In this document: positions 1-64,000 of the stretch, one piece after another
Layout: every line of letters starts with the position of its first letter
Position numbering within the stretch: position 1 is the stretch's first letter
Source: a virus
Lineage: Duplodnaviria; Caudoviricetes
IMG/VR virus record: IMGVR_UViG_3300028048_000047
Location: 64,001-128,000 of that record
DNA length: 64,000 nt
Strand: one strand, 5' to 3'
Position numbers and translations under genes: made by a program
Notes under the pieces: generated by a model
Seen by the model: the letters and a program-made list of their open reading frames with translations, nothing else
Databases searched by the model: none
What the model was told of the DNA's origin: nothing

Positions 1-1
1 A

Positions 2-175
2 CATAATTCTAATTGTGTAGGATATTACTACTTTAAATCAAATAGTAATAGGAATAAATCAAAATATAAATTTGGTACTATTCCTCATTTTACACACAAA
101 TACAAATGGAAAAGAACACATAGAGGTAAAAGAGGTCTTATCACAAATGGTTACTATAAAGGAAAACCACAATAA
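2..175 (+). CDS. 3' end of a basic protein truncated by the window edge
   Basis: Frame 2 open from base 2 to TAA at 173-175 (…RGLITNGYYKGKPQ*). Confidence 0.5.
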   Translation, partial: HNSNCVGYYYFKSNSNRNKSKYKFGTIPHFTHKYKWKRTHRGKRGLITNGYYKGKPQ

Positions 176-201
176 AAGATAAAAATTAGGAGGAAATTAT
201 A

Positions 202-999
202 ATGGTTTTTTATACTAAATTAGATTTACATAAAGAAATAAGGTTATATGGTGAAAAATTTAATTTGGATTTGGACGGTAAAACAATAAGAGAAGGTATA
301 AATATTATTGTTGAATCATGTCCTAAGTTACATTCAGATGAAGAATTAATAATTTTAACTAAGAATAACCTGAAAGCAATAGAAGAAGAATATGGATTTA
401 AAGCATTGAGGTTATTTTATTATGATACAATAAAACAAGATTTACTCCAATCTTTTACTGGGGAAGATGCACTTCAAAGGAAGTATTTTAAATTACTAAA
501 ACACTTGAAAGAGTTTCATAATACTAAAATAAAAGAATTGGAATTAACATTGGATGTGTACAGATATTATACATTATTAGAAAAAGTGTTCAATGAGGAA
601 TATGGTGAATTGAAATATTATGATAATAGGTTGTATAGTTTGATGAAATCAATACATATATGTTATTATGATGAACAGGTAATTGAATCTTTATATGATT
701 TTTTATTTTCTGAATTAAGTATGAGTGGAGATAAATATTATATTAAAAAGGATTTACATGATGTTGATGTTCTGAAAATGTTATATGAGCATGTTGCAGA
801 AGAAAATTTTGATAATAGTGTTGTGCATGGTGTGAGGTTGTTTGAGGATTATGATGGTTATGGTAATGATTATTTTCTTCATGATTATGAAGAGTCATGG
901 TATGATGAGAATGGAGTATATCATTGTAAAATGTGGGAAAAACCTTCATCAATTGAGGATTATGTAAAAATAGGGTTACCAAATCAAGATGGGGATTAA
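202..999 (+). CDS. Hypothetical protein
   Basis: 265-aa ORF with AGGAGG RBS. Confidence 0.8.
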   Translation: MVFYTKLDLHKEIRLYGEKFNLDLDGKTIREGINIIVESCPKLHSDEELIILTKNNLKAIEEEYGFKALRLFYYDTIKQDLLQSFTGEDALQRKYFKLLKHLKEFHNTKIKELELTLDVYRYYTLLEKVFNEEYGELKYYDNRLYSLMKSIHICYYDEQVIESLYDFLFSELSMSGDKYYIKKDLHDVDVLKMLYEHVAEENFDNSVVHGVRLFEDYDGYGNDYFLHDYEESWYDENGVYHCKMWEKPSSIEDYVKIGLPNQDGD

Positions 1000-1012
1000 C
1001 CATATTATTTTT

Positions 1013-1040
1013 TAGTAACATTTATATAGTAGTTTAGTCT
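1013..1040 (+). promoter_or_regulatory. Archaeal promoter (TAGTAA-NN-TTTATATA class)
   Basis: tagtaacaTTTATATAgt; TATA at 1021-1028. Confidence 0.65.
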
Positions 1041-1365
1041 ATATCATATATTATAGTATAGTTAAAGTTTAAGAATATTTTAAACAAAAATTGTACTTGT
1101 TAAATTTTTACTGACATATAGGAAGGTATAGTGAGAAATAAGAAGAAAATTTAATAAATAGTAATAGTTAATTGTTGGATAAATTTCTTTAAATTCATTG
1201 AAATGTATATTTAAGTCATCTAATAACAAAAGTTCATCTAAGTTCAACCTTTCGGTTTTTCGTTGTGATACAATTTTTTATTACTTGTTATTTTTTCTTC
1301 TTTTTTTTTCATATTTTTTCCTTCTTATTTGTGAATATGATTATATTTTTTTTTTAGAGATGGTT

Positions 1366-1992
1366 ATGTGTGATTCTTATACTGGTGGATTGTTAAATAT
1401 TTTGAATGGGAAAATGGGGGTTTCTGCTCCTCAGAATAGTGTTCCTGTGATGAATTTGATTAATGTTCATAATCCTAAGAGTTATTCTGAGTTGGAATAT
1501 TTAATTGAGTATCATTTTAAGTATGATTGTTGGTGTGGTATTAAATCTACTGGTACTGTTCGTGATTTTGGTGTTCGTTTGTATTATTCTCAGTTGGATT
1601 TTTTTGGGGAGTTCAAGTTTAGTTTGGATGAATGTATTCGTTGGGAGTATGATTTGTTTGTTCGGAATTCTTTAAATGGTTCTGTTATGGAGGATAAGGC
1701 TATTGATTTGTTGGGGAGATGTTTACCTTCTTGTTTTTGTGTGAGGCATTCTTCTGGTTTTGTTGATGAGTGTTTTTGTGTGGATGTTGAGGTTTTTTGT
1801 GATGGGGTTTTGGTTTGTGGGGTTCAAGTTAAGCCGTTTTCTTATGTTTTTATGGGTGATAATGTTAAGTTTAGAAATGTTGTTGGTAATGATGGTTTTG
1901 GTGTTCGTGTTTTTTATTTGTTTTATGATGATGATGGGTTTTTTATGAATTTGGATATTTTGTTGTGTGAGTTGTGTGTGGATTATTGGTAG
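1366..1992 (+). CDS. MjaI-like PD-(D/E)XK restriction endonuclease-family protein
   Basis: ECIxWxxDLxVxNSLNG…E, then D…VDV…GVQVKPxSY pattern; start likely 1360/1366 rather than 1198. Confidence 0.6.
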   Translation: MCDSYTGGLLNILNGKMGVSAPQNSVPVMNLINVHNPKSYSELEYLIEYHFKYDCWCGIKSTGTVRDFGVRLYYSQLDFFGEFKFSLDECIRWEYDLFVRNSLNGSVMEDKAIDLLGRCLPSCFCVRHSSGFVDECFCVDVEVFCDGVLVCGVQVKPFSYVFMGDNVKFRNVVGNDGFGVRVFYLFYDDDGFFMNLDILLCELCVDYW

Positions 1993-2024
1993 TTTTTTTG
2001 GGGGGTTTAACTACAATACTCATA

Positions 2025-2050
2025 GAAAGATTTATATAGTATTATAGACA
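2025..2050 (+). promoter_or_regulatory. Archaeal promoter
   Basis: gaaagaTTTATATAgtattatagac; TATA at 2031-2038. Confidence 0.65.
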
Positions 2051-2089
2051 TATAATATATTATGTTGATAATATTAGGAGTGAGTGTTT

Positions 2090-2176
2090 ATGATACTTGG
2101 AAATTTTTTATTTTTTAGTTTTGTTTTTATTTTGTGTTTGGTAAGTGTATGGTTTGGTTATAATTTTATGTACTAA
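2090..2176 (+). CDS. 28-aa hydrophobic peptide
   Basis: Own TATA box, AGGAGTG RBS; MILGNFLFFSFVFILCLVSVWFGYNFMY. Confidence 0.45.
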   Translation: MILGNFLFFSFVFILCLVSVWFGYNFMY

Positions 2177-2196
2177 CTATACTAATAAAATATAAA

Positions 2197-2249
2197 TTTA
2201 AAACGAAACATTTATATACTATAATTTACTAATAATATAAATGTAAGTC
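2197..2249 (+). promoter_or_regulatory. Archaeal promoter (TTTAAAACGAAA class)
   Basis: tttaaaacgaaacaTTTATATAc…tttactaataat…gtaagtc; near-duplicate at 57286. Confidence 0.7.
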
Positions 2250-2301
2250 CAAAAAAAATAACTTACAACACAAAAAAAATAATAAAGGAGATGAAAAACA
2301 C

Positions 2302-2868
2302 ATGGATATAATTGAAAAAGAAATGAGTGAATATCAAAAGAAAAAAGAAGAAAAAAGGAAACAATTCTTCAAAAAATGTAGTGATAAAATAAGAAAAGGA
2401 GAACTAATATACCAAGCATTAGCATTATACATAGCAAAAAGATATAACATAGACACAGATTACTTACCAAATGTAATCTATATCATATTAAATCATTACA
2501 TAGAAAATATAGAAGAAGACTTTGAAACATGGATACATAAAGAAAACAGTCCATTACTTAGACCTGCTGAACAACTACCAAAAATATTCCCTGAAATAGC
2601 AGTAATAACAACAAGTGAAGAACAAATAATCAAAATTGCAAATAATCTTTACAATTTAAACTTAAAATATTCCAATGAAGAATTCTGTGAGAGATATGTT
2701 TACTCATTAGAATTTGATTTTAATTCATTTACTCCAATTAATATAAATAAAGTAAAAGAATTAAAAGAAGAAATTCGTATACTAAAAAAATATGGTAACG
2801 AAACAAAAGAATTGGAAGAAAAAATTAAAAACTTTGGTTTAACCGAAGAACAAATAGAATTACTATAA
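2302..2868 (+). CDS. Hypothetical protein
   Basis: 188 aa, AGGAGA RBS, first gene after promoter. Confidence 0.8.
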   Translation: MDIIEKEMSEYQKKKEEKRKQFFKKCSDKIRKGELIYQALALYIAKRYNIDTDYLPNVIYIILNHYIENIEEDFETWIHKENSPLLRPAEQLPKIFPEIAVITTSEEQIIKIANNLYNLNLKYSNEEFCERYVYSLEFDFNSFTPININKVKELKEEIRILKKYGNETKELEEKIKNFGLTEEQIELL

Positions 2869-2882
2869 ACGAAGGGGATGTT

Positions 2883-3092
2883 ATGGATACTTATTGGAGT
2901 GTTAGTTATAATAAATGTATAAAATGTGGAAGATGTGTTCATGCTTGTCAAACAAAAAGCAGGTATAAACATTTACATGGTGGTAGAGATAAAAGACCTG
3001 AAACCTTTTCTGATGTTTTAGGATGTCATCATTGTGAAAAATACTGTAAAGATGTATGTTATTATGATGCAATCAAAATAGAAAGGTGGTGA
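2883..3092 (+). CDS. 4Fe-4S dicluster ferredoxin-like protein
   Basis: CIKCGRCVHAC and CHHCEKYCKDVC…AI motifs. Confidence 0.85.
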   Translation: MDTYWSVSYNKCIKCGRCVHACQTKSRYKHLHGGRDKRPETFSDVLGCHHCEKYCKDVCYYDAIKIERW

Positions 3093-3228
3093 AATTAAAA
3101 ATGACAGCCATAATGTTCACACAAAGAATTGATGAGGCTATTATTAATATTGCTTATGAATTAAAAAGAATGAATGATTTAAAAGAAAAAGAATTAGAAT
3201 TTAAAATGGATAAGAGGAGAGATGAATC

Positions 3229-3660
3229 ATGAATACTATTGAAAATTTTGCAGAAGAATTCCATATGTTAAATAAAAAAAGTAGTGATAAATTTAAAGAA
3301 CATTTATTACTTGAAGATAAAACAAGACAATCATTCATCAAATTAATAGAACAACTATGTAAAAAATACAATCTAAAAGTAAGGTATTCTCCATATCACA
3401 TAGATTTATCAAGTATTGATGAAAAATACACAGTACAATGTGGTGAAAGCGAGAAATATAATTACACAAGATATAATGAGGACTTCCAAGGGGAATTTGA
3501 TATTATATTAGTGGGTAATTTGAATGATTCTGAAATGGATGAAATTTTTAAAGTAACCAAAAACCAAAAATTAAAAAAAGAGGACGATGAAAATGGGTTT
3601 TGCTCATATTATATTTTAAGTTTTGATTTTTATGAGGAATATGGTGTGGATTATCAATAA
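3229..3660 (+). CDS. Hypothetical protein
   Basis: ORF with GAGGAG RBS. Confidence 0.7.
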   Translation: MNTIENFAEEFHMLNKKSSDKFKEHLLLEDKTRQSFIKLIEQLCKKYNLKVRYSPYHIDLSSIDEKYTVQCGESEKYNYTRYNEDFQGEFDIILVGNLNDSEMDEIFKVTKNQKLKKEDDENGFCSYYILSFDFYEEYGVDYQ

Positions 3661-3685
3661 TTGAAAAGTTAAGGAGTGGAATATT

Positions 3686-4195
3686 ATGGCTAATATTCAT
3701 TATTTTAGGGAAGAAGAGATTGATGAAGAGGATAAATTTTTAACTGTGGGGGGTTTAATAGATATTTTAAAAGATGTTAATCCTCAAACAAGAGTATTTA
3801 TTAGAAATGTTGATGAATGGGGGGAAAAACCTGTGATTAATAATTCAACGGATTCTTGGGAATTATCTGATGGGTTGATTACTGATGTCAAACGAGCTAA
3901 TATCAATCAAGTAACGAATAAAGAGGAATATATTATTATTCAAGGTTTGATTAATAAGAGAGGTTTTGTTACATTAGACCATGAGCCATATGAGGAAATA
4001 ATTTATCACCATACATGGTTGGATAAGTGTTTAAATAAGTTAAATCCAATAACTTCTATGAAGCAGTTAAAGAGTAAGTTTTTTAAAGGTGAAAAAAATT
4101 GTGGTAATTGTAATTCATGGAATAGTAATGTTTGTGATAAGTCAAAGGTTAAAGTAGATATTGATGAAGTTTGTGAGTTATGGGAGTTGAATTAA
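3686..4195 (+). CDS. Hypothetical protein with C-terminal 4-Cys module
   Basis: CGNC…C…C at C-terminus; AGGAG RBS. Confidence 0.7.
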   Translation: MANIHYFREEEIDEEDKFLTVGGLIDILKDVNPQTRVFIRNVDEWGEKPVINNSTDSWELSDGLITDVKRANINQVTNKEEYIIIQGLINKRGFVTLDHEPYEEIIYHHTWLDKCLNKLNPITSMKQLKSKFFKGEKNCGNCNSWNSNVCDKSKVKVDIDEVCELWELN

Positions 4196-4197
4196 AA

Positions 4198-4353
4198 ATG
4201 ATTAAGATATGTGGTAATTGTAATTGGTATAAATTTAAGAATAATCCTGCAAGTAAAGGGGGTTGTATTAATAAACTGAGTGGAGATAATACTAAACATA
4301 ATTATTCTCCATTATCTGAGGTTTGTGATAGATTTGAAGAAAAAGAGATGTGA
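4198..4353 (+). CDS. Small 4-Cys protein (51 aa; not in ORF track)
   Basis: MIKICGNCNWY…GGC…EVCDRF. Confidence 0.6.
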   Translation: MIKICGNCNWYKFKNNPASKGGCINKLSGDNTKHNYSPLSEVCDRFEEKEM

Positions 4354-4928
4354 TTATGGAGTTTTTAAAGGATAATTTTGAGTATTATGTTGGGAATAGT
4401 TACTATTCCTATGACACTTTTAAAGAACAGTTAAATCTTGTTAAAGAGAAGTTGATGACTTCTAATTGTATTTTTTTAACTGTTGAAGAAAGAACATTTG
4501 GTAAATTGGAACGGATTAGTTTTCCAATTTCTTATGTTGACGATGAATATATTGGAGATGGTGTGAAATTTTATAATATTGATGGTGAGGAAGTTTTCAG
4601 ATATTATTATTGTCGAAGTTTAGGTTTTTATTATAATCTTTTGCAAGTTGAGGAGTATTGTCTTATTAAACAAGAGGAAGTTGGTTATGATGAAGGTTGG
4701 TTAAAGTGGTTAGTTGATTATGCTTATGATGATTATTATGGTAAAGCACAGAATTGGTTTGGTACAAGTAGTGATTTAGATAGTTTTTGTAATAAATTAT
4801 ATATGTCAAAGAATTCACGGTTGAAGTTAGAAGAATTAGTAATTCGTAAGAAATTAGGTAATTTTAAAGAAAAATATGGTTATGAAAATGATATTTTAAA
4901 ACAAAAATTAAAAGAAGTATCTTTGTAA
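4350..4928 (+). CDS. Hypothetical protein
   Basis: 192-aa ORF coupled to upstream stop. Confidence 0.7.
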   Translation: MIMEFLKDNFEYYVGNSYYSYDTFKEQLNLVKEKLMTSNCIFLTVEERTFGKLERISFPISYVDDEYIGDGVKFYNIDGEEVFRYYYCRSLGFYYNLLQVEEYCLIKQEEVGYDEGWLKWLVDYAYDDYYGKAQNWFGTSSDLDSFCNKLYMSKNSRLKLEELVIRKKLGNFKEKYGYENDILKQKLKEVSL

Positions 4929-5519
4929 TGTATATGATTCAATTAATTATATTGTTTTTATGTGACTTATTTGTTTAAATGAAAAATATTGTTGATTATT
5001 TGGATAGTTATGCTATTAATACTGTTTTTACGATTAGGTATTTTTGATAATAATGATAATAAAATATATGAGGTGAAAAGGTATGATTAACTATGATTAT
5101 ATGTGTTTTAAAAACACAGTAAAAAAGAATCCTATTCCGTTTATGCAAAGTATAGCTGAAATGGTATTTTGGGACTGGTTAAATGAAGAAACAAGTAAAC
5201 TTATGATTACTCATGGAATGAGCCAATATGAAGCATTATATTGTATAGTAAAAAATTGTAGGTGATTGATAATGAATAAAAAAACAGAAGAATATTATAT
5301 ATTAAGATTAAACAATATATTATTATACATGGAAAATAATAATTATTATGACAAACCATTTGTGATAGAAGTAGTACATACAAAACAAGATATATATAAT
5401 AATGGTTTGACAGAAAAAAATTTAAAAAGAATAAAAGAATTAAATAATTATTTCACAAATAATATATTTAATCAAAAACAAAAACAACAAATGGAGAATA
5501 TGTGGAGTAATTATAAAAA

Positions 5520-6182
5520 ATGAATTACCTTGAAAATAAATACGGAAAATATATTGTAACGGAGAATAATGAAAAAATATATATTAATCAAAAATATGGT
5601 GAAAATGCTCCTTTATATGTTATTTTATACTATGAATATCCATATATTTTAAAGAATATGATAAATGATGAATTTTATTTAATTCAAGATAAAGTTTATG
5701 ATATTGTTAAAGAAATTAAAAAAAAAGATATAGTTATTGGTTTTACTGCATCTAATTATTATGATGGAAAATTAATAGTTGAATTAGTATATATACTTAG
5801 TGAATATAGGGGAAAATCAATTTTTACGAAAGAATTATCTCTTTTGGAAGTTTATTTTGGTAATATTATTTGTTTGAGTTTACCTAATCGTTTTGCAATT
5901 GAATCTTTGCTAAAAGGATTATATGCTCATAAAATTAATGAGTATCTTGTCAGAACAAGGATTCCATTAGTTTTTCAACACCCTAAAAGTGAAGATGTAT
6001 TATTATTTTCACGAATATATGATTTACGAATTTGTGCAATTGTTGATTTGGATAATTGTATTGTTAGTCCATTGATTGGTGTTGATATTTTTTATTTTGA
6101 TGCAAGTTCTAAAAGAGATTGTTTTTTGAATAAGTATTATTTTGAAAATTTAAGAAGAATATATGATGTTAGTTTGAAGTAA
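5520..6182 (+). CDS. Hypothetical protein, possible divergent GNAT fold
   Basis: VYILSEYRGKSIF resembles GNAT motif A. Confidence 0.45.
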   Translation: MNYLENKYGKYIVTENNEKIYINQKYGENAPLYVILYYEYPYILKNMINDEFYLIQDKVYDIVKEIKKKDIVIGFTASNYYDGKLIVELVYILSEYRGKSIFTKELSLLEVYFGNIICLSLPNRFAIESLLKGLYAHKINEYLVRTRIPLVFQHPKSEDVLLFSRIYDLRICAIVDLDNCIVSPLIGVDIFYFDASSKRDCFLNKYYFENLRRIYDVSLK

Positions 6183-6205
6183 CATTTAAATACTATTATA
6201 GTTAT
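6177..6205 (+). promoter_or_regulatory. Archaeal promoter
   Basis: aagtaacaTTTAAATActattatagttat. Confidence 0.6.
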
Positions 6206-6268
6206 ATTATGACATACACTTTAAACTAAATAAAAAAAAGAATATTGAAAAAAAGGTGGAGAAATCAA

Positions 6269-6676
6269 ATGAGAAATTACAGTTCAATACAAGTAAGTGG
6301 AGAAACAAAAAGTAGACTAAAAGCATTAGCATTAACTCCTAATGAAAGTTTTGAAAATATTATATTAAGATTATTAGACGCTAAACTAAATGGAAGAGAA
6401 ATAAAATATCAAATAAGAAACTTAGACTCTGATTGTAACATTAAAGCAAGTGTTGATTGGGGATTAGAAAAAGAAAATATTTTATTCATAGATAAAGATG
6501 GAGATAGGAAATTTGAAGTTCCACAATACACATTTGACCAAGAACATTTTCAAGAAAAATGGAATAAATTCATGGAAGATATAAACAGTTTAGAAAATCT
6601 TGTAAATATTCTTGCAATATTGGAATATGGTGAAGAAATTCGAGCAGGAGATATAATACTACAAAGAATAAATTAA
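6269..6676 (+). CDS. Ribbon-helix-helix (archaeal antitoxin-like) DNA-binding protein
   Basis: SSIQVSGETKSRLKAL…ESFENIILRLLD. Confidence 0.6.
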   Translation: MRNYSSIQVSGETKSRLKALALTPNESFENIILRLLDAKLNGREIKYQIRNLDSDCNIKASVDWGLEKENILFIDKDGDRKFEVPQYTFDQEHFQEKWNKFMEDINSLENLVNILAILEYGEEIRAGDIILQRIN

Positions 6677-7102
6677 AACAAAATAAAAATACAAATACAC
6701 TAACCATTATAAATTATAACTATCTCTCTTTTTTTATTATTTTTTGGTAAGAGTGTATAATGAAGTGATAAAAGATATCAATAATCATTGTAATCTTTTT
6801 TTTACTTCAAAAAAAAAGTTTTAAAAAAATCAACTATTTCTAAAAAAAATTAATAAAAATGTGAATCTATTTTTTTTTACAAGAAAAAAGAAAATCTTCA
6901 CCACTTCTTTTTATTTTTCAAAAAATAAATAAAATTGAATTAAAAAAAATTTTATTGTACTTTTTTTCTCTCATTACTATTCCAAAAAAATAAGAAGATG
7001 AGAAGATTCTAAAAATTTTTTTTTGTTTTAAAAAAAAATCACTAATGAAAAATTAAAAAAAAATATTTTTTTAAAAAAACTTAAAAAAGGAGATGAATAG
7101 TT

Positions 7103-7447
7103 ATGAGCTTACAATCATATAAACCATATTCTCGATTAGTATCAATAATATCAGGATTAATTATTATAATTGCAGGATTAGATGCAAGTCAAGTAATACA
7201 TATCTTTCCAGAATATGCAAGTCAAATAAACACAATATTATTTGTAGCAGGATTAATAGCACCTGTAATAGCACAAGAAAAAAGAGTAGTCCGTGCAGAA
7301 GACATAATTAAAGAAGATTATGAAGGCTCAACAGATTCCGAAGATATTACTGTGAATATAACTCTTGATGGTGAAGATATTCTTGATGATTCTGATGAGG
7401 AATTCATAGATGAGTTAGATGCTGAATTAGATGAAAGTGATGCTTAA
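7103..7447 (+). CDS. Putative holin (2 TM segments, acidic tail)
   Basis: Two hydrophobic segments then D/E-rich C-terminus; AGGAGA RBS. Confidence 0.5.
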   Translation: MSLQSYKPYSRLVSIISGLIIIIAGLDASQVIHIFPEYASQINTILFVAGLIAPVIAQEKRVVRAEDIIKEDYEGSTDSEDITVNITLDGEDILDDSDEEFIDELDAELDESDA

Positions 7448-7803
7448 TGAGTGCTGAAAGTCATCATGAACATGAATATTGTATTAATGAATCAAGATTA
7501 ACTGCAATTGAAACAAAAATGAAGCACAAAAGGTATGAGTTAAATGATTTGCATGAAAAATTAACAGAACAAGCAAACCATATGGATGAACTTGTACAAG
7601 AAGTAACTAAATTAGCAACAATTTTACAAGAAACCCAAAGTACACGGAATGAACATGGGAAAAAAATTGATAAATTAGAAACACAAGTTACTCAATTAAA
7701 TACAACAATGAATACCTTGAAGTGGATTATAACAATTTCAGTAGCATTGTTTGGAGGAGTAATCGTATTCTTGATAACAAATTTAATACAATTAATACAC
7801 TAA
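7447..7803 (+). CDS. Coiled-coil protein with C-terminal TM helix (XhlA/holin-associated type)
   Basis: Heptads then KWIITISVALFGGVIVFLI; TAATG overlap with upstream gene. Confidence 0.55.
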   Translation: MSAESHHEHEYCINESRLTAIETKMKHKRYELNDLHEKLTEQANHMDELVQEVTKLATILQETQSTRNEHGKKIDKLETQVTQLNTTMNTLKWIITISVALFGGVIVFLITNLIQLIH

Positions 7804-7864
7804 AAAAATACAATAATTTTTTTAGTGTAAAAAACTATATTTTTTTAGAGGAGGTAAAAAAATA

Positions 7865-8215
7865 ATGTATACTTTAAAAACAAAGCACAGAATATATGCT
7901 TCACATTACCTTAAAGACCAAGGGGGTAAATGTGAAAAACTTCATGGACATCAATATGAAATAATATTAACAATTCAAAAAGAAGAATTGGATTATAAAA
8001 ACATGATTATTGATACATATGAAGTAGAATCTATTTTTAATAATTTTATAGGCGTAGACCATTTACATTTAAATGATTTCATGGATACTGAAAATCCAAC
8101 AATGGAATTTATGAGTAAATACTTTTATGAACATTTAAAAAAAGAAGTAGATGGTTTAATTAGAGTTACTGTTTTTGAAACTCCTGAGGCAAGTGTTACA
8201 TATGAAAGTCAATGA
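7865..8215 (+). CDS. queD: 6-carboxy-5,6,7,8-tetrahydropterin synthase
   Basis: ASH, CxxLHGHxY, PTxE, ETP motifs. Confidence 0.92.
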   Translation: MYTLKTKHRIYASHYLKDQGGKCEKLHGHQYEIILTIQKEELDYKNMIIDTYEVESIFNNFIGVDHLHLNDFMDTENPTMEFMSKYFYEHLKKEVDGLIRVTVFETPEASVTYESQ

Positions 8216-8795
8216 AATATTTTCCTCATTTCAAGGAGAAGGAGTTTATTGTGGAGTTCCTGCAACATTTCTCCGTTTAAGTGGATGTAACTTAAATTGT
8301 GAATTCTGCGACACAGAATTTAATGAATACAAAGAAATAAGTGTGGAATTAGTCAAAGAAATCATACTTCAACATATGAAAAATCATAATACAAAACTAT
8401 TAGTAATAACTGGTGGAGAACCATTATTACAATACGAAGAATTAAAAGAATTGGTGGAATCTTTAAATTGTAATATTCAAATAGAAACAAATGGAAGTAT
8501 ATTAAGAATACCTTTACAAAATGTTTCATATGAAATAAGTCCAAAAAAAGACATGGAAAAAATATTTGAATTCTACAAAGATTACTCCAAAACTTATTTT
8601 AAATTTATAATAGAAGATGGTTTTGACATACATTTAATAAAACAATTACTAAAAAAATATAATTACACTAAAACAGTATGGTTACAACCACAATATACCA
8701 ATGCTATAAAAATAACATCATTAATTTTAAGTAAAAATTTACCATTTGATTACAGAATAAGTGGACAATTACATAAATATTTACATCAAATGTGA
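8202..8795 (+). CDS. queE: 7-carboxy-7-deazaguanine synthase (radical SAM)
   Basis: EIFxSxQGEG, RLSGCNLNCEFCDT, ITGGEPLLQ, IETNG, QLHK. Confidence 0.93.
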   Translation: MKVNEIFSSFQGEGVYCGVPATFLRLSGCNLNCEFCDTEFNEYKEISVELVKEIILQHMKNHNTKLLVITGGEPLLQYEELKELVESLNCNIQIETNGSILRIPLQNVSYEISPKKDMEKIFEFYKDYSKTYFKFIIEDGFDIHLIKQLLKKYNYTKTVWLQPQYTNAIKITSLILSKNLPFDYRISGQLHKYLHQM

Positions 8796-8833
8796 TATTG
8801 TTTAAAAATAATAATAAACTTTTAGTGATATAA

Positions 8834-9577
8834 ATGAAATTATTTAATGATGATTGTTTGAGTATATTACCAAAATTGGAGAGTAATAGTGTTGATTGTA
8901 TAGTAACTTCTCCACCTTACTGGAAAGGATATGAATATGAAGCATACTTTAATAGTTATGCACAATATTTAGATTGGTGTAAAAAGTGGTTAGAGGAATG
9001 TAAAAGAGTATTATCTCCAAATGGAACATTTTATTTGAATGTAATTAATGATAGTGAAATCACTATCAGAGCATTTGAATTAATGGAAATTGCAACAAGA
9101 GAATTAATGTTTAAATTACATGATACAATTATATGGTACAGATATAACCAACAACCTGCAAATACAACAAGACAATTGACTAATCAATGTGAATATGTGT
9201 TCATGTTTAGACATACATCAGCAAACATAGATTTACATAAAAAAGAAGCATATTCCCATAATCCTGACATATTCAAAACAAAAAATGTAGGTAATGTGTG
9301 GGAGATACCTTTTAATAAAGGGGATAAAATTAGTTTCGGTAAAAAAGAAACTAAATCTAAATGGGGACATAGTGGATTTCCAGTAGCACTCCCTGAAACT
9401 TGTATTTTATTATCTACTGAAAAAGGAGATACAGTACTTGATTGTTTCATGGGTAGTGGTACAACAGGGGTTGCTTGTTATAATACTGGAAGAAAGTTCA
9501 TTGGGATTGAATTAAATAAAGAAATCTTTGAGATTGCACAGAAAAGATGTGATGAGCATCAAACTAAGTTGATGTAA
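8834..9577 (+). CDS. Beta-class N4-cytosine/N6-adenine DNA methyltransferase
   Basis: VTSPPY (motif IV) N-terminal; VLDCFMGSGTTG (motif I) C-terminal. Confidence 0.92.
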   Translation: MKLFNDDCLSILPKLESNSVDCIVTSPPYWKGYEYEAYFNSYAQYLDWCKKWLEECKRVLSPNGTFYLNVINDSEITIRAFELMEIATRELMFKLHDTIIWYRYNQQPANTTRQLTNQCEYVFMFRHTSANIDLHKKEAYSHNPDIFKTKNVGNVWEIPFNKGDKISFGKKETKSKWGHSGFPVALPETCILLSTEKGDTVLDCFMGSGTTGVACYNTGRKFIGIELNKEIFEIAQKRCDEHQTKLM

Positions 9578-9617
9578 GTGAGTATTGATTTTTATAAAAA
9601 AATTGGAGTTGATTTTA

Positions 9618-10184
9618 ATGGAATTTGAAGATATTAATTTAAGTGATATTGTGCCTTCGGAATATAATCCGCGGAGGATAAGTGATGCAGAATTTAAAAG
9701 TTTGAGTAAAAGTATTGAGGAGTTTGGTCTTGTAGACCCTATTATTATTAATTTAAATAATAATAAAATCATTGGAGGACATCAGAGATATGATGTGCTT
9801 ATGAACGAACATATAAATAATAATGATAAATATAATAATTTAAAGTTAATTCGTTTAGGGGATATTGGATGGGTATTCTCAGAAGATAGTTTAATTGTTA
9901 AAGATGAATCTCATGAGAAGGCTTTGAATATTGCATTGAATAAAATTAGTGGGTCATGGGATAATGAAAAACTACAAGATTTATTTACAGATTTAGAAAT
10001 GAACGATTTTAATACAACTTTAACAGGATTTAATGATACTGAAATAACTAATTTATCATTTGAACAGAATCTTGATTTTGATATGGATTTTGATTTATCT
10101 GATGATGATATGGCAGATGATTCCCAAGAGTCTGCTCCAAAGTATGTTACATGCCCTTATTGTAATGAAGAATTTACTATTTAA
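9618..10184 (+). CDS. ParB/Srx N-terminal-domain protein with C-terminal Cys motif (copy 1)
   Basis: YNPR, SIEEFG.VDPII, IIGGHQR, LNKISGSWD, CPYC. Confidence 0.85.
   Translation: MEFEDINLSDIVPSEYNPRRISDAEFKSLSKSIEEFGLVDPIIINLNNNKIIGGHQRYDVLMNEHINNNDKYNNLKLIRLGDIGWVFSEDSLIVKDESHEKALNIALNKISGSWDNEKLQDLFTDLEMNDFNTTLTGFNDTEITNLSFEQNLDFDMDFDLSDDDMADDSQESAPKYVTCPYCNEEFTI
9898..9983 (+). repeat. 86-bp perfect direct repeat, copy 1 (in ParB-like gene 1)
   Basis: Identical to 12613-12698. Confidence 0.9.
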
Positions 10185-10208
10185 TTTTTGTTAAATATTA
10201 GGATATTT

Positions 10209-10823
10209 ATGATTTTAATTGTTAATGATGATGGGTATGATTCAGATAATTTAAAATTATTATATGAATATTGTAAAACAATTGATAAGGATGTTGTGTT
10301 TGTTGTTCCACTTAAAGACCATAGTGGCGTAGGAAACAAATCTTCATTAAATAAACAGTTTCATATTGAAGAAGTGGACGGAGGATTTATTATGGACGGG
10401 ACACCTGTTGATTGTGTAAGATGGGGGTTGAGTAAATTTACTCCCAATTTAATCATTACAGGTGTGAATATAGGTTTTAATGTAGGAAGCCATACTCTAT
10501 TAAATAGTGGTACTTTTATGAGTGCAATGGAAGGTTATTTACATAATATTAAATCATTAGCTTGTTCATTTGACAAATTTAAAAAATTGGATTATAAATT
10601 GTTACATCTTGTTTTAAATGAAGTATTAAAATTAGACTTTGAATTGGCTAATTTAAATATTGTTTCTCCATTTATAATAATTACTGATTTATGTGAAAAT
10701 ATGTATGATTATGTTATTGAAAATAATACTATCAAGACATATAATAAAACAAAATTTATAAAAAATACTGATGGAGATATAGTATTCAACAAAAAAAACT
10801 CTTCTTTAACTATTTTTAAATAA
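10209..10823 (+). CDS. surE: SurE-family 5'/3'-nucleotidase
   Basis: NDDG, SGVG, GTPVDCV, GVNIGFN, SGT…AMEG. Confidence 0.9.
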   Translation: MILIVNDDGYDSDNLKLLYEYCKTIDKDVVFVVPLKDHSGVGNKSSLNKQFHIEEVDGGFIMDGTPVDCVRWGLSKFTPNLIITGVNIGFNVGSHTLLNSGTFMSAMEGYLHNIKSLACSFDKFKKLDYKLLHLVLNEVLKLDFELANLNIVSPFIIITDLCENMYDYVIENNTIKTYNKTKFIKNTDGDIVFNKKNSSLTIFK

Positions 10824-10847
10824 TTTTCTTTTGGAGGTGATGCATAT

Positions 10848-11582
10848 TTGCAAGTATACTGTGCAGAGTCAGGTGATTTAAAGGAACATATTTTTCCACA
10901 AAAACCAAATTTACCTAAATTCAATATTTTATTTAGTTTTTATTATATTCAAACAATTGAACCATATTTACCATACGCTAAAAGCATTATTGTAGATAGT
11001 GGAGGGTATACATTTCAATCAAATTCAAATGCTAAATTAACTCCTGATAATTATTTCAAACAATATAAAAAATTCACGAATAATATCCATGAGTTATCAT
11101 GTGTTGATGGTATATTTGAATTGGATATTGATAATTTAGTTGGTTATGATAAAGTAAAAGAGTATCGTGAAGAATTATTTGAAATTACAGATAAAATTAT
11201 TCCTGTTTGGCATAAATCATTAGGAGTAAAAGAATATAAAAATATGGTTGATGAGTATGATTTCATAGCAATTCCATGTGTTGGTGATGCTAATCTTAAA
11301 AGAAGTGCTTATGGGAAATTTGTTAAATATGCTCATAATCATAACTGTAAAGTTCATGGGTTAGGTATGTTAAGACCAAGTATTTTAAAGAATGTTCCAT
11401 TTGATACTGTTGATGGAACTGGATGGTTTAAAGCAAATAGATTTGGAAAATTATATGGGAAAAAAGTTGATAGTGAATATTTACGAAAGAATAGACCAAA
11501 AATGATATATATTGAATTAATTAATCATATTAAATTCCAACAGAAAATGTACGAAAAATGGGAAAAATATCATAAAGATTGA
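10848..11582 (+). CDS. Short TGT/DpdA-like guanine transglycosylase
   Basis: IIVDSGGY, ELDID, IIPVWH, VHGLG, FDTVD motifs; flanked by que genes. Confidence 0.75.
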   Translation: MQVYCAESGDLKEHIFPQKPNLPKFNILFSFYYIQTIEPYLPYAKSIIVDSGGYTFQSNSNAKLTPDNYFKQYKKFTNNIHELSCVDGIFELDIDNLVGYDKVKEYREELFEITDKIIPVWHKSLGVKEYKNMVDEYDFIAIPCVGDANLKRSAYGKFVKYAHNHNCKVHGLGMLRPSILKNVPFDTVDGTGWFKANRFGKLYGKKVDSEYLRKNRPKMIYIELINHIKFQQKMYEKWEKYHKD

Positions 11583-11585
11583 GGT

Positions 11586-12305
11586 GTGAATATGAAGAAA
11601 ATATTATTGTATAGTGGAGGAGTCGATAGTTGGTTAATAAATCAAATATGGAAACCAGATATAAAATTATATGTGGATTTAGGGACTACTTATGGTAAAG
11701 AAGAAATTAAATTATTTAAAAAATATGGGGAAGATGTTAAAATAATTTCTTTTGATTTATCTGAATGGGAGTTACCAAATAAAATTATTCCTTTAAGAAA
11801 TTTATATTTAATTATGTTTGCTTGTAATTATACATACGATGAAGATGCTGAAATTTGTCTTGGTGCAACTGTTGGGGATAGAAATTATGATAAAAATTTA
11901 CCGTTTTTAAAAAAGGTTGAATATTTATTAAATTATATGTATTCTCCTGAGGATACAGCTATTTTCAATAAAAAAATTAAAATTAATACTGATTTTAAAA
12001 GTAAATCTAAAACCGATTTGTTAAAATTGTATTTGGGAAACGGTGGAGATATTAATACTGCTTATAATGAAACTTATGGGGAATTTAAAGAAGAAATGAC
12101 TAATTGGGAATGTAAAAAATTTTATAGGAAGTATGTTTGTTTTAAATTAAATGGTTATGAATTTGATGAAAAAGTAGATAAAAAAATGTATGAATATTTT
12201 AAAGACAATGAATTAGAAGAAACATTGAGTTTAAATAATGAAAGAGGACATGAAAAACAAGAATTATTAAAAGTTTATGAACAATTAAATTCAAAATATA
12301 ATTAA
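11586..12305 (+). CDS. queC: QueC-like PP-loop ATPase (Zn-binding Cys cluster largely lost)
   Basis: LLYSGGVDS PP-loop, IPLRN, GDRNYDK, KxD; only one Cys where the Zn cluster normally sits. Confidence 0.7.
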   Translation: MNMKKILLYSGGVDSWLINQIWKPDIKLYVDLGTTYGKEEIKLFKKYGEDVKIISFDLSEWELPNKIIPLRNLYLIMFACNYTYDEDAEICLGATVGDRNYDKNLPFLKKVEYLLNYMYSPEDTAIFNKKIKINTDFKSKSKTDLLKLYLGNGGDINTAYNETYGEFKEEMTNWECKKFYRKYVCFKLNGYEFDEKVDKKMYEYFKDNELEETLSLNNERGHEKQELLKVYEQLNSKYN

Positions 12306-12314
12306 TTTTTTTTA

Positions 12315-12920
12315 GTGATAAATATATGGGACGAGGGGAATGTTTTGAAACTTGAAAGGATTAAAATAGGAGATATTGTACCTGCAAAATATAATCCAAG
12401 AAAGATTAGTGATGTTGAATATGAAAATTTGAATAGTAGTATTAATGAGTTTGGTTTTGTAGACCCTATTATCATTAACCTTAAAAATAATCATATTATT
12501 GGAGGACATCAAAGATATAAAGTTTTAATTGATAAATTTGATATTGATGATGAATTAATTTGTGTACCTCTTGGTGATATTGGATGGGTATTTCCTGATT
12601 CAGAATTGGTTATTAAAGATGAATCTCATGAGAAGGCTTTGAATATTGCATTGAATAAAATTAGTGGGTCATGGGATAATGAAAAACTACAAGATTTAAT
12701 TGTTGATTTAGAAGTGGACGATGTTGATTTAGATTTAACTGGTTTTGAAGAATATGAAATTGATAAATTAAAATATGATTGTGATGTTGAATTTGATGAA
12801 AATAATTTAAATAATAATACTAATGAAGTGAATGAAGAGTTAGATACAAAGGATAATAATGATAATTTAATAAAATGTCCTTTTTGTGAGCAACATTTTA
12901 AAGAAGAAGATGTAATTTAG
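12315..12920 (+). CDS. ParB/Srx N-terminal-domain protein (copy 2)
   Basis: Paralog of 9618-10184; CPFC; start possibly TTG at 12345. Confidence 0.85.
   Translation: MINIWDEGNVLKLERIKIGDIVPAKYNPRKISDVEYENLNSSINEFGFVDPIIINLKNNHIIGGHQRYKVLIDKFDIDDELICVPLGDIGWVFPDSELVIKDESHEKALNIALNKISGSWDNEKLQDLIVDLEVDDVDLDLTGFEEYEIDKLKYDCDVEFDENNLNNNTNEVNEELDTKDNNDNLIKCPFCEQHFKEEDVI
12613..12698 (+). repeat. 86-bp perfect direct repeat, copy 2
   Basis: Identical to 9898-9983. Confidence 0.9.
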
Positions 12921-12939
12921 GTATAATGTGGTGTTTTGT

Positions 12940-13473
12940 ATGAAGTATAATATTAAAGGTTCAAGAACTGAGGAGAATTTGAAGACTGCTTTACAAGGTG
13001 AGGCTTTGGCTCATTTGAAGTATCAGTTTTATAGGAGTAAAATTAGTAATTTTAGTAAGGAGTTTGAGGAAATTTTTGATGAAATTATTCATAATGAGAA
13101 AGAGCATGGAAAGATTTGGTTTAAATTGTTGAATGGTGGGGATGTTCCTACTGATAGTGTTAATTTGGCTGATGCTATTGAAGGGGAATCTTATGAATTT
13201 TCTGAGTTGTATCCTGAATTTGGAAGGATTGCAAGGGAAGAAGGATTTGATGAGATTGCTGAATTGTTTGAGGAAGTTGCTGTTATTGAAGGTAGACATT
13301 CAAAGGTTTTTGATGATTTGAAAAGTGGTATTGAAGGGGATTCGATTTTTGTTGATGATAATTTGAATACTAAATGGAAATGTTTGAATTGTGGTCATGT
13401 TGTTGAGGGTGGTTTTGCTCCTGATGTTTGTCCTGTTTGTAATCATCCTTTGAAGTATTTTGTTAAATTATAG
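12940..13473 (+). CDS. rbr: Rubrerythrin
   Basis: TEENL…GE, EKEH, E…YP, A..EG, ExxH di-iron motifs; WKCLNCG…CPVC rubredoxin tail. Confidence 0.93.
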   Translation: MKYNIKGSRTEENLKTALQGEALAHLKYQFYRSKISNFSKEFEEIFDEIIHNEKEHGKIWFKLLNGGDVPTDSVNLADAIEGESYEFSELYPEFGRIAREEGFDEIAELFEEVAVIEGRHSKVFDDLKSGIEGDSIFVDDNLNTKWKCLNCGHVVEGGFAPDVCPVCNHPLKYFVKL

Positions 13474-13535
13474 TAAGTTATATATTATAGTTTGAGTGGA
13501 TATGTAATTGTAGTAAAACTTTAACATGATACCAT

Positions 13536-13573
13536 GTTCTCATACTATTTTTTTATGTATGAGAACTTTTTTT
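13536..13573 (+). terminator. Hairpin followed by T tract, after rubrerythrin
   Basis: gttctcatac-N11-gtatgagaac then T7. Confidence 0.6.
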
Positions 13574-13590
13574 ATTGAACTTATATGAAA

Positions 13591-13618
13591 AGTAATATTT
13601 ATATATGATTATAGATAT
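13591..13618 (+). promoter_or_regulatory. Archaeal promoter
   Basis: agtaataTTTATATAtgattatagatat. Confidence 0.7.
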
Positions 13619-13665
13619 ATATTATAATATTAAAATATAATAAAAAAATAGGAAGTGAAAAAACA

Positions 13666-14655
13666 ATGGAAAATTTGAATATAGAAAAAAAAATAAATAA
13701 AAACATTTGTAAATTCTGCCAATATTATGAAGAAGATTATTTACCAACAGAAGGATATGAAATACATTTAGAATATTGCCATAACAAAAACAATAAGTAC
13801 AGTTTTTCAAAAAATCAAATATTGTCCAATGAAATACATGAATGCAATGGGTTTAAAGAGAAAATAAAGTACTACTTAAAAAAAATAGAACAAAAATATG
13901 ATATAACAATAATATATGCAATTGAAAATGGGAGTAGAGTTTGGGGATTTGCAAATGAAGACTCAGACTTTGATATTAGGTTTATATATTACCATAATAA
14001 CATTCAAAAATATTTCACAATAAATAATAAATATGAAGATGTTATGATGTTCTATGATGAAATTTATGATATTGTAGGATGGGATATTAAAAAAGCATTG
14101 TATTTACATTATAAAAACAATCCAACAATATATGAATGGTTAAACACAAGTAAAGTATATATTAATAAATTTGATTATGAAAAATTACCTGAAATAAATA
14201 AAAAAACATTACTTCATCATTACTATAATATGGGTAAAAAAACTTGGAAAAAGTATTGTGAAAATTGGCGTGATGAAAAAGATTTGAAAAAATTATCTAA
14301 AAAATTCCTTTATACTATTCGATGTATTTTAACATGGAATATTATTTTCCATGATTTAACACCTTCACAAAATATAAACCAATTAATTGGTAGAAACATT
14401 TGTATTGGGGAATTACATGATAAAACAGCAGAACAGATAGATAGCTTGTTACAGTATTATCGATTCAATGAACCACAGTTAGATTCTTCGATAAAAAGAG
14501 AGTATAGTACAATATATACTCATCTTGAAGAGTGGATTAAAATTAATTTATTAATCATGATGGAATCAACTGATAAATTCACATCAGTTAATAAAAAAGA
14601 TTATTCTTTATATAATGAAATATTATATGATATAATTAAAGGAGAGGATGTTTAA
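13666..14655 (+). CDS. Pol-beta-like nucleotidyltransferase (YcgL/RlaP-like) with N-terminal 4-Cys module
   Basis: ENGSRVWGF…DSDFDIRFIY, GWDIKKAL, NPTxxEWL. Confidence 0.85.
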   Translation: MENLNIEKKINKNICKFCQYYEEDYLPTEGYEIHLEYCHNKNNKYSFSKNQILSNEIHECNGFKEKIKYYLKKIEQKYDITIIYAIENGSRVWGFANEDSDFDIRFIYYHNNIQKYFTINNKYEDVMMFYDEIYDIVGWDIKKALYLHYKNNPTIYEWLNTSKVYINKFDYEKLPEINKKTLLHHYYNMGKKTWKKYCENWRDEKDLKKLSKKFLYTIRCILTWNIIFHDLTPSQNINQLIGRNICIGELHDKTAEQIDSLLQYYRFNEPQLDSSIKREYSTIYTHLEEWIKINLLIMMESTDKFTSVNKKDYSLYNEILYDIIKGEDV

Positions 14656-14657
14656 TT

Positions 14658-15056
14658 ATGTCAAGGTATGGGGTTAAACAACAGAAAAATACAAAAGGAG
14701 GTAAATATTATTGGAAATTACAGAAATGGGTTAGTAAATTGTTTATACTATATGATAAATGTGTTATTTGTAATAGTAAAAAGAATCTTGAACCTCATCA
14801 TATTGTACCAGTTAAACCTTATGATGAATTGTATTCTGATGTAAATAATGGTATTGTGTTATGTAAATCATGTCATCATAACTATCATGAACAATATAAA
14901 GATAATATTAATACTTATACTTTATTAAAATTCACCAAAGAGAATATCCAATTAAATAAAAAATTAGAACAATCAAATGAACTCTTAAATTATTATCAAA
15001 ATGAAACATTTCGTTTAAGAAATGAATTAAAAAAAATAACTGAAAAAAAGAAGTGA
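14658..15056 (+). CDS. HNH endonuclease
   Basis: CVIC…HHI…NG.VLC..CH..YH. Confidence 0.85.
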   Translation: MSRYGVKQQKNTKGGKYYWKLQKWVSKLFILYDKCVICNSKKNLEPHHIVPVKPYDELYSDVNNGIVLCKSCHHNYHEQYKDNINTYTLLKFTKENIQLNKKLEQSNELLNYYQNETFRLRNELKKITEKKK

Positions 15057-15665
15057 TAATAAAAAAATAAATAAAAATGATGGGAATTATATGATTAAAA
15101 CAAGTGTTAAACGAAGGATTAGTATATGTTATATTCTTGAAGAAGATTCTCCTTTTGAATCATCACCTATTAAGATTTGTAGGAGTAAAAGATTAGCAGA
15201 ACATTATAAAAAAATATTATCTCCAAAATGGAAAGATACTTTTGGTTTTGATTTATTTATTCGTGAGGAAAAATTTTATGAAGACGATGATTTTGAAACA
15301 GAAATTTTTACTTACATTGAAAATTTGTTGTGATTAAAAATGAAGATTGAAAATATAAGAGAAATAGTAGATACTATTATTAAGGACAATGAAAATATTG
15401 AATTAATAATTCCGTTATCTGATATTGTATGGACTATTGTTGTATTTTATTATAGATTATATATGTTAGATGAAGAGATACAATCAAATCCACAATCTGA
15501 TAAAATGTGGAGTTTGAAGATGAACAAGGAATGTATGGCATCACGGTCAGATGAATTAGCACGGATTATTAATCAATATTCTGATTTTGATACTCAACAT
15601 ATATGGGAAACATTAAAGAGTTATCAAAAAGAAATTTAAATATGTATTGTTGTAGGTGGTAATAA

Positions 15666-15866
15666 ATGATAGGTAATCGATTTAAAATTGAAATTTGTCA
15701 TAATGATGATTATGATGAGATTAAAGTTAATGATTTAATGAGTAAGAAACATATAACTATTATAAGTGATAAAGATAAGTTTATAACTAATTTGGAGAAT
15801 ATGAAACTTCTTGTTAATTTATTGAATTTGTTATGGGGTATTTGTTATGATGATGTGGAGGAATAA
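15666..15866 (+). CDS. RF…LLNxL family protein
   Basis: MIGNRFKI…LVNLLNLL. Confidence 0.55.
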   Translation: MIGNRFKIEICHNDDYDEIKVNDLMSKKHITIISDKDKFITNLENMKLLVNLLNLLWGICYDDVEE

Positions 15867-16192
15867 TGATGAGTAAAAATATTTGTGTTGATTTTGATGG
15901 TGTATTAAACAATTATGAAGGTTGGAATGGTGTGGAAGAATTATATTCTCCTTCTAATGGTGCAAAAGAATTCCTTGAAGAGTTATATGATAAATATTAT
16001 GTTATAATATTTACTGCAAGAGATGTTGATTTAGTTGAGGAATGGTTGGTAAAATATGATATGCCATTTAACGAAGTAACTAATATTAAAAGAGGAGCAT
16101 TTGCATATATTGATGATAGGGCAATTTGTTTTAAAGGGGATTATAATGATATTTTGAATACATTATCTGTTTTTAAAGCACATTGGGAGTGA
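15866..16192 (+). CDS. HAD-superfamily phosphatase
   Basis: DFDGVL, FTAR, YIDDRA. Confidence 0.85.
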   Translation: MMSKNICVDFDGVLNNYEGWNGVEELYSPSNGAKEFLEELYDKYYVIIFTARDVDLVEEWLVKYDMPFNEVTNIKRGAFAYIDDRAICFKGDYNDILNTLSVFKAHWE

Positions 16193-16689
16193 GTTTTATG
16201 GATATTTATTGTGGTATTAATGGGTTGTATCCTGAGGAAAGAGATTATATTTTAAGAAAATTAAGATTATTGAATCATTGTGTTGATAATATTTTATATG
16301 TTGATTATAGTGTGTTAAAGAGTAGTCATAATCATATTACAGTTAAAGGTAAATTTAAAGATGATGAAAAATTTTTGTTGGTGGTTAGAGGATTAATGAG
16401 TATTGAAGTTCCTGATATTCCCACAGAATATGATGATTATATTCCATTAAATCAAAGGGAAACTCCAAGTATTTCATTGACTATGAAAAAAGATTTTGAT
16501 AAATTTAATAAGGATAAAGGAATGACATATGTAGAATCAATGTGGAGTGGTAAAGGAAGTTTAAAATAATGTTGGATATTCAGATAAGTTTTTTGATAGG
16601 GTTGTTTGCAGGTTTATTATTGTGTTTGATTGTTATGATAATGGACTGTTTTTAGAGGTAATTGATTTTTTGGTTTAGGTGTTTGGTGT

Positions 16690-16989
16690 ATGTTTGAGTG
16701 GTTGAAAAGTGATGATGAGAATTCAAATGATGATTTAATGGAAATTTATGGTGTTGAAATTAAAAAGATAAAAGATGAGATAGATACTGTTAATAAGAAA
16801 ATTAAATTTTATGAAGGCAAAAGGAGGGTGTTGGAAAATTGGTTAAACAATGTTATGGTAAGTGTTAAAATGGAGGAGGAAGATGAGAAGTGTGTTAATT
16901 GTAAATATTATAGGAGTGGGAACTGTTTGAAGTATGAATCTTCTGTTAATAAAGATGCAACTTGTGTTGATTTTATGTGGAATGTTTGA
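16690..16989 (+). CDS. Coiled-coil plus 4-Cys module protein
   Basis: CVNCKYY…C…C. Confidence 0.65.
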   Translation: MFEWLKSDDENSNDDLMEIYGVEIKKIKDEIDTVNKKIKFYEGKRRVLENWLNNVMVSVKMEEEDEKCVNCKYYRSGNCLKYESSVNKDATCVDFMWNV

Positions 16990-17010
16990 CTGTTTTTTAT
17001 ATGTAATATA

Positions 17011-17039
17011 TAGTAAACTTTATATATTATTATAGTTAT
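17011..17039 (+). promoter_or_regulatory. Archaeal promoter
   Basis: tagtaaacTTTATATAttattatagttat. Confidence 0.6.
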
Positions 17040-17146
17040 ATTATATTTTATAAAATTATATTTTTTTTAGATAGAGGAAATTATTGTTTATAACATATTC
17101 TCTTTCTTCTAAAAATATTTGTTTTTTATATAAACAAAATATTATT

Positions 17147-17165
17147 AAGTAATATTTATATATAA
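17147..17165 (+). promoter_or_regulatory. Archaeal promoter
   Basis: aagtaataTTTATATA. Confidence 0.6.
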
Positions 17166-17211
17166 TAAAAAACTAAAATATAAAACATATTAAGAAAAGG
17201 ATGAAATTAAA

Positions 17212-17451
17212 ATGATGGATAAACTAAAAATAATATACATGATATTATTATCATTATTTACATCGAGATGTAATGATGATAAAAAAAGATTATACAAGAA
17301 AAAAGAACCAAAAAAAATGAACATTAAAATTAATAATACTCAAATTTTAGTAATACTTGTTGTTATATTATTGTTTATATTATCAACATATTTAATATAC
17401 AGAACAGGTAGTTTGGAATCAACAGGTTATTATTATAGACTTAATGGTTAA
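17212..17451 (+). CDS. Small membrane protein
   Basis: Hydrophobic ILVILVVILLFILSTYLIY segment. Confidence 0.55.
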   Translation: MMDKLKIIYMILLSLFTSRCNDDKKRLYKKKEPKKMNIKINNTQILVILVVILLFILSTYLIYRTGSLESTGYYYRLNG

Positions 17452-17475
17452 TAAAACATAGATAAGAGGTATAAT

Positions 17476-18183
17476 ATGACAATAGAAGAAACATTAATTG
17501 AAATGGAAAAAAATGAAGCAGATGTTAAAATGAACATATTTCAAAAATTAACATATATTCAAAATGATTTGTTGGAAATAAATATTCCTAAAAATGGTAG
17601 AAATAAATTTGGTGGATTTTCATATTATGAATTAGATGATTTATTACCTCCAATTTTGAAATTATGCAAAGAATACGGATGTACATTATATTTCAATTTT
17701 CCTTTATCTAATGAAGGCGAATGTAAAAAAGGAGTGTTAAATTTAATTAATTGGGAAGACAAAGAAGATTGCATAAGAGTAGAAGTTCCATTTCCAAAAT
17801 TAGAAAAGTTACCGAAGATGAACTTTGCACAAAGTTCTGGCACTTATCAGACTTATATGAAAAGATATTTAATATTACATACATTTGATATTGTTGAAGG
17901 AGAAGTCATTGACTCAGGATTTTTAGAAAATTCAACTCAAAACCACAATGGAAACACACGAACTACTCCTAAAAAATCATCAAATGAAAATAAAAAGGAT
18001 AATGACATTAATGAACCTGCGTGTTTATCAAAAGTAATATCAAAATGCCATGAATTACATGGGGAAAAAGAATGTGATGGTAAATTGTTAAATAAAGTTT
18101 CATTACAAATGTTTAACAAAAAAGAATTAACATTAGATGAACGAAAAGAAATATTTAATTATGTTAAAACATTAAAAAAATAA
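17476..18183 (+). CDS. erf: ERF-family single-strand annealing recombinase
   Basis: NIFQKL..IQ, K.G.NKF..F.YYEL.D, Q..G…TY.KRY. Confidence 0.85.
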   Translation: MTIEETLIEMEKNEADVKMNIFQKLTYIQNDLLEINIPKNGRNKFGGFSYYELDDLLPPILKLCKEYGCTLYFNFPLSNEGECKKGVLNLINWEDKEDCIRVEVPFPKLEKLPKMNFAQSSGTYQTYMKRYLILHTFDIVEGEVIDSGFLENSTQNHNGNTRTTPKKSSNENKKDNDINEPACLSKVISKCHELHGEKECDGKLLNKVSLQMFNKKELTLDERKEIFNYVKTLKK

Positions 18184-18218
18184 ATTAAGAAAAAAGAAAA
18201 AATAATGGTGAATTAATA

Positions 18219-18635
18219 ATGGGTAAAATAAAAACTACTGTATTTGTCGATGAAGATTTATGGTTACTTGCAAAAGACAAATTGGATATGAGTAGAGGAG
18301 ATTTTATTGATTATGCTTTAACAATATATCTTATGGAAGATAGTGAAATTTCAAGATTAATGAAAAAAGGGGCTAAATTACAGTCTGAATTAAATCAATT
18401 AATCGGAAGAATACAATCATTAGAACAAAAAAATAAAGGTATTGATAAAGATAAAATTTATTCTGAATTAATGCCCACAGTTTATAGGATACATGATGCT
18501 TTGGGGTACATTGGCAAAAATCAATTAAGAAAGATAGCAACTCAAAATGAATTAAATCCAACTGGGTTCATTAAATTTGTTGAAAACCAAGAAAACATCG
18601 AAGTTAAAAAATATGGAGCATTACCCAAATATTAA
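18219..18635 (+). CDS. RHH-like plus coiled-coil regulator
   Basis: KIKTTVFVDEDLWLLAK…SRGDFIDYAL. Confidence 0.55.
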   Translation: MGKIKTTVFVDEDLWLLAKDKLDMSRGDFIDYALTIYLMEDSEISRLMKKGAKLQSELNQLIGRIQSLEQKNKGIDKDKIYSELMPTVYRIHDALGYIGKNQLRKIATQNELNPTGFIKFVENQENIEVKKYGALPKY

Positions 18636-18679
18636 TTCAAATCAACAATTTTTTTGAAAACAAATGAGGTAACATTATA

Positions 18680-19369
18680 ATGAATTCCAAAAAAGAAGAA
18701 TTTAAAAAATTATTTTACAGTAATTTAACTGAATTTGAAATAAAACAAAAATTAAATTTGAATTATAAAGAATATAGGGGTTTATTAAATGATGTTAAAA
18801 AAGAATTAGGTTTACCTTTAAGTTACCGAAGAACTCCAAAAAATTATGGGAGTTACACGAAAGATTCATATTATATTTTAAAAAGAAAAAATGATGAATT
18901 TGAAATAATTTCATATTGTCCTACAAAACAATCTGCTGAACATAAATTAAATAAAGAGATGAATTTAAATGATGATTGTATTTATGAAATCAAACAAGCA
19001 AATGATGAAAATTTAATGGAATTGATATATGAGGAGTATTGTATTAAAAAGAATAATTGGGAAGGGATTATACAAAAATGTAAGTTACCTTATCATAAAT
19101 TTTATTATTTGTTAAGTATTATCAAGCAGAATCTTCAAATTACTCATTTAAATACTTATCGTGATAAAAGATTTATATATAAATATCGTCCAACAAAGAA
19201 ATTTGTAGTGAAAAAATATGTTAATGGTAAATATGTTCATTTTGGATACTATGATAATGAGGATACTGCAATTCATGTTCGTAATTACTTAGAAAGTATT
19301 AATTGGAATTTTAGTTTATGGGAGAATAATAAATCAAAAGTAGTGGGTGAAATTTTAAATGAGCAGTAG
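18680..19369 (+). CDS. HTH plus AP2-like DNA-binding protein (internally duplicated)
   Basis: FVVKKYVNGKYVHFGYYD…A..VRN.L…NW. Confidence 0.6.
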   Translation: MNSKKEEFKKLFYSNLTEFEIKQKLNLNYKEYRGLLNDVKKELGLPLSYRRTPKNYGSYTKDSYYILKRKNDEFEIISYCPTKQSAEHKLNKEMNLNDDCIYEIKQANDENLMELIYEEYCIKKNNWEGIIQKCKLPYHKFYYLLSIIKQNLQITHLNTYRDKRFIYKYRPTKKFVVKKYVNGKYVHFGYYDNEDTAIHVRNYLESINWNFSLWENNKSKVVGEILNEQ

Positions 19370-19751
19370 TGTTGATGAAGTACTTAATTGGTCTGATAAT
19401 GACTTTAAGAAAACAATAAATTTTAATAAATTTATTAGTAATAACCGTAGTGAAATGAAGTCCAATGTTCGTGTTAAGACTTGTGCATATTGTGGTGAGA
19501 AATTTGCAATATTTGTTAAAAAGGGAAGACCTGCTGAATATTGTTGTGATGATTGCCGTGAAAATGCAATATTAGAACAATCAAAAATTAAATCACATAG
19601 ATGGTATCATAAGAATAAACATAGATTAAGTGAAAAAAGTAGATGGGGTCTTGGGAGTGGTACTCTTGGACAACATAGACATAAAGATTTTAGTAAGGAG
19701 CAAAAGACAATTAAAAATGAATTGACACGATTGAAGCTGAAAAGGAAGTAG
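19359..19751 (+). CDS. Zinc-finger protein
   Basis: CAYC…YCCDDCR. Confidence 0.65.
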   Translation: MSSSVDEVLNWSDNDFKKTINFNKFISNNRSEMKSNVRVKTCAYCGEKFAIFVKKGRPAEYCCDDCRENAILEQSKIKSHRWYHKNKHRLSEKSRWGLGSGTLGQHRHKDFSKEQKTIKNELTRLKLKRK

Positions 19752-20504
19752 TAATATGTTTGATATAGATAAAGAGTCTTTGTTGGAATTAAATCATGCT
19801 ATGCAGAAGACAATACTTAATATGGATTATGATAATCCTGTGGAAGTTAGTGCTTTTGCAGGTACTATGATTAGTATAGGTAATCAAATAAATATGCAGT
19901 TGATGAAAAATACAATTAAAGATGGAAAAAGTGATGTACAATCAATGAAAAATATAATTTTTAAAGATGATGAGGAATGAGTAAATATGGTTGAAATAAT
20001 TATTAATGAAACAAAGAATAGTAATGATGAAGTGAATAATCAGATAATTGAATTAATTAATTTGTTGTATCAAGATAATCAACAAACTAAAAATTTATTG
20101 ATTGAATTGAAAGACCTTATTAAAGTGATTCATGATAATCAAGTTGTTAATGCTTCAAAAAATAAAGATGCGTTGATAGATGCGTTAGGTGGTTTAGATA
20201 TTGTTAATGAGGATAAGGAGTAGATTATTATGGTTACTCCATTAAATAAAGATTTACAGAATCTTCGTGTGAGCTTAGAACATTATAAAAATATTTTGAA
20301 AAATGATGAATTGCTTAAAAAAGAAGGTAATCCTGATAATAAATTATTGTTGAGTGATGATGATATTAATAAGATTAATTTAAAGATTGAGGCTATTTCT
20401 GAGAAGATTATAGAGCTTTTGGATAATGATAATGGGTATGTATTAGATGGGTAGTTTTTGGTTTTTTGTATTTTATTATATTTTTTATCAATATCTGAAA
20501 AATA

Positions 20505-20531
20505 AAAACATTTATATATGATTATAGATAT
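20505..20531 (+). promoter_or_regulatory. Archaeal promoter
   Basis: aaaacaTTTATATAtgattatagatat; downstream part same as at 13598. Confidence 0.7.
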
Positions 20532-20697
20532 ACTATATATAATCATAATATAGGAGTTGAATAAAAAATGAGAATAGATGAGAGATACCTTATAAAAGTA
20601 GCAGATTATCAACCAATACAAATATATAAAAAACCAAAACTAAAAAGACCAAAACCAAAAATAGATATAATATCAATTGATACAGGGAGTGTTTTTG

Positions 20698-21108
20698 ATG
20701 AGTATTAACTTCAATATAATTGAAGGAGAGCAAGATAATATAAATTATGATAAATTTAAAAATGACTTTTTAAATCCAAACATGACAATAAATGATTTAA
20801 TCAAAAAATACCATATAAGCAAAAATAAATATAGTAAATTACGAGCAAAAATTTGTGATGAAACAGGTTTAAAATCAAAACCTTCAATTAAGAATAATAA
20901 AAGACTACTTTCCACAGATACAGATTATATACATAAACATAGAGGAAAATTTGCAATAATAAAATCTTTCAATAAAAAAAGATATTATTATGGTACATAT
21001 GATAATCTTGAAGTAGCTAAAAAAATTAGGGATAAATTAGTTGAATACTCATGGGATAAAACACAATTAAATGCAATTAAAGAAGAAATATACAGAATGG
21101 GGAACTGA
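20698..21108 (+). CDS. HTH plus AP2-like DNA-binding protein
   Basis: FAIIKSFNKKRYYYGTYD…AKKIRDKL…SW. Confidence 0.6.
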   Translation: MSINFNIIEGEQDNINYDKFKNDFLNPNMTINDLIKKYHISKNKYSKLRAKICDETGLKSKPSIKNNKRLLSTDTDYIHKHRGKFAIIKSFNKKRYYYGTYDNLEVAKKIRDKLVEYSWDKTQLNAIKEEIYRMGN

Positions 21109-21233
21109 ATACAATACAAACTGATGCTTTTTTAAATTTAAAAATTGTATCATCAGTTAATAAAATTTTAAATATATAGATGGGAATATATATTTTTAGT
21201 GAAATTGAATTATGTAAAAGAAGGTGAGTAATT

Positions 21234-21959
21234 TTGAATAGTATTGAGTCCGTTTGGAAAAAATTGTTAAAAAAATGTATGGAAAAAGGAGTATGGCATA
21301 CAAAAGATGATGGTGATGAAATATTAGAAATTATGAATAATCATTGTTTTATTCCTAATGTCATGGAGAAATTATATTGTGGGGGAAGTGGTATTTCTAC
21401 TTCAATGTTTGTTGATATGATTGGACAAGGAATATTTAATATTGATGGGTATCCTATTAAAGATACTGCACTTCAAAGTTATGTTAAGGAATTAGATGAT
21501 GATTCACATATTTATCTTGAAGGAGAGGATTCATTTGTTTATACTTATCCTGAGCGTTTGTTGAATGTTTGTCAAGTCAATAGATTTGGGGAGGTTGTTA
21601 ATGAAAATCAAATTAAAGTTATGATAGATAGGTTGTTGGATTTCGATGGAAGTAATCGTGCTGTTGCTAATTTATATATGTGTGGTTTTGATAAAGAGGA
21701 ACAACATATTCCTTGTTTGAATTTTGTTCAAGCATTGATTCGTGATAATGAGTTGAGTTTACATATTATGTTCCGTAGTAATGATTTGTTTAGTGCTTTT
21801 CCTTCAAATATGTTATTTATCCAGTATCTTGGGTTTAAAATTAATGATAGATTAAAACAGAAGTATCCTTTGTTGAAGTTTAGAGGGGTTTATTATAATT
21901 CCACAAGTTTACATATATACAAAGGAGATTATGAACAAGTAAAGAAATTATTGGGGTAA
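21234..21959 (+). CDS. thyA: Thymidylate synthase, archaeal type
   Basis: YTYPERL, SNRA, HIPCL, FRSND, PSN, SLHIY. Confidence 0.88.
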   Translation: MNSIESVWKKLLKKCMEKGVWHTKDDGDEILEIMNNHCFIPNVMEKLYCGGSGISTSMFVDMIGQGIFNIDGYPIKDTALQSYVKELDDDSHIYLEGEDSFVYTYPERLLNVCQVNRFGEVVNENQIKVMIDRLLDFDGSNRAVANLYMCGFDKEEQHIPCLNFVQALIRDNELSLHIMFRSNDLFSAFPSNMLFIQYLGFKINDRLKQKYPLLKFRGVYYNSTSLHIYKGDYEQVKKLLG

Positions 21960-22004
21960 TATGTAAAATTTTTATTTTGAAAGTATTATTATCCATATAA
22001 AAAT

Positions 22005-22022
22005 CAAAACATTTATATAGTA
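22005..22022 (+). promoter_or_regulatory. Archaeal promoter
   Basis: caaaacaTTTATATAgta. Confidence 0.6.
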
Positions 22023-22383
22023 TGAATTAAATAGTATTATACACAATATAAATATTACTAAAAAAACAAAAATAGGAAGTGAGAAAGAGGACAAGAATAT
22101 GAGATTTAAACTAATAAAAAATAAAATCATAGATACTTTACAAGAATATGATGAAATACATTTAAACAACATAGATAACACAAAAATAGTGGAAATTCTA
22201 AATAAATTAGATAAAAAAAATGAATATCAAACAAGAGTAATTAATAAATGTATTTCTATTCATAAAAAATATGAATATGATTTTAAACAAAAAACAGAAA
22301 ATATTAAAAATCTAAATCAAGAAAAACAAATTTTAAAAAAAATAATTAAAGAATTAAATGATAACCAAAGGAAGTGAAAGAAC

Positions 22384-23643
22384 ATGAATATATTTAACAG
22401 AAAATCAAAACAAAACGAAGAAATAGAAAATTTAAACAATAATTTAAATCAGATAAAAAATGATTTAGAGGAAACACAAAAAAAGGTACATAATAATAGA
22501 TTAAAATTAGACAGTACCGAAAACAGTTTAAATAAATCAAATACAGAAATAATTGAATTAAAATTACAATTAAACGAACAAAAAGAATATTATAAAAGCG
22601 TATTTGAAAAATATGAATCTCAATTTTTAAAGTTGAATAAAAAAATGGATATTCTAACAAAAATGATAAAAGTAGTAACTGATGATTATACATCACCAAA
22701 AAAAGAGGAGAATAAAGTAAAACAAACACAAAAAAAGAACATTACAGAAACATCAAAAAAACATTTATATAATATTAGAGGTGAAACACCTACAAAATTA
22801 TATGTGCAACCATTGGAAATTATAGGAAGAAATCAAATAAAAAACAAATCAAGAATTTTAAAATTCACAATAGATGATGTGATTTCAATAAAAGAAAATC
22901 TTAAATATTTCCATGAAAAAAAATATACCATTACGAAAATTGGAGAATTATATTCTATTAATAAAGACACTATTGCAAGATTAATATATAACATAGAAGA
23001 AGGTGTATTTGATGAAGTAATAGAGAAGTACACATCCATTAATCAAAAACATGGCATTAAAAATTCCTCTTCTCATTTTCGGGAGATACCACCATCTTTA
23101 AGAAGCCGTTTAAAAGGTAACTTCATAATAGTTAATGGAGGAGAATTACTCAATCAAACAACAGGTAGAAAAACAAAATATACCATACAAGACATAATTG
23201 AAATACAAAAAATGATTCCTGATTTTAAAAAGTATCCTACTATTGAAGATATGGAGGAATGTTTGGATATGAGTATTCAATCATTAAAAACATTAATTTG
23301 GAGAATAGAAGAAGGATATTTTGATGAATTGATTAATGAATACTTATCAAGAAAATACACTTATGAAAATGATGTTAATAGATTATTTATTGATAATAAA
23401 AATACTGGTTTAACTATTGATAATTGTATTTCCATAATAGAATGTATTATGAATTCATCTGATAAAAGGGAAGTTGTTAATAATTTAATAAGAATGTATC
23501 CTAATGTTGATTCAAAATATATCCGTATAATTGCTGATGAGTATAATAATCCTAATTTAAATAGAATACTAAAAAAAGAAGTTAAAAAAATTGAAAAGAT
23601 AGATAATCCTCAAAAAAGAAGAGAATTAGGAGTATATTTATGA
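22384..23643 (+). CDS. Coiled-coil protein with three internal HTH-like repeats
   Basis: FTIDDV…LIYNIEEGVFDE / YTIQDI…LIWRIEEGYFDE / LTIDNC. Confidence 0.7.
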   Translation: MNIFNRKSKQNEEIENLNNNLNQIKNDLEETQKKVHNNRLKLDSTENSLNKSNTEIIELKLQLNEQKEYYKSVFEKYESQFLKLNKKMDILTKMIKVVTDDYTSPKKEENKVKQTQKKNITETSKKHLYNIRGETPTKLYVQPLEIIGRNQIKNKSRILKFTIDDVISIKENLKYFHEKKYTITKIGELYSINKDTIARLIYNIEEGVFDEVIEKYTSINQKHGIKNSSSHFREIPPSLRSRLKGNFIIVNGGELLNQTTGRKTKYTIQDIIEIQKMIPDFKKYPTIEDMEECLDMSIQSLKTLIWRIEEGYFDELINEYLSRKYTYENDVNRLFIDNKNTGLTIDNCISIIECIMNSSDKREVVNNLIRMYPNVDSKYIRIIADEYNNPNLNRILKKEVKKIEKIDNPQKRRELGVYL

Positions 23644-24047
23644 TTGATAGGAATACCCCAAATAAAAATATAGCAATGAATATTCATGGTTTATTTCAAG
23701 ATTATAAACTTATGAAATTAAATCTTCATTCACAAATCATAACCTATCTTGATAAAACATTAGGAAAGAACATAATTACAGACATTGGAGGAATGAATGT
23801 TTTCTGTGATTATAATGAAAAGACAAACTCTTTAAGTGTACAAATCAAATTAAAAGAATTTTTGGAAGATGACCAAGTCAGAAGTTTTTGTGATGAATTT
23901 GATTTAAAACTAAAAGATATTTATGTTATCTATGATAATTTTAAAATATTGGAACTACCTTCGGATACTAATTTAAATGATTATAAGTATGCTTGGATTA
24001 AATATAATTTCATCAGAAAACAATTTCTCAAAAATTTGTATATATGA
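23640..24047 (+). CDS. FC(D/E/N)xF family protein
   Basis: SFCDEFDLKL…KYNF. Confidence 0.6.
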   Translation: MIDRNTPNKNIAMNIHGLFQDYKLMKLNLHSQIITYLDKTLGKNIITDIGGMNVFCDYNEKTNSLSVQIKLKEFLEDDQVRSFCDEFDLKLKDIYVIYDNFKILELPSDTNLNDYKYAWIKYNFIRKQFLKNLYI

Positions 24048-24394
24048 AGGAGGTGTATGAAATTTGGATTTAATTGTAGAAAACAAGGTAAAAATAAGTG
24101 AACTGTATAGAATATTCTTTGATGGATTAGATACAAATAATAAGATATATTATTTAAGGTTTAATTATACTGATGGGGGGTTTCAAAAAATTACATTAAA
24201 CAACATACATAAAATTATATTTTATAATTATTCAATGATAATCTTCTCAGAAGAAGATGATAGATATTTATTTGAATATGATAAAATGGATAATGTTGAA
24301 ATACTTTGTATGGGTGAGTAATTGTGAACTTAAAAGAATTAAGAATAATTAAATAATAATATTAACAAATAAATAATTAATAGGAAGTATAATT

Positions 24395-24904
24395 ATGACT
24401 ATTTTATCTGATAAAGATATTAAGAAATATTTAGATAAAGGGAAGATTGAAATAAATCCAATTAATATTAAAAGTATTCAACCTGCGAGTGTAGATTTAC
24501 ATTTAAATTGGGATTTGAAGGATATTGATGGTAATGTATATGATATTAATAAAAATGAATATCTTTTAATTCCCAATGAGTTTATTTTGGGAAGTACTTT
24601 GGAAGAGGTGAAAATCCCTAATGATTTAGTTGGAATTATTGAGGGAAGGAGTAGTGTTGGTAGATTAGGAATAACTGCACATATTACAGCAGGTTATATT
24701 GACCCTGGTTTTAATGGGAGAATTACATTAGAAATAACTAATGTTAGTACAAAACCATTTATTCTAAAAAAAGGAATGAGTATTTGTCAAATAGTATTTC
24801 AAGAGTTGTCATGTGAATGTGAAAATCCTTATGGTAGTGACGGTTTGAATTCAAAATATCAGAATAGTAAAGGTACAGTAACATCAAAATATGAGGAGTT
24901 ATGA
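24395..24904 (+). CDS. dcd: dCTP deaminase
   Basis: ILSD, QPASVDL, EGRSS.GRLG, AGYIDPGF.G.ITLE, SKYQ. Confidence 0.9.
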   Translation: MTILSDKDIKKYLDKGKIEINPINIKSIQPASVDLHLNWDLKDIDGNVYDINKNEYLLIPNEFILGSTLEEVKIPNDLVGIIEGRSSVGRLGITAHITAGYIDPGFNGRITLEITNVSTKPFILKKGMSICQIVFQELSCECENPYGSDGLNSKYQNSKGTVTSKYEEL

Positions 24905-24954
24905 TAAAGTGAAAGAGTTATGTTATGATAAAGTGAAAGAGTTATGTTATGATA
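24898..24954 (+). repeat. 24-bp tandem duplication (about 2.4 copies)
   Basis: gttatgataaagtgaaagagttat x2, encoding YDKVKELC x2. Confidence 0.9.
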
Positions 24955-25123
24955 TAGTCATAAAAATAGGTGTTGTTGATGAAGATGAAGATAAAGCATT
25001 AAGCCAGTATGACCATATATTATCTTTTATTGAAGAGAATTTACCTTATGGTAATTATACAGTTGAAATTGTAGAAGTGGGAGAATATATGTGATATTAA
25101 TATATTAAAATGAGGGTGTTAAT

Positions 25124-25834
25124 ATGTCAAAAATTAAAGAATTGGGATTATCATGTTATAATGCACATATAATGGGTGATAAAGAAGGAAGAAATTATAA
25201 ATTAGTTGAACTACAAGTCTTAATTCGTAAAAAATTAGGACATAGATATATTTTATATGATATTAATAATACTGAAACAAGAATTAATGATGATGGACGA
25301 TTAGTTTTTCCAAGCATAACTTTTCGTATAAAGAAAAATAAGAACGATTCAATATTATCCATTTGTGAGGAAATGATGAATTTATTTGAAATTAATAGTT
25401 TTCCTCCTATTATACTTTGGTATGATACTGAATTTGAAGTTGTTTTGGATATTTCGGAGTACTGGAAAAATATGATATGTGAAGGAGTATCAACAAAAAC
25501 AATATCACCTGATTTGATTCAATTATTTACAAAATTGGAATATGATGAAAGACATAAATTATGTAAAGAAGCAGAAGATTTAATTTTTTTATTTGATAGT
25601 TATGATATATTAGTTAATAATATTGTTCCTGAAACAGAAAAACAAGAAAGTGCTAAAAAAGACTTATTGAGTTTTGCTAAAAAAAAGAGGGAATGGTATG
25701 AGAATTTCTGTAAATATTTAGTTCCATATGATGATTTGAGTTATGATGAGAAGCAACCACTTATTGATTCTGCACTTATAAGGATGAATGAGTATATTAA
25801 TTGGCATTTTGCAGAGATAGTGTGCAAATTTTAA
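25124..25834 (+). CDS. Hypothetical protein
   Basis: 236-aa ORF with RBS. Confidence 0.75.
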   Translation: MSKIKELGLSCYNAHIMGDKEGRNYKLVELQVLIRKKLGHRYILYDINNTETRINDDGRLVFPSITFRIKKNKNDSILSICEEMMNLFEINSFPPIILWYDTEFEVVLDISEYWKNMICEGVSTKTISPDLIQLFTKLEYDERHKLCKEAEDLIFLFDSYDILVNNIVPETEKQESAKKDLLSFAKKKREWYENFCKYLVPYDDLSYDEKQPLIDSALIRMNEYINWHFAEIVCKF

Positions 25835-26173
25835 ATCATTCACGGTTTTATTAAGAAAATAATGGTTAAAATAGATGGGAAGGATAATTATGGAAAAATA
25901 TGTACAGTTGAGTAATGGAGTATTTTTAAGTGATAGATTTGTGGGAGGTTATGACCCTAAGGTCTGTGATTTTTATGTTGAAGATAACTATGTGAATCAT
26001 AGGTATTTTAGAGAGTCTGATGAGTATCATATGGCGTTAATCACATTATTGAATGATAGACAGGGTTATATTAATTTTATTATTGATTTTATTAAAAAGA
26101 AAATGGAATGTTGTGAAAATGATGAATATTGTAGAAAAATATTTCGTAATTTGTTGAATGAAATAGAATCTCC

Positions 26174-26199
26174 GTAAAGTTTATATAATTTTATAGAGT
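26174..26199 (+). promoter_or_regulatory. Archaeal promoter
   Basis: gtaaagTTTATATAattttatagagt. Confidence 0.55.
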
Positions 26200-26373
26200 A
26201 TATTAAAGTATAAGGTGCAAATAAAATGAAAATAAAAGAATTAATTAATGAACTAAAAGAGTACAACCAAGAAGCAGACATAACTTTAACAACATCAGAA
26301 ACAATAACATTATCATTTATATCCGATGAAAATGGAACAAAAAAAGATACTAAACAAGTATTCATAGAAGGAT

Positions 26374-27192
26374 GTGATTTTGATGGAAGACTCAACAATG
26401 AAGAATATGTATGAACTTATGGGTAATCTATTCCGAGCAATATCTGACATTAAGTACTATTTGGAGTACATTCCACAAGAATATTATGGTGATATTGAAA
26501 ATATATCAAAAGAGATATTTTCATTTAGGAATAAATGTATTGAAAATTTGAACACCCCATTAATTGCATTAAAAGCATATACTGAGAATAAATGTAGTTG
26601 GGAGCGAGCAGGAGAAATATGTGATTTACATATATTTGGATTAAGAGATTTTTGTAATAAAAAAGGAGTTGATTGGAATAATTTAAGGATAGATGAGTAT
26701 TATGGATTAGAAGGTGAAGAGGGGATTAATGAAATAAAAAAAAATTGGAAATTATTAGACCCTAACCATGATTTTGAACCAATAAAATATAATGGTGATT
26801 CAGTATATACTCAATATCCTATTCTTCAAGATAAATCTAAAAATGAGTTAAATTCCAATGAACTTAATAGTAAGTATTTTAAGTATAAATCAAAAATGTT
26901 AATCATAGAGTACTCTAAAAAATTCTATGAAACATTGGAATCTTTGTCAAATAATCCATTATCAGAATCACAAGTTAATACTTATAAAAAAGATAAGTTT
27001 TTATTAAAATTAATTGATGGTATTGAAGCAGAAAATATAAAAAATATACAATTATTAGAAAATACACTTGATTTATGTTATGAATTATTGAATAAAAGTA
27101 AAGAAACAAAAAATGTAAAATATTTATCTAAATCTCTTGAACAATTAAAAAAAGTTATTGTTGATGAATATTATTATTACTCTGTGAAGTGA
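26374..27192 (+). CDS. Hypothetical protein with UPF0175-like HTH
   Basis: CSWERAGEICDL…LRDFCNKKGV. Confidence 0.55.
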   Translation: MILMEDSTMKNMYELMGNLFRAISDIKYYLEYIPQEYYGDIENISKEIFSFRNKCIENLNTPLIALKAYTENKCSWERAGEICDLHIFGLRDFCNKKGVDWNNLRIDEYYGLEGEEGINEIKKNWKLLDPNHDFEPIKYNGDSVYTQYPILQDKSKNELNSNELNSKYFKYKSKMLIIEYSKKFYETLESLSNNPLSESQVNTYKKDKFLLKLIDGIEAENIKNIQLLENTLDLCYELLNKSKETKNVKYLSKSLEQLKKVIVDEYYYYSVK

Positions 27193-27198
27193 ATATTT

Positions 27199-27618
27199 AT
27201 GAAGGATAGATTTAAATGGGTTGTGAAAAAAACAAGAAAAGGAACATTTTATTTTGTTCAAGACATTGAAACTGATGAAATATTACATTGTGAAGATATA
27301 ATAAACTTATTGAATAAATTGTGTCATGATTTAAATTATCTTCATTTACGATTTTTAAATAAAGAGTTTAATACTAAAATAACGGATATGAAGGTAACTG
27401 AAAGATATAGATATGATGAAAATTTCCCATATCATATTAAGGACACAAAAAATGAATATGGACAGTATTCTCGTTTGATTGATATTAAAAATGCTTGTGC
27501 AATTATGAATGATTATGAGAATATGTTAAGATATAGGGAAGAAGAAATCAATAAATTGAATAATAAAATTCAAGAATTAAAAAATGTTGAAAAAAAGGGA
27601 ATAGATGGGAAATGTTAA
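27199..27618 (+). CDS. RF…LLNxL family protein (two domains)
   Basis: MKDRF…IINLLNKL; ERY…AIMND. Confidence 0.6.
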   Translation: MKDRFKWVVKKTRKGTFYFVQDIETDEILHCEDIINLLNKLCHDLNYLHLRFLNKEFNTKITDMKVTERYRYDENFPYHIKDTKNEYGQYSRLIDIKNACAIMNDYENMLRYREEEINKLNNKIQELKNVEKKGIDGKC

Positions 27619-28359
27619 ATTCAAAAAGAATAAAATCCTTTTTTGAAAGTAATCCTAATGGTTTTATAGAATTAGTACAATGTGATGGTAATAATTTCAG
27701 ATTATATAATGATATTACTTATTCATTAGATGAAACAAGTATTACTTTTGTGAATATTACTTATACTTTTAAAAAATATGGGAATAGTTATATTAAACAA
27801 GGTACTTTTGTATTACCTTTTAGGAGTATTGTTCGTGTAGAATATATTAAAAAACGATATGAATAGATGGAGTTGATAGTTTGACTTATAATCCTTATGA
27901 AGCAGAATTATATAGATTAACTCGAAATAAAGCAAGACTTCGTGTTTTGATAGATAGTACACGAAATATTAAAAAAAGAGAGATATATCGTAAAAAACAT
28001 GAAGAAACTTCAAGACAGTTAGAAGAACATTTAAAATGGATAAATATATACAGTTGATTATATATGAATGTGAAAAAATTAAAAAAAGAATTAGAGCAAT
28101 GTGATGGTGAATCAGAAATAATTATTTTTGTTAAATCAGAAAATAATGTATATAGACCTTTTAAAAATATTGAAATGAATATATTCAATAAAGATAGTTT
28201 TAACGAGAGCATACATTTAGATGTGAGTATATATAAAGAATACAAGAATATTCATTTCCCAAATAACTTGAAAAAAGAGGATGTTGAATTGTTAGTTGAA
28301 AAAAGAGATATGTTATTAGAAGAATTAAAAGAAATAGAAGAAGAATTAGGAGAATTTAA

Positions 28360-28725
28360 ATGAATAATCCATCATATTATAATAGAAATGGTTTAAGTCC
28401 CATAAAAGCATTTGAAAAAGGATTATTGAGTAATGAAGAGTATATAGGATTTTGTAAAGGAAATATTATCAAATATACAATCCGTGCAGGTGAAAAGGAG
28501 GACGATAGTACAATGGATATTATCAAAGCAGTGGATTATTTACATTATCTTAATCAAGCATTAAAAATAAAAAAAGAAACACAAAACAAAAATACACAAA
28601 ACAAAAATACACCTATTGATATAACATTAGATTGTGATGATGATTATGATACTATATTAAATCATTTAGAAGAAAAAGTAAGTAAACTTAAAAAAGAATG
28701 GGAACTAAAAAAAGGAAAGAAATGA
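28360..28725 (+). CDS. DUF3310 (SaV-like) phage protein
   Basis: NNPSYY…GFCKGNIIKY..RAG.K…DI.KA..YL. Confidence 0.8.
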   Translation: MNNPSYYNRNGLSPIKAFEKGLLSNEEYIGFCKGNIIKYTIRAGEKEDDSTMDIIKAVDYLHYLNQALKIKKETQNKNTQNKNTPIDITLDCDDDYDTILNHLEEKVSKLKKEWELKKGKK

Positions 28726-29935
28726 GGTATATGTATGAATTATTGTAATGTTTGTGATAATTTTTTAGATAATGATGAGTATTTATCATGTAATTTTAAA
28801 AATTATTTAAAAATAAGTTTTAATATGGACGATTTATATAAAAATTGTCCTAAAAAAAATGGAGATGGATAATATGGTTAAAAAAATAAATAAATATACA
28901 CATGACTTTGTACACTTTATGAATAAACATGAAGGAAGTTTTACTATTAAATTAACCAATGGGGATGTATTCCACTTTGAAAAAGACGAATATAATTATG
29001 ATGAAAACTATTTATATATTAATAAAGAAAAATTGGAATATATGGTAAAATTAGATAATATTTGTACTTTAATTATTCATAAATGAAAGAAGGGATAATT
29101 TGAAACAATATAAAACTACTTTTAAATGTAGGTGTATGAATATTACTAATCATCATTGTTCTGGTGTAGAAGTAATGAGTGGTACATGGAAATGGCATAT
29201 CAGTTTAACACAATTAATTTATCCATATGGGTTACATAGAGTTTTATATAAGTTAAAGGATAATGATTTGAATAAAATTGATGAAGAATGGATTAAAGTT
29301 AAATATAGAAATAGTAATAGGTTACCTTTTTTATGAAAAATTTAAGTTATGGTGGAGATATAATGGAATTAAATGAAGCATTCATTAAATTAAATGAATT
29401 ACATTTGGAGTTTGGTAATTTGATTAATGAATTGGAAAAAGTTGATAATGGTGAGGATATGGATTATTATGATGATTTGACACAAGATATTCATTGGAAT
29501 AATGTTATGTTAAGTAATCGTTTGAAAAAAATGAAACATGAAAGAAGGTATCATTAATGGATATTAAAAAACAACAATTAGAAGATTATTATTACGATTT
29601 AGTTATGAATTGTCCTGTTGAAAAAGGAAAAGTATGGGATATTGAGTGTCATATTAGAGATATTGTTGAGGAAAAAGGTTATGATTTGATTAATTTTTGT
29701 AGTTTCCCTTTATTTATTAAAGGTAGATATATGGGGAATTATAATAGTATTAAAGGTTATTCCAAACAAATTAAATATTTGTTTCGTCAAATAATAGGTT
29801 GGGGATATGAATGTTATTATAGGAAAAATTATGAAAAATCATCTGAGTCATACATAATCTTTCCTAAAAATTTAATATATGAATTAGAAGATAATTTTAA
29901 AAAAAATCTTAAAAATTATAATGGGGTAGAATCAA

Positions 29936-30076
29936 ATGAAATCGTGTAGGAATTGTTTATATGGTTCAAATAATGGGAATGTTTATGTTGTTTGTAAATA
30001 TTTTAATAAAGTAATTAATACGAAACATTTTAGTGGATGTTCCAGTTTTAAAGTGAGAAAAATAAAAAATGGTTAA
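29936..30076 (+). CDS. Small 4-Cys protein (46 aa; not in ORF track)
   Basis: MKSCRNCLY…C…GCSSF. Confidence 0.55.
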   Translation: MKSCRNCLYGSNNGNVYVVCKYFNKVINTKHFSGCSSFKVRKIKNG

Positions 30077-30481
30077 ATTATTGGAAAATGGGATGTGGTT
30101 TGAGTGGGTGATGTTGAGGCAATTGGATTATTATTGGAAGAATTAGTATTTGTTATGGAAGATATGAATAATCATAATGATTTATCTGATAGTAATTTTT
30201 TGTTTGGGTTGAATCTTTTAATGATGGTGATTAATGGATATGCTGAACAGGGTATTGACTTGGATATTCGAGATAAGCAGATTATGTATATGGATAATTT
30301 AATTAAAAATTATAAGTTGAAAATTAATAAAAAATATGATTATGATAAGGTTCATATATATCGTCAAAGACTTGATGAATGTACTTGTTTTGAGGAGTTA
30401 TATAATTTATGCGATGAGTTAATATATGGACAAGAATGTGAATTAAATAAGGAATTATTTACCATATCTCCAATTAAATGA

Positions 30482-30814
30482 ATGGTGATGATTATGAAAT
30501 TGGAAACTATTTTATATTTGAATGAAGAAATATCTAAACTAAATGAATTACTTGAAATTCTCAAAAAAGATTATCTCAAACAAATAGATGATGATTTATG
30601 GACAATTGATTTAGAAACATATCCAGTATTCATAAATGGATATGATATTAAAATTGAATCAAAATCAAAATTAACCAAAAAGTATATAATAAGATTCTGT
30701 GAAGATTTTGGTGTAAGTCTAAAAAAATTTGAAGATAATAATGAAGAAAACAAGTATATATATGTCTTTGAGAAACAAAAAGACATTTTAAGTTCATTAA
30801 ACATATTATATTAA
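30482..30814 (+). CDS. FC(D/E/N)xF family protein
   Basis: RFCEDFGVSL…YIYVF. Confidence 0.6.
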   Translation: MVMIMKLETILYLNEEISKLNELLEILKKDYLKQIDDDLWTIDLETYPVFINGYDIKIESKSKLTKKYIIRFCEDFGVSLKKFEDNNEENKYIYVFEKQKDILSSLNILY

Positions 30815-30837
30815 AGATTAAAGGAGGTTTTTTAAGT

Positions 30838-31578
30838 ATGTTTAAATTAGTATTAAGTGATACTACTATTATTAAAGAAGCATTTAATAGTATTAGTAAA
30901 ATAGTTGATGAAATAGCATGTATTGTTGATGAAGAAGGATTTAGAGTATCTGCAATGGATAGGAGTCATATATGTTTTGTACTTCTTAATTTAAAAGCAT
31001 CAGTATTTGATGAATTTAAATGTGATGTGCCTGAGAAAATATACATAGATACAAATGAATTTAACACAATCCTCAAAAGAATTAAAAAAAGTGATGTATT
31101 AAGTTTAAGTATTGACTCAAATGATTTAATTATTGATTTAGAAGGAGAATTTGATAGAAAATTTAAAATAAAATTAATTGCTATGGATTATGAAAGTCCT
31201 GTTCCTCCTACCGTTGAATTTCCTGCATCAATATCAGTACCAAGTAATATTGTTAATCAAGCAATTACTGATATGGAACTTTTTAGTGAGAAAACTCATT
31301 TTATAATTAATGATGAATACTTTTTCACAAAATCTGATGGGGAATTTGGAGATGCACACTTTAAATATTTGCATGGGGAATCTATTAATGGAAGTTACGA
31401 TTCTTGTTTTAGCATTCCTAAATTAAAAGATATTTTTTCTGCTTCAAAATTTAGTGATAATGTTACTGTAAATCTTGGTAACAGTATGCCATTAGGTTTA
31501 AACTTTGAACTAATCACAGGGGACGGTGAATTAAGTTATCTACTTGCACCAAGATTAGAAACTGAGGATGATGATTAA
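30838..31578 (+). CDS. pcn: PCNA sliding clamp
   Basis: 246 aa; AMDRSH, G..GD, L.YLLAPR plus acidic C-terminus; AGGAGG RBS. Confidence 0.95.
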   Translation: MFKLVLSDTTIIKEAFNSISKIVDEIACIVDEEGFRVSAMDRSHICFVLLNLKASVFDEFKCDVPEKIYIDTNEFNTILKRIKKSDVLSLSIDSNDLIIDLEGEFDRKFKIKLIAMDYESPVPPTVEFPASISVPSNIVNQAITDMELFSEKTHFIINDEYFFTKSDGEFGDAHFKYLHGESINGSYDSCFSIPKLKDIFSASKFSDNVTVNLGNSMPLGLNFELITGDGELSYLLAPRLETEDDD

Positions 31579-31581
31579 TAA

Positions 31582-31866
31582 ATGTTGGAATTTATAGTAG
31601 GATTCATATTTGGAACTATTATTGGAATAAGTATTTATCATATTTTAAAACATAATATGAAAAAGTTTGAAGTTAAAAAAACAATGGAAAATATTCGTGA
31701 AGAGTTCCATGGATATTTTGAAGAATATGAATCTAATCAACATATTATTTGTCCCACTTGTGGAAATTTAATGAATTTGGATAAAAAAGTAATTGTTATT
31801 GAAAATGGTGATGTTATTAATTTAATTTATACTTGTCCATATTGCAGTACTCAAAAATGGATATAA
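31582..31866 (+). CDS. Membrane-anchored zinc-ribbon protein
   Basis: N-terminal TM segment; CPTC…CPYC. Confidence 0.6.
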   Translation: MLEFIVGFIFGTIIGISIYHILKHNMKKFEVKKTMENIREEFHGYFEEYESNQHIICPTCGNLMNLDKKVIVIENGDVINLIYTCPYCSTQKWI

Positions 31867-31936
31867 ATTTTTTATTATATTGAAACCATCATCATTTGTT
31901 ATTATTATAATTTAAACATATGAGGATTTAATCAAA

Positions 31937-32413
31937 ATGTTAGAGAAAGTTCCAATTAAAAAAACAGGTAATCCTGATGAAGGGTATGATGATATTGATG
32001 AATTGTTTTTGGATACTCTTCAACATTGTGATGATGTTGAAAATGTGATGAAACATATTGCATCACATATTGAAGATATAGGGGAATATCATGATTATAC
32101 AAAAATAGAAAATTTTGAGGACTATGCAAATGATACATTAGAAAGACAGATTACTCCTAATTTTAAAGAAAGAAAGTGGTACAATATACATACTACTAAT
32201 GAAAGACATCATATTAATTCAAATATACATGATGATGTGAATTTATTTGATTTATTAGAGTTTATATGTGATTGTATTACTGCGGGTAAAGCAAGAACAG
32301 GTAAAGTAAATAAATCATTTTTAAAAATTGATGAAGAAATATTAAATAAATGTTATTGGAATACAATTAAATTAATCGATGAGTCTGTATATGTTATTGA
32401 CTCCAATAAGTAA
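31937..32413 (+). CDS. DUF5662-like (HD-type) protein, copy 1
   Basis: HDYTK.E…H…ERHH…NL.DLLE.I.D. Confidence 0.65.
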   Translation: MLEKVPIKKTGNPDEGYDDIDELFLDTLQHCDDVENVMKHIASHIEDIGEYHDYTKIENFEDYANDTLERQITPNFKERKWYNIHTTNERHHINSNIHDDVNLFDLLEFICDCITAGKARTGKVNKSFLKIDEEILNKCYWNTIKLIDESVYVIDSNK

Positions 32414-33351
32414 AAATTATAAAAAGGATGGTATTATGATTAAATTATCTGAGGATTTCAAAAAAATTATAGAAAAAGACAAACATATAAAAATGATGTG
32501 GAATGAGTATCAAGATGCAATAAATAAAAGAGAGGAATATTTTAATAAAGTAGTAATGGAGTTAAATAATCATCGTTCAATCTTACAAGAAGAATATGGT
32601 TTGAAGGGTTATAATTATAGTAAACCATGTGAATATGAAGATACTGTACGGGTAGATAATAGTAGATATTATTGTTTTAAAGTAATTTTTACAAATAGAC
32701 CGTCTGCAAAGGAATTAGGTATTATTGAAGATATTACAGGCTGTAAGTATGTGGGAGGAGGATATAGAATAAGTAAGGGAAATTCAGTAGTATTCTATTT
32801 TGAATTACCTGAAATTGTAGAATATGAAGTACATTGAAATGGAGGAGATATATATGAGTATAGAGATTAATGTGGAGTCAATAGATAAGGTAGAATATAG
32901 TAATTCATCTAAAACTCAATTTCTGGTTTATTTAAGATTACTTCCTGATAATATATTATTTGAAATAGTATTTGAGAATGTTCAAAATGAAAAAGATGTA
33001 AAAAATATTATAAAAAATTTTAATAATCCTTACCGATTGAGTGATTTGTATAAATATAGTGAGATTAAACCATTCAATGAAAAGGTATATTCATGTGATA
33101 TTGAATCTCCTATTAAATTTAAAATCAAAAGTGGGGACAAAAAAGGTTTGGAGAAGTTTTTATATCTTCTTAATACTCCTACAAAATTAGATGAAATGGA
33201 TTTATTTGAAGAACATCAACAATTATCTACAATAATTGATACACATATTCAAACTATTCATGATTTAATTAAAAGAAGAAGGGAAATTGAATATAAATTA
33301 TGGGAATATGGGAAACAATCAGCAAAATAGCTTATTAATGGGGAAAGTTAT

Positions 33352-33798
33352 ATGGGATTTAGAATAGTGGAAAATCCTCCTCCAAAATATCTTGAAAAAT
33401 ATGATACTTTTATAGATTTATATAATAATAGTCCATTAAATGTTAAAGAAATAAGAGAAAAACTTGATTGGTCAATATCAGTATATAATCAAGCAAAAGA
33501 AAAAGGTTTGAAAGAAGGTAAAATCATTGAAAGAAGAACTCCTTTAACAATCAAAAATGTTAAAGGAAGACCTAAAAACACCAAAAATCCTCCGAAGTAT
33601 TATTCAAAAACTACTGATGGTAAATATGTTGTGGTTAAACGATTTTATAAAGGTAAAACAGTAGATAAGAATGTTTATTGTGGTATTTATGATACTGAGA
33701 ATCAAGCGAAACAAATTGTTGATGAAATGAAAAATGTGAATTGGGATAAATCATATTTAAATGAAATCAAAAAGAGGGTTATTAATGGAAATAGATGA
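33352..33798 (+). CDS. HTH plus AP2-like DNA-binding protein
   Basis: PKYY…YVVVKR…YCGIYDTE.QA…NWDK. Confidence 0.6.
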   Translation: MGFRIVENPPPKYLEKYDTFIDLYNNSPLNVKEIREKLDWSISVYNQAKEKGLKEGKIIERRTPLTIKNVKGRPKNTKNPPKYYSKTTDGKYVVVKRFYKGKTVDKNVYCGIYDTENQAKQIVDEMKNVNWDKSYLNEIKKRVINGNR

Positions 33799-34044
33799 CT
33801 TTATAAATAAAGTATTACAGATAAATAATGCAAGAGAACAATTTCAGACTGATGTATATATTACATCAAAATATTATGAAGTTGTTATTAAACGATTGTA
33901 CATAACTGATATTAAAAGAGTAAATAATCAAATAATTATTACTATAAATAATAAACGAATTCAAAAATTAATGATAATGGACGATATGACTTATGGGTTA
34001 AGAACAGATACATTTTAAAAAAAAATAAAGTATAGGTTTTTAAA

Positions 34045-34704
34045 GTGAATATTAAAATTGATTATCGTGAGAAAAAAAGAGGAAAAAAGGCGTTGAAATT
34101 TTATGATGAAAGAGAACATAATGTTAATATTTTAAATTTAGATACAGGGGATTATGTTTTTGATGATAAAGTTGTTTTTGAATTTAAAACATGGAGTGAT
34201 ATGTTCAATAGTATTCATAATAATCGTGTTTTTGATGAGAGTTTAAGGCAAAGAGATGAGTATCCATATCATTATGTGATAATTGTAGGAAATGATAAAG
34301 ATAAGCAAAAAGCATTATATAACTTACATAAATTAAATATTAAATTCAAAATTAAACAGTATTATGGTGCAGTTGCAAGATTAAATACATATACTAATGT
34401 TATTTATGCTCCAAATACCACCAAAGCATTTAGGATAATGGAATGTCAATCTGAAAAATGTTTGGATTCAAAACCTATAATTAGAGAGTTAAATGATAAA
34501 ACAGATAATGTTGCTCTCAATATATTAATGTTTTTACCACATATTAAATATAATCGTGCAAAACTTATAACAGATTCATTGGAATTGGAAACAGTTGAAG
34601 ATTTATTTAAAGTAACCCCAGAAGATTTACTTAAAGTTAATGGTATAGGGGATAAGTTGGCAGAAAGTATTATTAATAATATAACTAAAAGATATTTAAA
34701 ATAA
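34045..34704 (+). CDS. ERCC4/XPF-Mus81-like structure-specific nuclease with HhH domain
   Basis: IDYRE, GDY, ExK..D, C-terminal VNGIGDKLA HhH. Confidence 0.88.
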   Translation: MNIKIDYREKKRGKKALKFYDEREHNVNILNLDTGDYVFDDKVVFEFKTWSDMFNSIHNNRVFDESLRQRDEYPYHYVIIVGNDKDKQKALYNLHKLNIKFKIKQYYGAVARLNTYTNVIYAPNTTKAFRIMECQSEKCLDSKPIIRELNDKTDNVALNILMFLPHIKYNRAKLITDSLELETVEDLFKVTPEDLLKVNGIGDKLAESIINNITKRYLK

Positions 34705-34792
34705 TTATAGTATACAATTTGGTGTTTTAAGAAATTTAAAATATGGTTTAATAATAATTGATGATTATTTTTTTTTAAAAAAATAATATTTT

Positions 34793-35512
34793 TTGGGAGG
34801 TTCTTTTAAAATGAAAAATTATGAAGTAAAATATAATGAATTAACAGATAAAATACTTCAATTAAATGCCGAATATAGTTCAAAGATGCGAGATATTGCA
34901 AGTAATCTTAGAGTATATAGTGATGATGAGGAGTATTTGAGATACAAATATAAATTAGAATGTTTACATGAATTACTTAATAATACCAACATGGACTGTG
35001 TTGAATATAATAATGGGTTTTGGTCAAAAAATGATGGATATATTCTTTTAAGCGATTCAAGTAATGGGGATAGTAGAACAAGTAAAAAATCCCCAAGTTA
35101 TGATGAAATTCGTCAAGCCGTTGAAATTCATATTGGGGATGTGGATAAAGCATTAGAATTTTGGAAAAAACAATTAGAGGAAAAACAGGGAATTCATGAC
35201 TACACCAAGTTAGAAAATTTTGAGGAAGAATATGGTTTTCTTGTGCATGAAGGGGTGAAGGATGAAATATTTCTTAAAAGTGAATGGTGGCATAAGCATA
35301 TAACAAAAGAAAGACATCATTTACAATATTATTCTCCATCTGATGTTAATTTAATAGATGTGCTTGAATTAATAAGTGATAGGGTTGTTGCAGAAAAAGG
35401 AAGGACTGGAAGCATTATTAAAGAATATCTTGAAATTGATATGAATATTTTAAAGGACGCTTATTGGAATACTGTTAAATTATTGGATAGTAAGACAAGA
35501 AGGGTGGAATAA
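34793..35512 (+). CDS. DUF5662-like (HD-type) protein, copy 2
   Basis: HDYTKLE…H…ERHH…NLIDVLE.I.D…RTG…YWNT. Confidence 0.65.
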   Translation: MGGSFKMKNYEVKYNELTDKILQLNAEYSSKMRDIASNLRVYSDDEEYLRYKYKLECLHELLNNTNMDCVEYNNGFWSKNDGYILLSDSSNGDSRTSKKSPSYDEIRQAVEIHIGDVDKALEFWKKQLEEKQGIHDYTKLENFEEEYGFLVHEGVKDEIFLKSEWWHKHITKERHHLQYYSPSDVNLIDVLELISDRVVAEKGRTGSIIKEYLEIDMNILKDAYWNTVKLLDSKTRRVE

Positions 35513-35991
35513 TGTCTATGATAATTACACGAAGGGGATATGTTATATACTATGGTTATGGGCAGTTTGATTATTATTGTGTTCATGTGTTAAAACCTAA
35601 ATCCAAAAGAGTTTGGAAACCAAGGGATACAGAGTGCTTTATGTGGTTAAAAAGAATGGGTAAGAAATATGGGAATGATAAATTATATGAAGATTTTTTA
35701 AAAATTTATGAACCAATTACAACTGATACAGATATGGGGGATATTGAAAATATTGTTAAAGAGGTTAGTAGTAAGTATAGGTATAGTCAAGAATGGTGGA
35801 TTATATTAGCATTAACAATAAAAGCAGAATTACATAAAAAGAATACTAAATTAGGGAAGACAATTAAACATTTGGGTGTGTATGAATTATTAAATGAAGA
35901 TAAAAAAGTAAGGGATATAGTGTTGGATATAAATGATGAAAATTGGATGGCTTTGAAAGAATCAATGTTGGAGAAAGGTATATATGATTAA
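35512..35991 (+). CDS. Hypothetical protein
   Basis: 159-aa coupled ORF. Confidence 0.7.
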   Translation: MSMIITRRGYVIYYGYGQFDYYCVHVLKPKSKRVWKPRDTECFMWLKRMGKKYGNDKLYEDFLKIYEPITTDTDMGDIENIVKEVSSKYRYSQEWWIILALTIKAELHKKNTKLGKTIKHLGVYELLNEDKKVRDIVLDINDENWMALKESMLEKGIYD

Positions 35992-36520
35992 TGGTAATGA
36001 AATTTTAAAAAAGAAATATCCTGATTTTGATGATGAATCAAGGACACCTAATGGTATTGATTTGAGATTAGGAAAAGTATATGTACTTGATGATGCAATA
36101 GAACCGTATCCTAATAATTTTTCGTCTTATGGATTATATAAAGAAGATTTATTTGATGGGACACCTGAAAAGGATTTACCAAAACAAAAAGAAATTAGAC
36201 CTAAATTTATGGATTGTTATCATATAGAAGGTTGGAGTTTAATTCCAAATAAAGTATATATTTTAGAAGTGGAGGATACAATAAAAATTGATAATGATTC
36301 TATACAATTGTATAAACCTCGTTCCACATTATTAAGAGCAGGATTATCATTATCAACTGCTGTTGGAGATGCAGGATTTAATGGCAAATTATCATTTATG
36401 TGTATTAATCATGGACATTTACCATTTTTTTTAGAGAAAGGGGTTAGATTTGTACAACTAATTGATTTTGAATTGAATGGGAATTCAATTACTTATGATG
36501 GGGATTATCAAGAATATTAA
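35984..36520 (+). CDS. dut: Archaeal-type trimeric dUTPase
   Basis: PNGIDLRL, PRSTLLRAG, AVGDAGF.G, YDGDYQ; lacks the deaminase TLE glutamate. Confidence 0.75.
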   Translation: MINGNEILKKKYPDFDDESRTPNGIDLRLGKVYVLDDAIEPYPNNFSSYGLYKEDLFDGTPEKDLPKQKEIRPKFMDCYHIEGWSLIPNKVYILEVEDTIKIDNDSIQLYKPRSTLLRAGLSLSTAVGDAGFNGKLSFMCINHGHLPFFLEKGVRFVQLIDFELNGNSITYDGDYQEY

Positions 36521-36985
36521 AAATATTTAAGGTGTTTTTTCATGAGTGATGTGAATATATATGACCAACAATTATTATTAATTAATAAAAAAATAGATTT
36601 AATGAATGAATTATTAATTGAAGTATTGAAAGAAAATTCTCCAAGAACAATAATTAAATATTATAATGATTATGAAGAATTACTTAAAGATGGGGAGGAG
36701 TTGTATTAATGATAATGGACGATTTACTTGAATTAAAATTGGATGAAATATTAGATAAATACTGTTTATTGTATAGTCCTGAATGTGGTTATTATTATGG
36801 GATAGCAGAATGTAATGATGTCGATAAATTGTATGAAGAGTACAATATTGACGAATATTCCGAAGCTTTTGAGCCTGATACAATTATACCAGGGCATATT
36901 ATGGGGGAAATAAATGATAAACTTCTTACATATGATTTGTTGGAGAATATAATGAATAATTTGGATATAACAAAGAAAAATAATA

Positions 36986-37693
36986 ATGTTGATACAAATG
37001 ATTAAATATAAAGTGATTTATAATTGTGCAAATGATACTTATAGTATTCATGATGGAAATAATATATATCATTTAAATAATGAACAAGATATTTCACAAA
37101 TAATAGTTACTTTAAATAACTATTCGTCCATTAAAAAAAAATATGATAATTCTTTTGAGAGAATCAAACAATTAAATGAAATTTTAATAAAGAAGAATGC
37201 TAAGATTCATAAATTGGAAAAGAAATTGAACAAATGTGAAGATAGATTAAATGGATTATTCCCAATTAATGCAGAACCTATTAAATCTCCTTATCGATTG
37301 AATTTAAGGGATTATTTTAGTATTCCTTCAATGCAAACTGAAAAATATTGGGGTGTTGGGGATATATTAAAAGCATTACATTATTATTGTAATGATGATG
37401 TGAATATAATGGGTAGTGAGTGTGTTGGTGATTATCAAGGATATTATTATGCTGTTTTTAAAATTAATGATTATCTTTTTTTATGGAGAGGAGATTTTGG
37501 TTCATGTGATGTTTGTGATATGATTGGTGGAACTGATATTGAAGATGGTTATGAAGTATTAATTAATACATTGTCAGAAGGTAACACTTTACAATTTTAT
37601 AATAAAGTTCATGCTATGAATTATTTGATTACTGTTGAAAATAGTAATAGGTATAATAGCTGGAAGAATTTTCCAAAAGGATTATTGGGTTAA
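36986..37693 (+). CDS. Hypothetical protein (LN/coiled-coil N-terminus plus GDYQG…GSCxxCD domain)
   Basis: Translation motifs. Confidence 0.65.
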   Translation: MLIQMIKYKVIYNCANDTYSIHDGNNIYHLNNEQDISQIIVTLNNYSSIKKKYDNSFERIKQLNEILIKKNAKIHKLEKKLNKCEDRLNGLFPINAEPIKSPYRLNLRDYFSIPSMQTEKYWGVGDILKALHYYCNDDVNIMGSECVGDYQGYYYAVFKINDYLFLWRGDFGSCDVCDMIGGTDIEDGYEVLINTLSEGNTLQFYNKVHAMNYLITVENSNRYNSWKNFPKGLLG

Positions 37694-37718
37694 AAAGAAG
37701 TATATGAAGTGAGATTTT

Positions 37719-38069
37719 ATGGGATTTAATGTGATTGAGCAAGATACTCAGAAGAAAGAATTAAAAGAATATGAAGATGTGATTAGATTATATAATAAAG
37801 GATTGGCTGTTAATAAAATAAAAGAAATTCTTGGTTTAACATCATATAAATATTCCAAACATATGAATGAAGCGTTGGGGGAGGGTAGAATAAAATCAAG
37901 GAAAAGTTTAAAAAGTCCAAAGTATTATTATAAAACAAAAAATAATAAATTTTGTATTCAAAGAAGGTGTTCTGAAACAAAAAGAATGAAAAGTTATGGT
38001 ACATATGAAACAGAAGAACAAGCAAAAAAGAAAGTGGTTGAATTGATTAAAAATGGTTGGTTGGAGTGA
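37719..38069 (+). CDS. HTH plus AP2-like DNA-binding protein
   Basis: PKYYY…FCIQRR…SYGTYETEEQA…GW. Confidence 0.6.
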   Translation: MGFNVIEQDTQKKELKEYEDVIRLYNKGLAVNKIKEILGLTSYKYSKHMNEALGEGRIKSRKSLKSPKYYYKTKNNKFCIQRRCSETKRMKSYGTYETEEQAKKKVVELIKNGWLE

Positions 38070-38604
38070 GTTTTATATGGATTTTGATAAGATATTATTG
38101 TATCATCCTCAACAAAAAATGACTTATATCCGTAAATTAACTATGAGTTATGGTTATTATGCTGTTTTGGCTACTGTTAATCATGAGCAAAAGATAACTC
38201 ATATAGGAATTAATAATACTTTACAGATAATACCATATAGTAAGTTAAGTGATTCTGATAAGTATTTATTAGGTAAAAAGAAATGTGAAAATTTAAAAGA
38301 TAATGATTTGTTGAATATATATAGTATTAATAAGGCGATTCAATTGAAAAAACCTTATAAATTACATAAGAAGTGTAATGGTATGAGGTATACTACTCCT
38401 GAGGAAACTTTGGAATTGAAGAGAGAAATATTATTAAATAAAGATAATGTTATTGTTATTGAAGGTAATAAGTATTATAAAGAGAGTTATACGGATAATA
38501 GTAGTGTTGATATTGGGGATGTGGATATTACAAAAGAGTTGGAGATGATTCGATTAAAACATTATGAAGATTTGTTAGCGAATGGACAGACAACTTTAAT
38601 ATGA
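38053..38604 (+). CDS. Hypothetical protein ending in QTTLI
   Basis: ORF followed by T-rich tract. Confidence 0.7.
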   Translation: MVGWSEFYMDFDKILLYHPQQKMTYIRKLTMSYGYYAVLATVNHEQKITHIGINNTLQIIPYSKLSDSDKYLLGKKKCENLKDNDLLNIYSINKAIQLKKPYKLHKKCNGMRYTTPEETLELKREILLNKDNVIVIEGNKYYKESYTDNSSVDIGDVDITKELEMIRLKHYEDLLANGQTTLI

Positions 38605-38642
38605 TTTTATTTTTTATTTTATTTTTTTGAAGTAAATAGTTA

Positions 38643-38670
38643 TAGTAATATTTATATTATATTATAGATA
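38643..38670 (+). promoter_or_regulatory. Archaeal promoter
   Basis: tagtaataTTTATATtatattatagata. Confidence 0.55.
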
Positions 38671-39201
38671 AAATGAATATATTGAAATAATACATAAAAA
38701 TATAAACAAATATAAATGGAGGATAATGTTTTATGGTAGATGATTTATATGATTTTCGTAAAAGAAAAGATGTGATAAAAAAAATGTGTGGTATAAAAAG
38801 TTATAGAGATAATGGTTATACTAAAATAACAGATATTTATTCTATTTATTATAATCCTTCCACTTGGTTAATTAATGGTTTTCGTGATAATGAAAGAGAA
38901 AAATTTTATCATTATCATAATGAAAAGGACATGATTGAATTTATTCACATGATTAATCTTCGTGAATTTCGTTTGACTGAATCAATGCAAAATATAGAAC
39001 AGATTTTTAGAAGTTGCACAGATAATGAAATAAGATATCATGAAATAATTCATAAACTGGAAGAAAAAGTGGATATATTAACAAAAGAAAATGAAAAACT
39101 TAAATTCAAACTAAAAAATAATAATGTACTTATGAGATAAAATATGGGAGCATATATTTAGATAAGACTGATAATGAATTAATGAAGGAGATGGCTAAAA
39201 T

Positions 39202-39618
39202 ATGGACATGAAAATTGAACCAATCAACACACATAATAGAAATAATGACCGTTTTGTTTTAACAATTGATGATGATAATTCTGTATATTATTATGATAAC
39301 CATAAAAGAGATGGGTTTGGATTATATGCAGGGGACGGTGAAACCAAGTTTAGTGAGGGGAAGATTGTTAAAAAGAATTTTGAAGATTTGTTTAGTAAAA
39401 TAAATGAATTATATAATGAGAACCAAGCATTAAAAAAGGGTAATGAATATCATCAGATTTTAAAAAAGAAATTCGATGCAGAGGAAAAAGAATTATTAGG
39501 TTTATATGAAGTTGCATTGAAAAGTGGGCATAAGGAAAATGCGAGAATGTATATGGATATAATTAATATATTGGGTGAGATATGGCAACATACATTTCAA
39601 GGTGAAGAATATGAATAG
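39202..39618 (+). CDS. RF…LLNxL family protein
   Basis: NDRF…KINELYNENQALK. Confidence 0.65.
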   Translation: MDMKIEPINTHNRNNDRFVLTIDDDNSVYYYDNHKRDGFGLYAGDGETKFSEGKIVKKNFEDLFSKINELYNENQALKKGNEYHQILKKKFDAEEKELLGLYEVALKSGHKENARMYMDIINILGEIWQHTFQGEEYE

Positions 39619-40048
39619 ATTTTTTCAACGAGGAGAAGTAATTGAAGACAAGTATAAAAATACAAAATTTGTTCTTAATAATGAGAATAAAGTAAAATAT
39701 ACTGTTGATTTACTTAATGAATTAAACAATGAGTTGGAAGTTAAAAAAAGAGAATATATTGATGTTGTAGAGGATTTGGCTCATTCTGAGAATACTATTG
39801 AAGATTTAGCGTCTGAATTATCTGATTTGGAAAATTTTGTATTATCACAATTTAATTCATATCAAAAGTATATTAAAGATAAAATAGAAATTTGTAATTA
39901 TATTCAAATGAAAATTAATAATATATCAACGGTTAAAATAAGTGAAAATAACGATGAAAATAATTATAATTATTCTTTATTAAGTATTAAAAAAGATTTA
40001 ATAAAAAAAGGATTATGGGAAACTTATGTTGCTGAAAGAGATATTTGA
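39611..40048 (+). CDS. RF…LLNxL family protein
   Basis: MNRF…VDLLNELNNE. Confidence 0.65.
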   Translation: MNRFFQRGEVIEDKYKNTKFVLNNENKVKYTVDLLNELNNELEVKKREYIDVVEDLAHSENTIEDLASELSDLENFVLSQFNSYQKYIKDKIEICNYIQMKINNISTVKISENNDENNYNYSLLSIKKDLIKKGLWETYVAERDI

Positions 40049-40261
40049 TTAAAGTGTGGTTAAAATTATGAGAATTAAATTTTATGAATTAATGTTGAAA
40101 CTTAATGAAATGAGTAATAATTATGATGATATTAACTTCAAAAAAGTTGATGTTTATACAAATAAAATTAATGGAATTGAATTTTTATTTTTCAAACATG
40201 AGAATGAAGTTTTTGAGGTTATTACAATTGATTCTTTGAATTGAAAAAGGTGTTATAATTT

Positions 40262-40570
40262 ATGGTTATTCATAGTGAAAATGAGAAAGGTGAAAAAGTG
40301 ATATGGGACGATAGTGGTAAGCAATGGAAGTATCCTGATGAAGAAGATGTGATTGACATTGGAGGTAAAAAGAAAAGAGTATGTTCAAAATGTAATAAAC
40401 CACGGATAGATATAAATGGTGTTGTTGATTGTGATTTTTGTTTACAAGGGTTAAGTGTGTGTGATTTGATTGATTATGCTTGTTGTGGACATAATGACCC
40501 TGATAGTGCATATATTAGTTTTAAAGATGGTCGAAGATGGATACTTGATAAAGAATGGAGTCGGAAGTAA
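40262..40570 (+). CDS. Cys-rich protein
   Basis: CSKC…CDFC…ACCGH. Confidence 0.65.
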   Translation: MVIHSENEKGEKVIWDDSGKQWKYPDEEDVIDIGGKKKRVCSKCNKPRIDINGVVDCDFCLQGLSVCDLIDYACCGHNDPDSAYISFKDGRRWILDKEWSRK

Positions 40571-41730
40571 AATGGGACGATGTAGTAGTTATATTATCAG
40601 ATTTAAATTTTGGAGTCTTGATAAATCTAAAAAAAAGAGAGCGAGTGTTCCTATGTTAACTATATTTAGTGATGGTAATTTAAATAAGTGTCATGGTCAG
40701 TTTGGTTCTTCTTATTATATGTTTAAGGATAAAGATACTATGATTGGAAATAAATATTTTTTTAAATAAAAAGAATTGAGTGAAAAGTTATGGTTGATGA
40801 TATAAGTCTTAAAGAAAATTCAATTAATTTTATTGATGGAGAAATTTTCTTAAAAACTGAAAATGGATTTGAAGAAGCAATATTGTATATGAGTATTGAT
40901 GATATTAAATATTTTGATATTGAAACAAGTGTACATATTTGTTTAAAAAAAGATTGGGAAAGAATACAAGAAGTAGGAGAAATTAGGGGATTTCCAAATT
41001 ATCAAGTTCAACCTGTAAAATATAGTATGGAATATGTTGAATCAATGTTAACTTGGGAGGATTAATTTTCATGGAAAGAAGAAAAAAGGTCACACTTAAA
41101 GATGTACTTGGTATAAATAAAGATTATAAACCCATTGAAGGACGGTTTAAGGAAATAATATCAACTCAAAAAATCATTGATACAACAAATAATATTGAAT
41201 ATGATGGATTGGTTGATACTGAATTATTAATTGTAATGAATCAGTTATCTGATGAAATTCTTTTCATGAAAAAATGTTTAAAAGAAGAATTACTTGAAGT
41301 AACATTAACTATGAATAATAATGAAGATGAATTAAATCATGAGTCTAATTATGTTAGGTTTCAAGTTTATTATAATAGAATTAAACGATTATGTGATAAG
41401 TGTAATGTCAAAATTGATGAAAAAGACTATTAGTTTGGAGGAAGATAATATTAAACAGATAGATATATTTAATTATATTTATGATAATTATGGATTTTAT
41501 GGTGTATTAGATGATGTTAAAGAAAAATTAGTTTATGGCGAAGTTACAAAAAGAGATGATGGATTATATAGTATATCCACAGGGGGGTTTTCAGATGATG
41601 AACATCTTATCCATAACTTAACACATCTATTGTGTCGATTTGGAAGTAATCATTATGTGGGTTATCTCCGAGGAGGATGTTTTTATTTTAGTGAAAAGAA
41701 GCATGATAACAATATTAAAATAATAAGGGT

Positions 41731-42042
41731 GTGATGATAATGGGTGAAAGATTTATTTATGAATATAGTGAAGAAACAAGCATGATTTTAATTAAAGATA
41801 CTTTTCGAGAAGAACCTAATACTAATTCCATATGTAATCCCAAAGGGATAGTGAGATGGTTAAATGAATTAAATAATGAAAATAAAAGATTAAGAAATAC
41901 AATTAATGTACAAACAATGGCGTTGTGTGAGTTTCATAATCGTGAATTAGCACAAGAAAAATGGGGGGAACATAGACCTGAATTTGATTTAGATACATAT
42001 TATGAAATATGTATGAATAAACTAAAAAAAGAGATGGACTAA
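41731..42042 (+). CDS. RF…LLNxL family protein
   Basis: GERF…WLNELNNENKRLR. Confidence 0.65.
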   Translation: MMIMGERFIYEYSEETSMILIKDTFREEPNTNSICNPKGIVRWLNELNNENKRLRNTINVQTMALCEFHNRELAQEKWGEHRPEFDLDTYYEICMNKLKKEMD

Positions 42043-42793
42043 TTGAATGGATAAAAATGAAATTGGAAAATTTAAGGTTAGGGTTATTATATGAAAATGT
42101 TATCTGATTTATTAATGGTGTTATTAAATAATTTAAGGATTGAAGATTTACCAGTAAATGTGCTTATTAATGATAAATATTACGATATTGATGAATTTTA
42201 TTTTGATAATGAGATTCATGAATATATAATGAAAGTTAGTGGGGGCATTGAATATAGTGTAAGAGGGGAATTAATTAATAAATGAGTAATTAATGGATTT
42301 AATGGAGGTTATTAATTTATGAGAAGTTGTCATTGTATATTGGCTGGAACAAAACATTGTGAAACTTGTGGAATGAATACAATAAATACTATACAGTACA
42401 CTTCACCAAGAAAAACAGTTAGTGTTACAACATCATTACCTGAATTCAATAATAAAACTGAAAAATATAAGTTATCTATGAACAATAATGGAAAAATTGT
42501 TTTAAAGGACGGTAAAGAGTTAAGTACAGAAGAATGTTGTAAATTATTAAATAAAATAGAAAATGAAAAAGAGAATTGGAAAATACACTATTGCGAATCA
42601 AGTAACATGGAAAGCATATTATCAATGGATTTACAGATTGTTCAAGAAGAATTATGGGATTTGGAAAAATTAATCTATGACTCATATATTATAAATGAAG
42701 ATATAATAAACTCAATGAAAAGATTGAAAGTAAAAATAGATGATTTAATTAACCATAAAAATAGAATATTTAGATAAATGAAGGCATGAAATA

Positions 42794-43036
42794 ATGAACG
42801 GAAGATTTATAAAAAAAGAATATGCTTATGATTGGTGGTTCATTTTTGATAAAGAACAAAAATATATTGAGGACATGAAGATTCCATTTCCTGATGTTGG
42901 AAATCTTGTTGCAATGTCCGAAGACCAAGTATTAACATTATTAAATAAATATGATATGTTGGAGAAAGAAGTTATAGAACTCAAAAAGGAGAATGAAAAA
43001 TTAAAAGAAAAAATTAATATAAATATGGGGGAGTAA
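42794..43036 (+). CDS. RF…LLNxL family protein
   Basis: MNGRF…LLNKY…ENEKLK. Confidence 0.65.
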   Translation: MNGRFIKKEYAYDWWFIFDKEQKYIEDMKIPFPDVGNLVAMSEDQVLTLLNKYDMLEKEVIELKKENEKLKEKININMGE

Positions 43037-43038
43037 GT

Positions 43039-43410
43039 TTGGTTGAAAAAAGATTTGAAAAAAATTCTACTTATTATGGTGGATTAGCTACTAATTATTA
43101 TGATATATAGGATAATGAAGAGAATAAAACTTTAACAATTGATGAAGCAATTGAAAAACTGAATAAATTAGTAAATGAAGTTGTTATGGACACAAGTTTT
43201 AAAAAAATTAAGGATAACCGAATATTAAATGAATGTATAATTGAATTAATGGGTGAAAGTTATCAAACAAGAGTGTTGGGTTATCTTGAAGATGAAATTT
43301 GTATTAATAAATCTGGTCAAGCAAAGTTTAATGATACTTTAAATAAGTATGGGATTAAACAGATAAATACTCATGGTTTTAAGGAGTATTGGATGGAAGA
43401 TAAAATATAA
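43039..43410 (+). pseudogene. MVEKRF family member with in-frame TAG at 43108
   Basis: TTG-VEKRF…YDI*DNE…KLNKL runs in frame into ORF 43186; paralogs have WDNE at this position. Confidence 0.7.
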
Positions 43411-44101
43411 ATTGATGATTAATGATGGTGTTTTGTATGAATTTAAGGAATGTAAAACGGTTTAATGTAGCATATGAAGTGGGTAAAGGGTTATCAGAAG
43501 AAGAATTAGTTAAAAAATTAGAAAGTGAAATGATTCCTATTAAAATAGTTGATAATTTTGATGAGATGCTTCCATTATATATCTGTAATAAAGATGTAGG
43601 TAGATTATATGTAAATTATATGAATAACACCATTCCAATAAAAAATATAGATAAAATTGAAAAAGAATTGGAATATATTAAAACAAGATTGTTGAAATTG
43701 GAAGATATATATTATCTTATGAAAAATGAAGTTAATTATGAAACCTTCAAAGAAGAAATGTTCATAAAAGGATGTAATGATACATTTAATCAAACAATCC
43801 ACGGTATGTTTAATGATATTGAGAATATTGTAAGTATTCTTCATGAAGGAGAAAATATTGATAAAAAGGAGGTTTAATTTATGAGTTTTGAAGAAACGCA
43901 CCCATTAAAAAGTATTGATGTTGAAATTAAGCAATTACGGAAATTTTATGAAGATTTTGTTATTTTTGATGGAATATGTCCACATAGGTATGATGATTTT
44001 AAAGAATTAAGGGATAGTTTAGATATTCTTAGGAGTGAATTTTCTGTTTTGTGGAGTCAAATTTTAATAGATAATGAAAATTTAGAAGAAGAGTTGGTGG
44101 A

Positions 44102-44326
44102 TTGATGTATTTGGTTTTTAGGTGTGATTGTGGTAGGGTGTTATATGCACATGAAGGAAATAAAACAAGGAAGTGTAGTAAATGTAATAAAACATTGAAG
44201 GTAAGTAATCGTAGAATTCTTGCGAAAAGTGATAATATTGATGAAGTAAGGTTGTATATTCAAAAATTACAGAATGAGATATATCATAATACTGGTTTTA
44301 TAAAAGCAAGTGAATTAAAAAAATAG
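44102..44326 (+). CDS. DUF1922-like zinc-ribbon protein (Methanobacteriales type)
   Basis: YLVFRCDCGR.LY…TRKC.KC.K.LKV. Confidence 0.75.
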   Translation: MMYLVFRCDCGRVLYAHEGNKTRKCSKCNKTLKVSNRRILAKSDNIDEVRLYIQKLQNEIYHNTGFIKASELKK

Positions 44327-44679
44327 TAGTTTATGTGGTTGTAATTGGTTTATGAGTTATGGTGATAATTATGGAGGTTATAGGAATATTTGTAATAGGT
44401 TTACTTTCATTTTTTTGTGGGATGTACATAGCAAAAGGTTTGGATAATAATCATAGAGAATTGTTTCAGGCATATATGGATGAACAATTGAAATTAAGTA
44501 TGGAGAAGCAACAAGTTTTTGATGCGTATAATCAATTGTTACTGAGTATGGAGAATAGTGATTTAATTGAAGATTGGATAGTGGATTGTAGGGGATATAA
44601 AATAGGAGTTATTTTTAAGAAAAGGTAAATTTGAGTAATTTTTATGATGTTATATTATATTTTTCAATTATATAATAAA

Positions 44680-44720
44680 TTTAAAACGAAAGATTTAAAT
44701 ATTATTATATACTAATTATT
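44680..44720 (+). promoter_or_regulatory. Archaeal promoter (TTTAAAACGAAA class)
   Basis: tttaaaacgaaagaTTTAAATA…tactaat. Confidence 0.65.
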
Positions 44721-44750
44721 ATATATAACATAGAGGAGTGGGTAATTAAA

Positions 44751-45707
44751 ATGACAAACACAGGAATACTAAACTTAAACAAAAGATTAAATAAAAATAT
44801 TAAAAAAGGATACAGGTATGAATATAAATACATACAAAACCACAATAAACGAACTTTATCAAGTGTTAATTTAGAAAAATTAATAAATGAAATAATAAAA
44901 CAAAAATTACCTTATGAAATAGTAGATGAAGAATTATATGAACAAACACTAAAACAAGAACAAGAAGATAATAAAAAATATGATATTCCATCATTCAAAA
45001 AACAAAAAAATAATACTGGAATAAAATATGTTATAAAAATTAAATGTGATGCTTGTAACAAAAAGTATCGTTATCTATATTCATATCATGGTATAAGAAT
45101 GAGTGGTATACTACTTGAAGACTTAAAAACTAAAATATTATCACAAAGATTACCTTATGAAATAGTAGATGAAGAATTATATGAACAAACACTAAAACAA
45201 GAACAAGAAGATAATAAAAAATATCATCCAAGAAAACCAACAAATACAGGAGTACAACATTTATCCAAAACAAAAACGAAAAAAACAAAAAAACAATATA
45301 AATATGTTTATATATACATCAATGATGAAGGAATAAAGAAAACTATAAATAGTGTTAATATCCATGAAGTTCACGATAAAATAATTAAAAAAGGATTACC
45401 TTGGAATATAATAAACAAAGAGTTATATGAACAAACACTAAAACAAGAACAAGAAGATAACAGTTCAATATCTAAAAGAATATTCCAAACAAACACAGGA
45501 ATACAATATATGTCCAAACATAAAAACAAACAATATAAAAAAGGATACAACTTTGTATATAAATACACAGATGAAAATAATAAAAAAAGAACATTAACCA
45601 GTATAAATTTAAAACAATTAAAAGAAAAAGTTCTATCAAAAAATATGGAATGGAATGTAATAAATCAAGAATTATACAATAAAATATTAAATGAGGAAGG
45701 GATTTAA
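44751..45707 (+). CDS. Protein of four tandem ~80-aa basic repeats (putative DNA-binding)
   Basis: TGI…K.Y.Y.Y…S.NL..L…LP(Y/W)…ELY x4. Confidence 0.75.
   Translation: MTNTGILNLNKRLNKNIKKGYRYEYKYIQNHNKRTLSSVNLEKLINEIIKQKLPYEIVDEELYEQTLKQEQEDNKKYDIPSFKKQKNNTGIKYVIKIKCDACNKKYRYLYSYHGIRMSGILLEDLKTKILSQRLPYEIVDEELYEQTLKQEQEDNKKYHPRKPTNTGVQHLSKTKTKKTKKQYKYVYIYINDEGIKKTINSVNIHEVHDKIIKKGLPWNIINKELYEQTLKQEQEDNSSISKRIFQTNTGIQYMSKHKNKQYKKGYNFVYKYTDENNKKRTLTSINLKQLKEKVLSKNMEWNVINQELYNKILNEEGI
44906..45224 (+). repeat. 76-bp exact direct repeat (44906-44981 and 45149-45224); partial third copy at 45423-45460
   Basis: attaccttatgaaatagtag…aaaaaatat. Confidence 0.9.
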
Positions 45708-45965
45708 TTGCCAACTGTGTATAAAAAACTTGAACAAGATGATGAAATAAAAATTTTAAGAAATCTTAATATACTCACATGGACAGGATATTCAACTGAA
45801 AGAAAAATAATAGTATCAATTAAAAACAATGAGGATAACAGAAGACATCAATTAATAGAATATAAATTCACTAACAGATATCAATATAAACAGTTTAGGG
45901 ATAAACTTAAAAAAATAGTAAATTAATAAACAAATTTTTAAAAAAATTGACGATTAATTGAATTA

Positions 45966-46253
45966 ATGAATGGGGATAATAAAATGACTTGTGGGGAATG
46001 TAACTTCTCAGAGATAGATATGGACTCATTAAAAATAATATGTGAAAAAACAATGAAAGAAGTAGATTTAAATAAAAAGAAATGTGAAAACTTTAATTTA
46101 AGAGAAGATTTGTTAAAGGAAAGAGCTTGTTGTGGAGTATGTGAATATATGTTAATGGACGAATTTTGTGTATTTCATGATACATATACCATTCACACAA
46201 AATTATGTGATGATTTTGAGGCTTGTGAAGAATACATAAAAGGACAAATTTAA
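45966..46253 (+). CDS. Protein of two tandem 4-Cys modules
   Basis: CGEC…C…C and CGVC…C…C. Confidence 0.65.
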   Translation: MNGDNKMTCGECNFSEIDMDSLKIICEKTMKEVDLNKKKCENFNLREDLLKERACCGVCEYMLMDEFCVFHDTYTIHTKLCDDFEACEEYIKGQI

Positions 46254-46272
46254 ATAAAATGGAGGAGTTAAT

Positions 46273-47217
46273 ATTTTTAAAAAAATTGGATTATATAATC
46301 TTGAACCAAAAATTAATAATAGTGCAATGATGCAAGTAAGTTATTATCATAAAAAGCAAATGGATAAAGTAGAATTATATAATTCAAAGAAACATGATTC
46401 ATATGATAAGATATATGCGTTTAGTTTATTTGATTTTACTCCAAAAGATAAAGTAACTGATGATATGATATGTGGGGGTACTGGTTTTGATGTAAAATCA
46501 AGATTACCTACGGAGATAGAAGAATGTGATTTAGATTATAGCATATGTCCACAATGTGATTATAGTATAATATGGTTCAGTAGAGGTTGTATTAGAAATT
46601 GTCCGTTTTGTGTTGTTCGTGAAAAAGAAGGGAAAATACATCCAGTAAAACCAAAAAATTTAAATCCAAAAGGAAAATATGTTAAAGTTATGGACAATAA
46701 TTTTTTTGCAAATCCAAAATGGCGAGAAGCCGTGGATATGTTAAGAGTAAATAATTATAAAGTGGATATGCAAGGATTTGATATAAGAATATTTAATGAA
46801 GAACAAGGAGAAGCATTGACAAAATTAAAACATTACAAACAATTCAAATTTGCTTGGGATAATCCAAAAGATGACATTGATGATAAAATAGAATTATTAT
46901 TGAATTATATGAAACCATATAAATTAATGTGTTATATTTTAATTGGTTTTTGGAGTAATCCTGATGAAGATTTGTATCGTGTGGAACATTTAAAGGAAGA
47001 ATATAAAATACAACCATATGTAATGCCTTATAATCCTTTGGACGAATATCAAAGACAATTCAGGAATTATGTGAATAATAAAAAAGTATTTCATAAAGTA
47101 TCTTGGAAAGAATATTTACAGTATCATAAAGATTTGTATACAAAAAGGTTGAAAGGAGTGAATGATGTGATGGAATATTTAAAAAATAATAAATCATCTC
47201 AAAAAAAATTAATATAA
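46273..47217 (+). CDS. Radical SAM protein (probable ATT start upstream of 46327)
   Basis: SRGCIRNCPFC, DNNF; frame open from 46258; GGAGG at 46261. Confidence 0.85.
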   Translation: MFKKIGLYNLEPKINNSAMMQVSYYHKKQMDKVELYNSKKHDSYDKIYAFSLFDFTPKDKVTDDMICGGTGFDVKSRLPTEIEECDLDYSICPQCDYSIIWFSRGCIRNCPFCVVREKEGKIHPVKPKNLNPKGKYVKVMDNNFFANPKWREAVDMLRVNNYKVDMQGFDIRIFNEEQGEALTKLKHYKQFKFAWDNPKDDIDDKIELLLNYMKPYKLMCYILIGFWSNPDEDLYRVEHLKEEYKIQPYVMPYNPLDEYQRQFRNYVNNKKVFHKVSWKEYLQYHKDLYTKRLKGVNDVMEYLKNNKSSQKKLI

Positions 47218-48167
47218 AAGTCCATGTGGTTTTTATATTTTTAGGAGAAGTGATATTTTTGATTAAAGGACAAACTTTACATGATTATCATAATCATGTG
47301 CTTAAAATAATAATGAGAGTTATAAATAGAGAAGAAATGTTAAAGAATGAGTCAGAACAAATTATCAGTTTTTTAAAAGAGTGTGATTTAGTTAAACATG
47401 ATGTGGAATTATTATATGAACTTCGTCAAATGATAATTGATGATTGGGAAAATAGTAATTATAGTAAAGTAAGAAAATAAAAGATAATATTTTTGAATGG
47501 AGGTTTTTTTTATGAAATTATATATATTAACTGATGAATATGATGTGATAAGGGGAATTACAACAAGTCGAAAACATAAAGAAAGAATTGAAGAAGAATA
47601 CACAAGATTATGGGAATTAGAAGAGGAATATGGTTATGAAAATAGGTGTAGTAATTTAACTTGTGATACTTATAATTTAGGAGAATAATTATGTCCATTT
47701 TTCATAAGGATTATGGTGGACGAACCAACACGGATATTTGAAATTATTAATGAAGATTCTGATGAATTGGATTTTATAGTTAAGTATAATGATTTGATAA
47801 TTAAAAAAATTGGTCGAGGAAAATTAAGAGAATTTAGTTATATGTATAATAAGTAACTTAGCAAAAGGAAGGATTTGAAAAATATGAAAGTTAAAGAAAC
47901 AGTACAAAAACAAGATTACCCATCAAGAGAACAATCGTTAAATTCATGCGAAACGATGCTAAATTATATTATAAATAACAACTTATTTATTGAACAAATT
48001 GATTTCATATATAAAATATTAATATATGCCCAACTATTTAATCAAGAACAATATAGTAAAAGATTATATGAAAAATTCAATAAGAATATTGAAATGCCTT
48101 TTTACAAATTTATAATAGAAGAAAAAATGAGGAAGGAATTCCAACAATTTCTACGAGATTTTAAAAG

Positions 48168-48614
48168 GTGATAAAAATGATTAAGAACAGATTCCAAAAT
48201 AGTGATATGTGGATTCAAGATAGGAGTTGGAGTGGTGGAACATATTTTCTTGATGAACCAAGTGATGTCACTGCTTTATGTACATTATTAAATAGATTGG
48301 ACAATAAGATTATTCAATTGGAAGAACAAACAAATAAACTTGAAGAAGATTTGGATTATTATAAAAGTAGAATGATAAAGGGTGAACGATTTTTTATTAA
48401 TAACAGACAGATATGTGATAGTATGGGGTTCATTGAACCAATTCAAATTAATTCAACATATCATGGGGTTCAAGTTAAAAACTTATTAAACAAAAACTGG
48501 GAACAATTTAATGAACAAAAATGTTTAATACAAAGATTAAGTAATCAAAACAAAAAATTACTTAAAATTAATAAAGAGCTAAATAGGAGAATTGGAGAAG
48601 TTAAACATGGATAA
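48168..48614 (+). CDS. RF…LLNxL family protein (two domains)
   Basis: KNRF…LLNRL; GERF…LLNK. Confidence 0.65.
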   Translation: MIKMIKNRFQNSDMWIQDRSWSGGTYFLDEPSDVTALCTLLNRLDNKIIQLEEQTNKLEEDLDYYKSRMIKGERFFINNRQICDSMGFIEPIQINSTYHGVQVKNLLNKNWEQFNEQKCLIQRLSNQNKKLLKINKELNRRIGEVKHG

Positions 48615-49001
48615 AAAACATTGTGTACTTTGTGGGGGAAAAATTGGATTTCATTATTATACACTACCATTTGGATTTATTTGTTATGACTGTGGAAAAA
48701 AAATAATTGAACATTTACAAGTTGTGATTGAAAATGAATAAAAAAAAGGAGAGATGTGAATTAATTGAAGGAGGGTGGATAGGTGATGAAAAAGAACAAC
48801 ACTTTTCAATAATCTTTTATGACATTCACAAAAACCGTAAACATTTTTTTAGTTTTAAAGGAATAGGAAAATATAGTAAACATAATGAAAAAGAGTTACA
48901 TAACTTAACTGAATTAATTAATAAAGTATTAGCTGAAAATGAACAGTTAAAAAATGAAAGAGATATTGAAAATGGAATGAGAAATCTTTGAGTGGAATTG
49001 T

Positions 49002-49271
49002 ATGAGTAAAAAAAGATTTAGAACGGGTAACGGAATTTTTAAAGGAGATTATTTTTCAGAAGCAATAATTGATGAAAAAACTGGTGAAAGATATTATGAT
49101 GGAATAAAACCAAATTATGTGAGTTCAAAAGAAGTGTGTGAGTTATTAAATAATTATGAAAATAATTTAAATAACAAATATTTTAATATTGAAAATAGAA
49201 TCTCTAAAATGGAAGAGAAACTACAAGAAATAGAGTATTATTTTAAAAAATATCAAAAAGATATAAACTGA
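49002..49271 (+). CDS. MTEKRF family protein
   Basis: MSKKRF…VCELLN. Confidence 0.7.
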   Translation: MSKKRFRTGNGIFKGDYFSEAIIDEKTGERYYDGIKPNYVSSKEVCELLNNYENNLNNKYFNIENRISKMEEKLQEIEYYFKKYQKDIN

Positions 49272-49507
49272 AATTTGTTTTAATTGTTTAAATGGGAACA
49301 AAAAGGAAGGTGATTAAACATGATTGAAAATAGAGGATACCCTAAAACTACTGGGTATCTTAAAAAATCACATCATAAAAGTTTACAATCTGAAATTATT
49401 GATGGTAAGTGGATAAATAATAAAATAGAAGAATTACGAAGATTAGGATATTCTGATGAATATATTAATCAAGAATTAGGACATTTAGTTAATTGGAGGA
49501 TTTAAAA

Positions 49508-49816
49508 ATGAGTGAAAATAAACGATTTATAGGTTCAAGTGGAGGGGTCTATGACCAATATAAAAGTGATAGATTTGCTTGGTCTGAATGGGAAGAAATT
49601 ATTCAAATAATGAATAATTTAAATGAAAAAGCAATAGAAAGAAGTAAAGCATTATCTAAACTACAAAAAGTGAATGAAAAGTTAAAATCAAGGAATGGTA
49701 ATCTATTAGAAACATTAGCATTCCGTAGTAATCAGTTAGTATTATTAGAAGAATTAATTGATGATTTAGGTAGTGAAGAGATGGTAAAGCAGATGGGGGA
49801 GATTTTGAATGGGTGA
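49508..49816 (+). CDS. MTEKRF family protein
   Basis: MSENKRF…IMNNL…NEKLK. Confidence 0.7.
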   Translation: MSENKRFIGSSGGVYDQYKSDRFAWSEWEEIIQIMNNLNEKAIERSKALSKLQKVNEKLKSRNGNLLETLAFRSNQLVLLEELIDDLGSEEMVKQMGEILNG

Positions 49817-49968
49817 AACACAATTAAAAAAGTTTAGAGTTGAAAAAAGTAGTAGAATAAATGCTTTTTGCGTTACAAATGATAGGTATTCAGTAGTATT
49901 ATTAAAAGAGAATGAAGCGGGTGCTGTTTGTAACATGCTAAATAGAATGATAAAGGAGTTGGAATGAA

Positions 49969-50265
49969 ATGAATTCAAAGAGATATAAAGTGTACTCAGA
50001 TAGTTATAGTGCTGATATTGTTGATGAGATTACAGGTAATAATTATAATCAAATAACTGATATTGAAGATATATGTGATTTGTTAAACAACCAATATGAA
50101 CTGATTGAAAGAGTAAAAAAAGTAATGAAAGAGCATTATAATAACTCAAAAAAGGATTATGAACGAGCAGTTAAAGGAGGTATGCCATCATCAATATTAT
50201 ATGATGAAATGAGTCAAATTGAAGATATTATGAATGAAATTGGATTAGAATTAATTGGGGAATGA
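49969..50265 (+). CDS. MTEKRF family protein
   Basis: MNSKRY…ICDLLN. Confidence 0.7.
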   Translation: MNSKRYKVYSDSYSADIVDEITGNNYNQITDIEDICDLLNNQYELIERVKKVMKEHYNNSKKDYERAVKGGMPSSILYDEMSQIEDIMNEIGLELIGE

Positions 50266-50345
50266 TAAAAATAGTAAATTTTATATTTCTCCAAAGATTT
50301 ATCATAAAATTTGATGATAAAATAAAAAAGATGGAGTGAATTGAA

Positions 50346-50708
50346 ATGAGTATAAAGCGATTTGAGAATAGATTAGATAAATCTAATATTAAATTTAATA
50401 CACAAAATCCTGTATGGGATAATGAGAAAAAAGATGCTTTGAATGTGTTTAAAATGATTGATTTATTGAATGAATTATATGATGTGAATAAAAAGTTGGA
50501 AAATGATTTAACTGATTGTAAGAAGCTTAAAGGGAAGAGATTGAATAAAATTAGAAATCATCGTGCAGTTATTGAGGATTTAGGAGGTGCAATCCGAACA
50601 TATAAAGGACAAATTTCTCAGTTGAATGAAAAAATTGATAAAATAAAAGGAGTAATAGATGATGATGGTGTTTTAACGAAAAGGGAATTAAATGATATTT
50701 TGCGTTGA
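50346..50708 (+). CDS. MTEKRF family protein
   Basis: MSIKRF…WDNE…DLLNEL. Confidence 0.7.
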   Translation: MSIKRFENRLDKSNIKFNTQNPVWDNEKKDALNVFKMIDLLNELYDVNKKLENDLTDCKKLKGKRLNKIRNHRAVIEDLGGAIRTYKGQISQLNEKIDKIKGVIDDDGVLTKRELNDILR

Positions 50709-50740
50709 TTTGTTTATTCTTCAAAAAATATGATATTGGT

Positions 50741-50768
50741 TAGTAAAGTTTATATAGTATCATAGATA
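50741..50768 (+). promoter_or_regulatory. Archaeal promoter
   Basis: tagtaaagTTTATATAgtatcatagata. Confidence 0.65.
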
Positions 50769-50791
50769 ATACATTATTATGAGGTGAATAC

Positions 50792-51103
50792 ATGGTATCT
50801 AAAAAAAGATTTAAGATGGAAACAATTGGAAATACAATGTTACCATTTATTGTTGATATTACTACTGCAAAAATGAAATCAAATACAATAACTACTTATC
50901 ATACATATGAAACACATAGAAAAGAAAAATGTTTAGAATTAGTTGATTTGTTAAATGAGCAACATGAAACAATCCAAAAATTAGAAGAATATTCGCAAAG
51001 GATAAATGAAACACTTCAATCATTTTCAAAAAGAGATTTAACAGATATTGAAAGAATATTTTTAAATAATCTTTGTAAGGAAATAGGTGTTGATTTAGAA
51101 TGA
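50792..51103 (+). CDS. MTEKRF family protein
   Basis: MVSKKRF…VDLLNE. Confidence 0.7.
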   Translation: MVSKKRFKMETIGNTMLPFIVDITTAKMKSNTITTYHTYETHRKEKCLELVDLLNEQHETIQKLEEYSQRINETLQSFSKRDLTDIERIFLNNLCKEIGVDLE

Positions 51104-51319
51104 CTAAAAAACAACAGAATAAATTAAAAATATATTTAATATGGGAACGCCACAATGGTGTTGAGCGAAGGTTGAAAACTGGTTATATGGATAAGAAGTC
51201 TGCTTATAAGAAAGTAGAAGTCTGGAATAATCGGGAGAAGAAAGAAGATTGTGGGCATAGGTATTATGTTCGTGAATTTGAAGTGTATAAGAATTAATTA
51301 AAAAATGGAGGAGTAGTAA

Positions 51320-51604
51320 ATGACTGAAAAAAGAATGGTGGATTGTTTGAGATATACTGGTGGGGCAAAATGTCATTTTACTGGTGAATTTTGTAATGAT
51401 GAGTATGCACAAACTTGTGAAGATTATAAGTCAGAAGATGGATTGTATGAGTGTCCCTATTGTAATTTGAAAGGATTAAAATTATTAGATTATGGGTCTG
51501 ATAATGTATGGGAATGCTTACGGTGTGGGGCAGAATTATGGTTTTGTGAAAGTGTCGGTGAGATGCAACAAAGATGTAGGGAAATTAGAGAAAAGAGAGA
51601 GTGA
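51320..51604 (+). CDS. MTEKR-start Cys-rich/zinc-ribbon protein
   Basis: CPYC…CLRC. Confidence 0.65.
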   Translation: MTEKRMVDCLRYTGGAKCHFTGEFCNDEYAQTCEDYKSEDGLYECPYCNLKGLKLLDYGSDNVWECLRCGAELWFCESVGEMQQRCREIREKRE

Positions 51605-51751
51605 ATTCTTATGGGAGGATAAGAAAATTTAAGATGGGGGTGATGGATGTTATTGGTTTTATTGTATTTGTATTAGTAGTAGTGTTCTTGCTTTTGATGG
51701 TGTTTGTGTTGGTAAGGGATATGTTCTTCCAGTAAAAAAATAAATATATGA

Positions 51752-52051
51752 ATGGTGGTGTTATTAATGGATTTATTGTTTGATATGTTGAATAAACGGC
51801 AAGAGTTTGTTCAATCAAAAATAGAATATCTTAATAGTATTAATGATTTTTATAATAATACTATTAAGGACTTGAAATTGCATTTTAGGGGTAATAGATT
51901 ATATTTGACTTTTAATTCTTGGGAAGAGATACCATCTACTATGACTATGGATTTTTGTAATGAGTTTGGTTATCTTGCACCGACTTGTATTTATAATGAT
52001 GCTTATGGATTGATAATTAGAACTTATAAATTTATTAAGATATTAAATTAA
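51752..52051 (+). CDS. FC(D/E/N)xF family protein
   Basis: DFCNEFGY…TYKF. Confidence 0.6.
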   Translation: MVVLLMDLLFDMLNKRQEFVQSKIEYLNSINDFYNNTIKDLKLHFRGNRLYLTFNSWEEIPSTMTMDFCNEFGYLAPTCIYNDAYGLIIRTYKFIKILN

Positions 52052-53047
52052 AAATAAATATTGTGGTGGTGATGTGATGTTGGAATTTCCACATAAATTA
52101 AATATTAATAATAAAGGTATAGTTAAACGGTATAATACTGTTGAGAAAGGTGAGTCTAATTGGTGGTGGGTTTGGTATGATGGTGATTATCTACCTACAT
52201 CAACTGTTGTTCATAAATTAAATGATTTAACTGATGAGAATATTAAGTTACAAGCAGAGAATGAAGTGTTAAAATCAAGAATAAAAGAATTGACTTCACA
52301 GTTAACTGAAACTGGAAAAAGGGAGTAACTGATAAAAATGAATGGTCGGAGTTATAATAAGTTTATGATAATTTTATTGTTATTACTAATTATAGGTCGG
52401 ATAATATTATCTTATTTCAATATTAATTGGGTGAGAACTGTTAGTGCTTATGATTTTATAATAATTGTAATATTATTTTTTAACTGTGGTGTGTATTTTT
52501 CAATGGATTTCATCGATTAAGTAAAAAAAAGAATGGGTGAAAGAAAATAATGAATGGTGGTGAAAAAATTGGTTAATTCTATTGATGTTCCAGTTCTTAA
52601 AGTTGATAATATACCTGAAGAAGCATTAGATGAGATATATGAATTTCATGAAAAAATTAATAAAAAATATGAAGGTTATCGTATAGATAATGATTTAAAA
52701 ATGCAGTTAAATCAAGATGTTATTTTATTTAACCGTAAGATACAAGTAAAATATGATGATTGGCTTAAACCTACTGTGAAATTAATTGGAAATCTTGCGT
52801 ATCATAATGTAGAATGGGTATTGTCTGATGTATTACATGAGCATGAAAAATATTGTAATGAAAAACACGAAATAAAAAAACAATATACTCGAATTGAAGT
52901 TAATAATATGTTATTTGATTTACAGATAATTGATAGAATTCGTAATTATTCTTGTGTTGCATTACCTTATAGTTGTACAGAAGAATATAATAATAAGATA
53001 TTTCCACATGATGAAAACATAGAAGTGGAATGTAGATATTAATAAAA

Positions 53048-53551
53048 ATGATGGGGGTTTTGAATTTGTTTGAAAATAAAAGATTTATTGGTAAGTATGA
53101 ATGGCCTGAAACAAAAGAGAATATGTTAATGGGGTTATGTCCTATGAATTATCATAATATATCAGATAATGATTGGAGTTTTGGAGATGCAGAAAAATTA
53201 CATGCACAAGGTTATCATGAAGAAGCTAAACAAGTAAATGAAATACTTGGAGATAGATTAATTAAATGGACAAAAGCCCATGAAGAAGAGTTTGAATTAT
53301 ACTATACATATGACACAATAATAATTCAGACAGAAAATATTTTAGAATGGAATGAAGAATTACATGATGAACTATGTGATGAGTTCAATGTAATATTATT
53401 GGAACACAATAAATTGAAAACATACCAACATGATAATTTTAAATTGAAATACAGTTATATTTACATAGCATGGATAGATACTAATCGTATTCATGAACTT
53501 GAAAAAACCAAGAAGAAGTATAATCTTAACTGGAATGAAATTAAATTTTAA
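53048..53551 (+). CDS. Hypothetical protein (KRF start, LCDEF motif)
   Basis: ENKRF; ELCDEFNV…YSYIY. Confidence 0.6.
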   Translation: MMGVLNLFENKRFIGKYEWPETKENMLMGLCPMNYHNISDNDWSFGDAEKLHAQGYHEEAKQVNEILGDRLIKWTKAHEEEFELYYTYDTIIIQTENILEWNEELHDELCDEFNVILLEHNKLKTYQHDNFKLKYSYIYIAWIDTNRIHELEKTKKKYNLNWNEIKF

Positions 53552-54735
53552 AGGATGGATGGTATTATAGACAATAAAGGATTTAAGTTAAAATTATGCT
53601 TAAATAAATTAATGAAAGAGAATGAAGAGTTAAAAAAAAGAAATGATAATTTAACTGTGGAAATTAATGAGTTAAAAAATCAAGTTATTAAATTATATGA
53701 ATTCTTAACTTCAAATGGTTATGAAAATGATGAGTTTAATGTTTGGTTTATAAATGAAAAAATTAATAGATATATTCATGATAATACTATTGAAGTTGAT
53801 GAATTACCATTATATGGTAATGAAATGTTAATTTATCAATTACCTAACAAATTACAATATATCTATTTTAAAAAAAAATGGGAATGTATTGGTGAATTGG
53901 AAGATTAAATGATATTAATGAAAAAGGAGTAGTGATGGAAATGAGTATTAATAATTTTTGGGGTGACCATGTAAGTGGAAGAATTATAGAATTAACAGAT
54001 ATTATTTGGGAAGATAATTCTGAAATATGTATTCGTGAATTACCTTTACAAGAAAATGGTAAATATGGGTCACCCCAATTATTATTATCAGAAAAACCAT
54101 CTGATGACTGTTTAGAGAAACTTCGTGAAATGTATCGTATACGATTTTTTAAAAATGATGATGTTAATGATGATTATAAATATTTAATGACTGTGGAAAC
54201 TTTACGATTTAGTTTTGAAGAAGATTGGCATTGGAATGGTGTAAGAAACGATAAGATACAATCATTATCCAAAGAAATATTGAATAATCAATGGGATTTT
54301 GATGGGTATTTTTATATTACTGATGAATTAAATAGTTATCGTAAACTTGCAGTAATACCATTTAAACAAAGTACTGACCTTGATAGTGGATTTAATTTAG
54401 AGAGAAGTCAAGCATTAACATTAGTTAAAAATATTGTGAAAAAATTGAATGATGGGGAATTTATAGTATAAAAAAACAGTTGGACTGTATTAAGGATAGT
54501 ATAAAAAAAATATGGGACGATAAAATGATTGGTGAGTTAATAAGTTTATTAATATTTTGTGTTACATTTGTGCTTACATTCTCATTATTAAGTCATATAG
54601 AGCATTTAATGTGGAAGGATTGGTTTTACGGGAAAAATAGTTGGTGGAACATACTCTATAAAAATAGATAATAAAAAAATGGTACGGGACAGATATTGGA
54701 AGCATTTTTAAGGCATTTGATAAGGAAGTGGAAGA

Positions 54736-55197
54736 ATGAATGAAAAACGATATTCTCATGATGCTATTGTTATAGTAGACCATTTAAAAAAAGATTTAAT
54801 TTATATCGATGGTAAAGATGAATTATTGGAACTTGCAGAATATGTAGATATATTACAAGAAGAGAATCTGAAATTAAAATCATTTATTAAACAGAAACAA
54901 TGGACTGGTGGAATAGAAATGACTGAAAAACGATTTATAATTGATGTTGAAGAAACAACACAAGAAAATGCTTTATTTGAAAATGGTAAATTCGTTTGTT
55001 TTGAAGATGATACTGATGAGTATTTGAAAAAAATAAATGAAATGTCAGATGAAATTGTACAGTTAAAACAATTCCAAGAACAAGTTACAAGTGTTATTGA
55101 AAGTAAAATGGGTGATAATGTATGCAATGATTACAAAATGGAAGTGTTGAAAGAGATATGGGACGAATTAGAATTAGATGAAGTGTGGTTTGAATGA
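54736..55197 (+). CDS. In-frame fusion of two MTEKRF cassettes (second start at 54919)
   Basis: MNEKRY…ENLKLK…WTGGIE-MTEKRF. Confidence 0.7.
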   Translation: MNEKRYSHDAIVIVDHLKKDLIYIDGKDELLELAEYVDILQEENLKLKSFIKQKQWTGGIEMTEKRFIIDVEETTQENALFENGKFVCFEDDTDEYLKKINEMSDEIVQLKQFQEQVTSVIESKMGDNVCNDYKMEVLKEIWDELELDEVWFE

Positions 55198-55464
55198 GTG
55201 AAAAACAATTCAAAAAGATGTGGGATAATCATTATGAAAACATTCTAACAATTGGTAACCTAAAAGAAGTAATTAAAGATTTAAATGATGATTTACCAAT
55301 AGAATGTAGTGTTCATAAATTAGATAATACTTACATTATTAAAGAAGCATCTTTATGTGGTAATATGGTCGAAGAACCTATCTTACAATTAGAAATTAAA
55401 ACGGATTGGGAACTAACTGAAAGAGATGAAAAAGCATTTAAAGAATGGTGTAAGGTGGAAGATA

Positions 55465-55803
55465 ATGACTGTAAATAAACGATTTAAAGGTGGACAAGGG
55501 AAGGTTAGTGATGTTGGAGAGGATTTAATATTTAAATTATTATGTTTAATTGCAGAGGAGAATCAAGAGTTACGAACAAAAAACAATACTTATATTCAAG
55601 ATATAGAAACATATAGAGAAGAAAATACTCATTTAAAGTTAGAGAATGAAGAGTTAAAGAATAATATGAAAATTAAATTATGCAATAACTGTATTTATTG
55701 GCGATTGGGTACTGCGGGTCTTAATGATAATTATTGTAGTTTAACTGATGAATGGGCAGATTGGGAAGGGACTTGTGAAAAATGGAAGGGTTATCATGAC
55801 TGA
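55465..55803 (+). CDS. MTVNKRF family protein with C-terminal 4-Cys module
   Basis: N-half nearly identical to the 57494 gene. Confidence 0.7.
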   Translation: MTVNKRFKGGQGKVSDVGEDLIFKLLCLIAEENQELRTKNNTYIQDIETYREENTHLKLENEELKNNMKIKLCNNCIYWRLGTAGLNDNYCSLTDEWADWEGTCEKWKGYHD

Positions 55804-55917
55804 AAACGATTTAAAGAAGTTATTTTCACATGGATAGATAGTGGTGGTGAATATCATTATGAAAGAAGAATTGTTAGGGATATTAAAAAAGAAAAGGAGT
55901 TGAAAAAAGATGATTGA
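55796..55917 (+). pseudogene. MTEKRF cassette with 1-nt deletion in A run
   Basis: atgactgaaaacgattt (4 A, not 5); adding one A gives a 40-aa ORF ending on the next ATG. Confidence 0.65.
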
Positions 55918-56221
55918 AAATGCACGATTCCTATTTGTCATTGACAATGGAGAACCAACATTTTATGATTTAAGTAAAAAAGGCAAAACAATGGATATGA
56001 ATGAAACAGAAGATATGTTAAATGAGTTAAACAATGAGAATAATGAATTAAAACAATTCCAAGAAAAAGTATTTGATTGGATTGATAAAGAAATTTCTCA
56101 AAATGAAGAAGCAATTGAATGGGGAGAAAAGCAAGGTGCAGATGTGGGTGCAATGGGTTTTTATACAAATATGCTTAAAATGTTCCAAAAGGATTTTGCA
56201 GATGGACAATACAATAAATAG
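55910..56221 (+). CDS. MTEKRF family protein
   Basis: MIENARF…MLNELNNENNELKQFQE. Confidence 0.7.
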   Translation: MIENARFLFVIDNGEPTFYDLSKKGKTMDMNETEDMLNELNNENNELKQFQEKVFDWIDKEISQNEEAIEWGEKQGADVGAMGFYTNMLKMFQKDFADGQYNK

Positions 56222-56253
56222 TTACCATGATATTTTAAAATAGAGGCACGAAA

Positions 56254-56622
56254 ATGAATGATGAGAGATTTTGTATTTATAGTAAATCAACTGATAGTAA
56301 TGTGTATGATAGAGTTGAAGACCAATATTATAGTTGGGATACTATTGTGGATTTATTAAATCATATAATTCCAAATGATGCAGATGTTTTAGAGTTGTTG
56401 GATATTCATATTGAAAATAATAAAACATTAAAAGAAAAACAATTGGATTTTATTGTTAATTTATTATTTGATATTCGTTGTTATAGTGATGTGCATTATA
56501 ATGAATTATTGGGTGGTGAATTAGCAAGAGCAGAAGCGTTAGGGTTTAATGTTGAAGATTCAAAAAATTGGGATTATGATGAAGAAAGTTATGAATTTTG
56601 GAAAAAGAAGTTACAAGAGTGA
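56254..56622 (+). CDS. MTEKRF family protein
   Basis: MNDERF…VDLLN. Confidence 0.7.
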   Translation: MNDERFCIYSKSTDSNVYDRVEDQYYSWDTIVDLLNHIIPNDADVLELLDIHIENNKTLKEKQLDFIVNLLFDIRCYSDVHYNELLGGELARAEALGFNVEDSKNWDYDEESYEFWKKKLQE

Positions 56623-56644
56623 GTGGACGGGAGGTGTTGGAAAA

Positions 56645-57028
56645 ATGAATTATGAAGAAAAATACACTTGTAAAAAAATTGAAAACCCAGTAACAAAAGA
56701 AGTAAATAATTATATACAATATAATGATACCACTATATTAAAATTAAATTCAATAACTGATTGTAAGAATGTATGTCAATTATTGAATAGACTTGATGAT
56801 ATAATTGAGGATTATAAATCTTCAATTGAATTAAAAGAAGAGGGGATGGTGTGTAAAAATGATATATGGGATACTTGGGAGTTGATTAAACCAGTTGCAA
56901 ATATGGTTTTATGGAATTGGGGATTAAAATTAGTAGGTGCAAATGATTCTTATAATCTTATTTGTTTTGATACTGAAAAATTTGAAAAAAAATTAATTGA
57001 AACAATTGAAATTAATAAAATGGTTTAA
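56645..57028 (+). CDS. LLNxL family protein
   Basis: GGAGGTG RBS; VCQLLNRL. Confidence 0.65.
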   Translation: MNYEEKYTCKKIENPVTKEVNNYIQYNDTTILKLNSITDCKNVCQLLNRLDDIIEDYKSSIELKEEGMVCKNDIWDTWELIKPVANMVLWNWGLKLVGANDSYNLICFDTEKFEKKLIETIEINKMV

Positions 57029-57285
57029 ATAAAAAAAGTATGGGTAAATGAAAGTAAAGGATTTCCTTGTTAATTTTGTGAAATTGGAGGATTAAATTAT
57101 GAGTGAAGAAAATATACATATGAATTGTGAGAATTATAATCCTAAAAGGGATATGTGTCTTAAATGGTTTGAAGAAAATGTGTCAGAGAAATATAAGATT
57201 TGTAAAGAATACTCTGAATTTGATGATAAAAAGTTAAGTATGAAATGGAGTAATTAAATTAATGAAATGTTATTGTAATTTAAAG

Positions 57286-57338
57286 TTTAAAACGAAACAT
57301 TTATATGTGATGATTTACTAATAATGTAATAGTAAGTC
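57286..57338 (+). promoter_or_regulatory. Archaeal promoter (TTTAAAACGAAA class)
   Basis: Near-duplicate of 2197-2249. Confidence 0.7.
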
Positions 57339-57493
57339 AAAAGAATAAAATAAATTTTAAGGAGTGAAAGAAATGACTAAAAAAGTGATATTTGAAATGG
57401 ATGTATTTGAATTGATTGAGTGGATAAATAATAATCCGTTAACTATGGCTTATTTATATGCTCTTGAAAGAAATGGTATTTTAGGTGGAAAGA

Positions 57494-57757
57494 ATGACTG
57501 AAAATAAACGATTTAAAGGTGGACAAGGGGAAGTTAGTGTTGTCAGGGAGAATTTAATATTTAAATTATTATGTTTATTTGCAGAAGAGAATCAAGAATA
57601 TAGGGAAGAAAATACTCATTTAAAGTTAGAGAATGAGAAGTTAAAAAATGTTATAGTATTTGCTTATACACTTATGAGTCTGAACACTATTTCAGATGAA
57701 GAATATTCTGAGTTTTATGAGTTATGTGAAAATATGGGGGTGAGTTTGAATGACTGA
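57494..57757 (+). CDS. Chimeric MTENKRF family protein
   Basis: N-half matches 55465 gene; C-half matches 57750 gene. Confidence 0.75.
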   Translation: MTENKRFKGGQGEVSVVRENLIFKLLCLFAEENQEYREENTHLKLENEKLKNVIVFAYTLMSLNTISDEEYSEFYELCENMGVSLND

Positions 57758-58082
57758 AAAATGGATTATTAAAAATGGAGAAATTGTAGATACAACCAAT
57801 AATATAACCTTTGATTCATTCATGGAAATCATAATAGTGCTAAACGGACAATCAAGACAATTAACTCAAATGTCAAAAGAAAATAAGAAGTTAAAATCAA
57901 TTTGTCAAGACCATCGTGACCATGCAATTGATTTTAAAGCAGATTGTGTAAGATTAGAAAAAGAGAATAAAGAGTTAAAAAATATTATATTATTTGCTTA
58001 TACACTTATGAGTAAAAACACTATTTCAGATGAGGAATATTTTGAGTTTTATGAGTTATGTGAAAAAGTAATAAAACAATAG
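57750..58082 (+). CDS. MTEK family protein
   Basis: 8-nt ATGACTGA overlap; ENKELK. Confidence 0.7.
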   Translation: MTEKWIIKNGEIVDTTNNITFDSFMEIIIVLNGQSRQLTQMSKENKKLKSICQDHRDHAIDFKADCVRLEKENKELKNIILFAYTLMSKNTISDEEYFEFYELCEKVIKQ

Positions 58083-58093
58083 GATTTGTAAGA

Positions 58094-58645
58094 ATGATTG
58101 ATTATAAAAGTATAGCCGAATTTTATTTAGAAATTTGTAGTAGAATATCAAAAACAATTTATGAAGCAGAACAAAATGAAAAAACAAAGGAAGATGCTAA
58201 AAAAGATTTTGATAGTATGTATTGGAGTTTTGATAGAGCAAAAAGTAGAGCGCATGATGTTTTACAAATGCACAAATATTGGAATGAAAAAGACTTTGAA
58301 CACTATGGTTTAGAACAATTATCCAGTACAAGACATCGTATAGAACATTTTTTAGAAGATTGTTTACTTACTTACCCTGATTGTTGTTATACTTTTGATA
58401 AATATGATGATATAATTATAGATTATTATAAACCTATTAGATTAAATGGGGGTCAAGAACATCATGAAAAATGGAAAAAATATTATAAATTGAACCATAA
58501 AAGGATTATGATTAATTACGGGTTAGTTAGGGATTTGAAAGGAGCATATGATTATGTGAAAGATGATGAGAAACACTTAATTGATGAAATGATGAAATTA
58601 TGTAAGAAATTAGAAGGTTATGATGAAGAAATGGCAAACGATTGA
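58094..58645 (+). CDS. Hypothetical protein
   Basis: 183-aa ORF. Confidence 0.7.
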   Translation: MIDYKSIAEFYLEICSRISKTIYEAEQNEKTKEDAKKDFDSMYWSFDRAKSRAHDVLQMHKYWNEKDFEHYGLEQLSSTRHRIEHFLEDCLLTYPDCCYTFDKYDDIIIDYYKPIRLNGGQEHHEKWKKYYKLNHKRIMINYGLVRDLKGAYDYVKDDEKHLIDEMMKLCKKLEGYDEEMAND

Positions 58646-58663
58646 AAAGGAGTTACAATAGGA

Positions 58664-58918
58664 ATGACTAAAAAAAGATTTGAGATAAATAATCTTGTAA
58701 AAAAAGGCACTATGAGTTTTTGGGATAATGAAAGCAAAGCAATTTTAAATGCAAGTCATACACTTGATTTATTGAATGAATTATCAGAAAAGAATGATGG
58801 ATTAAAAAAAGACTTGTTTGAAACAAGAAAAGATTATTTGATTGAAACTGCCGACATCTCCGATAAATTATATTTGGACGAGATGATTGAAAATGAACGA
58901 AAGGAGATATTTAAATGA
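58664..58918 (+). CDS. MTKKRF family protein
   Basis: WDNE…LDLLNEL. Confidence 0.7.
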   Translation: MTKKRFEINNLVKKGTMSFWDNESKAILNASHTLDLLNELSEKNDGLKKDLFETRKDYLIETADISDKLYLDEMIENERKEIFK

Positions 58919-59040
58919 AGGAATGTTGTGCAAATTGTCAATATTTCAGATTATTAAACGATTTTGAAATGTATTGTACTAAAAAGGAGAGTTATACATT
59001 TCATTTGAATATTTGTGAAAAATGGAAAATGATGAGATAA
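58915..59040 (+). CDS. Small 4-Cys protein (41 aa; not in ORF track)
   Basis: CCANCQY…C…CEKW; ATGA overlap. Confidence 0.55.
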   Translation: MKECCANCQYFRLLNDFEMYCTKKESYTFHLNICEKWKMMR

Positions 59041-59045
59041 AAATA

Positions 59046-59177
59046 ATGACTGAAAAAAGATTTACATTTAATAGTGATACTGTTGCAACAAATTTAAAAA
59101 CACCTATTGTTTATGATAATAAAATAATGAATATATGGGAAGTATTAGAAAAATTAAAAATGGAGTTGAAACTATGA
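59046..59177 (+). CDS. Short MTEKRF family protein (43 aa; not in ORF track)
   Basis: Ends in ATGA overlap with the MTDKP start at 59174. Confidence 0.6.
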   Translation: MTEKRFTFNSDTVATNLKTPIVYDNKIMNIWEVLEKLKMELKL

Positions 59178-59355
59178 CTGATAAACCAATTGTTCCTCCC
59201 GAACAATTTCTATATACTCTAATCAATCAGATGATGGATAAATATGAATCTCATCCATTAACAAGAGCTGTATTTGAAATGGGCTATGTTAAAGAAGGTT
59301 ATAGGTTAGATTGGAATAAAAGATTAGATGAAAATGGAGAATGGAGTTGTAAAAA

Positions 59356-59631
59356 ATGACTGAAAATAAACGATTTAAATATTCATATTCATTGGAAAAA
59401 GTATATGACTGCGATACTTTCAATGGAGAAACAACAGAAAGTTACGGGACATTTGAATGTTGTGATATGTTAAATCAGTTAAATGATGAGAATGAGCAAT
59501 TAAAATCTGAAAACAGAAATCTTAAAATCACTATTAGTGCAAGAGATGCATTAATTGAAGTTTGCGAGGAAAAATTCAGGGAATTAGGATTCATTATAAC
59601 TGTTGATGATAATGGATATGTGATAGAATGA
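59356..59631 (+). CDS. MTENKRF family protein
   Basis: MLNQLNDENEQLK. Confidence 0.7.
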   Translation: MTENKRFKYSYSLEKVYDCDTFNGETTESYGTFECCDMLNQLNDENEQLKSENRNLKITISARDALIEVCEEKFRELGFIITVDDNGYVIE

Positions 59632-59732
59632 CTGAATATTATATATATATATATGGATACAGAAGATAAATTACCTGCTATTCTCCCAAAATATAATTAT
59701 TATTGTACCTACAAGAATGAGGAGGAAGATGG

Positions 59733-60209
59733 ATGACTGAAAAACGATTTTATGTTGATAAAAATGGGGATTTTAGAGATACCAAAACTGGTAATATTAT
59801 AGTTGATTTTGGTTATTCCTTTAATGGAATGGACTGCAAAATGATTTTAGATTTGTTAAATAAGTTAAATGATGAATGCGAGTTTCTTGAAATTGAAAAT
59901 GAATCATTGGAAGATGGTGCAACAAAATATGCAGAATTATATCATAAATCATTAAAAGAGAATGAGGAGTTAAAACAACAATTAAAAACAAGAGTAATTG
60001 TTAATAAACAGTATGAAGAACTCCAAAGACTTAAAAAAGAGAATGAACAGTTAAAAAAAGTATTAGGTGCAATATTACTTGAAGTGAGAAGAGATATTTC
60101 AAATACGAATCAAACTGGTGAAATAAAAGTATTTATCAATCCTAATAGTTTTGATTTAATTAGTGAAGTATTAAAGAAGTATGGAGCATTAAAGGGATGG
60201 TATGAATGA
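59733..60209 (+). CDS. MTEKRF family protein
   Basis: LDLLNKL…ENEELK…ENEQLK. Confidence 0.75.
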   Translation: MTEKRFYVDKNGDFRDTKTGNIIVDFGYSFNGMDCKMILDLLNKLNDECEFLEIENESLEDGATKYAELYHKSLKENEELKQQLKTRVIVNKQYEELQRLKKENEQLKKVLGAILLEVRRDISNTNQTGEIKVFINPNSFDLISEVLKKYGALKGWYE

Positions 60210-60511
60210 CTAAAAAACGATTTATTTTAGTTGAATATGTTAATAAAGGATTGTTTATTCAAGATAATGCTAATGATGAAACACAATATTTTCAAGGGAG
60301 TAAAGCATCATTAGAAAAAGTTGTTAATTTGTTGAATAATTTAAATGATGAGAATGAGCAGTTAAGACAACGAAACACTAACCAATACAATCAATTAACT
60401 GAATTATGGGAAATAATTGAAGAAGAAAACTGGGAAAAACTAATTGCAATGAAGAAACAATTAAAAGAAGATGAGGAACGATTACAAAAAGAATGGGGGT
60501 GTTATGAATGA
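60206..60511 (+). CDS. MTKKRF family protein
   Basis: VNLLNNLNDENEQLR. Confidence 0.75.
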   Translation: MTKKRFILVEYVNKGLFIQDNANDETQYFQGSKASLEKVVNLLNNLNDENEQLRQRNTNQYNQLTELWEIIEEENWEKLIAMKKQLKEDEERLQKEWGCYE

Positions 60512-60729
60512 CTGAGATAGCATTAAGTTGTATTGATTGGGCTATCCTATTATTTGAAATGTTAATTGCTATGATTATCTTTGCAATCGTGAAAGGATGG
60601 TATGATAGTAGAAGATGGGAAAATCATATTTATCAAATATTGGAGGAATATCGTGCTAAATATGGGGTAGATAGTGGTTGTGAACTGTTATTGTATAGGA
60701 AAACAAATAATGAGGTGGAAGATGACTGA
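60508..60729 (+). CDS. MTE-start membrane protein
   Basis: TM segment; junction motif at both ends. Confidence 0.6.
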   Translation: MTEIALSCIDWAILLFEMLIAMIIFAIVKGWYDSRRWENHIYQILEEYRAKYGVDSGCELLLYRKTNNEVEDD

Positions 60730-61252
60730 AAAACGATTTAAGATGAAAAAACTTGAATATGAATCCTATTTTATTGATTCTCAACAAGAGTATGTTGATG
60801 AAGATGAGCCGAATTTTAAGATTGATGGTGAAAAAACATTGTCAGATTCACAAATTCTTGATTTATTAAACGAGAATGAACAGTTAAAATCTGAAATAAA
60901 AGATTTGAATGATGTACTTACAAGATACGAAGAAAAGGATTTACAAAAAATGAAGAAGGATACTCATATGGATGATGAATTAAGTTCTGATGAATTTTTT
61001 AAGAAATACATGGACGAAATGGACAAAGTGGGTTATGAAGTATTTGGGATTCGTTATATGGATGATTATGTTAATCTTTTCCCAAGTGAAGATGAACAAG
61101 CAGTTCGTGATAGTTTAACAAGATTTGCAGAATCATTCCATAAAGGACATAATGCCCTACCTGTTATAATATTGGTTAATAAATATTATATTAAATCATG
61201 GTTAGAAACTGGTAATGTTAAGGACGGTTATGGTAATTTGGTTAAATTATAA
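60722..61252 (+). CDS. MTEKRF family protein
   Basis: LDLLNENEQLK; start 60722 rather than 60674. Confidence 0.75.
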   Translation: MTEKRFKMKKLEYESYFIDSQQEYVDEDEPNFKIDGEKTLSDSQILDLLNENEQLKSEIKDLNDVLTRYEEKDLQKMKKDTHMDDELSSDEFFKKYMDEMDKVGYEVFGIRYMDDYVNLFPSEDEQAVRDSLTRFAESFHKGHNALPVIILVNKYYIKSWLETGNVKDGYGNLVKL

Positions 61253-61542
61253 AAATTATGTAAAATACTATTTTATGATAATGAAAAAAATTAGTTATAA
61301 TTGTAAATAATTTTGAAGGAGAGTTATAACTTGTGAAAAAAAAGAAGTTTATTAATTTTACTGACCGTGAAAAATATTGTATAATGATGGGTGTATGTTT
61401 AGGTATGATAACTATTCTTACAATTTTATTGCTTTACCTATATTTACCAGAAACCTCAGTACTTGAACAAACGGCGATAGTTTGTTTTATTGGAGGGGGA
61501 GTAGTAATGTATGTATGTAAATGGATATTGGAGGAGTAATGA

Positions 61543-61779
61543 ATGACTGAAAAAATTATTATTGAAATGGAAGTTACTGATTGTTTTCATTGTAAGTTTT
61601 TAAATTCAAGTGATACTGGTGAAAATTGTAGTATATTACGAAAGGGTATTCAAGAAGATGAATGGAGTAATATTAATTTCCAATTTGAAGAGGGTTGGAG
61701 ATATGAGAAATGCCCTTTGTTCCATAGGGGGTATATTTGTAGAAATTGTGGAGTGAAAGTACTGGAATTGGGAGAATGA
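61543..61779 (+). CDS. MTEK-start Cys-rich protein
   Basis: CFHC…C…CP…CRNC. Confidence 0.6.
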   Translation: MTEKIIIEMEVTDCFHCKFLNSSDTGENCSILRKGIQEDEWSNINFQFEEGWRYEKCPLFHRGYICRNCGVKVLELGE

Positions 61780-63429
61780 TTGATGAGTTATCTTTAATAA
61801 TTATGTTAATAGGGGTAGTGTTATTCATTGTTATCACATATTTTCATAGTGATTTTGAAAATTCACTTAATAAAATAATGGATGAATCTTGTTACTACTG
61901 TATCTATTCAACTGAACCATATACTATAAGAAATGAGGATAAAAATACTTGTAAAAGAATAAATAATCGTAATTGGACAAGTAATCAGATAAGAAATTGT
62001 AGATATAGGGTGAAAGAATGACTGAAAAATATTGGGTTAAGTCTATCATAATGAAGAAAGTTTTGAAGATATGGATTGTAGTGCCAAAGGAGGAAGTATG
62101 ATGAAGTTACCATATTTTCTTTTCAGTAGTTTTAATAGAAAATCACTTGTTTCATTTAAAAATTTAAAAAAGAAGGAAGATAGAAGTTATGATTATATCT
62201 TTGGTATTAATGGATATTATAATTTTCAAACTAAAAGTAAATATCATATGATAAGGGGTTTTATTGAATGAGTGAAAAACGATGTCATAGATGTGATAAT
62301 GTAATTAACAGTATAATTTACTGGGATAATGGGATATGGTGTTATTGTTTGGATTGTAGTCATTATATTATTCAAGAGTTGTATGGGTGAATTTGAATGA
62401 CTGACGATTTATTGATAAAAGTAGGGATGATAATAGCATGGGCATGTAACACAATTACATTTTATAAGAGATATAACCTTAACAGAAAGATGATAGAGGA
62501 ACAAGATGATTAAAAAAGATATTATACGAAAGTTTAAATCAAACTGGGAATATACCGAAGATGAAGAATGTTTCACTATAAAAGGTGATTTAGTTGAACC
62601 TATTGTTGTTGATGGTTGGACTCTTGATGGTGTTAATATTAACTTACCGAAGCATATGGTTTATAGGGATTATGAAGTCTTTTGGAGTGAAGTGAAAGTT
62701 AAAGAATTAGTTAAAGGATTAAATAATAAAGATATACCTTTTTATGTGGATGGTAATTTGAATTTTCGTTTAGAGAATATTAGTATGAATATTTATAGTA
62801 ATGATGAATAAGAGTAATATGAGAGTGATGTTATGGGTACTCGTATGGATGGTACTGATTTCCAAAGATGGTATATGGATAAGTATAATGATGTAATTAT
62901 TATTTTAAATGATGATAATCGTGGATTATATGCAGAATATCTTGAAGATAAAAAGAGAGAAAGAGAACAACTAATATGGATTATTTGTGGAATCTGTACA
63001 ATAACTTATATTATTATTTGTATTACATATATATTTCCAATTATAAATTTATAAAATTTGTAAAAAAATGGAGTGGAATATAAAAAAAATAAGATGGTTA
63101 GTAAGGAGGTAGTAAATGTTATTGAAAGGAATATCATTAGATAATAAAATTATTAAAAAAGCAATTTTCAGATTATATGAGTGTGATACATTACTTGATA
63201 TTACTTTTATAGATAATGATGATTGTGAAATAATTAATATGGGTTTTGCATTACACGAACTCGGGGAAGTTGACCGATTGCGTGATGGTTTAATAAATCA
63301 AGGAATAGTAGTGAACTGGACATTGACTATAACTTGTGATGATGAGAGTATGACTGCTACAATGGATTGCTATGAAAATAAGGATTATTCATTCAATGAT
63401 TTTTAAATTAAATTGGGAGGGTGTGATTT

Positions 63430-63735
63430 TTGGATAAAGTACCATTAAAAACATTGTTTAATAATGCAAAAAAGAATAATCGTAAGAGTAATAGATATTC
63501 TGTTGAACATATGTGTCGGAGTAAACAGAATATCGGAATAATGAATGTATCCAAGGTACATTGCACTACTTGTAAGAAAAAATATATGTATTTGTATAAT
63601 TACAAGGAACATGGAGAATATAAATCATTTAATTCAGTTGATTTAAATAAATTAAAACAAAAAGCCATTAGTAAAAACTTACCTTGGATTATAACAAATC
63701 AAGACAAATTGGAGAGAATACTTAAAAAAGAATAA
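63430..63735 (+). CDS. Single-repeat paralog of the 44751 protein
   Basis: NIGI..VSK..C..CKKKY.YLY.Y…SVDL.KL…LPWII. Confidence 0.7.
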   Translation: MDKVPLKTLFNNAKKNNRKSNRYSVEHMCRSKQNIGIMNVSKVHCTTCKKKYMYLYNYKEHGEYKSFNSVDLNKLKQKAISKNLPWIITNQDKLERILKKE

Positions 63736-63738
63736 ATA

Positions 63739-63987
63739 ATGAAATATGTGTTATGGTTGGTGATTTGTATGGTTAGAAAACAATTTAAAAAAGGGGATTT
63801 TGATGAAGATTGTGAAAGGTTTGTAGCTTTTAAAAGAGATGAATCTTATAATTTATATGATATTGTTGATACTGAAAAATTAGATTATGTGGGTTTTATT
63901 GTGCCTTATAATGACTATAAAGAGTGTGAAAGAGATTGTAATATAATGAATGTAGTAGATTATCTTTTAAAAGAGTTACAAGGATAA
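63739..63987 (+). CDS. RF family protein
   Basis: ERF…IVDT…VVDYL. Confidence 0.5.
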   Translation: MKYVLWLVICMVRKQFKKGDFDEDCERFVAFKRDESYNLYDIVDTEKLDYVGFIVPYNDYKECERDCNIMNVVDYLLKELQG

Positions 63988-64000
63988 ACTGAAAAAGAAA

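Follow-up and report, generated by a model that had tools for sequence, protein, structure and literature searches.

The dense array and its members

The window analysed here is a 64,000-nucleotide stretch (positions 64,001 to 128,000) of the viral record IMGVR_UViG_3300028048_000047, and much of it is occupied by a dense array of small genes encoding one family of hypervariable proteins. The 195,936-bp genome is that of a tailed archaeal virus of ruminant-gut samples; it encodes terminase, portal, tape-measure and baseplate J proteins, as well as a PCNA sliding clamp (30838..31578, + strand; PF00705, E=5.6e-16), an archaeal-type replication marker. The structural module spans genome positions 4-61 kb, and the array lies outside it. 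The large terminase is 54% identical to that of a virus with Methanobacteriales as its recorded host, and members of the small-protein family are also carried by Methanobrevibacter MAG contigs; the host is probably Methanobrevibacter. The viral DNA was present in bovine, sheep and goat gut runs.

A first profile built from 12 seed members and then iterated recovered 26 window ORFs. With the genome-wide profile (E<1e-5) we found 27 members in the window, 25 of them within 39,202-61,252, and 68 ORFs with 80 domain matches in the whole genome, all on the + strand. The controls gave 0-1 matches in each of five residue-shuffled ORF sets and a single match in a reversed ORF set. An earlier note, made from the letters of the window, had described about 30 hypervariable ORFs ending at 61,252; the profile and the shuffled controls confirm the family and show it to be larger, and the proposed end does not hold, as members continue to the window end (63739..63987, E=1.6e-6) and for about 29 kb beyond it. 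The dense array thus covers 54 kb (genome 103.2-156.8 kb), with 39 more members downstream of the last one in the window. At 68 copies the family occupies 22 kb, or 11% of the genome, which to our knowledge is extreme for a prokaryotic virus; eight other viral records (81-155 kb) hold 18, 17, 7, 7, 5, 4, 4 and 0 copies.

The array is operon-like, its genes following one another head to tail with a median gap of 3.5 nt. The reading frame is open in all 68 members, and a Shine-Dalgarno-like site precedes 79% of the family starts versus 16% of all ATGs. The encoded proteins are small (median 103 aa), without membrane segments, and acidic, with a median pI of 5.05 (below 6 in 81% of members) and a median net charge of -5. 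Small size, acidity and arms-race-like turnover would fit the anti-defence or host-binding adaptors suggested in the earlier note.

Two members lie apart from the array, one of 92 aa (22099..22377, profile E=1.1e-7) and one with two complete domains at aa 3-48 and 68-123 (27199..27618, E=5.9e-15, two domain matches). The latter had already been noticed as an outlier and is a true two-domain member, while the other proposed outlier, at 15666, lacks statistical support (E=0.31). The dense array opens at 39202..39618 (E=3.4e-11) and continues with 39575..40048 (E=5.5e-7), 41053..41433 (domain at aa 29-78, E=3.7e-7), 41731..42042 (E=2.1e-14) and 42794..43036 (E=8.2e-10). The gene at 48168..48614, previously read as two-domain, is a member (E=1.3e-11), but its second domain-like stretch is visible only by eye. 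Downstream of it are 48728..48991 (E=8.5e-9), 49002..49271 (E=1.4e-7), 49493..49816 (E=1.4e-11), the short 49809..49967 (52 aa, E=4.2e-7), 49969..50265 (E=7.1e-13), 50346..50708 (E=3.5e-8), 50792..51103 (E=2.9e-11) and 52074..52328 (E=7.2e-13). The member at 54736..55197 (E=1.7e-11) has a weak first domain and an internal MTEKRF that opens the second at an exact 18-mer (54919), and thus reads as an in-frame cassette fusion. Further members are 55910..56221 (E=1.6e-13), 56254..56622 (E=1.3e-8), 56549..57028 (domain at aa 51-96, E=8.4e-7), 57750..58082 (E=4.9e-8), 58664..58918 (E=7.1e-13) and a short, marginal one at 59046..59177 (E=0.011), which starts with a one-mismatch copy of the junction motif (MTEKRF...). 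Canonical members are found at 59356..59631 (E=1.1e-16), 59733..60209 (E=2.3e-17) and 60206..60511 (E=6.9e-16), followed by 60674..61252 (E=8.4e-13), whose true start is likely the exact 18-mer at 60722. There is weak evidence that members are expressed: contigs of one metatranscriptome library, which possibly contains DNA, match exactly (0 mismatches) over 48701-48962 at the member 48728..48991 and over 58454-58989 at 58664..58918.

A predicted small folded head on a leucine zipper

The common domain comprises about 60 aa, with an MTEKRF strand, an I-x-D strand, a variable loop and a LLNxLxxENEQLK helix; the head (about 35 aa) consists of the two strands, the loop and a third short strand. 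The alignment reproduces the anchors reported in the earlier note, namely (K/N)RF, I-x-D and LLNxL leading into ENEQLK. In LLN the Asn never varies, and the R, F, D and two Leu are conserved in at least 90% of members. Paralogs otherwise only 20-40% identical keep these structural anchor residues, and so do hundreds of metagenomic homologs. The loop between the anchors varies in length and sequence and the tails are mostly unrelated, in agreement with what had been described before; the exchangeable tail may continue the zipper, form a Cys-rich module or a small globular piece, or be absent.

The AlphaFold2 model of 49969..50265, obtained with a 93-sequence alignment, gave a confident common fold (pLDDT 86.5) of three short strands (6-10, 15-19 and 25-26) and a long helix (29-69), with a second helix at 74-90. 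LLNxL-xxENEQLK forms the first heptads of the helix in the canonical pattern of dimer zippers, with hydrophobic a/d positions, Asn at a (68%), Leu at d (84%), Glu at g and Lys at e. The interpretation offered earlier, a conserved scaffold with a variable surface that oligomerises through a coiled coil, is in part supported. Within the common fold, conservation is confined to a few residues, namely the strand anchors and the zipper core at a/d, and all other positions vary; oligomerisation is suggested by the heptad pattern just described.

No match to the family was accepted in Pfam, PHROGs or PDB sequences, and Foldseek, VIA-align and ESM Atlas returned no fold match, so that the earlier statement that no named family can be assigned holds. 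Foldseek aligned WW domains only locally, over 23-28 residues at E>0.5; a WW domain is recognised by two signature Trp and a Pro in an antiparallel sheet of three strands (about 35 aa), and the family consensus is without conserved Trp or Pro. The bZIP families of Pfam (PF00170/PF07716) matched two of the 68 members, below the cut-off and in the zipper only, and similarly sub-threshold matches were obtained to scaffolding, ZapB and DivIVA families. The small-protein family is undescribed; beyond the earlier note we found its 68 copies, its rare-codon junctions conserved at the DNA level, and its head/tail shuffling.

Conserved DNA junctions and head/tail shuffling

Conservation at the DNA level, rare codons included, is seen in two stretches, in this genome as well as in other viruses. 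One is the start, ATGACTGAAAAACGATTT, the other the zipper core, GAGAATGAGCAGTTAAAA. The start junction reads ATGACTGA(AAAACGATTT), with TGA in both other reading frames, and the stop codon of the upstream gene falls inside it in 35 of 56 cases. The Arg of KRF is encoded by CGA at 33 of 58 sites, versus 9.5% genome-wide (p=3e-19), and the Gln of ENEQLK by CAG at 22 of 24, versus 16%. Exact GAGAATGAGCAGTTAAAA was found at 38 of 50 ENEQLK sites in the loci of other viruses, where 0.5% is expected. With up to two mismatches, each 18-mer has 8 matches in the window against 0.01-0.02 expected, and the genome contains 54 copies of ATGACTGAAAA where 0.23 would be expected. The exact sites of the latter extend beyond the profile-defined family (25 of the 54), and the MTEK(RF) start also heads unrelated genes, encoding Cys-rich mini-proteins, membrane peptides, a WDGH-domain fusion (E=9e-30) and, with a weak match (E=0.0045), an HNH-like protein. 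This DNA-level conservation could also stem from recent spread or gene conversion instead of selection for recombination sites, and the start motif could in part be a favoured translation-initiation context.

Similarity in the head does not go with similarity in the tail. In this genome, 9 pairs of members are similar in the head and 25 in the tail, with an overlap of 0. Among 328 proteins, 510 pairs are similar in the head, and in 288 of these the tails show no similarity; of 47 head clusters, 17 combine with two or more types of tail. The head of 59733..60209 (aa 1-48) is 91% nucleotide-identical to that of the member at window +75486, the tails being different, and this +75486 member has its tail in common with 55910..56221 (76% nucleotide identity over 171 nt). 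Likewise, the zipper-core/tail segment of 60674..61252 recurs in the member at window +77202, and the head of 60206..60511 is found with other tails in metagenomic proteins (2 tail clusters). The chimera breakpoints are located in the zipper core.

Among strains, the array is collinear and 97-99% identical in other animals. One cassette (57372..57748, + strand) is missing from two sheep-gut strains (two runs); it holds a chimeric gene (57485-57757) with a head like that of 55426 (87% nucleotide match) and a tail like that of 57750 (90%). Both sides of the deletion joint, 57371->57749, fall in AATGACT (7 letters in common; side 255), and this one-cassette indel is thus bounded by the start motif. 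A between-strain sample of 40 SNPs included 13 synonymous and 19 non-synonymous changes, a small sample that suggests only mild purifying selection.

The window also encodes a predicted ERF-superfamily single-strand annealing recombinase (17476..18183, + strand; PF04404, E=1.1e-13), which matches its profile with 51.9 bits (cut-off 25) over 149 of 153 positions and is a candidate shuffling enzyme. Besides, an ERCC4/XPF-type structure-specific nuclease with HhH motifs is found at 34045..34704 (+ strand; PF02732, E=3.1e-10, plus HhH families).

Interpretation and comparison with known systems

We propose, with a probability of roughly 0.55, that recombination has diversified a set of acidic, dimeric binder proteins in this family, that these bind or inhibit host proteins, and that the conserved motifs serve as crossovers. 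Since their specificity heptad is the same, the members would form parallel dimers and perhaps also heterodimers, and each dimer would place two variable heads side by side. Both DNA motifs may be the sites at which the ERF annealing recombinase of the virus makes its crossovers. Exchange there would join heads to new tails, produce tandem fusions in frame, change the copy number and capture unrelated genes. The products would then bind or inhibit host proteins during takeover or counter-defence and be diversified by an arms race; we infer such a host-takeover or anti-defence role for the family.

The presence of MTEK(RF) on unrelated proteins could point instead to a targeting tag, a conserved N-terminus that, like the capsid-targeting sequence of T4 internal proteins, sends unrelated payloads into the virion or to a common hub, to arrive together with the DNA as a pre-made counter-defence arsenal. 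We regard this as unlikely: the conserved unit is mostly a whole folded domain with its zipper, not a 10-residue peptide, and even the rare codons of the tag are kept, more than a peptide signal calls for. In addition, the array is more than 40 kb away from the head genes instead of adjoining them, neither a prohead protease nor a cleavage motif was identified, and membrane peptides are improbable as capsid cargo. Coiled-coil-rich proteins with weak matches to scaffolding, ZapB and DivIVA families might also help to build or assemble the virion or a replication compartment (as scaffold, decoration or cytoskeleton-like proteins), but structural proteins are normally single-copy and conserved, whereas here heads and tails are hypervariable, copy number varies and the array falls outside the structural module; this reading is very improbable.

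The mild bias between synonymous and non-synonymous changes and the DNA-level conservation above the protein's needs are, on the other hand, what a selfish or neutral array would display. In such an array, unequal crossing-over promoted by the motifs would duplicate the motifs themselves, and the majority of ORFs would be dispensable by-products without a specific function; the 0-18 copies in relatives versus 68 here and the cassette indel between strains also agree with it. Such an origin is nevertheless unlikely, since none of the 68 frames is interrupted and ribosome-binding sites precede most of them, the anchors persist across the diverged paralogs and metagenomic homologs, the array stays collinear in strains of other animals, and a virus whose genome size is limited by its capsid should pay for carrying 22 kb without use. 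Quite improbable, too, is a large repertoire of dimeric transcription factors (bZIP- or ribbon-repressor-like) whose strands read DNA. The recognition element directly N-terminal to a putative parallel zipper, the K-R in the first strand and the weak bZIP or HALZ matches in one or two members speak for it; however, the heads are acidic (median net charge -2, pI 5.0, with a median of -5 for whole proteins) and without a basic region, the Pfam bZIP matches stay below cut-offs and within the zipper, and 68 regulators are far beyond the plausible need of a 196-kb genome.

Gene accordions are known from other viruses, such as the K3L amplification in poxviruses, the MGF families of ASFV and the anti-CRISPR paralogs at the genome ends of Sulfolobus rudiviruses, and known viral multigene families are linked to antagonism of host defence. 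The array described here resembles them in its tandem expansion of paralogs and in a copy number that differs between close relatives; it differs in protein fold and in exchanging modules at defined DNA motifs, not only by duplication and point mutation. With the bZIP/GCN4 zippers (PF00170, PF07716), the family shares the Leu at d, the buried Asn at a, the Glu(g)/Lys(e) pairs and a recognition element directly N-terminal to the zipper, but the place of the basic region is taken by an acidic three-stranded mini-sheet, and DNA binding by its members is unlikely.

The T-even internal proteins, which have only a capsid-targeting sequence in common and counter host restriction in T4 (PMC3012670), are similar in carrying a short conserved N-terminus on very diverse small proteins, as is seen here for the 25 of 54 junction-bearing ORFs outside the family. 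Here, in contrast, the conserved unit is an entire domain of some 60 aa with a fold of its own; its conservation extends to the DNA, and the array is not adjacent to the head genes. ERF-type recombinases have been shown to recombine short and diverged homology efficiently (PMC3945230), and the relaxed recombination described for the phage Rad52-like proteins Red-beta, RecT and Erf would have a counterpart in the ERF-family protein predicted here for an archaeal virus; the mosaics are bordered by short conserved homology, as that model predicts. The homologies of 7-40 nt, with a 7-nt overlap at the indel, are shorter than the hundreds of bases assayed in that study.

A close parallel is offered by the hyperplastic regions of T4-type phages, in which PeSLs, mobile regulatory cassettes of a promoter and a stem-loop, flank small, mostly unknown early-type genes (PMC2839356, PMC4122927). 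In both systems a short repeated DNA motif flanks the ORFs (here ATGACTGAAAA) and delimits the indels and replacements that separate close strains, as with 57372-57748, and the shuffling is attributed to recombination between its copies. Unlike a PeSL, which combines an early promoter with a terminator stem-loop, the motif described here is the junction where ribosome site, start codon and the first codons of a gene meet (ATGACTGA), and each of the two other frames has a stop in it. The array further differs in having a second junction inside the gene, at the zipper core, in filling most of its cassettes with one protein family, and in the archaeal host of the virus.

Family size and predicted fold

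A seed profile of 12 members picked by eye retrieved 22 ORFs of the window in the first round and 26 at convergence, and a profile retrained on the whole genome of 195,936 bp recovered 68 ORFs with 80 domain hits, on the + strand throughout; at E<1e-5, this genome-wide profile places 27 members in the window. The controls returned 0, 1, 0, 0 and 0 matches for residue-shuffled ORF sets and 1 match for reversed sequences. These sequence comparisons indicate that the family is real, and they confirm the multi-copy family that an earlier note had recognized by eye, while its proposed outlier at 15666 and its second domain in member 48168 (members are named by the ORF start in window coordinates) received no statistical support in the profile search. 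The start of the span that the note had drawn, 39202-61252, holds, but its end does not, as the dense array runs to ~92,750 in window numbering.

The note had also suggested searching metagenomes with a profile of the members. In an independent check against 1.84 billion representative proteins, the profile of a 57-member alignment gave 214 matches at E<=1e-10 and 5,694 at E<=1e-3, the weaker of which will include unrelated coiled coils. A set of 5.8 billion proteins yielded 913 matches at E<=1e-5, the sole name among them being 'hypothetical protein [Methanobrevibacter sp.]'.

Column statistics and alignments show a first strand with conserved E/N, K, R (90%) and F (87%), and a second strand with an I/V/F position followed by x-D (84%). 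The loop after it varies among members in both length and sequence, and the helix then starts with I/L-V/C-x-L-L-N (96-100%)-x-L-x-x-E-N-E-Q-L-K. Hydrophobic residues spaced by three or four occupy profile positions 34, 38, 41, 45, 48, 52 and 55; at position 45, which is an 'a' position, 68% of the members have Asn, with Glu (g) before it and Leu (d) and Lys (e) after it. In GCN4-type zippers, a buried Asn at 'a' together with g/e salt bridges specifies parallel dimers, and the products of this family would likewise form parallel dimers, possibly heterodimers. The tails measure 0 to 112 aa, and no membrane segments were found in the family proteins.

With a 93-sequence alignment, AlphaFold2 produced a confident model of member 49969-50265 (mean pLDDT 86.5), with strands at residues 6-10, 15-19 and 25-26 and helices at 29-69 and 74-90. 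A shallower alignment of 57 sequences had left the head at pLDDT 50-63, and the deeper one settled it. Pfam and PHROGs (10 members) and Pfam (all 68 members and five metagenomic homologs) returned only coiled-coil matches, all of them below threshold. The best match of the family profile to PDB sequences (E 0.016) covers the zipper only, and the ESM Atlas holds unnamed clusters only. Foldseek against PDB and BFVD and a wide VIA-align search gave no match at E<=0.001, with a best Z of 6.9 for helices only; the sole structural echo of the head, in WW domains, is local over 23-28 residues and not significant. Longer fused forms reach 282 aa without an informative domain, tblastn with one member retrieved nothing from GenBank phages, and no description of the family was found in the literature searched. 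The earlier finding that the proteins could not be assigned to a named family thus stands, and neither of the two outcomes that would have counted against the note's reading was obtained, as the members share a predicted fold and match no characterised domain. The proteins form a previously undescribed family of viral origin.

The array and its virus

The window covers bases 64,001-128,000 of a single record of 195,936 bp with 26% G+C and a strong G-over-C skew, whose genes lie essentially all on the + strand. The products of the record include a large terminase, portal, tape-measure protein and baseplate J, as well as PCNA, an RlaP-type nucleotidyltransferase and DNA methylases, and by this gene set it is a tailed virus with replication features of archaeal type. 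Within its first 39 kb, the window carries nucleotide-metabolism and recombination genes, among them radical SAM, QueC-like, SurE, ParB-like, dCTP deaminase-like and thymidylate-synthase-like genes, together with an ERF recombinase and an ERCC4/XPF-type nuclease.

Several lines of comparison point to Methanobrevibacter as the probable host. The closest relative of the large terminase (54% identity) belongs to a GenBank virus with recorded host Methanobacteriales, and contigs of Methanobrevibacter MAGs are matched both by an 18-base family motif and by the family profile. In addition, 11 of 201 genomes of the host family of Methanobrevibacter hold 1-13 clustered copies, a patchy pattern such as would be expected of proviruses, and DNA of the virus is present in bovine, sheep and goat gut sequencing runs.

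Other features of the record were also observed. It starts within a 27-base tandem repeat (AGGTATGGTGGGAGTTATTGGTGCAAT, genome position 1-60), possibly a terminal repeat or the end of an assembly. DNA units of ~200 bp, 80-87% identical to one another, form a second repeat family in the last 28 kb of the virus (genome 168-195 kb, window numbering ~104,000-131,400), where they lie dispersed among the small genes and apparently mostly in intergenic DNA. A cluster at window 8175-13473 encodes a radical SAM protein, an N6/N4 DNA methylase, two ParB-N-like proteins, SurE and a QueC-like protein, and is possibly a DNA base-modification module of the 7-deazaguanine type. A thymidylate-synthase-like gene (21234-21959) accompanies two dCTP-deaminase/dUTPase-like genes (24395-24904 and 35984-36520).

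The dense array occupies 54 kb from window position 39,202 (genome 103.2-156.8 kb), far past the window end, and members make up 64 of its ~167 ORFs of at least 50 aa. The array is 89% coding with a median ORF-to-ORF gap of 3.5 nt, and a Shine-Dalgarno-like site precedes 79% of member starts against 16% of all ATGs. Profile scores climb along it, from 24-48 bits in its 5' part (39-50 kb) to 45-66 bits past the window end (+72 to +87 kb; a plus sign marks positions in window numbering that lie past this end), so that the most canonical copies lie downstream. The members cover 21.9 kb in total. Eight other viral records (81-155 kb), several of them complete by CheckV or with terminal repeats, and some with portal proteins 50-73% identical to that of the 68-copy virus, hold 18, 17, 7, 7, 5, 4, 4 and 0 copies, clustered wherever present. 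Judged against these records, the 68 copies are an extreme, lineage-specific expansion, which helps to explain the large genome.

Several other genes are interspersed. A 318-aa protein (44751-45707) consists of three to four repeats of ~80 aa and weakly matches a Tn916-integrase/AP2-type DNA-binding domain (E=0.0019); 63430-63735 encodes a relative with a single repeat. A CxxxCxxC motif of the radical SAM type occurs in a 296-aa ORF (46327-47217) that has no Pfam match at E<=0.01, and a clear radical SAM protein is encoded at 8175-8795. Many Cys-rich, zinc-ribbon-like mini-proteins occur, at 40262-40570, 44102-44326, 45966-46253, 51320-51604 and 61543-61779. Two of them are headed by the MTEK junction, and the one at 51320 weakly matches the Lar restriction-alleviation family (E=0.0076).

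Contigs from one bovine metatranscriptome library match several array genes, including 48728, 58664 and 59356, with 0 mismatches, although such matches to the assembled contigs of one library are not proof of transcription. The 40 listed strain SNPs comprise 13 synonymous, 19 non-synonymous and 8 intergenic changes, i.e., in this small sample, fewer non-synonymous changes than the ~3:1 neutral expectation.

Conserved junctions and cassette exchange

Two stretches of member DNA, the start junction at the MTEKRF gene start and the zipper core encoding ENEQLK, are conserved at the nucleotide level beyond what the protein needs. In the start junction, 33 of 58 members encode the Arg of KRF by CGA, a codon that accounts for 9.5% of Arg codons genome-wide (p=3e-19). 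The motif ATGACTGAAAAACGATTT with at most 2 mismatches occurs 8 times in the window (0.02 expected) and ATGACTGAAAA 54 times in the genome (0.23 expected). The zipper core is encoded by the rare codons GAG and CAG (CAG 22/24 vs 16% genome-wide; GAG 18/24 vs 22%), and in loci of other viruses, retrieved by the start motif and not by the zipper-core motif, exact GAGAATGAGCAGTTAAAA is found at 38 of 50 ENEQLK sites, where ~0.5% would be expected. All three conserved rare codons of the two junctions are G/C-richer synonyms, which would be consistent with GC-biased repair at recombination hot spots or with improved annealing.

The start junction ATGACTGA contains TGA in both other frames, and therefore any cassette can follow any other, irrespective of frame. 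Among the ORFs upstream of junction-bearing genes (n=56), 24 stop at +1 (ATGA) and 11 at +5 (CTGA). An upstream gene in the same frame and without a stop would give a tandem fusion carrying an internal MTEKRF, and such fusions are present at 54,919 and in many metagenomic homologs.

Heads and tails are exchanged in a modular way, and whole cassettes turn over. Within the genome, 9 pairs of members share a head and 25 share a tail, while none share both. Member +75486 matches 59733 in its head (91% nucleotide identity over 143 nt, up to and including LLNxLND) and 55910 in its tail (76% over 171 nt, starting at the ENxxLK motif). In +77202, the head common to +92033 (87%) and the core and tail common to 60674 (86%) overlap exactly on KENEQLK, and 57485 joins a head like that of 55426 (87%) to a tail like that of 57750 (90%). 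Among 328 proteins pooled from the 196-kb genome, other loci and metagenomic homologs, tail similarity was undetectable in 288 of 510 head-similar pairs and head similarity was missing in 384 of 576 tail-similar pairs, and 17 of 47 head clusters carried more than one tail type.

In related strains, represented by contigs from two sheep-gut runs of different studies, the array is collinear at ~97-99% identity, and both strains are missing the segment 57,372-57,748, which contains the chimeric gene 57485. The joint of this indel falls within AATGACT on both sides, and the difference amounts to one complete cassette gained or lost at the start junction. Runs that covered only small shares of the stretch were left out of all claims, and many short-sided 'joints' were disregarded as cross-matches between motif copies. 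The start junction also heads unrelated genes, i.e., Cys-rich mini-proteins, two membrane peptides, a protein with weak HNH-like similarity (E=0.0045) and a head-plus-LLN module fused to a WDGH domain (PF25311, E=9e-30). An ERF-family annealing protein is encoded by the virus according to a profile match, and this enzyme would recombine DNA at the two junctions. ERF, Red-beta and RecT recombinases drive phage mosaic formation at short, diverged homology (PMC3945230).

Possible role of the array

We propose that the family products bind or inhibit host factors, by analogy with small acidic early phage proteins, the T-even internal proteins (PMC3012670), the T4 hyperplastic regions (PMC2839356, PMC4122927) and viral multigene families. 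This role ranks above those of a targeting tag, DNA-binding regulators, selfish DNA or structural proteins. The acidity of the proteins, with a median pI of 5.05, 81% of them below pI 6 and a median head net charge of -2, led us to set aside the DNA-binding reading.

Beyond the binding of host factors, the array might be a dedicated combinatorial diversification system for the host-interaction proteins of the virus, with junctions kept for that purpose, continually active ERF/XPF-type machinery, and heterodimers, a reading to which we give a probability of roughly one in five. The frame-independent stop/start adaptor and the zipper-core junction would then be continual substrates for the viral ERF and XPF-type machinery. 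Through the two junctions together, heads and tails could be combined anew, cassettes could fuse, be gained or be lost, and foreign genes could be picked up, and the shared zipper heptad would permit heterodimers among the products, thereby multiplying the repertoire.

Methane in ruminant and human guts is produced mainly by Methanobrevibacter, whose viruses are almost unstudied; we know of no account of how these viruses take over or evade their hosts. The 196-kb genome is among the largest archaeal virus genomes seen, and the family is probably central to the biology of these viruses, because it takes up 11% of the genome and recurs in many related viruses. Modular evolution is an old idea in phage biology that is rarely so cleanly visible, and the array offers an unusually clear natural case of it at defined linker sequences, with a start junction that ends the upstream gene in any frame, an in-gene crossover point and a virus-encoded annealing recombinase. 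For protein engineers, the small head-plus-zipper scaffold may serve as a minimal display scaffold. If the diversification reading is true, the array would be similar in function to an integron or an antigenic-variation locus, here in an archaeal virus.

Follow-up and report, generated by a model that had tools for sequence, protein, structure and literature searches.

The genome of a tailed virus (195,936 bp, ~196 kb), whose host is probably a ruminant Methanobrevibacter, a rumen methanogen, contains a long array of small genes, part of which lies in the 64,000-nucleotide stretch analysed here (the window); positions below are those of the window unless the genome is named. The array comprises ~180 small, tightly packed genes, all on the + strand, which overlap or abut without spacers. 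A first-pass annotation had recognised an array at 49–62 kb. Its existence holds, while its extent was underestimated: the real array is ~4 times larger, running from 105.7 to 156.8 kb of the genome (from window position 41740 to beyond 64000, ending 28.7 kb past the window end) and taking up about a quarter (~27%) of the genome. Between 105 and 157.5 kb of the genome there are 63 heads of the M..KRF type and 75 ATGACT starts, with nearly none outside, and ~75 array genes share their opening 6 to 18 DNA letters. The array is a greatly expanded mosaic of small accessory genes.

The shared opening, here called the start block, has the consensus ATGACTGAAAA(ATAA)ACGATTT and comes in two main forms. 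The 18-nt form, ATGACTGAAAAACGATTT, encodes MTEKRF and lies on the + strand at 59733–59750 and again at 54919 and 60722, with near variants at 60206, 58664 and 59046. The 21-nt form, ATGACTGAAAATAAACGATTT (MTENKRF), is found on the same strand at 57494–57514 and at 59356, and begins ATGAGT... at 49508. Each of the 20 ORF starts initially listed as sharing a junction does carry ATGA(C/G)T(G/A)A... at its coordinate, including a few very short frames: 55796 and 59628 open 13-aa stubs, and 62018 opens a 27-aa ORF. In the stub MTENDLKKLFSHG (55796–55837, + strand) the A run of the block is four letters instead of five, and another frame is open as far as the next gene start. The + strand carries 70 copies of the element ATGACTGA, 69 within the array, against 3.8 expected per strand; only five of these copies head stubs. 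The – strand of the genome has 0 copies against the 3.8 expected, which rules out an antisense block copy as a regulatory RNA gene. A prefix of at least eight block letters opens 60 of the 156 array genes and none of the 287 genes outside the array, and the generic post-ATG bias that might have accounted for the motif is thereby excluded. Similarly, a TGA at +6 to +8 is present in 83 of the 156 array genes, compared with 24 of the 287 others.

The start block also supplies the stop codon of many upstream genes. It contains a TGA in both non-coding frames (ATGA and ACTGA), as had been noticed, and the overlaps described at first reading are all real: 4 nt at 60209 and 60511, and 8 nt at 55803, 57501, 57757 and 60729. 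At 60206–60209 (+) the upstream gene 59733–60209 stops on the ATGA of the next start, as happens at 60508–60511; at 60722–60729 (+) the gene 60508–60729 stops as ...GAC-TGA within ATGACTGA, a geometry repeated at 55796–55803, 57494–57501 and 57750–57757. The third frame, as also claimed, gives a fusion: at 54736–55197 (+) a 61-aa head of the protein family described below reads in frame into the MTEKRF gene starting at 54919. Overlaps of –4 or –8 nt are six-fold enriched in the array (60 of 156 genes versus 19 of 289 elsewhere). Termination-reinitiation coupling at ATGA-type overlaps was reportedly found in bacteria and archaea by Huber et al. in 2019; the 4-nt and 8-nt geometry is identical here, but known examples are single gene pairs, whereas one fixed 18-nt sequence is reused ~60 times in this array.

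Such overlaps raise the question of whether the start block is mainly an expression signal, either an optimised stop/restart joint or a site for an array-wide regulator, with recombination incidental to it. This would agree with the upstream stop falling inside the block in 34 of 60 ATGACTGA genes (57%), the upstream gene sharing the downstream frame in only 6 of 60, with conservation that peaks beside the ATG and weakens downstream, and with a junction RNA that is unstructured. Upstream of the block, conservation reaches no further than the SD. We nevertheless consider an expression signal as the main function rather unlikely: the block is missing from all 287 genes outside the array, structural genes included, and no more than 16 neighbours use the stop that depends on the T at base 6, which 62 of 63 genes nevertheless carry. 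Nor would this function account for the CGATTT segment past both stops, or for the codon signature and the breakpoints at an internal block of the genes, both presented below.

The codons of the block are conserved at the nucleotide level and not only for their peptide, which settles the synonymous-site check proposed for MTEKRF. The Thr2 codon is ACT in 75 of 81 genes against a background of 47%, and the Arg codon is CGA in 45 of 63 against 7.6% (p about 1e-36); variants of codon 2 amount to 19 non-synonymous and 0 synonymous changes. ACT and CGA are also retained in relatives of 31–34% GC. Poly-A avoidance is ruled out as the cause of CGA because the MTENKRF form, which has no long A run, still keeps this codon, and the idea of a timing device based on a virus-encoded tRNA for CGA, a rare codon, is ruled out by the search for tRNA genes, which found 0 in the whole genome. 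Both recombinational homogenisation and direct selection acting on the block predict this codon pattern. An N-terminal peptide tag with a function in, for instance, targeting, processing or packaging might be suspected from the presence of the same six residues on unrelated bodies, here and in relatives, and from the conservation of R5 in >90% of the protein family; the internal proteins of phage T4 offer an analogy, as they share a capsid-targeting sequence. A tag appears improbable, since synonymous sites are more conserved than amino acids and many genes carry only a partial prefix (MT, MTE or MTEK), unlike a fixed tag. Moreover, F6 opens the first strand of the modelled family fold. In family members both R5 and F6 probably have a structural role as well, a point that weighs against the exchange reading given below.

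Sixty array genes belong to one paralogous family, as established with an HMM that was built and searched with the first eight residues removed; the family has 790 database relatives. Its predicted structure consists of a three-stranded beta head and a long helix: in a typical member of 101 aa (60206–60511, +) the modelled beta meander covers residues 6–28 and a single long helix covers residues 33–100. The family has no significant match in Pfam (best E-value 0.002, far below cut-offs), and its single weak PHROG match is itself a family of unknown function. Searches with the family fold returned nothing at E <= 0.001 from Foldseek against the PDB, only weak WW-like rows, generic coiled coils alone from VIA-align (Z about 6) and unnamed clusters alone from the ESM Atlas; no mention of the motif or the family was found in the literature searched. 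A second conserved element, the zipper block, lies inside the genes and encodes ENEQLK within LLNxLNDENEQLK (59488–59505, +; repeated in the window at 48935, 60039 and 60872). The block keeps the rare codons GAG, CAG and TTG, and ENEQLK is written as GAGAATGAGCAGTTAAAA in 9 of 24 copies, where 0.09 are expected.

The description of the cargo as unrelated applies to ~47 block-headed genes outside the family, among them a membrane protein (MTEIALSC..., 60508–60729, +) and Cys-rich genes (51320–51604, 61543–61779 and 62268–62390, +); the bodies found under the shared head also include a PAPS-reductase domain beginning at residue 7 and an HNH-like protein. It fails for the 60 family genes, which include most of the coiled-coil cargo, and much of the start sharing is therefore due to paralogy. 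Plain recent tandem duplication, with shared letters that are merely young and unconstrained, is very unlikely all the same. Some adjacent paralogs are indeed 75–91% identical, and the gene at genome position 153804 is repeated at 154408, ~600 nt apart, with 75% identity and a match that ends within the next start block. Across the family, by contrast, columns average 13% identity and the bodies resist alignment, codon usage in the I and D columns conserved between the two blocks is that of the genome background, and the start-block letters are kept in viruses with terminases 46–64% identical; the scarcity of stubs under block copies also speaks against young duplicates.

Where relatives or paralogs diverge, the breakpoints coincide with the start block and are not random with respect to it, in line with the junction recombination that the first-pass annotation had inferred. 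On start blocks the ends of BLAST matches show a 3.1-fold enrichment (p 5e-12), on zipper blocks one of 2.3-fold; all eight abutting parent switches in relatives lie on a block (three on the start block, five on the internal block), and chimeric family members change parent at conserved blocks. The zipper block serves as a crossover at least as often as the start block, so the units of exchange are half-genes as well as genes. An example is the 'head' cassette at 59733–59875 (+), 91% identical to positions 139486–139628 of the genome: identity extends from the ATG to the zipper block, and the tails differ. Random illegitimate joins filtered for intact genes would also be expected to place breakpoints at gene borders, an objection that only the intragenic breakpoints at zipper blocks escape. 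The relatives are metagenome contigs, where assembly chimeras at repeats are possible, though the k-mers used in assembly are usually longer than these repeats. One virus of 42 kb has a terminase 46–50% identical and array pieces 93–98% identical, a disparity in sequence identity that indicates recent exchange between distant viruses. Exact 18-mers are found in 48 and 63 IMG/VR stretches, often at the same loci. In prokaryote genomes (596 Gb) an exact 18-mer gives ~18 single matches in unrelated bacteria, which is chance level; such matches are meaningful only for Methanobrevibacter and the rumen.

The candidate exchange enzyme is an ERF-family single-strand annealing recombinase encoded at 17476–18183 (+; PF04404, 52.7 bits, above cut-off). 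Measurements of ERF or Red activity used longer homologies than the 11–20 identical nucleotides of the blocks, and this shortness counts against ERF-driven exchange. Erf-type recombinases are effective on diverged DNA (PMC3945230). A whole-genome search with PF00589 found no IntI-type tyrosine recombinase above cut-off adjoining the array or elsewhere, and the single tyrosine-recombinase-like ORF (genome 165892–166350, 9 kb past the array) reaches 25.5 bits, short of the cut-off of 27.1. Because of this ORF the proposed term integrase-free is not strict. Six 80-nt junctions fold no better than shuffles (z –1.0 to +0.8) and have no inverted repeats, which rules out hairpins or attC-like junction structure, and the comparison to integrons is not sustained by any integron-specific feature. 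A true site-specific cassette system, integron-like or shufflon-like, with a dedicated recombinase recognising the junctions, is extremely unlikely: the tyrosine-recombinase-like ORF and the HNH-like gene within the array would speak for it, yet the former falls below the Pfam cut-off, the junctions offer neither inverted repeats nor hairpins, and crossovers also occur at the unrelated zipper block. A diversity-generating retroelement is ruled out as well, as the genome has no PF00078 (reverse transcriptase) match and what separates the heads is indels and sequence that cannot be aligned, not changes at adenines.

Like an integron array, it is a unidirectional series of small accessory genes that lack promoters, vary, and come and go as units, but it has no attC hairpins, attI or IntI, and its exchange appears to be homology-dependent, not site-specific. 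Integron cassettes carry unrelated functions behind one upstream promoter; here ~47 block-headed genes are unrelated and 60 belong to one family. Recombining multigene families with homology blocks include ASFV MGF360/505, the 'genomic accordions' of poxviruses, P. falciparum var, Borrelia vls and Neisseria pilS. Like these, the array has dozens of paralogs, detectable as such without the shared N-terminus, conserved blocks flanking variable segments, segmental mosaicism with chimeras that switch at blocks, and changes in copy number; unlike them, it has a 5' block that forms a stop/start joint and has spread to non-family genes, and an exchange pool that covers different virus lineages. The closest parallel is found in T4-type phages, whose PeSL (promoter-early stem-loop) cassettes are short conserved motifs that number ~50 per genome and sit in hyperplastic regions, at the 5' edge of small ORFan genes (Arbiol et al. 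2010, PMC2839356; Comeau et al. 2014, PMC4122927). Their recombination produces the insertions, deletions and replacements known as 'modular shuffling', and the motif, which is intergenic and comprises a sigma-70 promoter, stem-loop terminator, SD and start, also has a role in expression (PMC2839356; PMC4122927). The array resembles them: its small accessory genes, which lie in a hyperplastic region, bear a short conserved motif at their 5' edge, and differences between relatives start and stop on the motif; excised mini-circles between neighbouring motifs are a further mark of T4 PeSL. The block of the array differs in that it forms the first 6–7 codons, without spacer, promoter or hairpin, and carries the stop of the upstream gene; a second block inside the genes permits half-gene swaps, and the host is archaeal. 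A coding-sequence variant of T4 PeSL modular shuffling, and not an integron, is the best reading of the array.

We conclude that recombination at homology blocks probably shuffles heads, tails and genes, with the start block serving also as a joint where stop and start overlap. The two short blocks stay identical in DNA across paralogs and distantly related viruses, and homologous recombination, presumably by the ERF-type annealing protein, would cross over inside them. Heads (start to zipper block), tails (zipper to next start block) and whole genes would then be swapped, duplicated and lost as units, both within one genome and among co-infecting viruses. With a TGA in both other frames of the start block, nearly any gene lying upstream terminates within it; the following gene may restart by termination-reinitiation, and a new joint would be expressible at once. 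Of the cassette system with junction exchange originally envisaged, the nucleotide-level start, the unrelated proteins, the TGA in both frames and the breakpoints remain; the second block, the paralogy and the want of integron features depart from it. A bolder reading, which we hold only tentatively, is that the start block has evolved as an 18-nt universal adaptor, which stops the upstream gene, starts the next and supplies homology, and which is kept letter for letter across the Methanobrevibacter virome because it allows annealing recombinases to fit heads, tails and foreign genes of any kind into an array that is expressed. If true, selection for evolvability would have produced a counterpart of the integron that relies on homology and needs no integrase.

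To our knowledge, the viruses of gut and rumen methanogens have scarcely been studied. The array defines a large unnamed protein family, the hypervariable heads of which suggest a role in an arms race, and its two-block 'grammar' recurs in dozens of other viral contigs; both 18-mers are practical markers for methanogen viruses in metagenomes. If the blocks are kept for exchange, they would provide a simple route to fast turnover of accessory genes without a site-specific recombinase, and would carry the T4 PeSL concept over from regulatory cassettes between genes to the coding sequence itself, and from bacterial hosts to archaeal ones.

The window lies in a single contig of 195,936 bp (26% GC) that is rated a complete virus by IMG/VR and CheckV; genome coordinates equal window coordinates plus 64,000. 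Nearly all ORFs are carried on the + strand, and the encoded proteins include a terminase, a portal, a tail tape-measure-like protein and a baseplate protein. The closest terminase within the phage collection comes from the Methanobacteriales virus BK063677 (54% identity), and the exact 18-mer of the start block, the gene-start DNA shared across the array, is present in 7 ruminant-derived Methanobrevibacter MAG contigs among 596 Gb of prokaryote genomes, where the number of remaining matches approximates chance expectation. Taken together, the terminase and 18-mer matches make a tailed virus that infects rumen Methanobrevibacter the most probable identity. The large terminase (genome 13375-15201, 608 aa) has approximately 140 extra residues (~206-349) missing from relatives of 466-478 aa, which may represent an inserted domain or an intein-like element. 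Tandem repeats of 54 nt occupy the contig start (genome 1-276).

The first-pass annotation had described an array of short ORFs sharing a start motif. The motif is present at all 20 of its positions, and the 4-nt overlaps, 8-nt overlaps and in-frame fusion that it cited are real, but the array is much larger than it supposed. Heads of the M..KRF type (MTEKRF, MTENKRF and similar) span genome 105,740-156,554, from window 41,740 to 28.7 kb past the window end, and simple gene calls give ~180 genes, with a KRF-type head in 63 and an ATGACT start in 75. ATGACTGA has 70 copies on the + strand, 69 of them within the array, and none on the - strand of the genome, against ~3.8 expected per strand. These copies are live gene starts rather than debris, as 65 of the 70 open ORFs of at least 30 aa. 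None of 287 genes outside the array carries a start-block prefix of at least 8 letters, and overlaps of -4 or -8 nt occur in 60 of 156 array genes versus 19 of 289 others. At window 55796-55837 the start block lacks one A of its A run and heads a stub of 13 aa; an A5 run, as is usual, would keep the frame open as far as the next gene start and yield a 40-aa MTEKRF product ending in an 8-nt overlap. The site could be a fresh pseudogene or, alternatively, prone to slippage. The final start block of the array (genome 156734-156754) sits in frame at the extreme 3' terminus of gene 156554 (...KKMTEKHS*), resembling a terminal half-junction.

Conservation of the start block is apparent at the nucleotide level. 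ACT encodes Thr2 in 75 of 81 genes and CGA the Arg in 45 of 63 (p about 1e-36), against genome-wide backgrounds of 47% of Thr and 7.6% of Arg codons. Codon 2 of the 63 KRF heads shows 19 non-synonymous variants (AGT, GCT, ATT, AAT and others) and no synonymous ones. Base 6 is T in 62 of the 63, a conservation exceeding that of bases 4 and 5, and this T opens the TGA of frame +2. The ACT and CGA preference is retained by three relatives whose GC content is 31-34%. These data rule out free synonymous variation in the MTEKRF codons, the outcome named beforehand as refuting.

The genes behind the block had been described as unrelated cargo, which is true only of a minority, because 60 array genes form one family. 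They were recovered with an HMM built and searched without the first 8 residues, and 45 bear the KRF head. The family alignment (mean column identity 13%) runs from MTEKRF through a variable stretch with I-x-D and a conserved LLNxLNDENEQLK to a variable coiled-coil tail. AlphaFold2 predicts for one member (pLDDT 96.5) a three-stranded beta meander (residues 6-28) on a single long helix (33-100). The family matches no solved folds or named families, and has 790 unnamed metagenomic relatives. Outside it stand 18 KRF-headed and 29 MT-headed genes, including Cys-rich proteins, membrane proteins and an HNH-like gene; in relatives, a PAPS-reductase domain directly follows the same head, its Pfam match beginning at residue 7. 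The HNH-like gene (genome 133921-134259; 5921-6259 of L004, a stretch of this genome) starts MTEKKLF, and its 77% identical counterpart in the relative L010 starts with a perfect MTEKRF block. Such a nuclease inside the array could seed recombination.

The zipper block, a second shared block within the genes, is likewise conserved as DNA, with rare codons. ENEQLK is encoded as GAGAATGAGCAGTTAAAA in 9 of 24 copies (0.09 expected), and the alignment columns hold GAG in 20 of 27 and CAG in 21 of 24. A total of 63 IMG/VR stretches contain the zipper 18-mer, which often shares its locus with the start block. Codon choice at the conserved Ile and Asp columns lying between the blocks is that of the genomic background; hence the constraint is block-specific and the youth of the genes is not its cause.

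Both blocks coincide with breakpoints. From the ATG as far as the zipper block, window 59733-59875 shares 91% identity with genome 139486-139628, while the tail of the gene holding the latter (from zipper block to next start block) instead matches the gene at 119910. In comparisons with relatives, which are metagenome assemblies, start blocks carry a 3.1-fold excess of match ends (p = 5e-12) and zipper blocks a 2.3-fold excess, and all 8 switches of relatives between distant parts of this genome fall on a block (start block 3, ENEQLK-type 5). At base resolution, the relative L028 tracks gene 151985 as far as ATGACTGAAAA, then gene 143102, and within GAGAATGAGCAGTTAAAAAA passes over to the gene 150336 tail. 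A single gene body is seen with four heads (MTENKRF, MVRKQF, MTEKRF, MTKKRF) and unrelated upstream DNA. Complete at 42 kb, the genome of the L028 virus encodes a terminase only 46-50% identical to that of this virus, whereas shared array pieces are 93-98% identical, a contrast suggesting that distant lineages have recently exchanged DNA.

These patterns are most simply read as homologous recombination that crosses over within the start and zipper blocks. The start block also supplies TGA in both other frames, the upstream gene stops on it in 34 of 60 cases and the neighbour lies in its frame in only 6 of 60, a geometry that fits putative termination-reinitiation coupling. Breakpoints at gene borders could instead stem from selection for intact genes. 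A pure expression signal would leave unexplained both the zipper block and the absence of the start block from all other genes. For a site-specific recombination system, we found no hairpins at the junctions and no recombinase match above cut-off. A 273-aa ORF (genome 165862-166680) has a tyrosine-recombinase-like match of 25.5 bits (Pfam cut-off 27.1), and the virus may be temperate or carry an Xer-like enzyme. Both the control columns and the virome-wide conservation contradict the idea that the shared letters reflect simple youth of the genes. A peptide tag fits poorly with synonymous sites more conserved than residues and with many partial prefixes.

The closest known system is the PeSL-mediated modular shuffling of T4-type phages, in which an intergenic promoter with a stem-loop forms the motif (PMC2839356). 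By contrast, the motif of this virus is coding sequence bearing the stop of its neighbour, and a second, intragenic block is used as well. Another repeat family, intergenic and 100-250 nt long, has dozens of copies in genome 157-196 kb, with ends lying 1-8 nt upstream of gene starts; copies also lie in the window at 2190-2300 and 57277-57348. These may be repeated promoter or leader modules of another gene class, and hence a closer formal analogue of the T4 PeSL. An ERF annealing recombinase gene lies within the window, and proteins of the Erf type are efficient at recombining diverged DNA (PMC3945230); we infer that ERF could act on this array, although homology of 11-20 nt is short. Under homologous recombination, crossovers in the two blocks would shuffle heads (start block to zipper block), tails and whole genes, and the same recombination would homogenise both blocks.
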